Shown piece after piece: positions 1 through 64,000 of a DNA stretch of 64,000 nt. Location of the stretch: positions 423,336,001-423,400,000 of the forward strand of contig OZ024740.1 in assembly GCA_964016885.1 (NCBI GenBank). Reading direction: 5' to 3'. Origin of the DNA: Eledone cirrhosa (Eukaryota). The stretch's first letter is position 1. Each line of letters starts with the position of its first letter. The notes beneath the pieces are model-generated. The model made no database searches, was not told the origin of the DNA, and saw only the letters and a list, made by a program, of their open reading frames with translations. The position numbers and the translations under genes were made by a program.

Positions 1-1503
1 GATGAGGTGGATTCTCCACTGACAGCCGGGTCCGCCTGCACGAGAGCCGTGAGCGCCTGGGCACACTCAGTGTGCCAGGCGCCCAGTTACCTCGGTCTTT
101 GCTTGACCCAGGACTGCAGCTCGGTGAGCTAGACGAGTCCGGGAAAGGCTCGCCTCACAAACGGGGCCCACACCGGTTGACCGGTGAGGAATACCTGGAG
201 GTGCCGTAGCCTTAATGCGTGTTTACGCATCATCAGCCACGGCCTCCCCAGCCCTCCTTTCGAAGGGTGTTGACAGCAGATGGATCTCCTCACCATAGGA
301 GCCCGCTTCTTCCAAAGGAATTGGAAGAGTGTGCGCTCCATTTTGGCGAGCGTTTCCCTTGGGCAAGGCACGACGGTCAGGCGGTAGTAGATGACGGACG
401 CTATATAAGTGTCCGCCACCTCCGCCCGACCTTTCAGGGACAGTTTGCACTCGGCCCACTTCTGGGTCAGTGCAAACACTCTGTTCGTTACCTCACCCCA
501 GTTCTTCTCCACCTGGAGGTCTGGTCCGAACCAGACCCCGAGCAACTTCACCAGGCCCTCCGTCCAGCGCCCGACGATGCCATCGGAGGGCATCGATTTG
601 CCCCTCCACGTGCCGAGTTGCAAACCGATCGACTTGTCCCGGTTCAGCTTAGGCCTTGTAAACCTTTCGTACTCCTCCAGTAAGGTGCCGATCGCCCCGA
701 TTTCCGGGGCCGTCGACACCATTACTGATACGTCATCGGCGTAGGCCGATACCGCTTTCCGCAATCCCGGTTCCAACGGGATGCCCTGCAACAACTCCAA
801 CTTCCGCAGCAGTGGCTCTAGAGTCATTACATACAGAAGGGAGGAGAGAGGGCACTCTTGTCGGATGGACCGCGCGATATCGAACGGCTCCGAGAGGTAG
901 CCATTCACCTTGACTCTAGAGCAGATGCGGCTGCTGTGCATGGCAGTGATCCAGCCCCTGAAAACGAGTCCGAAGCCTGCTGCCGCTAGCACCGCATCCA
1001 GGTAACCATGGTCGACCCTATCGAACGCCTTAGATTGATCCAAGTTGATCAGGGCCCCACCTATGATGTATCGCATGAGGTGGAGGTTGTCGTGGATGGA
1101 CCTGGACGGGATAGCACATGTCTGCGCATCTCTCACCAGGTTGCCCACGACAAGCGCCAACCTCTTTGCTAGCACCTTGGCCAAAATCTGTAACTCTGTA
1201 TTTAGCAGAGTTATGGGCCTGAAATTACTTATATCGTCCCCCTTGTTCTCGTCCTTCCTCACTAGCGTGACTACGCCCTTGGTGACAACACAGGGAATTC
1301 TCCCGTTCTGTTGCCAGTTGCAGTAGACCGCCTCGAGGAGATCGGGGAACAAGTCCGGCATAGCTAGATATAGTTCGTATGGAAGACCATCGAGACCCGG
1401 GGATTTGCGTTTGCCGCATTGGCTCAGCACCTTCTCTATCTCAGCGGCTGAAATCGGTTCCTCGCAGGACTTCGCCTCCGAACAATCTGGCAAAGTGCTT
1501 TTG
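1..1503 (-). pseudogene. Tx1/L1-like ORF2 fragment (RT domain), subfamily A2-like, degraded; runs off the window start
   Basis: ORF 129..1748 contains KSPGLDGL, FRPITLLN, DQSKAFD and YADD. It has a QECPLS substitution, a 9-aa deletion (YIIGGAL) and a premature stop at 129. Homology to ORF2 ends at ~1503. Confidence 0.93.
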
Positions 1504-1504
1504 C

Positions 1505-2390
1505 TGCATGTGCGACGACTTGCTCGGTGAAACTCTGGGCGTAAAGGAAGACGAACTGGCCATTCTGTTCGGTAGGACCTTCCGCCCGGAACCGATGGAC
1601 AACTTCCAAAAGTTCCTGGCCTGGCAGTGCTATCGAGGAGCTCTACCAGTTCGAGACAAGCTCTACAGACATGGGCGCCCGGGCAGGGACCCTGCAATAA
1701 AGATCTGTCCGAGGTGCGTGCGAGACGAAGAAACCGTCGCGCACGCATTCATACACTGCCCGGGCGTCACCGACATGTGGGGCTATGTAGAACGACTATT
1801 GTCGCGGGTGGGACCAATCCGGTTGACCACCGAGTCCATTGTCATGATCAAACCGCCACCACCCTCCTTCAAAAACGAAGGAGAGGCAGTTTTCCTTTGT
1901 GTGATAGCTATGGCGAAAGAGGTTGTATGGTGGATAAGGTTGAAAGGGCTGAGGTCAGACACCTTTCTCTCCGGCCAACAACTGATCTTATTTTCAAATA
2001 CCACTTTGGAAGAAGAATCAGGATGGAGAGAGAGGTGCTGTACCCCAGCAAGTTTTATGAAAGGTGGGTGAAAGTGGCGAGAATGGCTCGAGTGAATGGG
2101 CCTTCTCTCTATATCAGCCTGTAGGTTGAGAAAAAGGAGGAGGAGAGGAAAGGAGTACAAACTCTTCGTACTCCTGGAGATGAGGGTTGCACATTTTTTC
2201 GGGGGTATGTGTTACCCATATGAACTGTCTCCCCCTATTGGGGAAAATCAACTAATTTTTAAATGGAATTTGTGATAATATTTTACACGTTTTTATTGTA
2301 TGTAAACTTCCCCCTTTGTATTTGTCCCCTTCTTTTGTGCCCCTGTGGCTAATAAAGAAACATATCTATCTATCCATCTATCTATCCATT
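1505..2390 (+). mobile_element. Inverted 3' end of an A1 element: ORF2 C-terminus, 3' UTR and (TATC)n tail
   Basis: Plus-strand ORFs 1379..2071 and 1627..2124 encode CPRC..ET..H..C and end in GPSLYISL*. They are followed by GCCCCTGTGGCTAATAAA and TATCTATCTATCCATCTATCTATCCAT (2363-2389). Confidence 0.92.
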
Positions 2391-3127
2391 ACCGTTGAGG
2401 GTAGGCGGCCCTCGTGTTACCTCTGTGGAGCCAGAGGTCACCTGAGGGCTGTCTGTCCTCAACTTAAAAAGAAAACCCCAATTCTGCCTACACCACCAAC
2501 AACTGCACAACCAACACAATCACCACAACCACCACTGAAAAAACAACAACCACAGCTCAAACCAAACAAAACACTGCCCCCCCCCCACACTAAAAAAAAC
2601 AATTTCCAAAACCCCTGCACCGCAAACACAACCCAAAAATCTACCCTCCCCTCCAACACGGGAGATGACCCTCGTTCGTCGTCAGACGAGGAGGAGCATT
2701 TCCACACAATCAAAAGAAAAAAAAAAGAAAACACACCTCAGACACACAAATGAAAACAACCCCTCCCCAAAACATAACACAGACACCAACACAAAAGAGC
2801 ACACAACAACAGCAAACAAAAAACACCACACAAAAACAAAAACATGCATACACATACATAAACACAATAAAAAAACCGCTAAACATTGTGTACAACAACA
2901 ATTTAGTGAAAACCCAAGGGCCTAACTTCACCCAGGCAGGGGATTTCCCCCACCTCAAAATGATTAAGGCCCCAGAGGACACATATAAAACGCTAAAAAA
3001 CAACTTTAAAGAGGACGTGCCCCCCCCCCCCCCTGCGTCTGGCCCATTAACCGCGTCCTCCTAAAAAATTCCCCCACCCTCTCCCCAAACACCCACACAA
3101 CTCCAAATACCCCAACCACACAACACA
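2387..3127 (+). pseudogene. Inverted ORF1 C-terminal fragment (zinc knuckle onward), A2-like
   Basis: ITVEGRRPSCYLCGARGHLRAVCPQL and downstream frameshifted pieces closely match the ORF1 at 13974..15755. Confidence 0.9.
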
Positions 3128-5064
3128 CTGTCGAATGGATCGCGTGATATGGAACGGCTCCGAGAGGTAGCCGTTCACCTTAACTCTTGAGCAGATGTTG
3201 CTGTTATGCATTGCAGCAATCCAGCCCCTGAACACGGGTCCGAGCCTGCCGCCTCGAGCACCGCATCCAGGTAACGATGGTCAACCCTATCGAAAGCCTT
3301 AGACTGATCCAAGTTGATCAGGGCCCCACCGAAGCCGGGTTTACACCCTACCCTCTCTATGATGTATAGCATGAGGTGGAGGTTGTCGTGTATGGACCTG
3401 GTCGGGATTGCGCATGTCTGCGCTTCTCCCACCAGGTTTCCGACGACAAGCGCCAGCCTCTTTGCCAACACCTTGGCCAAAATCTGTAACTCTGTGTTTA
3501 GCAGAGTGATGGGCTGGAAGTTGCCTATGTCATCCTCCTTATTCTCGTCCTTCCTGATTAGTGTGACTACGCCCCCGGTCACAGAACTGGGAATTCTCCC
3601 GTTCTGTTGCCAGTTGCAGTAGACCGCTTCCAGGAGACCGGAGAATAAGACCGGCATTGCTATGTAAAATTCGTAGGGTAGACCGTCGAGACCTGGAGAT
3701 TTGCGTTTTCCGCATTGGCTCAACGCGTCCCCTATCTCAGCGGCTGAAATCGGCCTTTCACAGAACTTTGCCCCGCTGTCCGAGAGTTGCGGTAGGCCGT
3801 CGAGGTATGGACCGAAATCCACAGCCCCTCCCGGCGCGCCGCCCTGCCCGAACAGCCGAGCAAAGTGCCGCTGAAAGGCCGCACATATCTGTTTCGGCTC
3901 ACGTATTACACGTCCGTTTTGGTCCTTCAAAGACCGAATCCTGGACGTATTGCCACTTTTTGCCTCCGTCACTCAGGCCCAGCTAACAGCTTTGGCTCCC
4001 TCATTTCCCAGAGCACGTATTTTGCTTCTGACATAACAACACTTGTGCTTTGCGTCGAAGAACTGGTCCAAGGCCGTTCTCGTTGCTAACATGCTGGCTA
4101 CGTTGCCACTTCTAATTGCCTCTTCTACTTTATCTACCAGTTCTTTCTCGGTTCTATTTCTATCTAACGCTAATTCTTTACTAAAAACTAACGAGTCTAA
4201 TCTAACTGCCTTCTTGAGAGAGTACCACCATCTGTTGTTGACAATGGCCCCTGTCAAGTGCTGTTTAACTAAAGTGCTAATCCGTCTACTGTAGGCTTTG
4301 CATGTTGGTAACGACAAGTTCAGCTTCCAGTAGCCGGGTCCTTGTCTATGGGTTCTATCAAGGTTGACCATGCAGGTCACTAGTTTGTGATCTGAATAGG
4401 CAACCATGAACATTTGTGGACAGCTTAACATGTCCCTATACTTCTTTCTAACTAGAACCCTAACTAGGTACGATCTAGATGTTCCGCTAAGATTAGTCCA
4501 CGTCCACAGTGGCACAGTCGGAAAATCTAGTCGATATCTATCGGCCAGGTCAAATCGGCCGATTAACTGTTTGAAGATGTTACACCCCCTTTATCGGGAC
4601 ATGCTCCCACATAGTCCCAACATGCATCTAGGAATCCATTCCAGTCCCCCACTAAAAGCAAGGAGCGGGACGTTCCCAGAATAGTCTCTAGACGTTTGAA
4701 GAAGTCTGGCCGCGGTGTCCCGGATGGGGCATATGCGGCCACCAGCCTGAAGGCTCCACCTTCACTACCGTCAACGTCTAGGACCACCAGTCGACCCTCC
4801 GGGTCCAGATGTACCGTCTGTGTTACAAGGCCCAGGTGTTTCTGCAGCAAAACGGCAACCCCGCCCCCACCCCCCGGCTGACAGAGAGATGCGTAGATCT
4901 CAAAGTCATCGAAGATGGGGGCCAGCTGTCGCTCGCTGTGGCCTGGACTCGCAAATGGCTACTACATCCATACTGTGCGACCTGAGGTCGTTTAAGAGTT
5001 TGCCCTGTTTCCAGGGCATCCCCAGGCCGCGTACATTCACACACCCAACTCTTATATTGGCCAT
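3128..5064 (-). pseudogene. A1a ORF2 (APE endonuclease and N-terminal RT), disrupted and truncated
   Basis: ATG at 5064 in ACCAACATGGCC context; stops and frameshifts; ends just before the QGCPLS motif. Confidence 0.88.
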
Positions 5065-5098
5065 GTTGGTTCTGAAAAGTTAAAAGAGAAGAAAACAC

Positions 5099-6920
5099 TC
5101 ACCTCTTCATCTCCCGGGGATCAGGCTGCACGGTTTCCATGGGGGTGTTAGAGGAGTTGTCTGGGTGGGTGGTGGTTTCCGGCGGGGTGGGGACGGAGAT
5201 GTTTGGTGGGATGGGGTGTCTGGGGTGGCGGTGTCTGGGTTTAACACAAGGATTACCCACGTCCTTAGGAACGTTTTCCTTTAAAGACTTATAGGTGTCC
5301 GTAGGGACCCTAATCATCTTTAAATTAGGTTTGTCTACACAGTTTGAAAAAGTTTTCCCGTCGGTTTTCACCGAAGGGTCGTTGGAGATGACCTCCATTA
5401 AAGTTTTGTTTTTACTGTTTATGTATGTGTAATGTTCTTGTTGTGTGGCGGTGGTTTTTGTCTGTTGTTCTTGTGGGAGCTTTCGTTTTGTTGTAGGTGT
5501 TTGTGCTTGGAGTGATGTCATGGTTTTGTTTTCGGGACGCGGGGGGGGGGGTTGTTTGTAATGTTTGTGTTGTTTGTGTTGGTGGTTGTATGTTTGTAGT
5601 GATGTTTGTTGTTTTTTTTGTTCTTGTGGTGTCTTTTCTTCTTTCTTTTCGAACGGAGAGGCTCTCCCTCATCATCACTTGGTGATGATGTGGGGGCCTC
5701 GTCCGTTGTGGTGTCTGTGTTATTTGGAAGGGGTATGTTTTGGGGAGCTGTTGTGTTTCTGGGTGTTTTTGCAGTGGTTTTAGGTGGAGTGGGGTTGGGT
5801 AGGACTGTGCTTGCAGGTTGGTTTGTTGTTCTTGTTTTGGTTGTGTTTGCGTGTTCTTGTTGTTGTTGTTGTGGTGGTGGTGGTTGTGTTGTTGTTTTGG
5901 GTGTTGGCAGTAGTGCCTCTCTTTTTTTTAGTTAACTGAGGACAGTAAGCCTTCAGGTGACCACTGCTTAAACAGTGGTAACATGAAGGCCGCCTACCCT
6001 CAACAGAAATGTTTATGTGTGAAATTCCATCCAGAGGCACACGTTGGGGTATTTTAACTATCCGTTCTGGCCTCATTTGGACCAGAACTTCCATGCTTGT
6101 ACCATTGAATGTGCCTCTGGAGGACTTTCCCACCAAAATGATGGTGTCTTCGTCGAAATCGATGAAGCCAGTTAGAATCCACCAGACGTTTACATTTGGT
6201 ACAATGTTCGAAATTTTTATTTTTTGAGTTCTTTTTCCCATATATGTGGGGAAAAAGGTGTAAAGAGGGGACACAATCGGCGATACAGAATATTTTTGTG
6301 CTGTCAATTGGTCTTTCAACACAACCGAAATGCTTCCAAAAAGTTTCCCTTTTTGGATGAAGGCAATATCCTTCATGGAATTCTTCAGAACCAGTTCAAT
6401 ATCGTTTTGGGATAACTGAACTGGTTTTTTCGACACATTTGAAACTGTCCTAAAAATTACTGTTTTTAGAACAGTTTCTCTGCGTAACTGTTGAGGAGAA
6501 GTGATGCTGAAAGCACCACTCTCACCAAAAGTTACGTACTGTTTTTAACATTTCCCTAGCATTGGAAATGTCAAGGTATGTGAACAGTTCCGTCTTTTGG
6601 ACGGTTTGAGCAAAAGAAATCTTTTCCTTGTTCGTGGAGTTGTTCGTGTTGCTGGTGTTGTTGTTATCATTGTTGCTGTTGTTGTTCTTGTTGTCATTAT
6701 TGTTGTTGTTGTTGTTGTTGTTGTTCTGGTTGGTGTTGTTTATATTTTGCATGTTATTGGTGTTTGTGTTAGTGATGATGTTACAATCAACGTCCGACAT
6801 CGCGTTTTCAAAACTGACGACATTTTCGATGTCTTTCAATGGGGTGGTGAGAGGAGGTGACTGCGAGCTTAACACTCTTACCGCCTCTCCACCACTTCTA
6901 GTTATGAACGCAGCGTTCAT
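5099..6920 (-). pseudogene. A1a ORF1 (N-rich N-terminus, CCHC zinc knuckle), disrupted
   Basis: CYHCLSSGHLKAYC knuckle; homologous to ORF1 13974..15755; split over several frames. The start codon is uncertain. Confidence 0.85.
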
Positions 6921-7140
6921 GACTGAATGCAAGGTTTGTTTACACTTTTTTTTCACCGGCGAAATTGTTTTCAAAACGAAAATTTCACCCCAAGGAGGGG
7001 TGAAGATGACTTGACCCACCGTCTGAAAGTCCAGACGTGGGGTCAAGCTATAAAATAGTAATAAATTTAACAATAAATTTTTGATTTCTTACTTAGAAAA
7101 TCAACAAAAACTTACCAGCGAACTGGCACACGTCTCAAGA

Positions 7141-10100
7141 TGGATAGATAGATAAATGGATAGATGGATAGATAGATGGAGAGAGAGATAGATAGATAAA
7201 TTTCTTTATTAGCCACAAGGGCACAAAAGAAGGGGACAAATACAAATGGGGAGTTTACATACAGGTATATGAAAATAAAACTATTAATAAAATAACAAAT
7301 AACAATTGATATCCCCAATAGGGGGGAGGTGTTACACAGGGGTTGTACACACCCCGAAAAAATGTACAACCCTCATCTCCAGGAGCACCAAGAGTGAGTA
7401 CTCCTTTCCTCTCTTCCTCTTTTTCCTCAACCTACAGGCTTATATAGAGAGAAGGCCCAACCACTCGGGCCATCTTTGCCACATTCACCCACCTTTTATA
7501 AAACTTGCTGGGGTACAGCACCTCTCTCTCCATCCTGATTCTTCTTCCAAAATGATATTTGAAAAAACGAATCAGTTGCTGGCCGGAGAGAAAGGCGTCT
7601 GACCTCAGCCCTTTTAACCTCGTCCACCATATAACCTCTTTCACCGTAGCCATAATACATAGGAAAACCGCCTCTCCCTCGTTTTTGAAGGAGGGTGGCG
7701 GTTTGATCATGACAATGGACTCGGTGGTCAACTGGATTGGTCCCACCCGCGGCAATAGTCGTTCTACATAGCCCCACAGTTCGGTAACGCCCGGGCAGTG
7801 TACAACTGCGTGTGCGACGGTTTCCTCGTCGCGCACGCATCTCGGACAGATCTTTTTCGAAGGGTCCCTACCCGGGCACCCGTGTCTGTAGAGCTCCTCG
7901 GTAGCACTGCCAGGCCAGGGACTTTTGGAAGGTGTCCATCAGTCCCGGGCGGAAGGTCCTACCGAACAGACTGGCCAGTTCGTCCCCCTCTACGCTTAGA
8001 GTTTCTCCGGGTTTGTCGTCGCACTTGCTGCGGACCAACCCTCTATAGAATGTCGAAGTGGAGTCTCCACTGATCGCCAGAGGATTGTTAGCGCCTGAGC
8101 ACATTCCATGTGCCAGTCGCCCATTTTCCTCGGTCTTTGCTTGACCCAGGACTGTAGCTCGGTCATCAAGACGAGTCGTGGGAAGGCTCGCTTCACGAAC
8201 GGGGCCCACACCGGTTGTCTGGTGAGGAATAGATGGAGGTGCCGCAGCCTGAGCGCGTGTTTACGCATCGTCAGCCACGGCATCCCCAGCCCTCCGTTTG
8301 AGGGGTGTTTGCAGCAGATGGATCTTCTCACCAAAGGAGCCCGCTTCTTCCAAAGGAATTGGAAGAGCGCGCGCTCCATTTTGGTGAGCGTTTGGGCTGG
8401 ACAAGGCACAACGGTCAAGCGGTAGTAGATGGCGGACGCTATAAAAGTGTTCGCTACCTCCGCTCGACCTTCCAAAGATAGTTTGCACTCGGCCCACTTC
8501 TGGGTGAGCGCAAACACCTTGGCCGTCACTTCGTTCCAGTTCTTCTCCACCTGGAGGTCAGGACTAAACCAGACCCCGAACAGCTTTACCGGTCCTTCCG
8601 TCCAGCATCCGACGGCGTCATCGGAAGGCATCGGTTTGCCTCTCCACGTTCTGAGTTGCAAACCGACGGATTTCTCCCGGTTCAGCTTCGCTCCTGTGAA
8701 CCTTTCGTATTCCTCCAGTAAGGTGCCGATCTCGCCGATTTGCGAGGTGCTCGACACCATTACTGCTTTTCGCAGTCCCGGTTCCAAAGGGATGCCCTGC
8801 AATAGCTCCAACTTCCGCAGTAGTGGCTCGAGAGTCAGTACGTACAGAAGGGAGGAGAGAGGGCATCCCTGTCGGATGGATCACGTGATATGGAACGGCT
8901 CCGAGAGGTAGCCGTTCACCTTGACCCTTGAGCAGATGTTGCTGTTGTGCATTGCAGCAATCCAGCCCCTGAACACGGGAAGCTTGCCGCCTCGCGCACC
9001 GCATCCAGGTAACGATGGTCAACCCTATCGAAAGCCTTAGACTGATCCAAGTTGATCAGGGCCCCACCGAATCCGGGTTTACACCCTACCCTCTCTATGA
9101 TGTATCGCATGAGGTGGAGGTTGTCGTGTATGGACCTGGTCGGGATTGCGCATGTCTGAGCTTCTCCCACCAGGTTTCCGACGACAACCGCCAGCCTCTT
9201 TGCCAACACCTTGGCCAAAATCTGTAACTCTGTGTTTAGCAGAGTGATGGGCCGGAAGTTGCCTATGTCATCCCCCTTGTTCTCGTCCTTCCTGACTAAC
9301 GTGAATACGCCCTTGGTCACAGAACTGGGAATTCTCCCGTTCTGCTACCAGTTGCAGTAGACCGCTTCCAGGAGATCGGAGAACAAGTCCGGCATTGCTA
9401 CGTAAAATTCGTAGGGTAGACCGTCGAGACCTGGAGATTTGCGTTTGCTGCATTGGCTCAGCGTGTCCCCTATCTCAGCGGCCTTTCACAGAACTTTGCC
9501 CCGCTGTTAACAGCTTTGGCTCCCTCGTTTCACAGAGCACGTATTTTGCTTCTGACAACGCAGCCTTCATGCTTTGCGTGAAAGAACTGGTCCAAGGCCG
9601 TTCTCGTCGCTAGCACGCTGGCTACGTTGCCACTCCTAAGTGCCTCTTCTACTTTATCTACCAGTTCCTTTTCGGTCTTATTTCTATCTAACACTAATTC
9701 TTTACTAAAACCTATCGAGTCTAATCTAACTGCCCTCTTGAGAGAGTACCACCATCTGTTGTTGACAATGGCCTCCGTCAAGTGCTGCTTAACTAAAGTG
9801 CTAATCCGTCTACTGTAGGCTTTGCATGTCGGTAACGACAAGTTCAGCTTCCTGTAGCCGGGTCCCTGTCTATGGGTTTTGTCAAGGTTGACTAAGCAGG
9901 TCTCTAATTTGTGATCTGAATAGGCAACCATGAACATTTGTGGACAGCTTAACATGTCCCTATACTTCTTTCTAACTAGAACCCTAACTAGGTACGATCT
10001 AGATGTTCCGCTAAGATTAGTCCACGTCCACAGTGACAAGTCGGAAAATCTAGTCGATATCTATCGGCCAGGTCAAATCGGCCGATTAACTGTTTGAGGC

Positions 10101-10180
10101 TGTTACACCCCCCTCTATCAGGACATGCTTCCACATAGTCCCAACGTGCATCTAGGATTCCATTCCAGTCCCCCACTAAC
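7141..10180 (-). mobile_element. Tx1/L1-like element A1b, 5'-truncated in the EN domain, degraded
   Basis: GATA/GATG tail at 7141-7198, 3' UTR, ORF2 stop at 7432, fragments 7432..7836, 7996..8811, 8916..9320 and 9530..10039. Internal deletion near 9506; ends at LLVGDWN (~10180). Confidence 0.92.
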
Positions 10181-10511
10181 AGAGATGGATGGATAGATGG
10201 ATAGATGGATGGATGGATGGATAGATAGATAGATAGATAGATAGATATATTTCTTTTATTTGCCACTAGGGCATCAAAAGTGGGACAAGTACAAAGGGGG
10301 GAGTTTACACAAAAAGGCGTCCTCAATAAGGAGGAGGCAATAACAAAATATAAAAATAAAATAAGATATAACAAAAAATAAAATTTTTAACAAAATCCTC
10401 AATAGAGAGGAGGCGCCTTGGGGGGTCGCACACACCCCCGAAAAAAGTGTGCAACCCTTCTCCTCAGGAGCACAGAGAAGGGGTGCTCCCTTGGTCTTTC
10501 ATCTTCCTCAC

Positions 10512-13500
10512 CTATAGTCTGATGTAGAGTGAAGGCCCATTCACACGGGCCATTCTCGCCACTTTCACCCATCTTTCATAGAAACGGCTGGGGTGCAGCA
10601 CCTCTCTCTCCATCCTGATCCTTCTTCCGAAATGATATCGGAAGAAACGGACCAGTTGTTGGCCAGAGAGAAAGGTGCCCGACCTCAGTCCTTTCAGACG
10701 CGTCCACCATACAACCTCTTTCGCCATGGCTATTACGCACAGAAACACCGCCTCTGCTTCATCTTTGAAGGGGGGAGGCGGCTTGATCATTACAATAGAC
10801 TCGGTGGTCAACCGGATCGGTCCCACCCTTGACAGCAGTTGTTCGACATAGCCCCACAGATCGGCTACGCCCGAGCAGTGTACTAATGCGTGTGCAACGG
10901 TTTCCTCGTCGCACACGCATCTGGGACAGATCTTTTTGGCGGGGTCCCTACCCGGGCGCCCGTGTCTGTAGAGCCTTTCTCGAACGGGTAAAGCCCCTCG
11001 GTAGCACTGCCAGGCCAGGGACTTCTGGAAGTTGTCCATAGGTCCCGGGCTGAATGTCCTACCGAAAAGGCTGGCCAGTTCGTCCTCCTCCATGTCTAGG
11101 GCTTCTCCGAGGGCGTCGTCGCACCTGCTGCGTACCAGCCCTCTATAGAATGTTGCGGTGGAGTCTCCACTGATAACCGGATCCGCCTGCCAGAGGGCGG
11201 TGAGCGCCTGGGCACACTCAGTGTGCCAGGCGCCCAGTTTTCTCGGTCTTTGCTTGACCCAGGATTGCAGCTCGGTGAGTGAGACGAGTCTGGGAAAGGT
11301 TCGTCTCACAAACGAGGCCCACACCGGTTGTCCGGTGAGGAATACGTAGAGGTGCCGTAGCCTTAATGCGTGTTTACGCATCATTAGCCACGGCATCCCC
11401 AGCCCTCCTTTCGAAGGGTGTTGACAGCAGATGGATCTCCTCACCATAGGAGCCCGCCTCTTCCAAAGGAATTGGAAGAGCGCGCGCTCCATCTTGGTGA
11501 GGATTTCCCTTGGGCAGGGCACTACGGTCAGGCGGTAGTAGATGACGGACGCTATGTAGGTGTTCGCCACCTCCGCCCGACCTTTCAGGGATAGTTTGCA
11601 ACTGGCCCACTTCTGGGTCAGTGCAAACACTCTGTTCGTAACCTCCGCCCAGTTTTTCTCCACCTGGAGGTCCGGTCCGAACCAGACCCCGAGCAACTTC
11701 ACCGGGCCCTCCGTCCAGCGTCCGACGACGCTATCGGAGGGCATCGGTCTGCCCCTCCACGTGCCGAGTTGCAAACCGATCGACTTGTCCCGGTTCAGCT
11801 TAGCCCCTGTGAACTTTTCGTACTCCTCCAGTAAGGTGCCGACCGCCTCGATTTCGGAGGCCGTCGACACCATTACTGTCACGTCATCGGCGTAGGCCGA
11901 CACCGCTTTCCGCAATCCCGGTTCCAAAGGGATGCCCTGCAACAACTCCAACTTCCGCAGTAGTGGCTCGAGAGTCAATACATACAGAAGGGAGGAGAGA
12001 GGGCACCCTTGTCGGATGGACCGCGCGATTTTGAACGGCTCCGAGAGGTAGCCGTTCACCTTGACCCTAGAGCAGATGCGGCTGCTGTGCATAGCAGTGA
12101 TCCAGCCCCTGAAAACGGGTCCGAAGCCTGCCGCCGCTAGCACCGCATCCAGGTAACCATGGTCGACCCTATCGAACGCCTTAGATTGATCCAAGTTGAT
12201 CAGAGCCCCACCAAAGCCGGGTTCGTTCCCAACCCTCTCTATGATGTATCGCATGAGGTGGAGGTTGTCATGGATGGACCTGGACGGGATAGCGCATGTC
12301 TGCGCATCTCCCACCAGGTTGCCCACGACAAGCGCCAACCTCTTTGCTAGCACCTTGGCCAAAATCTGTAACTCTGTATTTAGCAGTGTTATGGGCCTGA
12401 AGTTACTTATTTCGTCCCCCTTGTTCTCGTCCTTCCTCACTAGCGTGACTACGCCCTTGGTCACAGTACAGGGAATTCTCCCGTTCTGTTGCCAGTTGCA
12501 GTAGACCGCCTCGAGGAGATCGGGGAACAAGTCCGGCATAGCTAGATATAATTCGTAAGGAAGACCATCGAGACCCGGGGATTTGCGTTTGCCGCATTGG
12601 CTCAGCACGTCCTCTATCTCAGCGGCCGAAATCGGCTCCTCGCAGGACTTCGCCTCCCTGTCCGAGAGGCGCGGCAGGCCGTCGAGGTATGGACCGAAGT
12701 CCACGTTCCCAACCGGCTCCCCGCCCCTCCCGAACAGTCGGGCAAAGTGCCTTTGAAAGGCCTCACACATCTGCTTAGGCTCAAGAATCGCCCGTCCATC
12801 CAGGTCTCGCAAAGACCGGATGGTGGATTTAGTTCCACTGTTGGCCTCTGTCACGCGGGCCCAGCTAACAGCTTTGGTCCCCTCGTTCCCTAAAGCACGT
12901 ATTTTACTTCGGACAACGCAGCCTTCGTGCTTCGCGTCGAAAAACTGGCTCAAAGCCGTTCTCGACGCTAGCACTCTGGCCACGTCGCCGCTTCTAATTG
13001 CCTCTTCTACTCTATCTATTAGCTCCCTTTCCTTCCTATTCCTATCCGCAGCTAGAACCTTACTAAATTCTATCGAGACTACTCTAATCTCTCTCTTTAG
13101 AGATACCCACCACCTGCTGTTGACGATCGCTCCAGTCAACCGTTCCTTAACTAACGTACTAATCCGATTCCTGTAGGCTCTACTTGCCGGCAAGGACAAG
13201 TTGAGCTTCCAGTAACCGGGGCCCTGTCTATGAGTTCTGTCAAGGTTGACCATGCAGGTCACTAATTTGTGGTCTGAATAGCCAACAATGCGCATTTTTG
13301 GACAACTTAAAAAGTCCTTATCCTTAATTCTAACTAAGAACCTATCTAGGTACGACCTAGATGATCCGCTACGATTTGCCCACGTCCAGGTTGGCGCAGT
13401 CGGAAAATCTAGTCGATATCTATCGGCCAGGTCAAATCGACCGATTAACCCTTTGAGGCTATTACACCCCTCTCTATCGGGGCAGGCCCCTACGTAGTCC

Positions 13501-13949
13501 CAACGTGCATCTAGGATACCATTCCAGTCCCCCACTAATAGCAAGGAGCGGGACGTCCCTAGAAAAGTCTCCAGACGATGGAAGAAGTCCGGCCGCATTG
13601 ACCCGAAAGGGCCGTAGGCGGCTACCAACCTAAACGCTCCGCCTTTACCACTGCCAAGGTCCAGAACCACTAGTCGACCCTCCGGGTCCAAATGTACCAT
13701 CTGTGTTGCGAGACCCAGATGTTTTTGCAGCAGAACGACAACTCCACCCCCACCTCCAGGCTGACAGAGAGATGCGTGCATCTCAAAGTCATCAAAGGTG
13801 GGGGCCAGCTGTCGCACGTTGCTGATCCGGGCCTCGCAAATAACCATCACATCTATACGTTGTGACCTGAGGTCATTTAGAAGCATTGCCTGCTTCCAAG
13901 TTGAGCCCAGGCCACGCGCATTTAAACAGCCTACTCTTAGCATAGCCAT
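10512..13949 (-). CDS. ORF2p: APE endonuclease, reverse transcriptase and C-terminal Cys/His domain
   Basis: Open frame of 1153 codons; first ATG at 13949 (MAMLRVGCLNARG). EN motifs LNARG, GDWN, YLD, SDH; RT motifs DQSKAFD, QGCPLS, YADD; C-terminal CPRC..ET..H..C. Confidence 0.97.
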   Translation of the reverse strand: MAMLRVGCLNARGLGSTWKQAMLLNDLRSQRIDVMVICEARISNVRQLAPTFDDFEMHASLCQPGGGGGVVVLLQKHLGLATQMVHLDPEGRLVVLDLGSGKGGAFRLVAAYGPFGSMRPDFFHRLETFLGTSRSLLLVGDWNGILDARWDYVGACPDREGCNSLKGLIGRFDLADRYRLDFPTAPTWTWANRSGSSRSYLDRFLVRIKDKDFLSCPKMRIVGYSDHKLVTCMVNLDRTHRQGPGYWKLNLSLPASRAYRNRISTLVKERLTGAIVNSRWWVSLKREIRVVSIEFSKVLAADRNRKERELIDRVEEAIRSGDVARVLASRTALSQFFDAKHEGCVVRSKIRALGNEGTKAVSWARVTEANSGTKSTIRSLRDLDGRAILEPKQMCEAFQRHFARLFGRGGEPVGNVDFGPYLDGLPRLSDREAKSCEEPISAAEIEDVLSQCGKRKSPGLDGLPYELYLAMPDLFPDLLEAVYCNWQQNGRIPCTVTKGVVTLVRKDENKGDEISNFRPITLLNTELQILAKVLAKRLALVVGNLVGDAQTCAIPSRSIHDNLHLMRYIIERVGNEPGFGGALINLDQSKAFDRVDHGYLDAVLAAAGFGPVFRGWITAMHSSRICSRVKVNGYLSEPFKIARSIRQGCPLSSLLYVLTLEPLLRKLELLQGIPLEPGLRKAVSAYADDVTVMVSTASEIEAVGTLLEEYEKFTGAKLNRDKSIGLQLGTWRGRPMPSDSVVGRWTEGPVKLLGVWFGPDLQVEKNWAEVTNRVFALTQKWASCKLSLKGRAEVANTYIASVIYYRLTVVPCPREILTKMERALFQFLWKRRAPMVRRSICCQHPSKGGLGMPWLMMRKHALRLRHLYVFLTGQPVWASFVRRTFPRLVSLTELQSWVKQRPRKLGAWHTECAQALTALWQADPVISGDSTATFYRGLVRSRCDDALGEALDMEEDELASLFGRTFSPGPMDNFQKSLAWQCYRGALPVRERLYRHGRPGRDPAKKICPRCVCDEETVAHALVHCSGVADLWGYVEQLLSRVGPIRLTTESIVMIKPPPPFKDEAEAVFLCVIAMAKEVVWWTRLKGLRSGTFLSGQQLVRFFRYHFGRRIRMEREVLHPSRFYERWVKVARMARVNGPSLYIRL

Positions 13950-13971
13950 GTTGGTGGTGAAGAGAAAAGGC

Positions 13972-13980
13972 ACTTACCTC
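13972..13980 (-). promoter_or_regulatory. Consensus 5' splice donor GAG|GTAAGT overlapping the ORF1 stop (equivalents at 5097, 19745, 29588 and in every complete B unit)
   Basis: Sequence match and positional conservation in four families; use is not demonstrated. Confidence 0.6.
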
Positions 13981-15755
13981 TCTGCGTCCCGGGTATCGGG
14001 CTGCACAATTTCCATTAGGGTGGGGGATGGGTTGTTGGGTGGGGTGGTGGTTTGTGGAAGTGTGGGGGCATCAGTGTGTTGTGTGGTTGGGGAGCTTGGA
14101 GTTGTGAGGGTGTTTGGGGAGGGGGTGGGATAGTTTTTTAGGAGGACTCGGTTAATGGGCCCGACGCAGGGGGGACCCACGTCCTCTTTAAAATTGTTTT
14201 TTAAAGTTTTATAGGTGTCCTGTGGGGCCTTAATCATTTTGAGGTGGGGGAAATCCCCTGCCTGGGTGAAGTTAGGCCCTTGTGTTTTTATTAGATTGTT
14301 GTTGTACACAATGTTTAACAGTTTTTTGTTTCTTGTATTTATGTATGTGTATGCATGTTTTTGTTTTTGTGTGGTGTTTTTTGTTTGCTGTTGTGAGCTC
14401 TTTTGTGTTGGTGTCAGTGTTATGTTTTGGGGAGGGGTTTTTTTCATTTGTGTGTCTGAGGTGTGTTTTCTTTTTTTTCTTTTGATTGTGTGGAAGTGCT
14501 CCTCCTCGTCTGACGACGAACTAGGGTCATCTTCCGCGTTGGAGGGGAGGGGTATATTTTCGGGTTGTGTTTGCGGTACGGGTGTTTTGGAAATTGTTTT
14601 TGTTTTTTGAGTGGAGGGGATGGGTTGGACATTGTTTTGTTTTGGTTTGAGCTGTGGTGGTTGTTTTTGTAGTGGTTGTTGTGGTGATTGTGTTGGTTGT
14701 GCAGTTGTTGGTGGTGTAGGCAGGATTGGGGTTTTCTTATTAAGTTGGGGACAGACAGCCCTCAGGTGACCTCTGGTTCCGCAGAGGTAACACGAGGGCC
14801 GTCTACCCTCAACGGTAATGTTGATGAAGGTTAGATCATCCAGTATGACGCGTTCAGGGATCTGGGCGATCCTTTCGGGCCTCATTTGAACTACAAGTTC
14901 GAGGCTCGTTCCACTGAACGCGTCACCCGATGCCTTTCCCATGGACACCAGCATGTCATCCTCCAGGTCCAGAAAACCTGTCAAAACCCACCATATGTCC
15001 ATAATCGGCAGGATGGTGTGGATTTTTATTTTTTGTGTTCTTCTACCCATGTACGTAGGGTAGAAGGTGTATGCGGTGGATGTGATTGGTTTGATGGACA
15101 GTTTCACTGCTGTGTCCCTGTCCTTCATGAGAATGGATAGACTCCCGTAGAGTCTATCCTTCTGAATGAAGGTGATGTCCTTCATGACGTCTTTTAAAAC
15201 CAGCTCTATCTCGCTCTGTGATGGTTGAGCTGGTTTTTTACTTTTGTTCGAGATTGTCCTAAACATGACCGTGTTTAGGAGTCTCTGGCTTTTTAGTTCC
15301 GGGGGGGAATGGATTGTGAATGAACCATTTTCCCCGTACACTATATATTTTTTCGCATCCGCCAGTAGCTCCTTCGCTTTTGTTATATCTACTGGCAGAT
15401 AGTCGAGGGTTTTCCTTGTCGTCTCGGCGAAGGAGAAATTTTGTTTGTTTGTGTTGTTGTTGTCGTTGGTGGTGTTGTTGTTATCATTGTTGTTGTTGTC
15501 ACCGTTATTGGTCTTGTTGTTGTTATTGTTATTGTTATTGGTGTTGTTTTCTACCGTCGCATTGTTGTTGTTGTTGCTGTTGGTTCTTTGGGTTGTTGCC
15601 ATGGTAACGTCAAGTTGTCGGTTAACAGGTGGAGAGAATTCTTCCTCTGGCTGACCTATCTTCTTGACCTCTGCTACTGTGACAGTGGCAGGGGGAAGCT
15701 GTAAGTTCATCTTCCCCTTTCCTCCTTCGAATTTTGGTGAAGAAGCTTCGGCCAT
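13974..15755 (-). CDS. ORF1p nucleic-acid-binding protein, 593 aa
   Basis: Intact ORF directly upstream of ORF2; N-rich tract, CX2CX4HX4C knuckle CYLCGTRGHLRAVC and a P/T/K/Q-rich tail. Confidence 0.95.
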   Translation of the reverse strand: MAEASSPKFEGGKGKMNLQLPPATVTVAEVKKIGQPEEEFSPPVNRQLDVTMATTQRTNSNNNNNATVENNTNNNNNNNNKTNNGDNNNNDNNNTTNDNNNTNKQNFSFAETTRKTLDYLPVDITKAKELLADAKKYIVYGENGSFTIHSPPELKSQRLLNTVMFRTISNKSKKPAQPSQSEIELVLKDVMKDITFIQKDRLYGSLSILMKDRDTAVKLSIKPITSTAYTFYPTYMGRRTQKIKIHTILPIMDIWWVLTGFLDLEDDMLVSMGKASGDAFSGTSLELVVQMRPERIAQIPERVILDDLTFINITVEGRRPSCYLCGTRGHLRAVCPQLNKKTPILPTPPTTAQPTQSPQQPLQKQPPQLKPKQNNVQPIPSTQKTKTISKTPVPQTQPENIPLPSNAEDDPSSSSDEEEHFHTIKRKKRKHTSDTQMKKTPPQNITLTPTQKSSQQQTKNTTQKQKHAYTYINTRNKKLLNIVYNNNLIKTQGPNFTQAGDFPHLKMIKAPQDTYKTLKNNFKEDVGPPCVGPINRVLLKNYPTPSPNTLTTPSSPTTQHTDAPTLPQTTTPPNNPSPTLMEIVQPDTRDAER

Positions 15756-15966
15756 TTAAAAAAATATTGACTTTTCAACAAGAAAAAACTTTTTTTTTTA
15801 ACTATTTCGCCTAAAGGCGTAGAATATTTTGAGAGACTGACCAGATCAAAGTTTGACCTGGTAGTCCCTCTACAAAATGGTACAAAAATTAAAGTTATCA
15901 GACAAGAATTTCTATAGAAATTTAAACAGAACTTACTCAGCAAGTTATACGCGTGTGTCCATCCCA

Positions 15967-17125
15967 GATAGATATATTTCTTTTATTTGCCACTAGGGCA
16001 TCAAAAGTGGGACAAGTACAAAGGGGGGAGTTTACACAAAAAGGCGTCCTCAATAAGGAGGAGGCAATAACAAAATATAAAAATAAAATAAGATATAACA
16101 AAAAATAAAATTTTTAACAAAATCCTCAATAGAGAGGAGGCGCCTTGGGGGGTCGCACACACCCCCGAAAAAAGTGTGCAACCCTTCTCCTCAGGAGCAC
16201 AGAGAAGGGGTGCTCCCTTGGTCTTTCATCTTCCTCACCTATAGTCTGATGTAGAGTGAAGGCCCATTCACACGGGCCATTCTCGCCACTTTCACCCATC
16301 TTTCATAGAAACGGCTGGGGTGCAGCACCTCTCTCTCCATCCTGATCCTTCTTCCGAAATGATATCGGAAGAAACGGACCAGTTGTTGGCCAGAGAGAAA
16401 GGTGCCCGACCTCAGTCCTTTCAGACGCGTCCACCATACAACCTCTTTCGCCATGGCTATTACGCACAGAAACACCGCCTCTGCTTCATCTTTGAAGGGT
16501 GGAGGCGGCTTGATCATTACAATAGACTCGGTGGTCAACCGGATCGGTCCCACCCTTGACAGCAGTTGTTCGACATAGCCCCACAGATCGGCTACGCCCG
16601 AGCAGTGTACTAATGCGTGTGCAACGGTTTCCTCGTCGCACACGCATCTGGGACAGATCTTTTTGGCGGGGTCCCTACCCGGGCGCCCGTGTCTGTAGAG
16701 CCTTTCTCGAACGGGTAAAGCCCCTCGGTAGCACTGCCAGGCCAGGGACTTCTGGAAGTTGTCCATAGGTCCCGGGCTGAATGTCCTACCGAACAGGCTG
16801 GCCAGTTCGTCCTCCTCCATGTCTAGGGCTTCTCCGAGGGCGTCGTCGCACCTGCTGCGTACCAGCCCTCTATAGAATGTTGCGGTGGAGTCTCCACTGA
16901 CAACCGGATCCGCCTGCCAGAGGGCGGTGAGCGCCTGGGCACACTCAGTGTGCCAGGCGCCCAGTTTTCTCGGTCTTTGCTTGACCCAGGATTGCAGCTC
17001 GGTGAGTGAGACGAGTCTGGGAAAGGTTCGTCTCACAAACGAGGCCCACACCGGTTGTCCGGTGAGGAATACGTAGAGGTGCCGTAGCCTTAATGCGTGT
17101 TTACGCATCATTAGCCACGGCATAC
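15967..17125 (-). mobile_element. A2b: 3' 1.15 kb of A2, near-identical to 10240-11395, fused to A3
   Basis: ORF 16239..17123 matches the A2a ORF2 C-terminus with about 3 nucleotide differences by eye; short GATAGATA tail. Confidence 0.93.
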
Positions 17126-20100
17126 CACGGCGTGCCTACGTATCAACAGCCACGGCATACCCAGCCCTCCTTTCGAAGGGTGCTGGCAGCAGATGGATCT
17201 CCTCACCATGGGAGGCCGCTTCTTCCAGAGGAACTGGAAGAGCATGCGTTCCATGATGGTGAGCTCTTCCTTGGGGCAAGGCACGACGGTCAGGCGGTAG
17301 TAGATGACGGACGCTATGTAAGCGTTCGTCACCTCCGCCCGACCTTTCAGTGATAGTTTGCACTTGGCCCACTTCTGGGTCAGCGCAAACACCCTGCTCG
17401 TCACCTCGCCCCAATTCTTCTCCACCTGGAGGTCCGGTCCGAACCAGACCCCGAGCAGCTTCACCGGGCCCTCCGTCCACCGCCCGACGACACCGTCTAA
17501 CGGCATCGGTTTGCCCCTCCACGTTCAGAGTTGCAAACCGACTGACTTGTCCTGGTTCAGCCTAGCCCCCGTCAGCCTTTCGTATTCCTCCAGTAGGGTG
17601 GCGATCGCCCCGATTTCCGAGGCGTCCGCCACCATTACTGTTACGTCGTCGGCATAGGCCGAGACCGCTTTGTGCAATCCCGGTTCCAGGGGTATGCCCC
17701 GCAGCAACTCCAACTTCCGCAGCAGTGGCTCGAGAGTCAATACGTACAGAAGGGAGGAGAGGGGGCACCCCTGTCTGATGGACCGGGTGATTTGAAACGG
17801 CTCCGAGAGGTAGCCGTTTACTTTAATCCTAGAGTAGATGTTGCCACTGTGCATGGCAGAAATCCAGCCCCTGAAAACGGGTCCGAAGCCCGCCGCCGCT
17901 AGCACCGCATCCAGGTAACCATGGTCGACCCTATCGAACGCCTTAGATTGATCCAAGTTGATCAGGGCCCCACCAAAGCCGGGTTCGTTGCCAACCCTCT
18001 CTACGATGTATCGCATGAGGTGGAGGTTGTCGTGAATGGACCTGGACGGGATAGCGCATGTCTGCGCGTCTCCCACCAAACCACCCACCACAAGCGCCAA
18101 CCTCTTCGCCAACACCTTGGCCAAAATCTGTAACTCTGCATTTAGCAGAGTTATGGGCCTAAAGTTACTTAAGTCGTCCCCTTTGCTCTCGTCCTTCCTC
18201 ACTAGCGTGACCACGCCCTTGGTCACAGAACAGGGAATTCTCCCGTTCTGTTGCCAGTTGCAATAGACAGCCTCGAGGAGTTCGGAGAACAAGACCGGCA
18301 TAGCTAAATAAAGTTCGTATGGTAGACCATCGAGACCCGGAGATTTGCGTCTGCTGCATTGGCTGAGCGCTTCCCCGATTTCAGTGGCTGTGATTGGCCT
18401 TTCGCAGCACTTCGCTTCGCCCCTCGAAAGACGCGGTAGACCGTCGAGGTATGGACCGAAGTCCACATCCCCGTCCGGCCCCCGCCCCCTCCGAACAGTC
18501 GAACAAAGTGCCTTTGAAAGGCCTCGCACATCCGCTCAGGTTCAAGGATCACCCGTCCATCCTGGTCTCGCAAAGACCGAATGGTGGATTTAATCCCACT
18601 CTTGGCTTCTGTCACGCGGGCCCAGCTAACAGCTTTGGTCCCCTCGTTTCCTAAAGCACGTATTTTACTTCGGACAACGCAGCCTTCGTGCTTCGCGTCA
18701 AAGAACTGGCTCAACGCTGTTCTCGCCGCTAACACTCTGGCCACGTCTCCGCTCCTAATCGCCTCTTCTAGTTTATCTGTCAACTCCCTTTCCCTCCTAT
18801 TTCTATTCGCCGCTAGTTCCTTACTGTAACCTATCGAACTTACTCTAATCTCTCTCTTTAGAGATACCCACCACCTGCTGTTGACGATCGCTCCCGTCAA
18901 CCGCATCTTAACTAAGCTACTAATCCGGTTTCTGTAATCTTTCTTTGTCGGTAAGGACAAGTTCATCTTCCAGTAACCGGGACCCTGTCTATGCGTTCTA
19001 TCAAGGTTGACCACGCAGGTCACTAATTTGTGATCTGAATAGCCAACCATGATCAATTCTGGACAACTAAATACGTCCCTATCCTTACTCCTAACCAAAA
19101 ACCTATCTAGGTACGATCTAGATTGTCCACTGCGGTTTGCCCAGGTCCAGGTTGGCGCAGTTGGACAATCTAGTCGAAATCTATCGACCAGGTCGAATCG
19201 ATCGAGTAACCCCTTGAGGCTGCTACACCCCCCTCTATCGGGACATGCCCCTGCATAGTCCCAACGCGCATCTAGGATTCCATTCCAGTCCCCCACTAAA
19301 AGCAGGGAACGCGACGTTCCTAGAAAAGTCTCCAGACGCTGGAAGAAGTCGGCTCTTTCCGCCCCGAAGGGGGCATAAAGACCGACCACTCTGAAAGCCC
19401 CGCCTTCACCGCCTCCGACGTCCAGCACCAGTAATCGACCCCCCGGGTCCGAGTGAACAATCTGTACGTCGAGAGCCAGACGTTTATCCAGCAGTACGGC
19501 AACTCCCCCCCCCCCCCGCCTCCGGGTTGACAGAGAGATGCGTGCATCTCAAAGTCATCGAAGGCGGGCGCCAGCTGTCTCACGCTGCTGATCCGACTCT
19601 CGCAAACAACCATCACATCTATACTTTGTGACCTGAGGTCATTTAGAAGCTTTGCTTGCTTCCAAGCTAAGCCCAGGCCACGCGCGTTCAAACAGCCAAC
19701 TCTCAATTGATCTATTTTGGTGTTGAAAGTGAAGAAAGAAAAGCACCTACCTCTCCGGGTTGTGTAATTTCCATGGCATCAGGTGTGTTGGGTGGAGGGA
19801 TGTTTTGTGGTGGTGTGGGGGTACCCGTGTGTGGTGGGGTTGGGGTATTTGGAGTTGTGTCAGGGAGAGGGGCGGTTATGGGGAAATCTTTCAAGAGGAC
19901 GCGATTTAACGGTTTTAAACAGGGGGGGGGGCTCACGTCCCGTCTAAATTGTTCTTTTAAGGAACGATAACGGTCCAGAGGGACCTTTATCATTTTTAAA
20001 TGGGTGAAGTTCTCTGTTGAGATAAAGTTTGGCCCTTCGGTCTGCACCATAGGGTTATTGTTTATTAATTTAACCAGTTTTTTGTTTTCTTTATTTATAT

Positions 20101-21754
20101 ATGTGTATTGCAACGTCTTTTTTTTGTGATGCTGTCAATGTTTCGGAGAGGGGAGGCGCAGATTTATTTTTGTTTGTTGAGGGTGGGGTGTTTTTGATTG
20201 GAGTTGGTGTTTGTGTGTGGGTTATTTGTGGTGTGCTGGGTGTGTGTTTTCTTTTTTTTCTTTTAACTTGTCTGAAGGCTTCTCCTCCTTCTTCTTCAGA
20301 AGTTGGGGGAACTCTTCAGCGCTAGGTGGGAGGGACGTGTTGTGTGGTTGTTTTTTTTTGCGGGAGGGGTAGATTTGTTACTGTTTTTTTTATTATTTGT
20401 TTGGAATGGGTTTTGTGGTGGTGGTGGTAATGTTTGTGTCGTGCTTGTGGTTGGTGATGGTGGTGGTGATGTTTGTGTTGTGGTTGGTGGTGGTGATTTT
20501 TGTGTCGTGCTTGTGTTTGGTGCTGGTGGTGGTGATGTTTGTGTTGTGTTTGTGGTTGGTGGTGTCTGTATTTTGTTTGCTGTGTGTGGTATTAGTGTAT
20601 TTTTGGAGGTGGGTGGTGTTGGTGTACTGTTTGTGGTGGGTGTGGGCAATAGTCCTTTTTGAGGGATACGTTTCGGGCAGTTAGCCTTAACGTGTCCCCT
20701 TTCCATGCATAAATAGCATGCTGGTCTTCTCCCCTCTACAATTATATCTATTGGGGTAAGGTCATCCAGCCAGATGCGATCCGGGATTTGTGCTATTCTT
20801 TCGGGCCTCATTTGGACTAGTATGTCGAGGCCCATTCCCAGGAACGCATCTCCAGTTGCCTTCCCCATTGACAGCATTGTGTCTTCGCCCATGTCTATGA
20901 AGCCAGCAATAGCCCACCAGAAGTCCATTGTGGGCAGCATTGTTTTTACTTTTACTCTCTGTGTTCTACCCATGTAGGAGGGATAGAAGCTGTATGCTGT
21001 CGATGAGAGTGGGCTTAGGGAAAGCTTCTCCGCCGTTTCCTTGTCTTTTGTTAAGACCGAAATGCTGCCATAGAGTCGGTCCTTTCGTATGAAGAGAATA
21101 TTCTTCATATAGTCTTTTAGGACCAACTCTATTTCCATTTGGCTGGGCTGTGCTGGCTTTCTTGTTTGGTTCAGTATAGTTCTGAAGAGAACTGTGCTCT
21201 CTGTTCTGGCTTTCTTGAATTCTGGGGGGGGGGGGGAGTTAATGGAAAACATTCCGTTCTCCCCCAAGACTATTTGTTTTTTCGCTTCGGCCAGTTTTTC
21301 TCTGGTGGCAGTTAAGTCAATTGGTGTGTATGTTATGGATTGTTTTGTTTTCTGGGCGAAAGTTGCCCTGTTGTTATTTGTATTATTTTCTGTTTGTTTG
21401 TTTTCCGTTTGCTCATTTTCCTTAACATTTGTTTTTTCATTTTCCTTGTTTGTTTCGTTGTCTAATTTTGTTGTAATTATTTTTTGTTCTTCAGACTTGG
21501 GGGGCGTGGCAGAGCTAATGGCAGACATGTCTGCCATCTTTTCCGCCATGCTGCCAAGAAAGAAATTTTTCGGCAAGAAAATAGATATTTATTTTACCCC
21601 CTAAAAAGGGGGTAAATGCAAAAATGTTTCCCTAAATAACAGTGGTTAGTGTTCCAAATGTGTTGCACTGAAAAATTTATCCGGTACTTACTATAGTAAG
21701 GGTAAATCCCGATGGAATAGCGGAGCCGATGTGAAGCGTGTCATACTCTATCAA
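17126..21754 (-). mobile_element. Tx1/L1-like element A3: 5' UTR, ORF1 and most of ORF2, frameshifted; own 3' end absent
   Basis: ORF2 pieces 17111..17506, 17525..18529, 18304..19428 and 19320..19706; ORF1 pieces 19712..20113 and 20296..21576; followed by (GATA)3 at 21755-21767. Confidence 0.92.
19712..21549 (-). pseudogene. A3 ORF1, frameshifted
   Basis: ATG at 21549 (MAEKMAD); CYLCMERGHVKANC knuckle; short P/T repeats; homologous to A2 ORF1. Confidence 0.87.
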
Positions 21755-21946
21755 GATAGATAGATAGACACATACAGAGAGAGAGAGAGAGAGAAGAAGA
21801 AGCCTATTTTGCAAGTCCTGACTAAATGAAGTGGTTCTGAATTTTTGCCAAAAAAAGATAACTTCAGCATCATTCACAAAAAAAGTAAAAACAGAGAAAA
21901 ACTTCAAGAAATAGACACACACACAGACACACACATATATACACAT

Positions 21947-21977
<31 letters not shown>

Positions 21978-22136
21978 CATATATACACATACACACACAT
22001 ATATATATACACATACACACACATACACTTGCACACACATACATACACTTGCACACATACACATATACACATGCACATACACACATGCACACACATACAC
22101 ACATATACATCCAAACACATACATACACACACATAC

Positions 22137-22169
<33 letters not shown>

Positions 22170-22242
22170 AACACACACACATACATTTGCACACAGAGAC
22201 ACACCGACATATCCAATGAGAGAGACACAAACACACACAAAC
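21755..22242. repeat. Microsatellite cluster: (GATA)3, (GA)n and a long compound (CA/TA)n
   Basis: Seen directly: GATA at 21755-21767, GA at 21776-21795, CA/TA at 21915-22242. Confidence 0.95.
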
Positions 22243-22349
22243 AAGTTCTATTATAAGAAGAAAGAGAAAAAGTCCAACCGAAATAAAATGGTAAGACGGT
22301 TGCGTCAATGACAATATTAAGACAGGAATAATTCCAAATTGTCATTAAT

Positions 22350-22521
22350 GACAGAGAGGGGGAGGGACAGGGTAGGGGGAGAGAGATTGTAGAAGTACAT
22401 GACTTTACTGTAGCTGTGTAAGAGAGAGAGAGAGAGAGAGAGATGGTGGATGTACATGACTTTACTGTAGCTGTGAAGGAGAGAGAGGGGGGGGGGGGGG
22501 AGATGGTGGAAGTACATGACT
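22350..22521. repeat. About three copies of a ~60-bp unit (GA/G tract plus GTACATGACT[TTACTGTAGCTGT])
   Basis: GTACATGACT at 22394, 22452 and 22512, separated by GA or G runs. Confidence 0.75.
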
Positions 22522-22673
22522 GGAGCACTTGAGTCAGTACAATCTTCAGACATACCTTGATAGAATTGGAATCAGTCCCAGGCGACATCACAAAAGACAA
22601 TAGAGAACAGCAAAATATCCCAAGTTCTGTCTGAGGTTACATAACTTGATAGTTAATTAAATGTCCAGTGTTA

Positions 22674-23405
22674 TTAATAATAATAATAATGAAATTATTG
22701 TGTACAGTGCTCAGGTGCACTGCAACTTATCAAAGGTGCATGTATAGAACATAGAATAATATACAAATGTCAGGGAGGTGAATAGTGTATGAGTCATGAT
22801 ATACACGTGTGTGTATGGAGGGGGAATATCAGGTATAATGTTGACGAATCTCAGGAAGCATGGAGGTTTTAAAGGATGCAGTGTCTCGACAGCTAACAAC
22901 TGATGCAGGTAGTTTGTTCCATGGAGGTTTTAAAGGATGCAGTGTCTCGACAGCTAACAACTGATGCAGGGAGTTTATTCCATGGAGGTTTTAAAGGATG
23001 CAGTGTCTCGACAGCTAACAACTGATGCAGGGAGTTTGTTCCATGGAGGTTTTAAAGGATGCAGTGTCTCGACAGCTAACAACTGATGCAGGGAGTTTGT
23101 TCCATGGAGGTTTTAAAGGATGCAGTGTCTCGACAGCTAACAACTGATGCAGGGAGTTTGTTCCATGGAGGTTTTAAAGGATGCAGTGTCTCGATAGCTA
23201 ACAACTGATGCAGGGAGTTTGTTCCATGGAGGTTTTAAAGGATGCAGTGTCTCGACAGCTAACAACTGATGCAGGTAGTTTGTTCCATGGAGGTTTTAAA
23301 GGATGCAGTGTCTCGACAGCTAACAACTGATGCAGGGAGTTTGTTCCATGCTTCAGTAACTCTGTGCGTGAAAAGATGTTTCCGAAAATCATGGGAGCTG
23401 TGCTG
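22674..23405 (-). mobile_element. CR1-like LINE 3' fragment with (TTA)n tail
   Basis: The minus strand translates HDFRKHLFTHRVTEAWNKLPASVVSCRDTASFKTSM, which fits the CR1-type ORF2 C-terminal pattern R..FF..RV...WN.LP..VV......FK. (AAT)n at 22675-22690. Confidence 0.75.
22859..23350. repeat. Tandem repeat of 8 x 61 bp inside the CR1-like fragment
   Basis: Unit CATGGAGGTTTTAAAGGATGCAGTGTCTCGACAGCTAACAACTGATGCAGGGAGTTTGTTC starting at 22859, 22920, 22981 and so on; no spacers. Confidence 0.97.
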
Positions 23406-23435
23406 TTAATTAGATTATTACTGTGTAAATGTAGA

Positions 23436-23513
23436 AATAATAATGATTTACGATTTAGTCACAAGGCCAACAATTTTTGTGGAGGGGGAAGTCGATTAAA
23501 TTGACCTCAGTAC
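23436..23513 (-). mobile_element. 3' half of a tRNA-derived SINE with a short (TTA)n tail, split by the hAT insertion
   Basis: Joined across the TSD to 25737-25812, it resembles an abundant octopus SINE (from memory, not searched). Confidence 0.6.
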
Positions 23514-25728
23514 CAGTGGCGTAGCTAGGGTAAACGGTGCCCAGGGCAAGCATCAAAATCCCCCCCCCCCCCCCCAAAAAAAAAAGTCAAGATCCACAAA
23601 GACGAAATTGCGGTAGAATTTATAATAAAAAAACAAAAATCGGTTACAACTTGATTTTGGGGGCTTTTAATGAGGCAAACTAGTTGATAATTTCTCTTCG
23701 AAATCAGTTCGTTCAAACTCTTCGATTTCTACACTCAAAAGGGCGAGGTCAGTCAGCCGTTGTTGACCCATTGAGGTTCACAAATACGAATGTATTAGCT
23801 TCAGCTTGCTGAACGACCTCTCGTAACTGGCAATTGAAATAGAAATCGTCAACATTATTTGACTGCTGATTCGCAAATTCGGAAAAACACATTCATCGCC
23901 GTATTGTATGATGAACTGGAGAAGTGCCCCCGGCTTTAAAATTGGGTCAGCTGTCCTAGTAGCCAGCAAGGATCGGCAGTCCAAGATTTCCTCATACAAT
24001 TGCTCTCCGTCGATGTCGGAGTTGTATAATTCCGCAAGACTGTTGCACCTTTGTTTAAGGACAAGGTTATCAGGAGCAGCCAAATAAAATAGATTGTTGA
24101 CATCAAGAAGAAAGCCAAAACTTGAGTCAGTTTCCTTAAGTCGAATAAACCGTTCTTCCATTTCTGTTTGAAGACGATTGAGTGAACTTTACATTGCTCT
24201 CTCTATCTCTTTTCTGGCAGCCACCTCGACGTCCTCAGTGATTTAGGTATTGGTTTGTCGTCTTCCTCGCCTCCTCGGAAAATCGACATTCCATTTCTGG
24301 CAGAGGTCGAAGTTCATTTCAAGAAACTCGTGGATTAAGGATGTTCCTTCTTCTTTAAAATAAAGTTGAAGGGCTCCTATATCAATGCAGCATCGTGAAA
24401 ATTCATTCTTGGATCTTGAAGTCTCTTTTGAACCCGGTCAATTCGTGAGAGAATCGTGTTCCAGAATCCAATCAAGTTCAGGAATTCATAACTCAGTATC
24501 CGATTATGGAGATTACTGGCATCACTTCTACTCTCGCTTGTCTCTGTTTCATCATCACTAATTCTTTCGAGAACTTGAACAATCAGCGTCAAATAATTTG
24601 CCACCGGTCTGACTGCGGTACATCTAGCACTCCACCGCGTGTCGGAAGGATATTTAACAACCACTGGAGCAACTTCTTTAAGGGCTTCCCATCGTCGTGT
24701 TGAACGAGAAAAAAAGTTGTATAACGAGTCAATGCAACTGAAAAAGTTCATAGCAGAATCATTTTTGGCTGCATGAAGACCAGCCAGATTAAGTGAATGG
24801 TTATCGCAATTAACGAAGTGAATCAAATTATTCTTCTCTCTCATTCTCTGCTGAACTCCACTGCGGTGCCCAGCCATTATGGCAGCATTGTCGTAGCACT
24901 GCGATCGACAGTTCTGCAGTGGTAGGTCATCTTTTTCTAGCTCTTTCACGGTTGTTTCAATAAGGCTTGCGTCATCTTTTTTAATTACTTGAATGAATCC
25001 AAGAAAAGATTCCCTCACAACGACCGTCTTCATACTGAAATCAACATCGACATATCGCACAACTTTTGACAATTGTTCTCGGTGCGTCTGGTCAGGGGTC
25101 GAATCAATCAGCAGACCATAGTATCTTGCTTTTTGGATACGATTTAGTAAATTCTGACGAACTGTATTATAGAAGAAAACATTGAACCATCTAAACTGGA
25201 GTCAAATTGAATTCCTAATAGAAGCTATCCGATCCTATCTGGCCATTTGGATTATGATACCTTTTCTATGCGTCTTATGTACCAGTTGTAAAAGACAAAC
25301 TACTCTGTTTTGTAAACCAGCTTCATAATTATAATTATCTTGTATTGGTCATTGCAATGCATTGCTAAAAATAGCGCCCGCGTGTCCACCAGTTGTACGT
25401 CCCAAACTACGTCCCTTCAGTCAGTGAGGTCAAGTGAGGTATCTGCTGTTTTGCAATGTATAGCTAAAAATAGCGCCCGCATAATTGCAACCCACCTTGC
25501 TGTCAGTGTGGAGGAGGGGGGGGGGCGCATTTGTGAAGTCAAATCAGACATCTGCTCTGTCTAGTGCACTAGACATGGCGTGGAAGTCGGTTATCAAGAA
25601 ATCACATGCTTCATTTTTGGCTTATATTTTGAAATGGATGTAAATCGATCTAGGTCGAAATTGCGCGCCCCACTAAATATGGCGCCCGTGGCATGTGCCC
25701 TCCTTGCCACACCCTAGCTACGCTACTG
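23514..25728 (-). mobile_element. hAT-superfamily DNA transposon, 2215 bp, defective
   Basis: TIRs CAGTGGCGTAGCTAGGGT (23514-23531) and ACCCTAGCTACGCTACTG (25711-25728), with one mismatch. Exact 8-bp TSD CTCAGTAC at 23506-23513 and 25729-25736. Confidence 0.96.
23720..25165 (-). pseudogene. hAT transposase remnant
   Basis: IDSTPD (~25095-25112), QCYDNAA, CDNHSLNL (CxxH), TRW, and the dimerization-domain pattern FPNL...ERSFSKLKLI. Several stops; N-terminus apparently missing. Confidence 0.9.
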
Positions 25729-25812
25729 CTCAGTACATTACTGGTACTTTATTTTATCGACCTCGTAAGTATGAAAGGCAAAGTTAACCTCGGCGGGATT
25801 TGAACTCAGAAC
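25729..25812 (-). mobile_element. 5' half of the tRNA-derived SINE (B box present, A box not seen)
   Basis: Minus-strand GTTCAAATCC (25796-25805) matches the Pol III B box GTTCRANNC; the sequence then runs into (AAT)n. Confidence 0.62.
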
Positions 25813-25843
25813 ATAATAATAATAATAATAACAATAAATATAA

Positions 25844-25930
25844 TTGTCCCCTATATGTCGGCCCTTGTGGCCAATAAATAATAATAACGATTTCATTTAT
25901 TGGCCACAAGGGCCGACATATAGGGGACAA
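25844..25930. repeat. Perfect 36-bp inverted repeat of the family-B 3' terminus
   Basis: 25844-25879 is the reverse complement of 25895-25930, with a 15-nt spacer. Confidence 0.95.
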
Positions 25931-28900
25931 CACAATAGACAGGGACAGTAGGGGTTTACATAGAGATCGAGTAAGTATAAATAACAAAAAAACAAAATAA
26001 CAATAAAAATACAACAATGAAAGTTCCCCAATAAGAGGGATCACCACCCAGGGTTGACTCAAGCACCCCACCAGTCCTGAGCCACCCGACGCTCCTAGGG
26101 CACCCCTCTCCTTCTCGAATTCACCAGCCTACAGGCGCATGATCAGAGTAGGCCCACTCACGCGGGCCATTCTCGCCACATTCACCCACCTTTCAGTAAA
26201 TGTACTGGGGGGGGGGGGGCAGCACTTCTCTCTCCACCCTCACCTTCCTTTCCAAGTGAAACTTGAAGAAGTTGATGAGGGATTGGCCGAAGAGAAAAGT
26301 GTCTGTCTTCAGTCCTTTCAACCTGGTCCACCATGCAACCTCTTTCGCTACTGCCACCAGGCAGAGGAAAATTGCCTGCCCTTCCTGACCAAAAGAAGGC
26401 GGCGGGTCAATCTTCACTATGGACTCGGACGATAGCCGGATCCGTTCTACACGCGACAATAGCTGTTCGACATAACCCCACAAGTCAGCAATGCACGGAC
26501 ACTGGAGGAGTGCGTGCAGAACGGTTTCGTCGCTCTGCGTGCATCTCGGGCAGGTTCGTCTGACAGCACTTCCGTGCCTGTAGAGTTTATCCCGAACCGG
26601 CAGCGCCCCCCGGTAGCACTGCCAAGCGAGGGATTTCTGGAAGTTATCCATCGTCCCCGGCTCGAAAGTCCTCCGGAACATACTGGTCAGTTCTACTTCG
26701 TTGACGCCTAGAACCTCTCCTAGTACGTCATCGTACTTGCCCTCCACTAATCCTCTATAGAAATCTTGAGTGGAAGTTCCACTGACCGCATTGCCCACCT
26801 TGCAGAGTGCAGTGAGCGCCTGGCAACATTCCAGATGCCAGTCGCCCAGTCTCGGTCTCTTCTTGACCCAGGACTGCAGCTCAGTCAAAGAGATGAGCTG
26901 CGGAAAGGCCCGTCTAACAAACGGCGACCACACCTGTTCACCGTTTAGGAAAAATATCTGGAGATGTCGCAGCCTCAGCGCATGTCTGCGCATCATTAGC
27001 CACGGCATGCCCAGCCCTCCACGAAGAGGGTGCTGGCAGCAGATGGACCGCCTCACCAACGGGACCCGTCCCCTCCACAAAAATTTGAAAAGGAGCCGTT
27101 CCAAATTGGCGAGGCGTGGACGGGGGCAAGGCACGACGGTCAGGCGGTAGTAGATGACGGACGCGATGTACGCGTTCGCCACCTCCGCCCGCCCTTTCAG
27201 TGATAGCTTTCTCTCAGCCCATTTCTGGGTGAGGTTGGCTATCCTGCTCGTCACCTCGTCCCAATTCTTATCCACCTGGAGGTCTGGTCCGAACCAAACC
27301 CCGAGCAACTTTACCGGTCCGTCTGTCCAGCGCCCAACGACGCTGTTGGACGGCATGGACTTGCCTCTCCAGGTGCCGAGCTGCAAGCCCACCGACTTTT
27401 CCGGGTTAAGTTTTGCTCCCGTCAACCTTTCATATTCCTCCAAATGGGTGCGGATCACCTCGATTTCCGAGGTGTCCGACACCATCACGGTGATGTCGTC
27501 CGCATAAGCGGACGCAGCCTTTCTGCGTCCCGGTTCGAGCGGGATGCCCTGCAACAACTCCAGCTTCCGCAGTAGAGGCTCAAGAGTCAATACGTACAGA
27601 AGTGAGGAGAGAGGGCACCCTTGACGGACCGATCGAGAGATCTGAAACGGTTCCGAGAGGTGGCCATTAACTTTGACCACCGAGCAGATGCCGCTGTACA
27701 TTGCAGCGATCCAGCTTCTGAAGACGGGGCCGAAGCCAGCCGCCTCGAGGACAGCCTCCAAGTACCGATGGTCGACCCTATCGAATGCTTTCGATTGATC
27801 TAAATTGATCAGAGCCCCACCGAAGCCAGGTTTGCACCCAACCCTCTCTATGATGTATCGCATGAGGTGGAGGTTGTCGTGTATGGACCTGGTCGGGATT
27901 GCGCAAGTTTGCGCCTCCCCAACCAAATCTTTGACGACAAGCGCCAACCTTTTCGCTAACACCTTGGCCAAAATCTTAAACTCTGTGTTGAGCAGGGTTA
28001 TGGGCCTGAAATTATCTAGTGTGTCCCTCTTGTTCTCGTCTTTCCTTATCAGCGTCACTACGCCACGGCTCACAGAACTGGGAATGCTCCCGTTCTGCTG
28101 CCAGTTGCAGTAGAGCGCTTCGAGGAGATCGGAGAACAAGTCTGGCATATTTACGTAAAGCTCGTAGGGCAGACCATCCAAACCGGGTGACTTGCGACTC
28201 GAGCAGCCGACAAGGGCGTCCTGAATTTCGACTGATGTTATCGGCTCTTCGCAGCGCTCAGCGTCGGCCGTCGAGAGGCGTGGCAAGCCGTCGAGGTAGG
28301 GACTGAAGTCCACCGCCGTCTCCGACTCACCCATCCTCCCGAACAATCGAGCAAAGTGCTGGCGAAAGGCCTCACACATCTGCTTGGAATCGCTCAGTTC
28401 GTGTCCATCTCGATCCGTCAAAGACCGAATTGTGGTTTTATTTCCACGCTGCGTCTCTGCAAAGCGAGCCCATCGGGCAGCTTTGGTTCCCTCGTTCCTC
28501 AGAGCACGCGCCTTAGCTCTGACAATGCAACCTTCGTGTTTCGCATTGAAGAAATGGTCTAGTGCCATTCTCGCCGCTAGCACGTCTGTTGCAATGCCAC
28601 TACAAATAGCCTCGTCTAACTTAGCTATCAGCCCCTCCTCCTTTCTATTTTTCTCTATTGCTACTTCTTTGCTAAATCCTATCGAGGTTGCTCTAATCTC
28701 TCTTTTGAGAGCCCCCCACCACTTGTTGTTGACAACCCCCCCCTGTCAACTTTTGCTTAACTAAGTTGTTGACCCGGTCCCTGTAAGCTTTACGTGCCGG
28801 AAACGACATGTTTAGCTTCCAGTAGCTAGGTCCTAACCTACGTGTCTTATCTAGGTCGACCATACAGATCACAAGCTTGTGATCTGAATAGGCAACCGTT

Positions 28901-31706
28901 TTAAAATGTGGACATCCTACACTATTTCTATCTCTTTTCCTAATGAAAATCCTATCTATGTACGATCTAGATGACCCTATGCGATTGGTCCAGGTCCATA
29001 CTGGCGCATTAGGGAAATTTAGTCGGTACCTGTCAGACAGTTGAAACTGGCTGATCAGGTACTTGAGGCTTTTGCACCCCCCGCTCCTATCAGATACTCC
29101 CACACAATCCCAGCGTGCTTCTAAGATGCCATTCCAATCCCCTATTAACAGTAAAGGGCGAGACGTAAGCAGAAAGTTTTCCAGGCGCCTAAAGAAGTCC
29201 GGCCGACCGGCCCCAGTAGGGGCGTAGACGGCCACCAGTCTAAAGGCACCACCTTCGCTATTGCTCACGTCCAGGACCACCAACTTTCCGTCAGGATCCC
29301 GGAAGATTGACCTTACCTCGAGATCCAGACATTTCCTAAACAGCACAGCCACTCCACCTCCCATTCCCGGCCGACTAACAGATGCAAAGATCTGATAATC
29401 GTCGAAAATCGGCGCCAGTGCGCGTGTGTCGGAAATTCTGGTCTCGCTGATGGCAATTACATCCATTCCTAGTGACCTGAGGTCGTTGAGCAAGTGACCT
29501 TGCTTCCAGGGCGACCCCAGGCCACGAACATTTAAACTTCCTACTCTTATGGCCATGCTGGCAGGATGAATGGGAGAGGAAAGGTTTACTTACCTTCCGG
29601 GGTCTTGTGAAGGTCGGGTGGTTCGACCTCCATGGTTTGTGGGGTTTCTTTTGGGAACCCCTTTAATAGTCTTGAAGTGGGTTTTACGTTCGGGGTTCCC
29701 ACATCCCGAGGAAAGCTCTTTCGAATTTCTTTGTATGAAGCGAGCGACATTCGCATCAGAAGCAAATTATCTGGTACGCGAAATGTGCTCGCTTCAAATG
29801 TTTCCCCCTCTTTTTCGATGTTTGTGCTTCGTGCTACATGGGCCATCAATTCCTTGTTGGCCCTTCTGGCAAGCACGAAGTTTTTAATGTTTTGTTGCTC
29901 GGGTTTTATTTGTTCGTGTGATTGTGGTGGTGATAGCTTTGTTAGTGTTGTTTCTATTGTGTCTGCGTTTGTTGTGGGTGGGGTGTCTGTAGTTTCTGAT
30001 GTTTGTGTGTCTATTTGTTCTTGTGTCTGTTTAGCTTGTTTGCGTTTGAGGGATTTTGGTGGTTGTGTTGGTGATGCTGTGGGGAAAATGTTTGTGTGGG
30101 TGGTGTGTGTATTTTTTTTTGTGGGGGTGTTTGTGCTTTGTGGATTTCTTTTTTTTTGTGTTTTGTTTTTTGTATTTTGGGGGACTTTGGTTTTCCCTCA
30201 TCTTCACTGCTGGAGGATGAGGGGTCTGTGGCTGTGAGCGTGTTTGTGTCTGAGTGAGTGTTTATGTTGTTGTTCGTGTGTGTATTTTGGGGGGAAGGGG
30301 GAATGGGAGAGCTTTCCTCGTTTCCCCCCTGGGTGTGCAATTTTGGTGGTTCCATTGTTGACGGTGTTGCTGGTGGTCCTTGTCCCGGTGTCGCCAGCAG
30401 TGGAATCTTTCGACCCCTTGCGCTTTTCGGCAGTTGAGGGCAGAAGGCTCGCAAGTGTGTCGTTTCCCCACAAAGGAAACAATGCGGCCTTTTCCCCTCA
30501 GTCATTATATGCAACACCCTCCCGTTTTGGAGGCGGATGTGGTCCGGGATTGCTTTTACGTTTTCGGGTCTGATTTGGAGCAGTATCTCCAGATCAACCC
30601 CGGACCAGTCGTCCCTGGCAGTTCTCGTTGCCTCTACCGGGACTGTATCCGTTCCTTCCACGACTACGCAACCCAGGAGCCACCACATATCAAGTCCTGG
30701 TGGAATCCTGGGAATGCGCACACGTGCTATTCGTTTTCCCATGTGGGAGGGGTACATTATGACCTTGCTGGTTTTGCAAGGGGTCATTGAATGCTTCACA
30801 GCGAGGGCTTCAGACTTGAACAGCACCGAAACGGTGCCGTATTGCCTGCCCCTCTCTATGAAGTCTGTGTCCTCTCTGATGTATTTCAGTGCGGCTTCTA
30901 TATCAGCTTGGGCGATTATCGCTGCCCTCTTTGTCTCTACTGAGATGCATCTGAAATGCACCGTTCTTTTTTCCACTGCCTCAATGGCTTCTGCCGGGAC
31001 AGTTAAGTTTGCCCAGGTCTGCTCTTGATTTATGATTTTCCAGGCCTGGGCCAACTTTTCCTCTCTGTTGGTTAAGTCGATGCTGTAGCATGGTCTCCTT
31101 TTAGCCGCTGCCACAGCAGCGAAAGTGTTCTTGTTGGTGTTGTCACTGTTGTTGTTCTTGTTGGTGTTGCTGCTGCTATTGCTGTTGTTGTTCTCCCCTG
31201 TGTCGTGGTTACCTTCTGTGCTGTTGGCCTTGTTGGTGCTGCTGCTGTCGCTACTATTACTCTCTGTGCTGTTCGTTTTGTTGGTGCTCTCGCTATTACC
31301 ACCTTCTGCGCTGTTCGGCTTGTTGGTGTTGGTGTTGTCACTGTTACCACCTTCCGCGCCGCTCGGCCCGTTGGTGCTGGCACTGTCGCTGCTCATACAC
31401 GTGCTGGTGGCGCTCCTCGCCTCACCTCTCCTCTCAACGCTCAAGTCGCCGTTGCACGACAGCAGACCCGCCTCTAGGGGGCGTGGCTCCGCCATGTTTT
31501 TTTTGAGAAAAAAATTATTATTTTTCCAAAATAAAGTTCAAATATTTGGGCCAAAAGGCCCAAATATTATGAGTTATTCCTTCACAGGATACAAATTAAT
31601 GTCTTATAATGCTTCAGCGGTACAAAAAAATAAACAATTCTCTACAATTAATCCTCAAAAAATTGCTTACTCACGGAGCTTCAAAAAACGTACATCCACT
31701 TTCGTC
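25880..31706 (-). mobile_element. LINE B1 (both ORFs frameshifted at homopolymers)
   Basis: ORF2 26129-29556 is split (26193..28583, 28693..29556); ORF1 29586-31495 is split; 13-bp deletion in the 3' UTR near 26105. Confidence 0.95.
31541..31568 (-). promoter_or_regulatory. 5' UTR hairpin (12-bp stem, U4 loop) 45 nt upstream of the ORF1 AUG; present in every complete B unit
   Basis: AATATTTGGGCC-AAAA-GGCCCAAATATT is a perfect inverted repeat. Confidence 0.65.
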
Positions 31707-34700
31707 AATAATAATAATAATGATTTCATTTATTGGCCACAAGGGCCGACATATAGGGGACAACACAATAGACAGGGACAGTGGGGGTTTACATAGAGAT
31801 CGAGTAAGTATAAATAACAAAAAAACAAAATAACAATAAAAATACAACAATGAAAGTTCCCCAATAAGAGGGATCACCACCCAGGGTTGACTCAAGCACC
31901 CCACCAGTCCTGAGCCACCCGACGCTCCTAGGGCACCCGGGAAGGGCACCCCTCTCCTTCTCGAATTCACCAGCCTACAGGCGCATGATCAGAGTAGGCC
32001 CACTCACGCGGGCCATTCTCGCCACATTCACCCACCTTTCAGTAAATGTACTGGGGGGGGGGGGGGCAGCACTTCTCTCTCCACCCTCACCTTCCTTTCC
32101 AAGTGAAACTTGAAGAAGTTGATGAGGGATTGGCCGAAGAGAAAAGTGTCTGTCTTCAGTCCTTTCAACCTGGTCCACCATGCAACCTCTTTCTCTACTG
32201 CCACCAGGCAGAGGAAAATTGCCTGCCCTTCCTGACCAAAAGAAGGCGGCGGGTCAATCTTCACTATGGACTCGGACGATAGCCGGATCCGTTCTACACG
32301 CGACAATAGCTGTTCGACATAACCCCACAAGTCAGCAATGCACGGACACTGGAGGAGTGCGTGCAGAACGGTTTCGTCGCTCTGCGCGCATCTCGGGCAG
32401 GTTCGTCTGACAGCACTTCCGTGCCTGTAGAGTTTATCCCGAACCGGCAGCGCCCCCCGGTAGCACTGCCAAGCGAGGGATTTCTGGAAGTTATCCATCG
32501 TCCCCGGCTCGAAAGTCCTCCGGAACATACTGGTCAGTTCTACTTCGTTGACGCCTAGAACCTCTCCTAGTACGTCATCGTACTTGCCCTCCACTAATCC
32601 TCTATAGAAATCTTGAGTGGAAGTTCCACTGACCGCATTGCCCACCTTGCAGAGTGCAGTGAGCGCCTGGCAACATTCCAGATGCCAGTCGCCCAGTCTC
32701 GGTCTCTTCTTGACCCAGGACTGCAGCTCAGTCAAAGAGATGAGCTGCGGAAAGGCCCGTCTAACAAACGGCGACCACACCTGTTCACCGTTTAGGCAAA
32801 ATATCTGGAGATGTCGCAGCCTCAGCGCATGTCTGCGCATCATTAGCCACGGCATGCCCAGCCCTCCACGAAGAGGGTGCTGGCAGCAGATGGACCGCCT
32901 CACCAACGGGACCCGTCCCCTCCACAAAAATTTGAAAAGGAGCCGTTCCAAATTGGCGAGGCGTGGACGGGGGCAAGGCACGACGGTCAGGCGGTAGTAG
33001 ATGACGGACGCGATGTACGCGTTCGCCACCTCCGCCCGCCCTTTCAGTGATAGCTTTCTCTCAGCCCATTTCTGGGTGAGGTTGGCTATCCTGCTCGTCA
33101 CCTCGTCCCAATTCTTATCCACCTGGAGGTCTGGTCCGAACCAAACCCCGAGCAACTTTACCGGTCCGTCTGTCCAGCGCCCAACGACGCTGTTGGACGG
33201 CATGGACTTGCCTCTCCAGGTGCCGAGCTGCAAGCCCACCGACTTTTCCGGGTTAAGTTTTGCTCCCGTCAACCTTTCATATTCCTCCAAATGGGTGCGG
33301 ATCACCTCGATTTCCGAGGTGTCCGACACCATCACGGTGATGTCGTCCGCATAAGCGGACGCAGCCTTTCTGCGTCCCGGTTCGAGCGGGATGCCCTGCA
33401 ACAACTCCAGCTTCCGCAGTAGAGGCTCAAGAGTCAATACGTACAGAAGTGAGGAGAGAGGGCACCCTTGATGGACCGATCGAGAGATCTGAAACGGTTC
33501 CGAGAGGTGGCCATTAACTTTGACCACCGAGCAGATGCCGCTGTACATTGCAGCGATCCAGCTTCTGAAGACGGGGCCGAAGCCAGCCGCCTCGAGGACA
33601 GCCTCCAAGTACCGATGGTCGACCCTATCGAATGCTTTCGATTGATCTAAATTGATCAGAGCCCCACCGAAGCCAGGTTTGCACCCAACCCTCTCTATGA
33701 TGTATCGCATGAGGTGGAGGTTGTCGTGTATGGACCTGGTCGGGATTGCGCAAGTTTGCGCCTCCCCAACCAAATCTTTGACGACAAGCGCCAACCTTTT
33801 CGCTAACACCTTGGCCAAAATCTTAAACTCTGTGTTGAGCAGGGTTATGGGCCTGAAATTATCTAGTGTGTCCCTCTTGTTCTCGTCTTTCCTTATCAGC
33901 GTCACTACGCCACGGCTCACAGAACTGGGAATGCTCCCGTTCTGCTGCCAGTTGCAGTAGAGCGCTTCGAGGAGATCGGAGAACAAGTCTGGCATATTTA
34001 CGTAAAGCTCGTAGGGTAGACCATCCAAACCGGGTGACTTGCGACTCGAGCAGCCGACAAGGGCGTCCTGAATTTCGACTGATGTTATCGGCTCTTCGCA
34101 GCGCTCAGCGTCGGCCGTCGAGAGGCGTGGCAAGCCGTCGAGGTAGGGACTGAAGTCCGCCGCCGTCTCCGACTCACCCATCCTCCCGAACAATCGAGCA
34201 AAGTGCTGGCGAAAGGCCTCACACATCTGCTTGGAATCGCTCAGTTCGTGTCCATCTCGATACGTCAAAGACCGAATCGTGGTTTTATTTCCACGCTGCG
34301 TCTCTGCAAAGCGAGCCCATCGGGCAGCTTTGGTTCCCTCGTTCCTCAGAGCACGCGCCTTAGCTCTGACAATGCAACCTTCGTGTTTCGCATTGAAGAA
34401 ATGGTCTAGTGCCATTCTCGCCGCTAGCACGTCTGTTGCAATGCCACTACAAATAGCCTCGTCTAACTTAGCTATCAGCCCCTCCTCCTTTCTATTTTTC
34501 TCTATTGCTACTTCTTTGCTAAATCCTATCGAGGTTGCTCTAATCTCTCTTTTGAGAGCACCCCACCACCTGTTGTTGACAACCCCCCTGTCAACTTTTG
34601 CTTAACTAAGTTGTTGACCCGGTCCCTGTAAGCTTTACGTGCCGGAAACGACATGTTTAGCTTCCAGTAGCTAGGTCCTAACCTACGTGTCTTATCTAGG

Positions 34701-37541
34701 TCGACCATACAGATCACAAGCTTGTGATCTGAATAGGCAACCGTTTTAAAATGTGGACATCCTACACTATATCTCTTTTCCAAATGAAAATCATATCTAT
34801 GTACGATCTAGATGACCCTATGCGATTGGTCCAGGTCCATACTGGCGCATTAGAGAAATCTAGTCGGTACCTGTCAGACAGTTGAAACTGGCTGATCAGG
34901 TACTTGAGGCTTTTGCACCCCCCGCTCCTATCAGATACTCCCACACAATCCCAGCGTGCTTCTAAGATGCCATTCCAATCCCCTATTAACAGTAAAGGGC
35001 GAGACGTAAGCAGAAAGTTTTCCAGGCGCCTAAAGAAGTCCGGCCGACCGGCCCCAGTAGGGGCGTAGACGGCCACCAGTCTAAAGGCACCACCTTCGCT
35101 ATTGCTCACGTCCAGGACCACCAACTTTCCGTCAGGATCCCGGAAGATTGACCTTACCTCGAGATCCAGACATTTCCTAAACAGCACAGCCACTCCACCT
35201 CCCATTCCCGGCCGACTAACAGATGCAAAGATCTGATAATCGTCGAAAATCGGCGCCAGTGCGCGTGTGTCGGAAATTCTGGTCTCGCTGATGGCAATTA
35301 CATCCATTCCTAGTGACCTGAGGTCGTTGAGCAAGTGACCTTGCTTCCAGGGCGACCCCAGGCCACGAACATTTAAACTTCCTACTCTTATGGCCATGCT
35401 GGCAGGATGAATGGGAGAGGAAAGGTTTACTTACCTTCCGGGGTCTTGTGAAGGTCGGGTGGTTCGACCTCCATGGTTTGTGGGGTTTCTTTTGGGAACC
35501 CCTTTAATAGTCTTGACGTGGGTTTTACGTTCGGGGTTCCCACATCCCGAGGAAAGCTCTTTCGAATTTCTTTGTATGAAGCGAGCGACATTCGCATCAG
35601 AAGCAAATTATCTGGTACGCGAAATGTGCTCGCTTCAAATGTTTCCCCCTCTTTTTCGATGTTTGTGCTTCGTGCTACATGGGCCATCAATTCCTTGTTG
35701 GCCCTTCTGGCAAGCACGAAGTTTTTAATGTTTTGTTGCTCGGGTTTTATTTGTTCGTGTGATTGTGGTGGTGATAGCTTTGTTAGTGTTGTTTCTATTG
35801 TGTCTGCGTTTGTTGTGGGTGGGGTGTCTGTAGTTTCTGATGTTTGTGTGTCTATTTGTTCTTGTGTCTGTTTAGCTTGTTTGCGTTTGGGGGATTTTGG
35901 TGGTTGTGTTGGTGATGCTGTGGGGAAAATGTTTGTGTGGGTGGTGTGTGTATTTTTTTTTGTGGGGGTGTTTGTGCTTTGTGGATTTCTTTTTTTTTTG
36001 TGTTTTGTTTTTTGTATTTTGGGGGACTTTGGTTTTCCCTCATCTTCACTGCTGGAGGATGAGGGGTCTGTGGCTGTGAGCGTGTTTGTATCTGAGTGAG
36101 TGTTTATGTTCTTGTTCGTGTGTGTATTTTGGGGGGGGAGGGGGAATGGGAGAGCTTTCCTCGTTTCCCCCCTGGGTGTGCAATTTTGGTGGTTCCATTG
36201 TTGACGGTGTTGCTGGTGGTCCTTGTCCCGGCGTCGCCAGCAGTGGAATCTTTCGACCCCTTGCGCTTTTCGGCAGTTGAGGGCAGAAGGCTCGCAAGTG
36301 TGTCGTTTCCCCACAAAGGAAACAATGCGGCCTTTTCCCCTCAGTCATTATATGCAACACCCTCCCGTTTTGGAGGCGGATGTGGTCCGGGATTGCTTTT
36401 ACGTTTTCGGGTCTGATTTGGAGCAGTATCTCCAGATCAACCCCGGACCAGTCGTCCCTGGCAGTTCTCGTTGCCTCTACCGGGACTGTATCCGTTCCTT
36501 CCACGATTACGCAACCCAGGAGCCAACACATATCAAGTCCTGGTGGAATCCTGGGAATGCGCACACGTGCTATTCGTTTTCCCATGTGGGAGGGGTACAT
36601 TATAACCTTGCTGGTTTTGCAAGGGGTCATTGAATGCTTCACAGCGAGGGCTTCAGACTTGAACAGCACCGAAACGGTGCCGTATTGCCTGCCCCTCTCT
36701 ATGAAGTCTGTGTCCTCTCTGATGTATTTCAGTGCGGCTTCTATATCAGCTTGGGCGATTAGGGCTGCCCTCTTTGTCTCTACTGAGATGCATCTGAAAT
36801 GCACCGTTCTTTTTTCCACTGCCTCAATGGCTTCTGCCGGGACAGTTAAGTTTGCCCAGGTCTGCTCTTGATTTATGATTTTCCAGGCCTGGGCCAACTT
36901 TTCCTCTCTGTTGGTTAAGTCGATGCTGTAGCATGGTCTCCTTTTAGCCGCTGCCACAGCAGCGAAGGTGTTCCTGTTGGTGTTGTCACTGTTGTTGTTC
37001 TTGTTGGTGTTGCTGCTGCTATTGCTGTTGTTGTTCTCCCCTGTGTTGTGGTTACCCTCTGTGCTGTTGGCCTTGTTGGTGCTGTTGCTGTCGCTACTAT
37101 TACTCTCTGTGCTGTTCGTTTTGTTGGTGCTCTCGCTATTACCACCTTCTGCGCTGTTCGGCTTGTTGGTGTTGTCGCTGTTACCACCTTCCGCGCCGCT
37201 CGGCCCGTTGGTGCTGGCACTGTCGCTGCTCACATTCGTGCTGGTGGCGCTCCTCGCCTCACCTCTCCTCTCAACGCTCAAGTCGCCGTTGCACGACAGC
37301 AGACCCGCCTCTAGGGGGCGTGGCTCCGCCATGTTTTTTTGAGAAAAAAATTATTTTTTTTCAAAATAAAGTTCAAATATTTGGGCCAAAAGGCCCAAAT
37401 ATTATGAGTTATTCCTTCACAGGATACAAATTAATGTCTTATAATGCTTCAGCGGTACAAAAAAATAAACAATTCTCCACAATTAATCCTCAAAAAATTG
37501 CTTACTCACGGAGCTTCAAAAAACGTACATCCACTTTCGTC
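31707..37541 (-). mobile_element. LINE B2 (both ORFs frameshifted)
   Basis: ORF2 31975-35397 in four pieces; ORF1 35427-37332 in two pieces. Confidence 0.95.
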
Positions 37542-37809
37542 AATAATAATAATAATGATTTCATTTATTGGCCACAAGGGCCGACATATAGGGGACAACA
37601 CAATAGACAGGGACAGTGGGGGTTTACATAGAGATCGAGTAAGTATAAATAACAAAAAAACAAAATAACAATAAAAATACAACAATGAAAGTTCCCCAAT
37701 AAGAGGGATCACCACCCAGGGTTGACTCAAGCACCCCACCAGTCCTGAGCCACCCGACGCTCCTAGGGCACCCGGGAAGGGCACTCCTCTCCTTCTCGAA
37801 TTCACCAGC

Positions 37810-40800
37810 CTACAGGCGCATGATCAGAGTAGGCCCACTCACGCGGGCCATTCTCGCCACATTCACCCACCTTTCACTAAATGTACTGGGGGGCAGCACT
37901 TCTCTCTCCACCCTCACCTTCCTTTCCAAATGAAACTTGAAGAAGTTGATGAGGGATTGGCCGAAGAGAAAAGTGTCTGTCTTCAGTCCTTTTAACCTGG
38001 TCCACCATGCAACCTCTTTCTCTACTGCCACCAGGCAGAGGAAAATTGCCTGCCCTTCCTGACCAAAAGAAGGCGGCGGGTCAATCTTCACTATGGACTC
38101 GGACGATAGCCGGATCCGTTCTACACGCGACAATAGCTGTTCGACATAACCCCACAAGTCAGCAATGCACGGACACTGGAGGAGTGCGTGCAGAACGGTT
38201 TCGTCGCTCTGCGCGCATCTCGGGCAGGTTCGTCTGACAGCACTTCCGTGCCTGTAGAGTTTATCCCGAACCGGCAGCGCCCCCCGGTAGCACTGCCAAG
38301 CGAGGGATTTCTGGAAGTTATCCATCGTCCCCGGCTCGAAAGTCCTCCGGAACATACTGGTCAGTTCTACTTCGTTGACGCCTAGAACCTCTCCTAGTAC
38401 GTCATCGTACTTGCCCTCCACTAATCCTCTATAGAAATCTTGAGTGGAAGTTCCACTGACCGCATTGCCCACCTTGCAGAGTGCAGTGAGCGCCTGGCAA
38501 CATTCCAGATGCCAGTCGCCCAGTCTCGGTCTCTTCTTGACCCAGGACTGCAGCTCAGTCAAAGAGATGAGCTGCGGAAAGGCCCGTCTAACAAACGGCG
38601 ACCACACCTGTTCACCGTTTAGGCAAAATATCTGGAGATGTCGCAGCCTCAGCGCATGTCTGCGCATCATTAGCCACGGCATGCCCAGCCCTCCACGAAG
38701 AGGGTGCTGGCAGCAGATGGACCGCCTCACCAACGGGACCCGTCCCCTCCACAAAAATTTGAAAAGGAGCCGTTCCAAATTGGCGAGGCGTGGACGGGGG
38801 CAAGGCACGACGGTCAGGCGGTAGTAGATGACGGACGCGATGTACGCGTTCGCCACCTCCGCCCGCCCTTTCAGTGATAGCTTTCTCTCAGCCCATTTCT
38901 GGGTGAGGTTGGCTATCCTGCTCGTCACCTCGTCCCAATTCTTATCCACCTGGAGGTCTGGTCCGAACCAAACCCCGAGCAACTTTACCGGTCCGTCTGT
39001 CCAGCGCCCAACGACGCTGTTGGACGGCATGGACTTGCCTCTCCAGGTGCCGAGCTGCAAGCCCACCGACTTTTCCGGGTTAAGTTTTGCTCCCGTCAAC
39101 CTTTCATATTCCTCCAAATGGGTGCGGATCACCTCGATTTCCGAGGTGTCCGACACCATCACGGTGATGTCGTCCGCATAAGCGGACGCAGCCTTTCTGC
39201 GTCCCGGTTCGAGCGGGATGCCCTGCAACAACTCCAGCTTCCGCAGTAGAGGCTCAAGAGTCAATACGTACAGAAGTGAGGAGAGAGGGCACCCTTGACG
39301 GACCGATCGAGAGATCTGAAACGGTTCCGAGAGGTGGCCATTAACTTTGACCACCGAGCAGATGCCGCTGTACATTGCAGCGATCCAGCTTCTGAAGACG
39401 GGGCCGAAGCCAGCCGCCTCGAGGAGAGCCTCCAAGTACCGATGGTCGACCCTATCGAATGCTTTCGATTGATCTAAATTGATCAGAGCCCCACCGAAGC
39501 CAGGTTTGCACCCAACCCTCTCTATGATGTATCGCATGAGGTGGAGGTTGTCGTGTATGGACCTGGTCGGGATTGCGCAAGTTTGCGCCTCCCCCACCAA
39601 ATCTTTGACGACAAGCGCCAACCTTTTCGCTAACACCTTGGCCAAAATCTTAAACTCTGTGTTGAGCAGGGTTATGGGCCTGAAATTATCTAGTGTGTCC
39701 CTCTTGTTCTCGTCTTTCCTTATCAGCGTCACTACGCCACGGCTCACAGAACTGGGAATGCTCCCGTTCTGCTGCCAGTTGCAGTAGAGCGCTTCGAGGA
39801 GATCGGAGAACAAGTCTGGCATATTTACGTAAAGCTCGTAGGGCAGACCATCCAAACCGGGTGACTTGCGACTCGAGCAGCCGACAAGGGCGTCCTGAAT
39901 TTCGACTGATGTTATCGGCTCTTCGCAGCGCTCAGCGTCGGCCGTCGAGAGGCGTGGCAAGCCGTCGAGGTAGGGACTGAAGTCCGCCGCCGTCTCCGAC
40001 TCACCCATCCTCCCGAACAATCGAGCAAAGTGCTGGCGAAAGGCCTCACACATCTGCTTGGAATCGCTCAGCTCGTGTCCATCTCGATCCGTCAAAGACC
40101 GAATTGTGGTTTTGTTTCCACGCTGCCTCTCTGCAAAGCGAGCCCATCGGGCAGCTTTGGTTCCCTCGTTCCCCAGAGCACGCGCCTTAGCTCTGACAAT
40201 GCAACCTTCGTGTTCCGCATTGAAGAAATGGTCTAGTGCCATTCTCGCCGCTAGCACGTCTGTTGCAATGCCACTACAAATAGCCTCGTCTAACTTAGCT
40301 ATCAGCCCCTCCTCCTTTCTATTTTTCTCTATTGCTACTTCTTTGCTAAATCCTATCGAGGTTGCTCTAATCTCTCTTTTGAGAGCCCCCCACCACCTGT
40401 TGTTGACAACCCCCCCTGTCAACTTTTGCTTAACTAAGTTGTTGACCCGGTCCCTGTAAGCTTTACGTGCCGGAAACGACATGTTTAGCTTCCAGTAGCT
40501 AGGTCCTAACCTACGTGTCTTATCTAGGTCGACCATACAGATCACAAGCTTGTGATCTGAATAGGCAACCGTTTTAAAATGTGGACATCCTACACTATTT
40601 CTATCTCTTTTCCTAATGAAAATCCTATCTATGTACGATCTAGATGACCCTATGCGATTGGTCCAGGTCCATACTGGCGCATTAGAGAAATCTAGTCGGT
40701 ACCTGTCAGACAGTTGAAACTGGCTGATCAGGTACTTGAGGCTTTTGCACCCCCCGCTCCTATCAGATACTCCCACACAATCCCAGCGTGCTTCTAAGAT

Positions 40801-41229
40801 GCCATTCCAATCCCCTATTAACAGTAAAGGGCGAGACGTAAGCAGAAAGTTTTCCAGGCGCCTAAAGAAGTCCGGCCGACCGGCCCCAGTAGGGGCGTAG
40901 ACGGCCACCAGTCTAAAGGCACCACCTTCGCTATTGCTCACGTCCAGGACCACCAACTTTCCGTCAGGATCCCGGAAGATTGACCTTACCTCGAGATCCA
41001 GACATTTCCTAAACAGCACAGCCACTCCACCTCCCATTCCCGGCCGACTAACAGATGCAAAGATCTGATAATCGTCGAAAATCGGCGCCAGTGCGCGTGT
41101 GTCGGAAATTCTGGTCTCGCTGATGGCAATTACATCCATTCCTAGTGACCTGAGGTCGTTGAGCAAGTGACCTTGCTTCCAGGGCGACCCCAGGCCACGA
41201 ACATTTAAACTTCCTACTCTTATGGCCAT
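37810..41229 (-). CDS. ORF2p (APE endonuclease and RT), 1139 aa
   Basis: LNVRG, GDWN, YID, SDH; KSPGLDGL, DQSKAFD, QGCPLS, YADD; CPRC..ET..H..C. Confidence 0.97.
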   Translation of the reverse strand: MAIRVGSLNVRGLGSPWKQGHLLNDLRSLGMDVIAISETRISDTRALAPIFDDYQIFASVSRPGMGGGVAVLFRKCLDLEVRSIFRDPDGKLVVLDVSNSEGGAFRLVAVYAPTGAGRPDFFRRLENFLLTSRPLLLIGDWNGILEARWDCVGVSDRSGGCKSLKYLISQFQLSDRYRLDFSNAPVWTWTNRIGSSRSYIDRIFIRKRDRNSVGCPHFKTVAYSDHKLVICMVDLDKTRRLGPSYWKLNMSFPARKAYRDRVNNLVKQKLTGGVVNNRWWGALKREIRATSIGFSKEVAIEKNRKEEGLIAKLDEAICSGIATDVLAARMALDHFFNAEHEGCIVRAKARALGNEGTKAARWARFAERQRGNKTTIRSLTDRDGHELSDSKQMCEAFRQHFARLFGRMGESETAADFSPYLDGLPRLSTADAERCEEPITSVEIQDALVGCSSRKSPGLDGLPYELYVNMPDLFSDLLEALYCNWQQNGSIPSSVSRGVVTLIRKDENKRDTLDNFRPITLLNTEFKILAKVLAKRLALVVKDLVGEAQTCAIPTRSIHDNLHLMRYIIERVGCKPGFGGALINLDQSKAFDRVDHRYLEALLEAAGFGPVFRSWIAAMYSGICSVVKVNGHLSEPFQISRSVRQGCPLSSLLYVLTLEPLLRKLELLQGIPLEPGRRKAASAYADDITVMVSDTSEIEVIRTHLEEYERLTGAKLNPEKSVGLQLGTWRGKSMPSNSVVGRWTDGPVKLLGVWFGPDLQVDKNWDEVTSRIANLTQKWAERKLSLKGRAEVANAYIASVIYYRLTVVPCPRPRLANLERLLFKFLWRGRVPLVRRSICCQHPLRGGLGMPWLMMRRHALRLRHLQIFCLNGEQVWSPFVRRAFPQLISLTELQSWVKKRPRLGDWHLECCQALTALCKVGNAVSGTSTQDFYRGLVEGKYDDVLGEVLGVNEVELTSMFRRTFEPGTMDNFQKSLAWQCYRGALPVRDKLYRHGSAVRRTCPRCAQSDETVLHALLQCPCIADLWGYVEQLLSRVERIRLSSESIVKIDPPPSFGQEGQAIFLCLVAVEKEVAWWTRLKGLKTDTFLFGQSLINFFKFHLERKVRVEREVLPPSTFSERWVNVARMARVSGPTLIMRL

Positions 41230-41258
41230 GCTGGCAGGATGAATGGGAGAGGAAAGGT

Positions 41259-43164
41259 TTACTTACCTTCCGGGGTCTTGTGAAGGTCGGGTGGTTCGAC
41301 CTCCATGGTTTGTGGGGTTTCTTTTGGGAACCCCTTTAATAGTCTTGACGTGGGTTTTACGTTCGGGGTTCCCACATCCCGAGGAAAGCTCTTTCGAATT
41401 TCTTTGTATGAAGCGAGCGACATTCGCATCAGAAGCAAATTATCTGGTACGCGAAATGTGCTCGCTTCAAATGTTTCCCCCTCTTTTTCGATGTTTGTGC
41501 TTCGTGCTACATGGGCCATCAATTCCTTGTTGGCCCTTCTGGCAAGCACGAAGTTTTTAATGTTTTGTTGCTCGGGTTTTATTTGTTCGTGTGATTGTGG
41601 TGGTGATAGCTTTGTTAGTGTTGTTTCTATTGTGTCTGCGTTTGTTGTGGGTGGGGTGTCTGTAGTTTCTGATGTTTGTGTGTCTATTTGTTCTTGTGTC
41701 TGTTTAGCTTGTTTGCGTTTGGGGGATTTTGGTGGTTGTGTTGGTGATGCTGTGGGGAAAATGTTTGTGTGGGTGGTGTGTGTATTTTTTTTTGTGGGGG
41801 TGTTTGTGCTTTGTGGATTTCTTTTTTTTTTGTGTTTTGTTTTTTGTATTTTGGGGGACTTTGGTTTTCCCTCATCTTCACTGCTGGAGGATGAGGGGTC
41901 TGTGGCTGTGAGCGTGTTTGTATCTGAGTGAGTGTTTATGTTCTTGTTCGTGTGTGTATTTTGGGGGGGGAGGGGGAATGGGAGAGCTTTCCTCGTTTCC
42001 CCCCTGGGTGTGCAATTTTGGTGGTTCCATTGTTGACGGTGTTGCTGGTGGTCCTTGTCCCGGCGTCGCCAGCAGTGGAATCTTTCGACCCCTTGCGCTT
42101 TTCGGCAGTTGAGGGCAGAAGGCTCGCAAGTGTGTCGTTTCCCCACAAAGGAAACAATGCGGCCTTTTCCCCTCAGTCATTATATGCAACACCCTCCCGT
42201 TTTGGAGGCGGATGTGGTCCGGGATTGCTTTTACGTTTTCGGGTCTGATTTGGAGCAGTATCTCCAGATCAACCCCGGACCAGTCGTCCCTGGCAGTTCT
42301 CGTTGCCTCTACCGGGACTGTATCCGTTCCTTCCACGATTACGCAACCCAGGAGCCACCACATATCAAGTCCTGGTGGAATCCTGGGAATGCGCACACGT
42401 GCTATTCGTTTTCCCATGTGGGAGGGGTACATTATAACCTTGCTGGTTTTGCAAGGGGTCATTGAATGCTTCACAGCGAGGGCTTCAGACTTGAACAGCA
42501 CCGAAACGGTGCCGTATTGCCTGCCCCTCTCTATGAAGTCTGTGTCCTCTCTGATGTATTTCAGTGCGGCTTCTATGTCAGCTTGGGCGATTATCGCTGC
42601 CCTCTTTGTCTCTACTGAGATGCATCTGAAATGCACCGTTCTTTTTTCCACTGCCTCAATGGCTTCTGCCGGGACAGTTAAGTTTGCCCAGGTCTGCTCT
42701 TGATTTATGATTTTCCAGGCCTGGGCCAACTTTTCCTCTCTGTTGGTTAAGTCGATGCTGTAGCATGGTCTCCTTTTAGCCGCTGCCACAGCAGCGAAGG
42801 TGTTCCTGTTGGTGTTGTCACTGTTGTTGTTCTTGTTGGTGTTGCTGCTGCTATTGCTGTTGTTGTTCTCCCCTGTGTCGTGGTTACCCTCTGTGCTGTT
42901 GGCCTTGTTGGTGCTGTTGCTGTCGCTACTATTACTCTCTGTGCTGTTCGTTTTGTTGGTGCTCTCGCTATTACCACCTTCTGCGCTGTTCGGCTTGTTG
43001 GTGTTGTCGCTGTTACCACCTTCCGCGCCGCTCGGCCCGTTGGTGCTGGCACTGTCGCTGCTCACATTCGTGCTGGTGGCGCTCCTCGCCTCACCTCTCC
43101 TCTCAACGCTCAAGTCGCCGTTGCACGACAGCAGACCCGCCTCTAGGGGGCGTGGCTCCGCCAT
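41259..43164 (-). pseudogene. B3 ORF1 with a +1 frameshift in a C-run
   Basis: Two overlapping frames together reconstitute the B4-type ORF1. Confidence 0.85.
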
Positions 43165-43644
43165 GTTTTTTTGAGAAAAAAATTATTATTTTTTTTCAAA
43201 ATAAAGTTCAAATATTTGGGCCAAAAGGCCCAAATATTATGAGTTATTCCTTCACAGGATACAAATTAATGTCTTATAATGCTTCAGCGGTACAAAAAAA
43301 TAAACAATTCTCTACAATTAATCCTCAAAAAATTGCTTACTCACGGAGCTTCAAAAAACGTACATCCACTTTCGTCAATAATAATAATAATGATTTCATT
43401 TATTGGCCACAAGGGCCGACATATAGGGGACAACACAATAGACAGGGACAGTGGGGGTTTACATAGAGATCGAGTAAGTATAAATAACAAAAAAACAAAA
43501 TAACAATAAAAATACAACAATGAAAGTTCCCCAATAAGAGGGATCACCACCCAGGGTTGACTCAAGCACCCCACCAGTCCTGAGCCACCCGACGCTCCTA
43601 GGGCACCCGGGAAGGGCACTCCTCTCCTTCTCGAATTCACCAGC

Positions 43645-46600
43645 CTACAGGCGCATGATCAGAGTAGGCCCACTCACGCGGGCCATTCTCGCCACATTCA
43701 CCCACCTTTCAGTAAATGTACTGGGGGGCAGCACTTCTCTCTCCACCCTCACCTTCCTTTCCAAGTGAAACTTGAAGAAGTTGATGAGGGATTGGCCGAA
43801 GAGAAAAGTGTCTGTCTTCAGTCCTTTTAACCTGGTCCACCATGCAACCTCTTTCTCTACTGCCACCAGGCAGAGGAAAATTGCCTGCCCTTCCTGACCA
43901 AAAGAAGGCGGCGGGTCAATCTTCACTATGGACTCGGACGATAGCCGGATCCGTTCTACACGCGACAATAGCTGTTCGACATAACCCCACAAGTCAGCAA
44001 TGCACGGACACTGGACGAGTGCGTGCAGAACGGTTTCGTCGCTCTGCGCGCATCTCGGGCAGGTTCGTCTGACAGCACTTCCGTGCCTGTAGAGTTTATC
44101 CCGAACCGGCAGCGCCCCCCGGTAGCACTGCCAAGCGAGGGATTTCTGGAAGTTATCCATCGTCCCCGGCTCGAAAGTCCTCCGGAACATACTGGTCAGT
44201 TCTACTTCGTTGACGCCCAGAACCTCTCCTAGTACGTCATCGCACTTGCCCTCCACTAATCCTCTATAGAAATCTTGAGTGGAAGTTCCACTGACCGCAT
44301 TGCCCACCTTGCAGAGTGCAGTGAGCGCCTGGCAACATTCCAAATGCCAGTCGCCCAGTCTCGGTCTCTTCTTGACCCAGGACTGCAGCTCAGTCAAAGA
44401 GATGAGCTGCGGAAAGGCCCGTCTAACAAACGGCGACCACACCTGTTCACCGTTTAGGCAAAATATCTGGAGATGTCGCAGCCTCAGCGCATGTCTGCGC
44501 ATCATTAGCCACGGCATGCCCAGCCCTCCACGAAGAGGGTGCTGGCAGCAGATGGACCGCCTCACCAACGGGACCCGTCCCCTCCACAAAAATTTGAAAA
44601 GGAGCCGTTCCAAATTGGCGAGGCGTGGACGGGGGCAAGGCACGACGGTCAGGCGGTAGTAGATGACGGACGCGATGTACGCGTTCGCCACCTCCGCCCG
44701 CCCTTTCAGTGATAGCTTTCTCTCAGCCCATTTCTGGGTGAGGTTGGCTATCCTGCTCGTCACCTCGTCCCAATTCTTATCCACCTGGAGGTCTGGTCCG
44801 AACCAAACCCCGAGCAACTTTACCGGTCCGTCTGTCCAGCGCCCAACGACGCTGTTGGACGGCATGGACTTGCCTCTCCAGGTGCCGAGCTGCAAGCCCA
44901 CCGACTTTTCCGGGTTAAGTTTTGCTCCCGTCAACCTTTCATATTCCTCCAAATGGGTGCGGATCACCTCGATTTCCGAGGTGTCCGACACCATCACGGT
45001 GATGTCGTCCGCATAAGCGGACGCAGCCTTTCTGCGTCCCGGTTCGAGCGGGATGCCCTGCAACAACTCCAGCTTCCGCAGTAGAGGCTCAAGAGTCAAT
45101 ACGTACAGAAGTGAGGAGAGAGGGCACCCTTGACGGACCGATCGAGAGATCTGAAACGGTTCCGAGAGGTGGCCATTAACTTTGACCACCGAGCAGATGC
45201 CGCTGTACATTGCAGCGATCCAGCTTCTGAAGACGGGGCCGAAGCCAGCCGCCTCGAGGACAGCCTCCAAGTACCGATGGTCGACCCTATCGAATGCTTT
45301 CGATTGATCTAAATTGATCAGAGCCCCACCGAAGCCAGGTTTGCACCCAACCCTCTCTATGATGTATCGCATGAGGTGGAGGTTGTCGTGTATGGACCTG
45401 GTCGGGATTGCGCAAGTTTGCGCCTCCCCCACCAAATCTTTGACGACAAGCGCCAACCTTTTCGCTAACACCTTGGCCAAAATTTTAAACTCTGTGTTGA
45501 GCAGGGTTATGGGCCTGAAATTATCTAGTGTGTCCCTCTTGTTCTCGTCTTTCCTTATCAGCGTCACTACGCCACGGCTCACAGAACTGGGAATGCTCCC
45601 GTTCTGCTGCCAGTTGCAGTAGAGCGCTTCGAGGAGATCGGAGAACAAGTCTGGCATATTTACGTAAAGCTCGTAGGGCAGACCATCCAAACCGGGTGAC
45701 TTGCGACTCGAGCAGCCGACAAGGGCGTCCTGAATTTCGACTGATGTTATCGGCTCTTCGCAGCGCTCAGCGTCGGCCGTCGAGAGGCGTGGCAAGCCGT
45801 CGAGGTAGGGACTGAAGTCCGCCGCCGTCTCCGACTCACCCATCCTCCCGAACAATCGAGCAAAGTGCTGGCGAAAGGCCTCACACATCTGCTTGGAATC
45901 GCTCAGCTCGTGTCCATCTCGATCCGTCAAAGACCGAATTGTGGTTTTGTTTCCACGCTGCCTCTCTGCAAAGCGAGCCCATCGGGCAGCTTTGGTTCCC
46001 TCGTTCCCCAGAGCACGCGCCTTAGCTCTGACAATGCAACCTTCGTGTTCCGCATTGAAGAAATGGTCTAGTGCCATTCTCGCCGCTAGCACGTCTGTTG
46101 CAATGCCACTACAAATAGCCTCGTCTAACTTAGCTATCAGCCCCTCCTCCTTTCTATTTTTCTCTATTGCTACTTCTTTGCTAAATCCTATCGAGGTTGC
46201 TCTAATCTCTCTTTTGAGTGCCCCCCACCACCTGTTGTTGACAACCCCCCCTGTCAACTTTTGCTTAACTAAGTTGTTGACCCGGTCCCTGTAAGCTTTA
46301 CGTGCCGGCAACGACATGTTTAGCTTCCAGTAGCTAGGTCCTAACCTACGTGTCTTATCTAGGTCGACCATACAGATCACAAGCTTGTGATCTGAATAGG
46401 CAACCGTTTTAAAATGTGGACATCCTACACTATTTCTATCTCTTTTCCTAATGAAAATCCTATCTATGTACGATCTAGATGACCCTATGCGATTGGTCCA
46501 GGTCCATACTGGCGCATTAGGGAAATCTAGTCGGTACCTGTCAGACAGTTGAAACTGGCTGATCAGGTACTTGAGGCTTTTGCACCCCCCGCTCCTATCA

Positions 46601-47048
46601 GATACTCCCACACAATCCCAGCGTGCTTCTAAGATGCCATTCCAATCCCCTATTAACAGTAAAGGGCGAGACGTAAGCAGAAAGAGAAGTCCGGCCGACC
46701 GGCCCCAGTAGGGGCGTAGACGGCCACCAGTCTAAAGGCACCACCTTCGCTATTGCTCACGTCCAGGACCACCAACTTTCCGTCAGGATCCCGGAAGATT
46801 GACCTTACCTCGAGATCCAGACATTTCCTAAACAGCACAGCCACTCCACCTCCCATTCCCGGCCGACTAACAGATGCAAAGATCTGATAATCGTCGAAAA
46901 TCGGCGCCAGTGCGCGTGTGTCGGAAATTCTGGTCTCGCTGATGGCAATTACATCCATTCCTAGTGACCTGAGGTCGTTGAGCAAGTGACCTTGCTTCCA
47001 GGGCGACCCCAGGCCACGAACATTTAAACTTCCTACTCTTATGGCCAT
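43645..47048 (-). pseudogene. B4 ORF2, frameshifted in the EN domain; RT frame open for 988 aa
   Basis: TTTTCCAGGCGCCTAA is missing at 46684/46685. Confidence 0.9.
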
Positions 47049-47077
47049 GCTGGCAGGATGAATGGGAGAGGAAAGGT

Positions 47078-48988
47078 TTACTTACCTTCCGGGGTCTTGT
47101 GAAGGTCGGGTGGTTCGACCTCCATGGTTTGTGGGGTTTCTTTTGGGAACCCCTTTAATAATCTTGACGTGGGTTTTACGTTCGGGGTTCCCACATCCCG
47201 AGGAAAGCTCTTTCGAATTTCTTTGTATGAAGCGAGCGACATTCGCATCAGAAGCAAATTATCTGGTACGCGAAATGTGCTCGCTTCAAATGTTTCCCCG
47301 TCTTTTTCGATGTTTGTGCTTCGTGCTACATGGGCCATCAATTCCGTGTTGGCCCTTCTGGCAAGCACGAAGTTTTTAATGTTTTGTTGCTCGGGTTTTA
47401 TTTGTTCGTGTGATTGTGGTGGTGATAGCTTTGTTAGTGTTGTTTCTATTGTGTCTGCGTTTGTTGTGGGTGGGGTGTCTGTAGTTTCTGATGTTTGTGT
47501 GTCTATTTGTTCTTGTGTCTGTTTAGCTTGTTTGCGTTTGGGGGATTTTGGTGGTTGTGTTGGTGATGCTGTGGGGAAAATGTTTGTGTGGGTGGTGTGT
47601 GTATTTTTTTTTGTGGGGGTGTTTGTGCTTTGTGGATTTCTTTTTTTTTTGTGTTTTGTTTTTTGTATTTTGGGGGACTTTGGTTTTCCCTCATCTTCAC
47701 TGCTGGAGGATGAGGGGTCTGTGGCTGTGAGCGTGTTTGTGTCTGAGTGAGTGTTTATGTTCTTGTTCGTGTGTGTATTTTGGGGGGGAGGGGGAATGGG
47801 AGAGCTTTCCTCGTTTCCCCCCTGGGTGTGCAATTTTGGTGGTTCCATTGTTGACGGTGTTGCTGGTGGTCCTTGTCCCGGCGTCGCCAGCAGTGGAATC
47901 TTTCGACCCCTTGCGCTTTTCGGCAGTTGAGGGCAGAAGGCTCGCAAGTGTGTCGTTTCCCCACAAAGGAAACAATGCGGCCTTTTCCCCTCAGTCATTA
48001 TATGCAACACCCTCCCGTTTTGGAGGCGGATGTGGTCCGGGATTGCTTTTACGTTTTCGGGTCTGATTTGGAGCAGTATCTCCAGATCAACCCCGGACCA
48101 GTCGTCCCTGGCAGTTCTCGTTGCCTCTACCGGGACTGTATCCGTTCCTTCCACGATTACGCAACCCAGGAGCCACCACATATCAAGTCCTGGTGGAATC
48201 CTGGGAATGCGCACACGTGCTATTCGTTTTCCCATGTGGGAGGGGTACATTATGACCTTGCTGGTTTTGCAAGGGGTCATTGAATGCTTCACAGCGAGGG
48301 CTTCAGACTTGAACAGCACCGAAACGGTGCCGTATTGCCTGCCCCTCTCTATGAAGTCTGTGTCCTCTCTGATGTATTTCAGTGCGGCTTCTATGTCAGC
48401 TTGGGCGATTATCGCTGCCCTCTTTGTCTCTACTGAGATGCATCTGAAATGCACCGTTCTTTTTTCCACTGCCTCAATGGCTTCTGCCGGGACAGTTAAG
48501 TTTGCCCAGGTCTGCTCTTGATTTATGATTTTCCAGGCCTGGGCCAACTTTTCCTCTCTGTTGGTTAAGTCGATGCTGTAGCATGGTCTCCTTTTAGCCG
48601 CTGCCACAGCAGCGAAGGTGTTCTTGTTGGTGTTGTCACTGTTGTTGTTCTTGTTGGTGTTGCTGCTGCTATTGCTGTTGTTGTTCTCCCCTGTGTCGTG
48701 GTTACCCTCTGTGCTGTTGGCCTTGTTGGTGCTGTTGCTGTCGCTACTATTACTCTCTGTGCTGTTCGTTTTGTTGGTGCTCTCGCTATTACCACCTTCT
48801 GCGCTGTTCGGCTTGTTGGTGTTGGTGTTGTCACTGTTACCACCTTCCGCGCCGCTCGGCCCGTTGGTGCTGGCACTGTCGCTGCTCATACACGTGCTGG
48901 TGGCGCTCCTCGCCTCACCTCTCCTCTCAACGCTCAAGTCGCCGTTGCACGACAGCAGACCCGCCTCTAGGGGGCGTGGCTCCGCCAT
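47078..48988 (-). CDS. ORF1p, 636 aa, with CCHC zinc knuckle
   Basis: The only uninterrupted family-B ORF1 in the window; CFLCGETTHLRAFC; S/N/T-rich N-terminus. Confidence 0.94.
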   Translation of the reverse strand: MAEPRPLEAGLLSCNGDLSVERRGEARSATSTCMSSDSASTNGPSGAEGGNSDNTNTNKPNSAEGGNSESTNKTNSTESNSSDSNSTNKANSTEGNHDTGENNNSNSSSNTNKNNNSDNTNKNTFAAVAAAKRRPCYSIDLTNREEKLAQAWKIINQEQTWANLTVPAEAIEAVEKRTVHFRCISVETKRAAIIAQADIEAALKYIREDTDFIERGRQYGTVSVLFKSEALAVKHSMTPCKTSKVIMYPSHMGKRIARVRIPRIPPGLDMWWLLGCVIVEGTDTVPVEATRTARDDWSGVDLEILLQIRPENVKAIPDHIRLQNGRVLHIMTEGKRPHCFLCGETTHLRAFCPQLPKSARGRKIPLLATPGQGPPATPSTMEPPKLHTQGGNEESSPIPPPPQNTHTNKNINTHSDTNTLTATDPSSSSSEDEGKPKSPKIQKTKHKKKRNPQSTNTPTKKNTHTTHTNIFPTASPTQPPKSPKRKQAKQTQEQIDTQTSETTDTPPTTNADTIETTLTKLSPPQSHEQIKPEQQNIKNFVLARRANTELMAHVARSTNIEKDGETFEASTFRVPDNLLLMRMSLASYKEIRKSFPRDVGTPNVKPTSRLLKGFPKETPQTMEVEPPDLHKTPEGK

Positions 48989-49198
48989 GTTTTTTTTGAG
49001 AAAAAAATTATGATTTTTCCAAAATAAAGTTCAAATATTTGGGCCAAAAGGCCCAAATATTATGAGTTATTCCTTCACAGGATACAAATTAATGTCTTAT
49101 AATGCTTCAGCGGTACAAAAAATAAACAATTCTCTACAATTAATCCTCAAAAAATTGCTTACTCACGGAGCTTCAAAAAACGTACATCCACTTTCGTC

Positions 49199-52100
49199 AA
49201 TAATAATAATAATGATTTCATTTATTGGCCACAAGGGCCGACATATAGGGGACAACACAATAGACAGGGACAGTGGGGGTTTACATAGAGATCGAGTAAG
49301 TATAAATAACAAAAAAACAAAATAACAATAAAAATACAACAATGAAAGTTCCACAATAAGAGGGATCACCACCCAGGGTTGACTCAAGCACCCCACCAGT
49401 CCTGAGCCACCCGACGCTCCTAGGGCACCCGGGAAGGGCACCCCTCTCCTTCTCGAATTCACCAGCCTACAGGCGCATGATCAGAGTAGGCCCACTCACG
49501 CGGGCCATTCTCGCCACATTCACCCACCTTTCAGTAAATGTACTGGGGGGCAGCACTTCTCTCTCCACCCTCACCTTCCTTTCCAAGTGAAACTTGAAGA
49601 AGTTGATGAGGGATTGGCCGAAGAGAAAAGTGTCTGTCTTCAGTCCTTTCAACCTGGTCCACCATGCAACCTCTTTCGCTACTGCCACCAGGCAGAGGAA
49701 AATTGCCTGCCCTTCCTGACCAAAAGAAGGCGGCGGGTCAATCTTCACTATGGACTCGGACGATAGCCGGATCCGTTCTACACGCGACAATAGCTGTTCG
49801 ACATAACCCCACAAGTCAGCAATGCACGGACACTGGACGAGTGCGTGCAGAACGGTTTCGTCGCTCTGCGCGCATCTCGGGCAGGTTCGTCTGACAGCAC
49901 TTCCGTGCCTGTAGAGTTTATCCCGAACCGGCAGCGCCCCCCGGTAGCACTGCCAAGCGAGGGATTTCTGGAAGTTATCCATCGTCCCCGGCTCGAAAGT
50001 CCTCCGGAACATACTGGTCAGTTCTACTTCGTTGACGCCCAGAGCCTCTCCTAGTACGTCATCGCACTTGCCCTCCACTAATCCTCTATAGAAATCTTGA
50101 GTGGAAGTTCCACTGGCCGCATTGCCCACCTTGCAGAGTGCAGTGAGCGCCTGGCAACATTCCAGATGCCAGTCGCCCAGTCTCGGTCTCTTCTTGACCC
50201 AGGACTGCAGCTCAGTCAAAGAGATGAGCTGCGGAAAGGCCCGTCTAACAAACGGCGACCACACCTGTTCACCGTTTAGGCAAAATATCTGGAGATGTCG
50301 CAGCCTCAGCGCATGTCTGCGCATCATTAGCCACGGCATACCCAGCCCTCCACGAAGAGGGTGCTGGCAGCAGATGGACCGCCTCACCAACGGGACCCGT
50401 CCCCTCCACAAAAATTTGAAAAGGAGCCGTTCCAAATTGGCGAGGCGTGGACGGGGGCAAGGCACGACGGTCAGGCGGTAGTAGATGACGGACGCGATGT
50501 ACGCGTTCGCCACCTCCGCCCGCCCTTTCAGTGATAGCTTTCTCTCAGCCCATTTCTGGGTGAGGTTGGCTATCCTGCTCGTCACCTCGTCCCAATTCTT
50601 ATCCACCTGGAGGTCTGGTCCGAACCAAACCCCGAGCAACTTTACCGGTCCGTCTGTCCAGCGCCCAACGACGCTGTTGGACGGCATGGACTTGCCTCTC
50701 CAGGTGCCGAGCTGCAAGCCCACCGACTTTTCCGGGTTAAGTTTTGCTCCCGTCAACCTTTCATATTCCTCCAAATGGGTGCGGATCACCTCGATTTCCG
50801 AGGTGTCCGACACCATCACGGTGATGTCGTCCGCATAAGCGGACGCAGCCTTTCTACGTCCCGGTTCGAGCGGGATGCCCTGCAACAACTCCAGCTTCCG
50901 CAGTAGAGGCTCAAGAGTCAATACGTACAGAAGTGAGGAGAGAGGGCACCCTTGACGGACCGATCGAGAGATCTGAAACGGTTCCGAGAGGTGGCCATTA
51001 ACTTTGACCACCGAGCGGATGCCGCTGTACATTGCAGCGATCCAGCTTCTGAAGACGGGGCCGAAGCCAGCCGCCTCGAGGACAGCCTCCAAGTACCGAT
51101 GGTCGACCCTATCGAATGCTTTCGATTGATCTAAATTGATCAGAGCCCCACCGAAGCCAGGTTTGCACCCAACCCTCTCTATGATGTATCGCATGAGGTG
51201 GAGGTTGTCGTGTATGGACCTGGTCGGGATTGCGCAAGTTTGCGCCTCCCCAACCAAATCTTTGACGACAAGCGCCAACCTTTTCGCTAACACCTTGGCC
51301 AAAATCTTAAACTCTGTGTTGAGCAGGGTTATGGGCCTGAAATTATCTAGTGTGTCCCTCTTGTTCTCGTCTTTCCTTATCAGCGTCACTACGCCACGGC
51401 TCACAGAACTGGGAATGCTCCCGTTCTGCTGCCAGTTGCAGTAGAGCGCTTCGAGGAGATCGGAGAACAAGTCTGGCATATTTACGTAAAGCTCGTAGGG
51501 CAGACCATCCAAACCGGGTGACTTGCGACTCGAGCAGCCGACAAGGGCGTCCTGAATTTCGACTGATGTTATCGGCTCTTCGCAGCGCTCAGCGTCGGCC
51601 GTCGAGAGGCGTGGCAAGCCGTCGAGGTAGGGACTGAAGTCCGCCGCCGTCTCCGACTCACCCATCCTCCCGAACAATCGAGCAAAGTGCTGGCGAAAGG
51701 CCTCACACATCTGCTTGGAATCGCTCAGTTCGTGTCCATCTCGATCCGTCAAAGACCGAATTGTGGTTTTATTTCCACGCTGCGTCTCTGCAAAGCGAGC
51801 CCATCGGGCAGCTTTGGTTCCCTCGTTCCTCAGAGCACGCGCCTTAGCTCTGACAATGCAACCTTCGTGTTTCGCATTGAAGAAATGGTCTAGTGCCATT
51901 CTCGCCGCTAGCACGTCTGTTGCAATGCCACTACAAATAGCCTCGTCTAACTTAGCTATCAGCCCCTCCTCCTTTCTATTTTTCTCTATTGCTACTTCTT
52001 TGCTAAATCCTATCGAGGTTGCTCTAATCTCTCTTTTGAGTGCCCCCCACCACCTGTTGTTGACAACCCCCCCTGTCAACTTTTGCTTAACTAAGTTGTT

Positions 52101-55021
52101 GACCCGGTCCCTGTAAGCTTTACGTGCCGGCAACGACATGTTTAGCTTCCAGTAGCTAGGTCCTAACCTACGTGTCTTATCTAGGTCGACCATACAGATC
52201 ACAAGCTTGTGATCTGAATAGGCAACCGTTTTAAAATGTGGACATCCTACACTATTTCTATCTCTTTTCCTAATGAAAATCCTATCTATGTACGATCTAG
52301 ATGACCCTATGCGATTGGTCCAGGTCCATACTGGCGCATTAGGGAAATCTAGTCGGTACCTGTCAGACAGTTGAAACTGGCTGATCAGGTACTTGAGGCT
52401 TTTGCACCCCCCGCTCCTATCAGATACTCCCACACAATCCCAGCGTGCTTCTAAGATGCCATTCCAATCCCCTATTAACAGTAAAGGGCGAGACGTAAGC
52501 AGAAAGAGAAGTCCGGCCGACCGGCCCCAGTAGGGGCGTAGACGGCCACCAGTCTAAAGGCACCACCTTCGCTATTGCTCACGTCCAGGACCACCAACTT
52601 TCCGTCAGGATCCCGGAAGATTGACCTTACCTCGAGATCCAGACATTTCCTAAACAGCACAGCCACTCCACCTCCCATTCCCGGCCGACTAACAGATGCA
52701 AAGATCTGATAATCGTCGAAAATCGGCGCCAGTGCGCGTGTGTCGGAAATTCTGGTCTCGCTGATGGCAATTACATCCATTCCTAGTGACCTGAGGTCGT
52801 TGAGCAAGTGACCTTGCTTCCAGGGCGACCCCAGGCCACGAACATTTAAACTTCCTACTCTTATGGCCATGCTGGCAGGATGAATGGGAGAGGAAAGGTT
52901 TACTTACCTTCCGGGGTCTTGTGAAGGTCGGGTGGTTCGACCTCCATGGTTTGTGGGGTTTCTTTTGGGAACCCCTTTAATAGTCTTGACGTGGGTTTTA
53001 CGTTCGGGGTTCCCACATCCCGAGGAAAGCTCTTTCGAATTTCTTTGTATGAAGCGAGCGACATTCGCATCAGAAGCAAATTATCTGGCACGCGAAATGT
53101 GCTCGCTTCAAATGTTTCCCCCTCTTTTTCGATGTTTGTGCTTCGTGCTACATGGGCCATCAATTCCTTGTTGGCCCTTCTGGCAAGCACGAAGTTTTTA
53201 ATGTTTTGTTGCTCGGGTTTTATTTGTTCGTGTGATTGTGGTGGTGATAGCTTTGTTAGTGTTGTTTCTATTGTGTCTGCGTTTGTTGTGGGTGGGGTGT
53301 CTGTAGTTTCTGATGTTTGTGCGTCTATTTGTTCTTGTGTCTGTTTAGCTTGTTTGCGTTTGGGGGATTTTGGTGGTTGTGTTGGTGATGCTGTGGGGAA
53401 AATGTTTGTGTGGGTGGTGTGTGTATTTTTTTTTGTGGGGGTGTTTGTGCTTTGTGGATTTCTTTTTTTTTTGTGTTTTGTTTTTTTGTATTTTGGGGGA
53501 CTTTGGTTTTCCCTCATCTTCACTGCTGGAGGATGAGGGGTCTGTGGCTGTGAGCGTGTTTGTGTCTGAGTGAGTGTTTATGTTCTTGTTCGTGTGTGTA
53601 TTTTGGGGAGGAGGGGGAATGGGAGAGCTTTCCTCGTTTCCCCCCTGGGTGTGCAATTTTGGTGGTTCCATTGTTGACGGTGTTGCTGGTGGTCCTTGTC
53701 CCGGCGTCGCCAGCAGTGGAATCTTTCGACTCCTTGCGCTTTTCGGCAGTTGAGGGCAGAAGGCTCGCAAGTGTGTCGTTTCCCCACAAAGGAAACAATG
53801 CGGCCTTTTGCCCTCAGTCATTATATGCAACACCCTCCCGTTTTGGAGGCGGATGTGGTCCGGGATTGCTTTTACGTTTTCGGGTCTGATTTGGAGCAGT
53901 ATCTCCAGATCAACCCCGGACCAGTCGTCCCTGGCAGTTCTCGTTGCCTCTACCGGGACTGTATCCGTTCCTTCCACGATTACGCAACCCAGGAGCCACC
54001 ACATATCAAGTCCTGGTGGAATCCTGGGAATGCGCACACGTGCTATTCGTTTTCCCATGTGGGAGGGGTACATTATGACCTTGCTGGTTTTGCAAGGGGT
54101 CATTGAATGCTTCACAGCGAGGGCTTCAGACTTGAACAGCACCGAAACGGTGCCGTATTGCCTGCCCCTCTCTATGAAGTCTGTGTCCTCTCTGATGTAT
54201 TTCAGTGCGGCTTCTATGTCAGCTTGGGCGATTATCGCTGCCCTCTTTGTCTCTACTGAGATGCATCTGAAATGCACCGTTCTTTTTTCCACTGCCTCAA
54301 TGGCTTCTGCCGGGACAGTTAAGTTTGCCCAGGTCTGCTCTTGATTTATGATTTTCCAGGCCTGGGCCAACTTTTCCTCTCTGTTGGTTAAGTCGATGCT
54401 GTAGCATGGTCTCCTTTTAGCCGCTGCCACAGCAGCGAAAGTGTTCTTGTTGGTGTTGTCACTGTTGTTGTTCTTGTTGGTGTTGCTGCTGCTATTGCTG
54501 TTGTTGTTCTCCCCTGTGTCGTGGTTACCTTCTGTGCTGTTGGCCTTGTTGGTGCTGTTGCTGTCGCTACTATTACTCTCTGTGCTGTTCGTTTTGTTGG
54601 TGCTCTCGCTATTACCACCTTCTGCGCTGTTCGGCTTGTTGGTGTTGGTGTTGTCGCTGTTACCACCTTCCGCGCCGCTCGGCCCGTTGGTGCTGGCACT
54701 GTCGCTGCTCACATTCGTGCTGGTGGCGCTCCTCGCCTCACCTCTCCTCTCAACGCTCAAGTCGCCGTTGCACGACAGCAGACCCGCCTCTAGGGGGCGT
54801 GGCTCCGCCATGTTTTTTTTTAGAAAAAAATTATGATTTTTCCAAAATAAAGTTCAAATATTTGGGCCAAAAGGCCCAAATATTATGAGTTATTCCTTCA
54901 CAGGATACAAATTAATGTCTTATAATGCTTCAGCGGTACAAAAAATAAACAATTCTCTACAATTAATCCTCAAAAAATTGCTTACTCACGGAGCTTCAAA
55001 AAACGTACATCCACTTTCGTC
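49199..55021 (-). mobile_element. LINE B5 (same 16-bp ORF2 deletion, ORF1 frameshifted)
   Basis: ORF2 49467-52870 with the deletion at 52506/52507; ORF1 52900-54811 is split. Confidence 0.96.
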
Positions 55022-55290
55022 AATAATAATAATAATGATTTCATTTATTGGCCACAAGGGCCGACATATAGGGGACAACACAATAGACAGGGACAGTGGG
55101 GGTTTACATAGAGATCGAGTAAGTATAAATAACAAAAAAAACAAAATAACAATAAAAATACAACAATGAAAGTTCCCCAATAAGAGGGATCACCACCCAG
55201 GGTTGACTCAAGCACCCCACCAGTCCTGAGCCACCCGACGCTCCTAGGGCACCCGGGAAGGGCACCCCTCTCCTTCTCGAATTCACCAGC

Positions 55291-58200
55291 CTACAGGCGC
55301 ATGATCAGAGTAGGCCCACTCACGCGGGCCATTCTCGCCACATTCACCCACCTTTCAGTAAATGTACTGGGGGGCAGCACTTCTCTCTCCACCCTCACCT
55401 TCCTTTCCAAGTGAAACTTGAAGAAGTTGATGAGGGATTGGCCGAAGAGAAAAGTGTCTGTCTTCAGTCCTTTCAACCTGGTCCACCATGCAACCTCTTT
55501 CGCTACTGCCACCAGGCAGAGGAAAATTGCCTGCCCTTCCTGACCAAAAGAAGGCGGCGGGTCAATCTTCACTATGGACTCGGACGATAGCCGGATCCGT
55601 TCTACACGCGACAATAGCTGTTCGACATAACCCCACAAGTCAGCAATGCACGGACACTGGACGAGTGCGTGCAGAACGGTTTCGTCGCTCTGCGCACATC
55701 TCGGGCAGGTTCGTCTGACAGCACTTCCGTGCCTGTAGAGTTTATCCCGAACCGGCAGCGCCCCCCGGTAGCACTGCCAAGCGAGGGATTTCTGGAAGTT
55801 ATCCATCGTCCCCGGCTCGAAAGTCCTCCGGAACATACTGGTCAGTTCTACTTCGTTGACGCCCAGAGCCTCTCCTAGTACGTCATCGCACTTGCCCTCC
55901 ACTAATCCTCTATAGAAATCTTGAGTGGAAGTTCCACTGACCGCATTGCCCACCCTGCAGAGTGCAGTGAGCGCCTGGCAACATTCCAGATGCCAGTCGC
56001 CCAGTCTCGGTCTCTTCTTGACCCAGGACTGCAGCTCAGTCAAAGAGATGAGCTGCGGAAAGGCCCGTCTAACAAACGGCGACCACACCTGTTCACCGTT
56101 TAGGCAAAATATCTGGAGATGTCGCAGCCTTAGCGCATGTCTGCGCATCATTAGCCACGGCATGCCCAGCCCTCCACGAAGAGGGTGCTGGCAGCAGATG
56201 GACCGCCTCACCAACGGGACCCGTCCCCTCCACAAAAATTTGAAAAGGAGCCGTTCCAAATTGGCGAGGCGTGGACGGGGGCAAGGCACGACGGCCAGGC
56301 GGTAGTAGATGACGGACGCGATGTACGCGTTCGCCACCTCCGCCCGCCCTTTCAGTGATAGCTTTCTCTCAGCCCATTTCTGGGTGAGGTTGGCTATCCT
56401 GCTCGTCACCTCGTCCCAATTCTTATCCACCTGGAGGTCTGGTCCGAACCAAACCCCGAGCAACTTTACCGGTCCGTCTGTCCAGCGCCCAACGACGCTG
56501 TTGGACGGCATGGTCTTGCCTCTCCAGGTGCCGAGCTGCAAGCCCACCGACTTTTCCGGGTTAAGTTTTGCTCCCGTCAACCTTTCATATTCCTCCAAAT
56601 GGGTGCGGATCACCTCGATTTCCGAGGTGTCCGACACCATCACGGTGATGTCGTCCGCATAAGCGGACGCAGCCTTTCTACGTCCCGGTTCGAGCGGGAT
56701 GCCCTGCAACAACTCCAGCTTCCGCAGTAGAGGCTCAAGAGTCAATACGTACAGAAGTGAGGAGAGAGGGCACCCTTGACGGACCGATCGAGAGATCTGA
56801 AACGGTTCCGAGAGGTGGCCATTAACTTTGACCACCGAGCGGATGCCGCTGTACATTGCAGCGATCCAGCTTCTGAAGACGGGGCCGAAGCCAGCCGCCT
56901 CGAGGACAGCCTCCAAGTACCGATGGTCGACCCTATCGAATGCTTTCGATTGATCTAAATTGATCAGAGCCCCACCGAAGCCAGGTTTGCACCCAACCCT
57001 CTCTATGATGTATCGCATGAGGTGGAGGTTGTCGTGTATGGACCTGGTCGGGATTGCGCAAGTTTGCGCCTCCCCAACCAAATCTTTGACGACAAGCGCC
57101 AACCTTTTCGCTAACACCTTGGCCAAAATCTTAAACTCTGTGTTGAGCAGGGTTATGGGCCTGAAATTATCTAGTGTGTCCCTCTTGTTCTCGTCTTTCC
57201 TTATCAGCGTCACTACGCCACGGCTCACAGAACTGGGAATGCTCCCGTTCTGCTGCCAGTTGCAGTAGAGCGCTTCGAGGAGATCGGAGAACAAGTCTGG
57301 CATATTTACGTAAAGCTCGTAGGGCAGACCATCCAAACCGGGTGACTTGCGACTCGAGCAGCCGACAAGGGCGTCCTGAATTTCGGCTGATGTTATCGGC
57401 TCTTCGCAGCGCTCAGCGTCGGCCGTCGAGAGGCGTGGCAAGCCGTCGAGGTAGGGACTGAAGTCCGCCGCCGTCTCCGACTCACCCATCCTCCCGAACA
57501 ATCGAGCAAAGTGCTGGCGAAAGGCCTCACACATCCGCTTGGAATCGCTCAGTTCGTGTCCATCTCGATCCGTCAAAGACCGAATTGTGGTTTTATTTCC
57601 ACGCTGCGTCTCTGCAAAGCGAGCCCATCGGGCAGCTTTGGTTCCCTCGTTCCTCAGAGCACGCGCCTTAGCTCTGACAATGCAACCTTCGTGTTTCGCA
57701 TTGAAGAAATGGTCTAGTGCCATTCTCGCCGCTAGCACGTCTGTTGCAATGCCACTACAAATAGCCTCGTCTAACTTAGCTATCAGCCCCTCCTCCTTTC
57801 TATTTTTCTCTATTGCTACTTCTTTGCTAAATCCTATCGAGGTTGCTCTAATCTCTCTTTTGAGTGCCCCCCACCACCTGTTGTTGACAACCCCCCCTGT
57901 CAACTTTTGCTTAACTAAGTTGTTGACCCGGTCCCTGTAAGCTTTACGTGCCGGAAACGACATGTTTAGCTTCCAGTAGCTAGGTCCTAACCTACGTGTC
58001 TTATCTAGGTCGACCATACAGATCACAAGCTTGTGATCTGAATAGGCAACCGTTTTAAAATGTGGACATCCTACACTATTTCTATCTCTTTTCCTAATGA
58101 AAATCCTATCTATGTACGATCTAGATGACCCTATGCGATTGGTCCAGGTCCATACTGGCGCATTAGGGAAATCTAGTCGGTACCTGTCAGACAGTTGAAA

Positions 58201-58710
58201 CTGGCTGATCAGGTACTTGAGGCTTTTGCACCCCCCGCTCCTATCAGATACTCCCACACAATCCCAGCGTGCTTCTAAGATGCCATTCCAATCCCCTATT
58301 AACAGTAAAGGGCGAGACGTAAGCAGAAAGTTTTCCAGGCGCCTAAAGAAGTCCGGCCGACCGGCCCCAGTAGGGGCGTAGACGGCCACCAGTCTAAAGG
58401 CACCACCTTCGCTATTGCTCACGTCCAGGACCACCAACTTTCCGTCAGGATCCCGGAAGATTGACCTTACCTCGAGATCCAGACATTTCCTAAACAGCAC
58501 AGCCACTCCACCTCCCATTCCCGGCCGACTAACAGATGCAAAGATCTGATAATCGTCGAAAATCGGCGCCAGTGCGCGTGTGTCGGAAATTCTGGTCTCG
58601 CTGATGGCAATTACATCCATTCCTAGTGACCTGAGGTCGTTGAGCAAGTGACCTTGCTTCCAGGGCGACCCCAGGCCACGAACATTTAAACTTCCTACTC
58701 TTATGGCCAT
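55291..58710 (-). CDS. ORF2p (APE endonuclease and RT), 1139 aa
   Basis: Uninterrupted, with the same motifs as 37810..41229. Confidence 0.97.
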   Translation of the reverse strand: MAIRVGSLNVRGLGSPWKQGHLLNDLRSLGMDVIAISETRISDTRALAPIFDDYQIFASVSRPGMGGGVAVLFRKCLDLEVRSIFRDPDGKLVVLDVSNSEGGAFRLVAVYAPTGAGRPDFFRRLENFLLTSRPLLLIGDWNGILEARWDCVGVSDRSGGCKSLKYLISQFQLSDRYRLDFPNAPVWTWTNRIGSSRSYIDRIFIRKRDRNSVGCPHFKTVAYSDHKLVICMVDLDKTRRLGPSYWKLNMSFPARKAYRDRVNNLVKQKLTGGVVNNRWWGALKREIRATSIGFSKEVAIEKNRKEEGLIAKLDEAICSGIATDVLAARMALDHFFNAKHEGCIVRAKARALRNEGTKAARWARFAETQRGNKTTIRSLTDRDGHELSDSKRMCEAFRQHFARLFGRMGESETAADFSPYLDGLPRLSTADAERCEEPITSAEIQDALVGCSSRKSPGLDGLPYELYVNMPDLFSDLLEALYCNWQQNGSIPSSVSRGVVTLIRKDENKRDTLDNFRPITLLNTEFKILAKVLAKRLALVVKDLVGEAQTCAIPTRSIHDNLHLMRYIIERVGCKPGFGGALINLDQSKAFDRVDHRYLEAVLEAAGFGPVFRSWIAAMYSGIRSVVKVNGHLSEPFQISRSVRQGCPLSSLLYVLTLEPLLRKLELLQGIPLEPGRRKAASAYADDITVMVSDTSEIEVIRTHLEEYERLTGAKLNPEKSVGLQLGTWRGKTMPSNSVVGRWTDGPVKLLGVWFGPDLQVDKNWDEVTSRIANLTQKWAERKLSLKGRAEVANAYIASVIYYRLAVVPCPRPRLANLERLLFKFLWRGRVPLVRRSICCQHPLRGGLGMPWLMMRRHALRLRHLQIFCLNGEQVWSPFVRRAFPQLISLTELQSWVKKRPRLGDWHLECCQALTALCRVGNAVSGTSTQDFYRGLVEGKCDDVLGEALGVNEVELTSMFRRTFEPGTMDNFQKSLAWQCYRGALPVRDKLYRHGSAVRRTCPRCAQSDETVLHALVQCPCIADLWGYVEQLLSRVERIRLSSESIVKIDPPPSFGQEGQAIFLCLVAVAKEVAWWTRLKGLKTDTFLFGQSLINFFKFHLERKVRVEREVLPPSTFTERWVNVARMARVSGPTLIMRL

Positions 58711-58739
58711 GCTGGCAGGATGAATGGGAGAGGAAAGGT

Positions 58740-60651
58740 TTACTTACCTTCCGGGGTCTTGTGAAGGTCGGGTGGTTCGACCTCCATGGTTTGTGGGGTT
58801 TCTTTTGGGAACCCCTTTAATAGTCTTGACGTGGGTTTTACGTTCGGGGTTCCCACATCCCGAGGAAAGCTCTTTCGAATTTCTTTGTATGAAGCGAGCG
58901 ACATTCGCATCAGAAGCAAATTATCTGGTACGCGAAATGTGCTCGCTTCAAATGTTTCCCCGTCTTTTTCGATGTTTGTGCTTCGTGCTACATGGGCCAT
59001 CAATTCCTTGTTGGCCCTTCTGGCAAGCACGAAGTTTTTAATGTTTTGTTGCTCGGGTTTTATTTGTTCGTGTGATTGTGGTGGTGATAGCTTTGTTAGT
59101 GTTGTTTCTATTGTGTCTGCGTTTGTTGTGGGTGGGGTGTCTGTAGTTTCTGATGTTTGTGCGTCTATTTGTTCTTGTGTCTGTTTAGCTTGTTTGCGTT
59201 TGGGGGATTTTGGTGGTTGTGTTGGTGATGCTGTGGGGAAAATGTTTGTGTGGGTGGTGTGTGTATTTTTTTTTGTGGGGGTGTTTGTGCTTTGTGGATT
59301 TCTTTTTTTTTTGTGTTTTGTTTTTTTGTATTTTGGGGGACTTTGGTTTTCCCTCATCTTCACTGCTGGAGGATGAGGGGTCTGTGGCTGTGAGCGTGTT
59401 TGTGTCTGAGTGAGTGTTTATGTTCTTGTTCGTGTGTGTATTTTGGGGAGGAGGGGGAATGGGAGAGCTTTCCTCGTTTCCCCCCTGGGTGTGCAATTTT
59501 GGTGGTTCCATTGTTGACGGTGTTGCTGGTGGTCCTTGTCCCGGCGTCGCCAGCAGTGGAATCTTTCGACCCCTTGCGCTTTTCGGCAGTTGAGGGCAGA
59601 AGGCTCGCAAGTGTGTCGTTTCCCCACAAAGGAAACAATGCGGCCTTTTGCCCTCAGTCATTATATGCAACACCCTCCCGTTTTGGAGGCGGATGTGGTC
59701 CGGGATTGCTTTTACGTTTTCGGGTCTGATTTGGAGCAGTATCTCCAGATCAACCCCGGACCAGTCGTCCCTGGCAGTTCTCGTTGCCTCTACCGGGACT
59801 GTATCCGTTCCTTCCACGATTACGCAACCCAGGAGCCACCACATATCAAGTCCTGGTGGAATCCTGGGAATGCGCACACGTGCTATTCGTTTTCCCATGT
59901 GGGAGGGGTACATTATGACCTTGCTGGTTTTGCAAGGGGTCATTGAATGCTTCACAGCGAGGGCTTCAGACTTGAACAGCACCGAAACGGTGCCGTATTG
60001 CCTGCCCCTCTCTATGAAGTCTGTGTCCTCTCTGATGTATTTCAGTGCGGCTTCTATGTCAGCTTGGGCGATTATCGCTGCCCTCTTTGTCTCTACTGAG
60101 ATGCATCTGAAATGCACCGTTCTTTTTTCCACTGCCTCAATGGCTTCTGCCGGGACAGTTAAGTTTGCCCAGGTCTGCTCTTGATTTATGATTTTCCAGG
60201 CCTGGGCCAACTTTTCCTCTCTGTTGGTTAAGTCGATGCTGTAGCATGGTCTCCTTTTAGCCGCTGCCACAGCAGCGAAAGTGTTCTTGTTGGTGTTGTC
60301 ACTGTTGTTGTTCTTGTTGGTGTTGCTGCTGCTATTGCTGTTGTTGTTCTCCCCTGTGTCGTGGTTACCTTCTGTGCTGTTGGCCTTGTTGGTGCTGCTG
60401 CTGTCGCTACTATTACTCTCTGTGCTGTTCGTTTTGTTGGTGCTCTCGCTATTACCACCTTCTGCGCTGTTCGGCTTGTTGGTGTTGGTGTTGTCGCTGT
60501 TACCACCTTCCGCGCCGCTCGGCCCGTTGGTGCTGGCACTGTCGCTGCTCACATTCGTGCTGGTGGCGCTCCTCGCCTCACCTCTCCTCTCAACGCTCAA
60601 GTCGCCGTTGCACGACAGCAGACCCGCCTCTAGGGGGCGTGGCTCCGCCAT
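58740..60651 (-). pseudogene. B6 ORF1 with a +1 frameshift in an A-run
   Basis: Same lesion as in B5. Confidence 0.85.
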
Positions 60652-60861
60652 GTTTTTTTTTAGAAAAAAATTATGATTTTTCCAAAATAAAGTTCAAATA
60701 TTTGGGCCAAAAGGCCCAAATATTATGAGTTATTCCTTCACAGGATACAAATTAATGTCTTATAATGCTTCAGCGGTACAAAAAATAAACAATTCTCTAC
60801 AATTAATCCTCAAAAAATTGCTTACTCACGGAGCTTCAAAAAACGTACATCCACTTTCGTC

Positions 60862-63800
60862 AATAATAATAATAATGATTTCATTTATTGGCCACAAGGG
60901 CCGACATATAGGGGACAACACAATAGACAGGGACAGTGGGGGTTTACATAGAGATCGAGTAAGTATAAATAACAAAAAAAACAAAATAACAATAAAAATA
61001 CAACAATGAAAGTTCCCCAATAAGAGGGATCACCACCCAGGGTTGACTCAAGCACCCCACCAGTCCTGAGCCACCCGACGCTCCTAGGGCACCCGGGAAG
61101 GGCACCCCTCTCCTTCTCGAATTCACCAGCCTACAGGCGCATGATCAGAGTAGGCCCACTCACGCGGGCCATTCTCGCCACATTCACCCACCTTTCAGTA
61201 AATGTACTGGGGGGCAGCACTTCTCTCTCCACCCTCACCTTCCTTTCCAAGTGAAACTTGAAGAAGTTGATGAGGGATTGGCCGAAGAGAAAAGTGTCTG
61301 TCTTCAGTCCTTTCAACCTGGTCCACCATGCAACCTCTTTCGCTACTGCCACCAGGCAGAGGAAAATTGCCTGCCCTTCCTGACCAAAAGAAGGCGGCGG
61401 GTCAATCTTCACTATGGACTCGGACGATAGCCGGATCCGTTCTACACGCGACAATAGCTGTTCGACATAACCCCACAAGTCAGCAATGCACGGACACTGG
61501 ACGAGTGCGTGCAGAACGGTTTCGTCGCTCTGCGCGCATCTCGGGCAGGTTCGTCTGACAGCACTTCCGTGCCTGTAGAGTTTATCCCGAACCGGCAGCG
61601 CCCCCCGGTAGCACTGCCAAGCGAGGGATTTCTGGAAGTTATCCATCGTCCCCGGCTCGAAAGTCCTCCGGAACATACTGGTCAGTTCTACTTCGTTGAC
61701 GCCCAGAGCCTCTCCTAGTACGTCATCGCACTTGCCCTCCACTAATCCTCTATAGAAATCTTGAGTGGAAGTTCCACTGACCGCATTGCCCACCCTGCAG
61801 AGTGCAGTGAGCGCCTGGCAACATTCCAGATGCCAGTCGCCCAGTCTCGGTCTCTTCTTGACCCAGGACTGCAGCTCAGTCAAAGAGATGAGCTGCGGAA
61901 AGGCCCGTCTAACAAACGGCGACCACACCTGTTCACCGTTTAGGCAAAATATCTGGAGATGTCGCAGCCTCAGCGCATGTCTGCGCATCATTAGCCACGG
62001 CATGCCCAGCCCTCCACGAAGAGGGTGCTGGCAGCAGATGGACCGCCTCACCAACGGGACCCGTCCCCTCCACAAAAATTTGAAAAGGAGCCGTTCCAAA
62101 TTGGCGAGGCGTGGACGGGGGCAAGGCACGACGGCCAGGCGGTAGTAGATGACGGACGCGATGTACGCGTTCGCCACCTCCGCCCGCCCTTTCAGTGATA
62201 GCTTTCTCTCAGCCCATTTCTGGGTGAGGTTGGCTATCCTGCTCGTCACCTCGTCCCAATTCTTATCCACCTGGAGGTCTGGTCCGAACCAAACCCCGAG
62301 CAACTTTACCGGTCCGTCTGTCCAGCGCCCAACGACGCTGTTGGACGGCATGGACTTGCCTCTCCAGGTGCCGAGCTGCAAGCCCACCGACTTTTCCGGG
62401 TTAAGTTTTGCTCCCGTCAACCTTTCATATTCCTCCAAATGGGTGCGGATCACCTCGATTTCCGAGGTGTCCGACACCATCACGGTGATGTCGTCCGCAT
62501 AAGCGGACGCAGCCTTTCTGCGTCCCGGTTCGAGCGGGATGCCCTGCAACAACTCCAGCTTCCGCAGTAGAGGCTCAAGAGTCAATACGTACAGAAGTGA
62601 GGAGAGAGGGCACCCTTGACGGACCGATCGAGAGATCTGAAACGGTTCCGAGAGGTGGCCATTAACTTTGACCACCGAGCGGATGCCGCTGTACATTGCA
62701 GCGATCCAGCTTCTGAAGACGGGGCCGAAGCCAGCCGCCTCGAGGACAGCCTCCAAGTACCGATGGTCGACCCTATCGAATGCTTTCGATTGATCTAAAT
62801 TGATCAGAGCCCCACCGAAGCCAGGTTTGCACCCAACCCTCTCTATGATGTATCGCATGAGGTGGAGGTTGTCGTGTATGGACCTGGTCGGGATTGCGCA
62901 AGTTTGCGCCTCCCCAACCAAATCTTTGACGACAAGCGCCAACCTTTTCGCTAACACCTTGGCCAAAATCTTAAACTCTGTGTTGAGCAGGGTTATGGGC
63001 CTGAAATTATCTAGTGTGTCCCTCTTGTTCTCGTCTTTCCTTATCAGCGTCACTACGCCACGGCTCACAGAACTGGGAATGCTCCCGTTCTGCTGCCAGT
63101 TGCAGTAGAGCGCTTCGAGGAGATCGGAGAACAAGTCTGGCATATTTACGTAAAGCTCGTAGGGCAGACCATCCAAACCGGGTGACTTGCGACTCGAGCA
63201 GCCGACAAGGGCGTCCTGAATTTCGGCTGATGTTATCGGCTCTTCGCAGCGCTCAGCGTCGGCCGTCGAGAGGCGTGGCAAGCCGTCGAGGTAGGGACTG
63301 AAGTCCGCCGCCGTCTCCGACTCACCCATCCTCCCGAACAATCGAGCAAAGTGCTGGCGAAAGGCCTCACACATCCGCTTGGAATCGCTCAGTTCGTGTC
63401 CATCTCGATCCGTCAAAGACCGAATTGTGGTTTTATTTCCACGCTGCGTCTCTGCAAAGCGAGCCCATCGGGCAGCTTTGGTTCCCTCGTTCCTCAGAGC
63501 ACTCGCCTTAGCTCTGACAATGCAACCTTCGTGTTTCGCATTGAAGAAATGGTCTAGTGCCATTCTCGCCGCTAGCACGTCTGTTGCAATGCCACTACAA
63601 ATAGCCTCGTCTAACTTAGCTATCAGCCCCTCCTCCTTTCTATTTTTCTCTATTGCTACTTCTTTGCTAAATCCTATCGAGGTTGCTCTAATCTCTCTTT
63701 TGAGTGCCCCCCACCACCTGTTGTTGACAACCCCCCCTGTCAACTTTTGCTTAACTAAGTTGTTGACCCGGTCCCTGTAAGCTTTACGTGCCGGAAACGA

Positions 63801-64000
63801 CATGTTTAGCTTCCAGTAGCTAGGTCCTAACCTACGTGTCTTATCTAGGTCGACCATACAGATCACAAGCTTGTGATCTGAATAGGCAACCGTTTTAAAA
63901 TGTGGACATCCTACACTATTTCTATCTCTTTTCCTAATGAAAATCCTATCTATGTACGATCTAGATGACCCTATGCGATTGGTCCAGGTCCATACTGGCG
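60862..64000 (-). mobile_element. LINE B7, cut by the window edge
   Basis: Same junction and 3' UTR as the other B units; ORF2 is open to the edge. Confidence 0.95.
61131..64000 (-). CDS. ORF2p, partial (N-terminus outside the window)
   Basis: ORF 61131..63866, with collinear homology continuing to 64000. Confidence 0.92.
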   Translation of the reverse strand, partial: PVWTWTNRIGSSRSYIDRIFIRKRDRNSVGCPHFKTVAYSDHKLVICMVDLDKTRRLGPSYWKLNMSFPARKAYRDRVNNLVKQKLTGGVVNNRWWGALKREIRATSIGFSKEVAIEKNRKEEGLIAKLDEAICSGIATDVLAARMALDHFFNAKHEGCIVRAKASALRNEGTKAARWARFAETQRGNKTTIRSLTDRDGHELSDSKRMCEAFRQHFARLFGRMGESETAADFSPYLDGLPRLSTADAERCEEPITSAEIQDALVGCSSRKSPGLDGLPYELYVNMPDLFSDLLEALYCNWQQNGSIPSSVSRGVVTLIRKDENKRDTLDNFRPITLLNTEFKILAKVLAKRLALVVKDLVGEAQTCAIPTRSIHDNLHLMRYIIERVGCKPGFGGALINLDQSKAFDRVDHRYLEAVLEAAGFGPVFRSWIAAMYSGIRSVVKVNGHLSEPFQISRSVRQGCPLSSLLYVLTLEPLLRKLELLQGIPLEPGRRKAASAYADDITVMVSDTSEIEVIRTHLEEYERLTGAKLNPEKSVGLQLGTWRGKSMPSNSVVGRWTDGPVKLLGVWFGPDLQVDKNWDEVTSRIANLTQKWAERKLSLKGRAEVANAYIASVIYYRLAVVPCPRPRLANLERLLFKFLWRGRVPLVRRSICCQHPLRGGLGMPWLMMRRHALRLRHLQIFCLNGEQVWSPFVRRAFPQLISLTELQSWVKKRPRLGDWHLECCQALTALCRVGNAVSGTSTQDFYRGLVEGKCDDVLGEALGVNEVELTSMFRRTFEPGTMDNFQKSLAWQCYRGALPVRDKLYRHGSAVRRTCPRCAQSDETVLHALVQCPCIADLWGYVEQLLSRVERIRLSSESIVKIDPPPSFGQEGQAIFLCLVAVAKEVAWWTRLKGLKTDTFLFGQSLINFFKFHLERKVRVEREVLPPSTFTERWVNVARMARVSGPTLIMRL

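What the first reader, a model, noticed from the sequence alone, without database searches (positions are those of the whole stretch)
1..21767. Mixed-subfamily head-to-tail LINE array built on (GATA/TATC)n: self-propagating microsatellite targeting
Seen: every element-to-element junction except the chimera is a TATC/CATC repeat (2363-2389, 7141-7198, 10181-10247, 15967-15974). The array's outer 5' flank is also (GATA)3 (21755-21767). Full-length and 5'-truncated copies of three diverged subfamilies of different decay ages are stacked in one orientation. Established: Tx1-clade elements are often sequence-specific, and Kibi/Koshi target TC/TTC microsatellites. Inference: these elements target (TATC)n and end in the same repeat, so each insertion renews a landing pad. 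I do not recall a described TATC-specific family.
Basis: partly seen in the sequence, partly recalled or inferred. Interest (0 to 1): 0.75.

Follow-up and report, generated by a model that had tools for sequence, protein, structure and literature searches.

The report
Octopod LINEs stacking in GATA repeats
This is a pile of seven related jumping genes (LINE retrotransposons), probably from an octopus-like animal, that sit in TATC/GATA repeats and copy a short piece of the landing site, likely because their own enzyme cuts that repeat; repeat-seeking relatives are known, but I found no report of this target.

Summary
The array is real and the targeting holds genome-wide. Window 1-21767 plus about 2.3 kb to its left holds seven Tx1-like LINE insertions of at least five subfamilies. 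One, at 10248-15966, is intact. (TATC)3 precedes 25, 24 and 19 of 30 full-length copies of three subfamilies and 31 of 56 5'-truncated copies, against 0.06% of background windows, always on one strand. All 69 sampled 3' ends continue into TAT[A/C]T; none has poly(A).

Two corrections. (1) The tail is mostly duplicated target, not element-encoded: it mirrors the 5' flank and 17 of 56 copies show 11-22 bp duplications (shuffled mean 1.4). (TA)n and single TATAT/TATCT sites are also used. (2) Segment 1480-3128 is inverted.

A sister family in the same window (25891 onward, ORF2 69% identical) uses (ATT)n instead. Microsatellite-targeting Tx1 elements are known (Kibi, Koshi, crocodilian families); seven searches showed no TATC target. 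Repbase and Dfam could not be searched, and Tx1 membership was not tested phylogenetically. This scan already noted the same family at eight or more other places in this genome.

The parts
1..1479 (-). 3' half of an A2-subfamily copy (92% to A); it continues 905 bp left of the window to a (TATC)4 junction, followed by two further 5'-truncated copies (E-1, E-2)
1480..3128 (+). Inverted segment: 3' end of element C (1503-2362), TATC junction, and an ORF1 piece of an A-like copy (2390-3128, 90% to A; inferred to be the 5' part of the A2 copy)
   Evidence: the 3' piece is 84-96% identical to six C-type loci, 90% or more in five
2363..2389 (+). TATC/CATC junction, inverted relative to the others
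3129..7140 (-). 5' two-thirds of element C (near full-length 5' end, ORF1 and first part of ORF2, both broken)
7141..7198 (-). Decayed (TATC)n junction
7199..10183 (-). Element D, 5'-truncated and internally deleted (93% to C over two stretches)
10184..10247 (-). Junction: pure (TATC)7 next to element A, CATC-interrupted tract next to D
10248..15966 (-). Element A, full-length, 5719 bp, both ORFs open; 99.9% to a dispersed full-length copy
13974..15755 (-). ORF1, 593 aa, with CX2CX4HX4C zinc knuckle at residue 322; no Pfam match
10512..13973 (-). ORF2 frame, 1153 aa stop to stop: APE endonuclease, reverse transcriptase, zf-RVT (the last below Pfam's cut-off)
15967..15974 (-). Short junction, two TATC units
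15975..17124 (-). A-type 3' piece (99.7% to A) standing in place of B's own 3' end; chimera junction without TATC
   Evidence: eight B-type loci are only 81-82% identical to this piece
17125..21754 (-). Element B, full-length 5' end, ORFs broken, 98-99% to dispersed B copies
21755..21794 (-). Outer 5' flank: host compound microsatellite, (TC)n then (TATC)3 on the element strand
25891..64000 (-). Comparison, outside the finding: array of 10 full-length units of sister family T with (ATT)n junctions, continuing to window position 84172

Best explanation
The array is a stack of separate insertions by a young clade of two-ORF, L1/Tx1-type LINEs that land in one orientation at TAT[A/C]T, mostly inside (TATC)n, and duplicate 11-22 bp of the site, likely because their APE endonuclease nicks the (GATA)n strand and reverse transcription is primed there. 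Shown: the motif, the strand, the duplications, the absence of poly(A), and the frequent stacking. Inferred: nicking by the element's endonuclease; priming at a fixed point two bases after the terminal AAAGAAA, probably helped by a short RNA-DNA match at UAU; and growth of the array by repeated insertion into tracts that each duplication preserves on both sides. One inversion and one chimera arose in addition.
For: 5' flanks with (TATC)3 in 40 nt: A 25/30, B 24/30, C 19/30 (each set includes the window's own copy); 5'-truncated A 31/56, and 20/43 of those with no family copy upstream; (GATA)3 in the 5' flank 0 in every set; background 0.06%. 69/69 3' ends continue TATCT (55) or TATAT (14) two bases after AAAGAAA; 0/69 have poly(A). 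Informative abutting duplications in 17/56 truncated copies (two are duplicates of one event), shuffled mean 1.4, maximum 6. Tails of two or more TATC units in 28/31 copies with (TATC)3 upstream and 7/25 without, p = 3e-6. L123-L125 show three copies, two inserted at the tail of the first with matching duplicated letters. Among the first 100 A-type 3' ends on C1, 8 adjacent pairs lie within 7 kb, all on the same strand, 0.44 expected. Array members are 75-99.7% alike and differ in truncation. TATC subfamilies A, A2, B, C, D form one RT clade, 100/100. ORF2 is open in 30/39 full-length A copies, both ORFs in 22/39.
Against: 13/56 truncated copies have neither TATC nor (TA)6 upstream and 8/56 lie in (TA)n, so specificity is a strong preference, not strict. 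No nicking or priming was measured. No empty pre-insertion allele was compared. The background is only 200 kb and microsatellites are clumped. Full-length sets were the best matches to the query, not a random draw, and the 3'-end sample is from one chromosome (69 of the first 70 matches of 1,959). One row counted as truncated (L163) may be a near full-length variant with another 5' end. In pure repeats a duplication cannot be told from slippage. In the C-terminal tree, E-2 is not resolved with the other TATC families.
Confidence: 0.85

Rival explanations
1. Target choice is made mainly at priming: the RNA reads through into the flanking (UAUC)n and pairs with a nicked (GATA)n strand, while the endonuclease only needs a short TAT core shared with the (ATT)n sister family.
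For: No poly(A) at 69/69 ends although an AATAAA lies about 8 nt upstream of the repeat. All three repeats used share TAT. The beta-hairpin region of the endonuclease is nearly the same in A and T, with one position (202) where five TATC rows agree and T differs. Primer-template complementarity affects L1 priming (PMC3649969, passages).
Against: At non-repeat and (TA)n targets most copies add no TATC unit and start at the same base, which points to a fixed start, not to long pairing. The endonuclease is the more diverged domain between A and T (61% against 80% for RT; 33 diagnostic positions). Endonuclease swapping is reported to set the target in TRAS1/SART1 (PMC1919474 passage).
Confidence: 0.25
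2. The (TATC)n is element-encoded at the 3' end (and perhaps the 5' end), so flanking repeats are products of insertion, not targets.
For: One or a few TATC units follow the element in some copies with no TATC upstream (L170, L174, L201, L215). Many full-length A copies end their 5' flank in TATCTC (21/39), so a few bases are probably element-derived.
Against: Truncated copies, which lack the element's 5' end, have (TATC)3 upstream in 31/56; tail length follows the 5' flank; 10/14 copies without upstream TATC have none at the 3' end.
Confidence: 0.07
3. The array grew by DNA-level tandem duplication or by co-retrotransposition of read-through multimers, not by separate insertions.
For: The neighbouring T array has identical spacers and neighbour-shared variants, so DNA-level expansion happens in this region. 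The B/A chimera and the inversion show recombination or rearrangement inside the array.
Against: Members are 75-93% alike except A and the A-type piece, differ in length and decay, and A and B are far closer to dispersed copies (99.9%, 98-99%) than to each other.
Confidence: 0.08

Closest known systems
Kibi (TC)n and Koshi (TTC)n of teleosts; crocodilian Tx1 families in (TTCC)n/(TTTC)n (PMC4494074 passages and section 15; PMC3812793 passages)
   Same: APE-type non-LTR elements that insert preferentially in a pyrimidine-rich microsatellite.
   Different: Target here is TAT[A/C]T, mostly (TATC)n; host is likely an octopod; relatedness to Kibi/Koshi was not tested because no named sequences were available.
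Dong (TAA)n, Waldo (ACAY)n, Mino (AC)n, Togen (TG)n (PMC3812793 and PMC4640811 passages)
   Same: Microsatellite targeting; Dong uses the same repeat as sister family T; Waldo uses a tetranucleotide.
   Different: Other clades (Waldo and Mino R1, Togen NeSL-related; Dong R4 with a restriction-like endonuclease, recalled); none is listed with TATC.
SINEU-3 and Tx1-Mar of crocodilians (PMC4494074 passages)
   Same: Tandem copies separated by a target-site duplication, read by the author as sequential insertions.
   Different: Target is a Mariner element, not a microsatellite.
L1-Tx1 families annotated in Octopus vulgaris (PMC13282606 passages: 13 recently active families, 421 insertions)
   Same: Recently active L1-Tx1 LINEs in an octopod; this family or a relative may be among them.
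   Different: The passages seen give no target preference; sequences and supplements were not compared.
Human LINE-1 ORF2p (PDB 8sxt, E 1e-48)
   Same: APE-RT layout, aligned catalytic motifs, duplications of similar length (recalled for L1).
   Different: L1 primes on poly(A) at T-tracts; these copies have no poly(A) and ORF1 has a CCHC knuckle.

Membership tests
L1 group of APE-type non-LTR retrotransposons | Two ORFs; ORF2 with N-terminal APE, RT and C-terminal zinc-binding domain | tested here: met
   (Exo_endo_phos, RVT_1; zf-RVT below cut-off in A, above in T)
L1 group of APE-type non-LTR retrotransposons | ORF2 closer to L1 than to R2 among solved structures | tested here: met
   L1 E 1e-48, R2 E 4e-19
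L1 group of APE-type non-LTR retrotransposons | Marks of target-primed insertion: 5' truncation, fixed 3' end, target-site duplication | tested here: met
Tx1 clade | RT groups with Tx1L, Keno, Kibi, Koshi in a phylogeny | not testable with these tools
   Homologue searches and look-ups returned no protein named as a Tx1-clade reference; trees held only unnamed relatives
Tx1 clade | ORF1 with CCHC zinc knuckle (feature recalled, also found in other clades) | tested here: met
   CX2CX4HX4C at residue 322
Target-specific family by the criterion in PMC4494074 | One sequence type in more than 20% of flanks | tested here: met
   31/56 to 25/30; criterion read
Kibi / Koshi | Insertion into (TC)n or (TTC)n | tested here: not met
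   69/69 3' junctions begin TATCT or TATAT
Kibi / Koshi | Phylogenetic membership of the Kibi/Koshi lineage | not testable with these tools
   no reference sequences obtainable
Sequence-specific endonuclease | Purified domain nicks the target in vitro | not testable with these tools
   bench experiment

The most novel reading that the evidence does not exclude
A young octopod LINE radiation has split the genome's microsatellites between sister families, (TATC)n for one and (ATT)n for another, with the choice set partly by RNA read-through pairing so that a target switch needs few protein changes; and the TATC clade occupies, preserves and lengthens a large share of the genome's GATA tracts (22 of the first 88 tracts on C1 carry a family-type 3' end).
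Probability: 0.25. Interest if true: 0.7.

Novelty: new variant of a known kind. Interest (0 to 1): 0.45.

Why it matters
It adds a target, (TATC)n, to the short list used by microsatellite-seeking LINEs, and it supplies a close natural pair: two young families with intact reading frames, 69% identical in ORF2, with mutually exclusive repeats (0/69 A ends in (ATT)4; 0/30 T ends in (TATC)3). That pair makes it directly testable whether the endonuclease or RNA-DNA pairing picks the site. It also means many GATA microsatellites in this genome abut a LINE, which bears on marker design and on how such tracts persist. The strategy itself is known.

Tried and rejected
DNA search with A's 3' end gave no match, probably because its words are too common; an exact pattern found 1,959 ends. 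Sequencing runs: no RNA holder listed, which says nothing on expression; contigs of four runs were laid and gave no usable information on ends or empty alleles. First duplication count used a shifting offset and a weak control; it was replaced by the fixed-offset, abutting test. T-family rows failed through a pattern error, fixed. 5'-truncated T copies were too few and often from diverged relatives or short elements to test T's target; that rests on full-length 5' flanks (29/30) and 3' flanks (17/30 with (ATT)4). Homologue searches gave no named Tx1 reference. No structure was predicted. Three papers on R1Bm, SART1 and Tx1L (PMC1074724, PMC515065, PMC85248) were not held, and the supplements of PMC4494074, whose Fig. 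3 lists known Tx1 targets, could not be seen; a TATC family could be listed there. Rejected: assembly artefact (members are diverged and match dispersed copies), passive accumulation (single strand, fixed register), purely element-encoded tail, single orientation throughout.

Full report
Setting. The window is G000:C1:423336001-423400000 of a 3.0-Gb genome. The closest named relatives of ORF2 are Argonauta hians proteins at 62-65% identity, so the host is likely an octopod; this is inference.

Anatomy. Read on the element strand, from the right, the array is: host (TC)n-(TATC)3 flank (21755-21794); element B (21754-17125) joined without TATC to a 1.15-kb A-type 3' piece (17124-15975); two TATC units; intact element A (15966-10248); a 64-bp tract; truncated D; a 58-bp tract; C; an inverted block (1480-3128); the 3' half of an A2 copy; and, left of the window, two more truncated copies ending in a decayed TATC tract. 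That is seven insertions, eight if the chimera counts as two. Identity to A: A2 92%, B 81%, C and D 81%, E-2 75%. A is 99.9% and B 98-99% identical to dispersed copies, the leftward members 91-96% to their best match among fetched loci. The inverted block holds C's own 3' end (90-96% to five of six C-type loci), its TATC junction and an A-like ORF1 piece; it reads as an inversion with flanking deletions of an originally head-to-tail pair (inference). B's normal 3' end is only 81-82% like the A-type piece in eight loci, so the chimera is real. Element A has ORF1 (593 aa, CCHC knuckle) and ORF2 (APE, RT, zf-RVT); L1 ORF2p is the best solved match.

Targeting, 5' side. The 30 best matches to each 5' end were fetched for A, B and C. 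(TATC)3 lies within 40 nt upstream in 25, 24 and 19 of 30, and (GATA)3 in none; each set includes the window's copy. Background is 0.06% of 39,840 windows from 20 ten-kb regions. To exclude an element-encoded leader I sampled by the 3' end: an exact 26-mer finds 1,959 A-type ends, and I examined 69 of the first 70 on C1. Of these 56 were scored as 5'-truncated: 31 have (TATC)3 upstream, 8 more (TA)6, 4 two TATC units, 13 neither. Without those that sit behind another family copy, 20 of 43 have (TATC)3. In the background, 46 of 8,789 TAT[A/C]T sites lie in (TATC)3 context and 5,907 in (TA)n, so TATC is preferred far above its share.

Targeting, 3' side. All 69 ends continue TATCT (55) or TATAT (14) two bases after AAAGAAA; none has poly(A). 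Duplications that are not pure repeat and abut the 5' junction occur in 17 of 56 truncated copies, 11-22 bp, two of them copies of one event; shuffled pairs give 1.4 on average, 6 at most. Tails of two or more TATC units occur in 28 of 31 copies with (TATC)3 upstream and 7 of 25 without (p = 3e-6). Of 14 copies with no TATC in the last 25 nt upstream, 10 have no TATC unit downstream. The tail is therefore mostly target. A few copies (L170, L174) have TATC units without an upstream match, so a small element contribution is not excluded.

Stacking. A family-type 3' end lies within 260 bp upstream of 15 of 39 full-length A loci and of 11/30 B and 15/30 C 5' ends. Among the first 100 A ends on C1, 8 adjacent pairs are under 7 kb apart, all on one strand, against 0.44 expected. 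L123-L125 show sequential insertion at one tail with matching duplicated letters. Genome-wide there are 9,914 family-type ends followed by (TATC)3 (reversed-pattern controls 0) and 27,717 starts of (TATC)4 after a non-C base; of the first 100 such starts on C1, 23 follow a family-type end, 22 of 88 merged tracts. That short end motif may also include non-autonomous elements. ORF2 is open in 30 of 39 full-length A copies and both ORFs in 22, which fits recent activity.

Mechanism. Shown: motif, strand, register, duplication, stacking. Inferred from the target-primed model (PMC1919474 passages and discussion): the endonuclease nicks the (GATA)n strand, the RT starts at a fixed point near the RNA's end, the second nick falls 11-22 bp away, and the duplication leaves target on both sides. 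A contribution from RNA-DNA pairing is possible (PMC3649969 passages) and is the main rival.

Sister family. From 25891 to window position 84172 lie ten full-length units of family T, ORF2 69% identical to A. (ATT)4 precedes 29 of 30 best 5' matches (three are window copies) and follows 17 of 30 sampled 3' ends; neither set has (TATC)3, and no A end has (ATT)4. 1,289 T-type ends were counted. Unlike the mixed array, T units have identical spacers, and neighbours share variants absent from 15 other copies (7 for one pair), which suggests local DNA-level exchange. In the RT tree A, A2, B, C and D form a clade (100/100) with T outside; E-2, covered only in the C-terminal tree, is unresolved. In the endonuclease, 33 positions separate five TATC rows from T, one in the stretch aligned to L1's beta-hairpin (hairpin location recalled).

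What is known. Kibi (TC)n, Koshi (TTC)n and crocodilian Tx1 families on (TTCC)n/(TTTC)n (PMC4494074, passages and section 15); Waldo, Mino, Dong (PMC3812793, passages); Togen (PMC4640811, passages). O. vulgaris has 13 recently active L1-Tx1 families (PMC13282606, passages); PMC9115989 (passages) concerns RTE elements. Searches listed no paper whose title or abstract start describes a TATC/GATA-targeting LINE; most hits were seen as listings only. Kojima and Fujiwara 2004 was not read. Repbase and Dfam were not searchable, and the supplements and tree figure of PMC4494074 could not be seen. Tx1 membership rests on architecture, not on a tree with named members. Eight earlier notes of this scan report the same family on other DNA of this genome, none near this window; they are unreviewed and were read after my own tests.

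Verdict. Real, strongly supported target preference; the self-renewal works through target duplication, not an encoded tail; the array is not wholly in one orientation. A new target for a known strategy, with a useful sister-family contrast. Interest 0.45.

Noticed in passing
window 25891-64000, continuing to 84172 (L301-L303): 58-kb array of ten full-length T-family LINEs with identical (ATT)n spacers; neighbouring units share variants, two units differ by no substitution, and divergence from the closest dispersed copies rises towards the 3' end of the array.
   Followed up: partly
window 25845-25935: The outer 3' end of the T array carries an inverted copy of the element's last ~40 bp, next to an ATT tract and a SINE-like sequence.
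   Followed up: no
L078, L083, L336, L134, L153: A short repeat ending in a sequence like T's 3' end plus (ATT)n lies upstream of several T copies; possibly a SINE moved by T whose tails T also uses as targets.
   Followed up: no
L188, L166, L181, L210: Copies 87% identical to A overall; in L188 the RT and C-terminal parts of ORF2 are 99% identical and the endonuclease 88%: a recombinant subfamily with another 5' half, also in TATC.
   Followed up: partly
L203, L204, L205 (C1, 108.7-108.8 Mb), L037, L114, L173: A copies inserted at single TATAT/TATCT sites in satellite units; L203 and L204 have the same truncation and flanks, so one insertion was duplicated with the satellite.
   Followed up: partly
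L053, L064, L065, L067: A further related family begins directly after the TATC tail of A copies; L064 and L065 also have ~970-bp spaced pieces resembling A's first 104 bp upstream.
   Followed up: no
window 22859-23350: 61-bp minisatellite, 8 copies, 98% matches.
   Followed up: no
window 24240-25260: Decayed coding sequence that looks like a hAT-type transposase remnant (recalled resemblance, not tested), between two short similar ends near 23515 and 25720.
   Followed up: no
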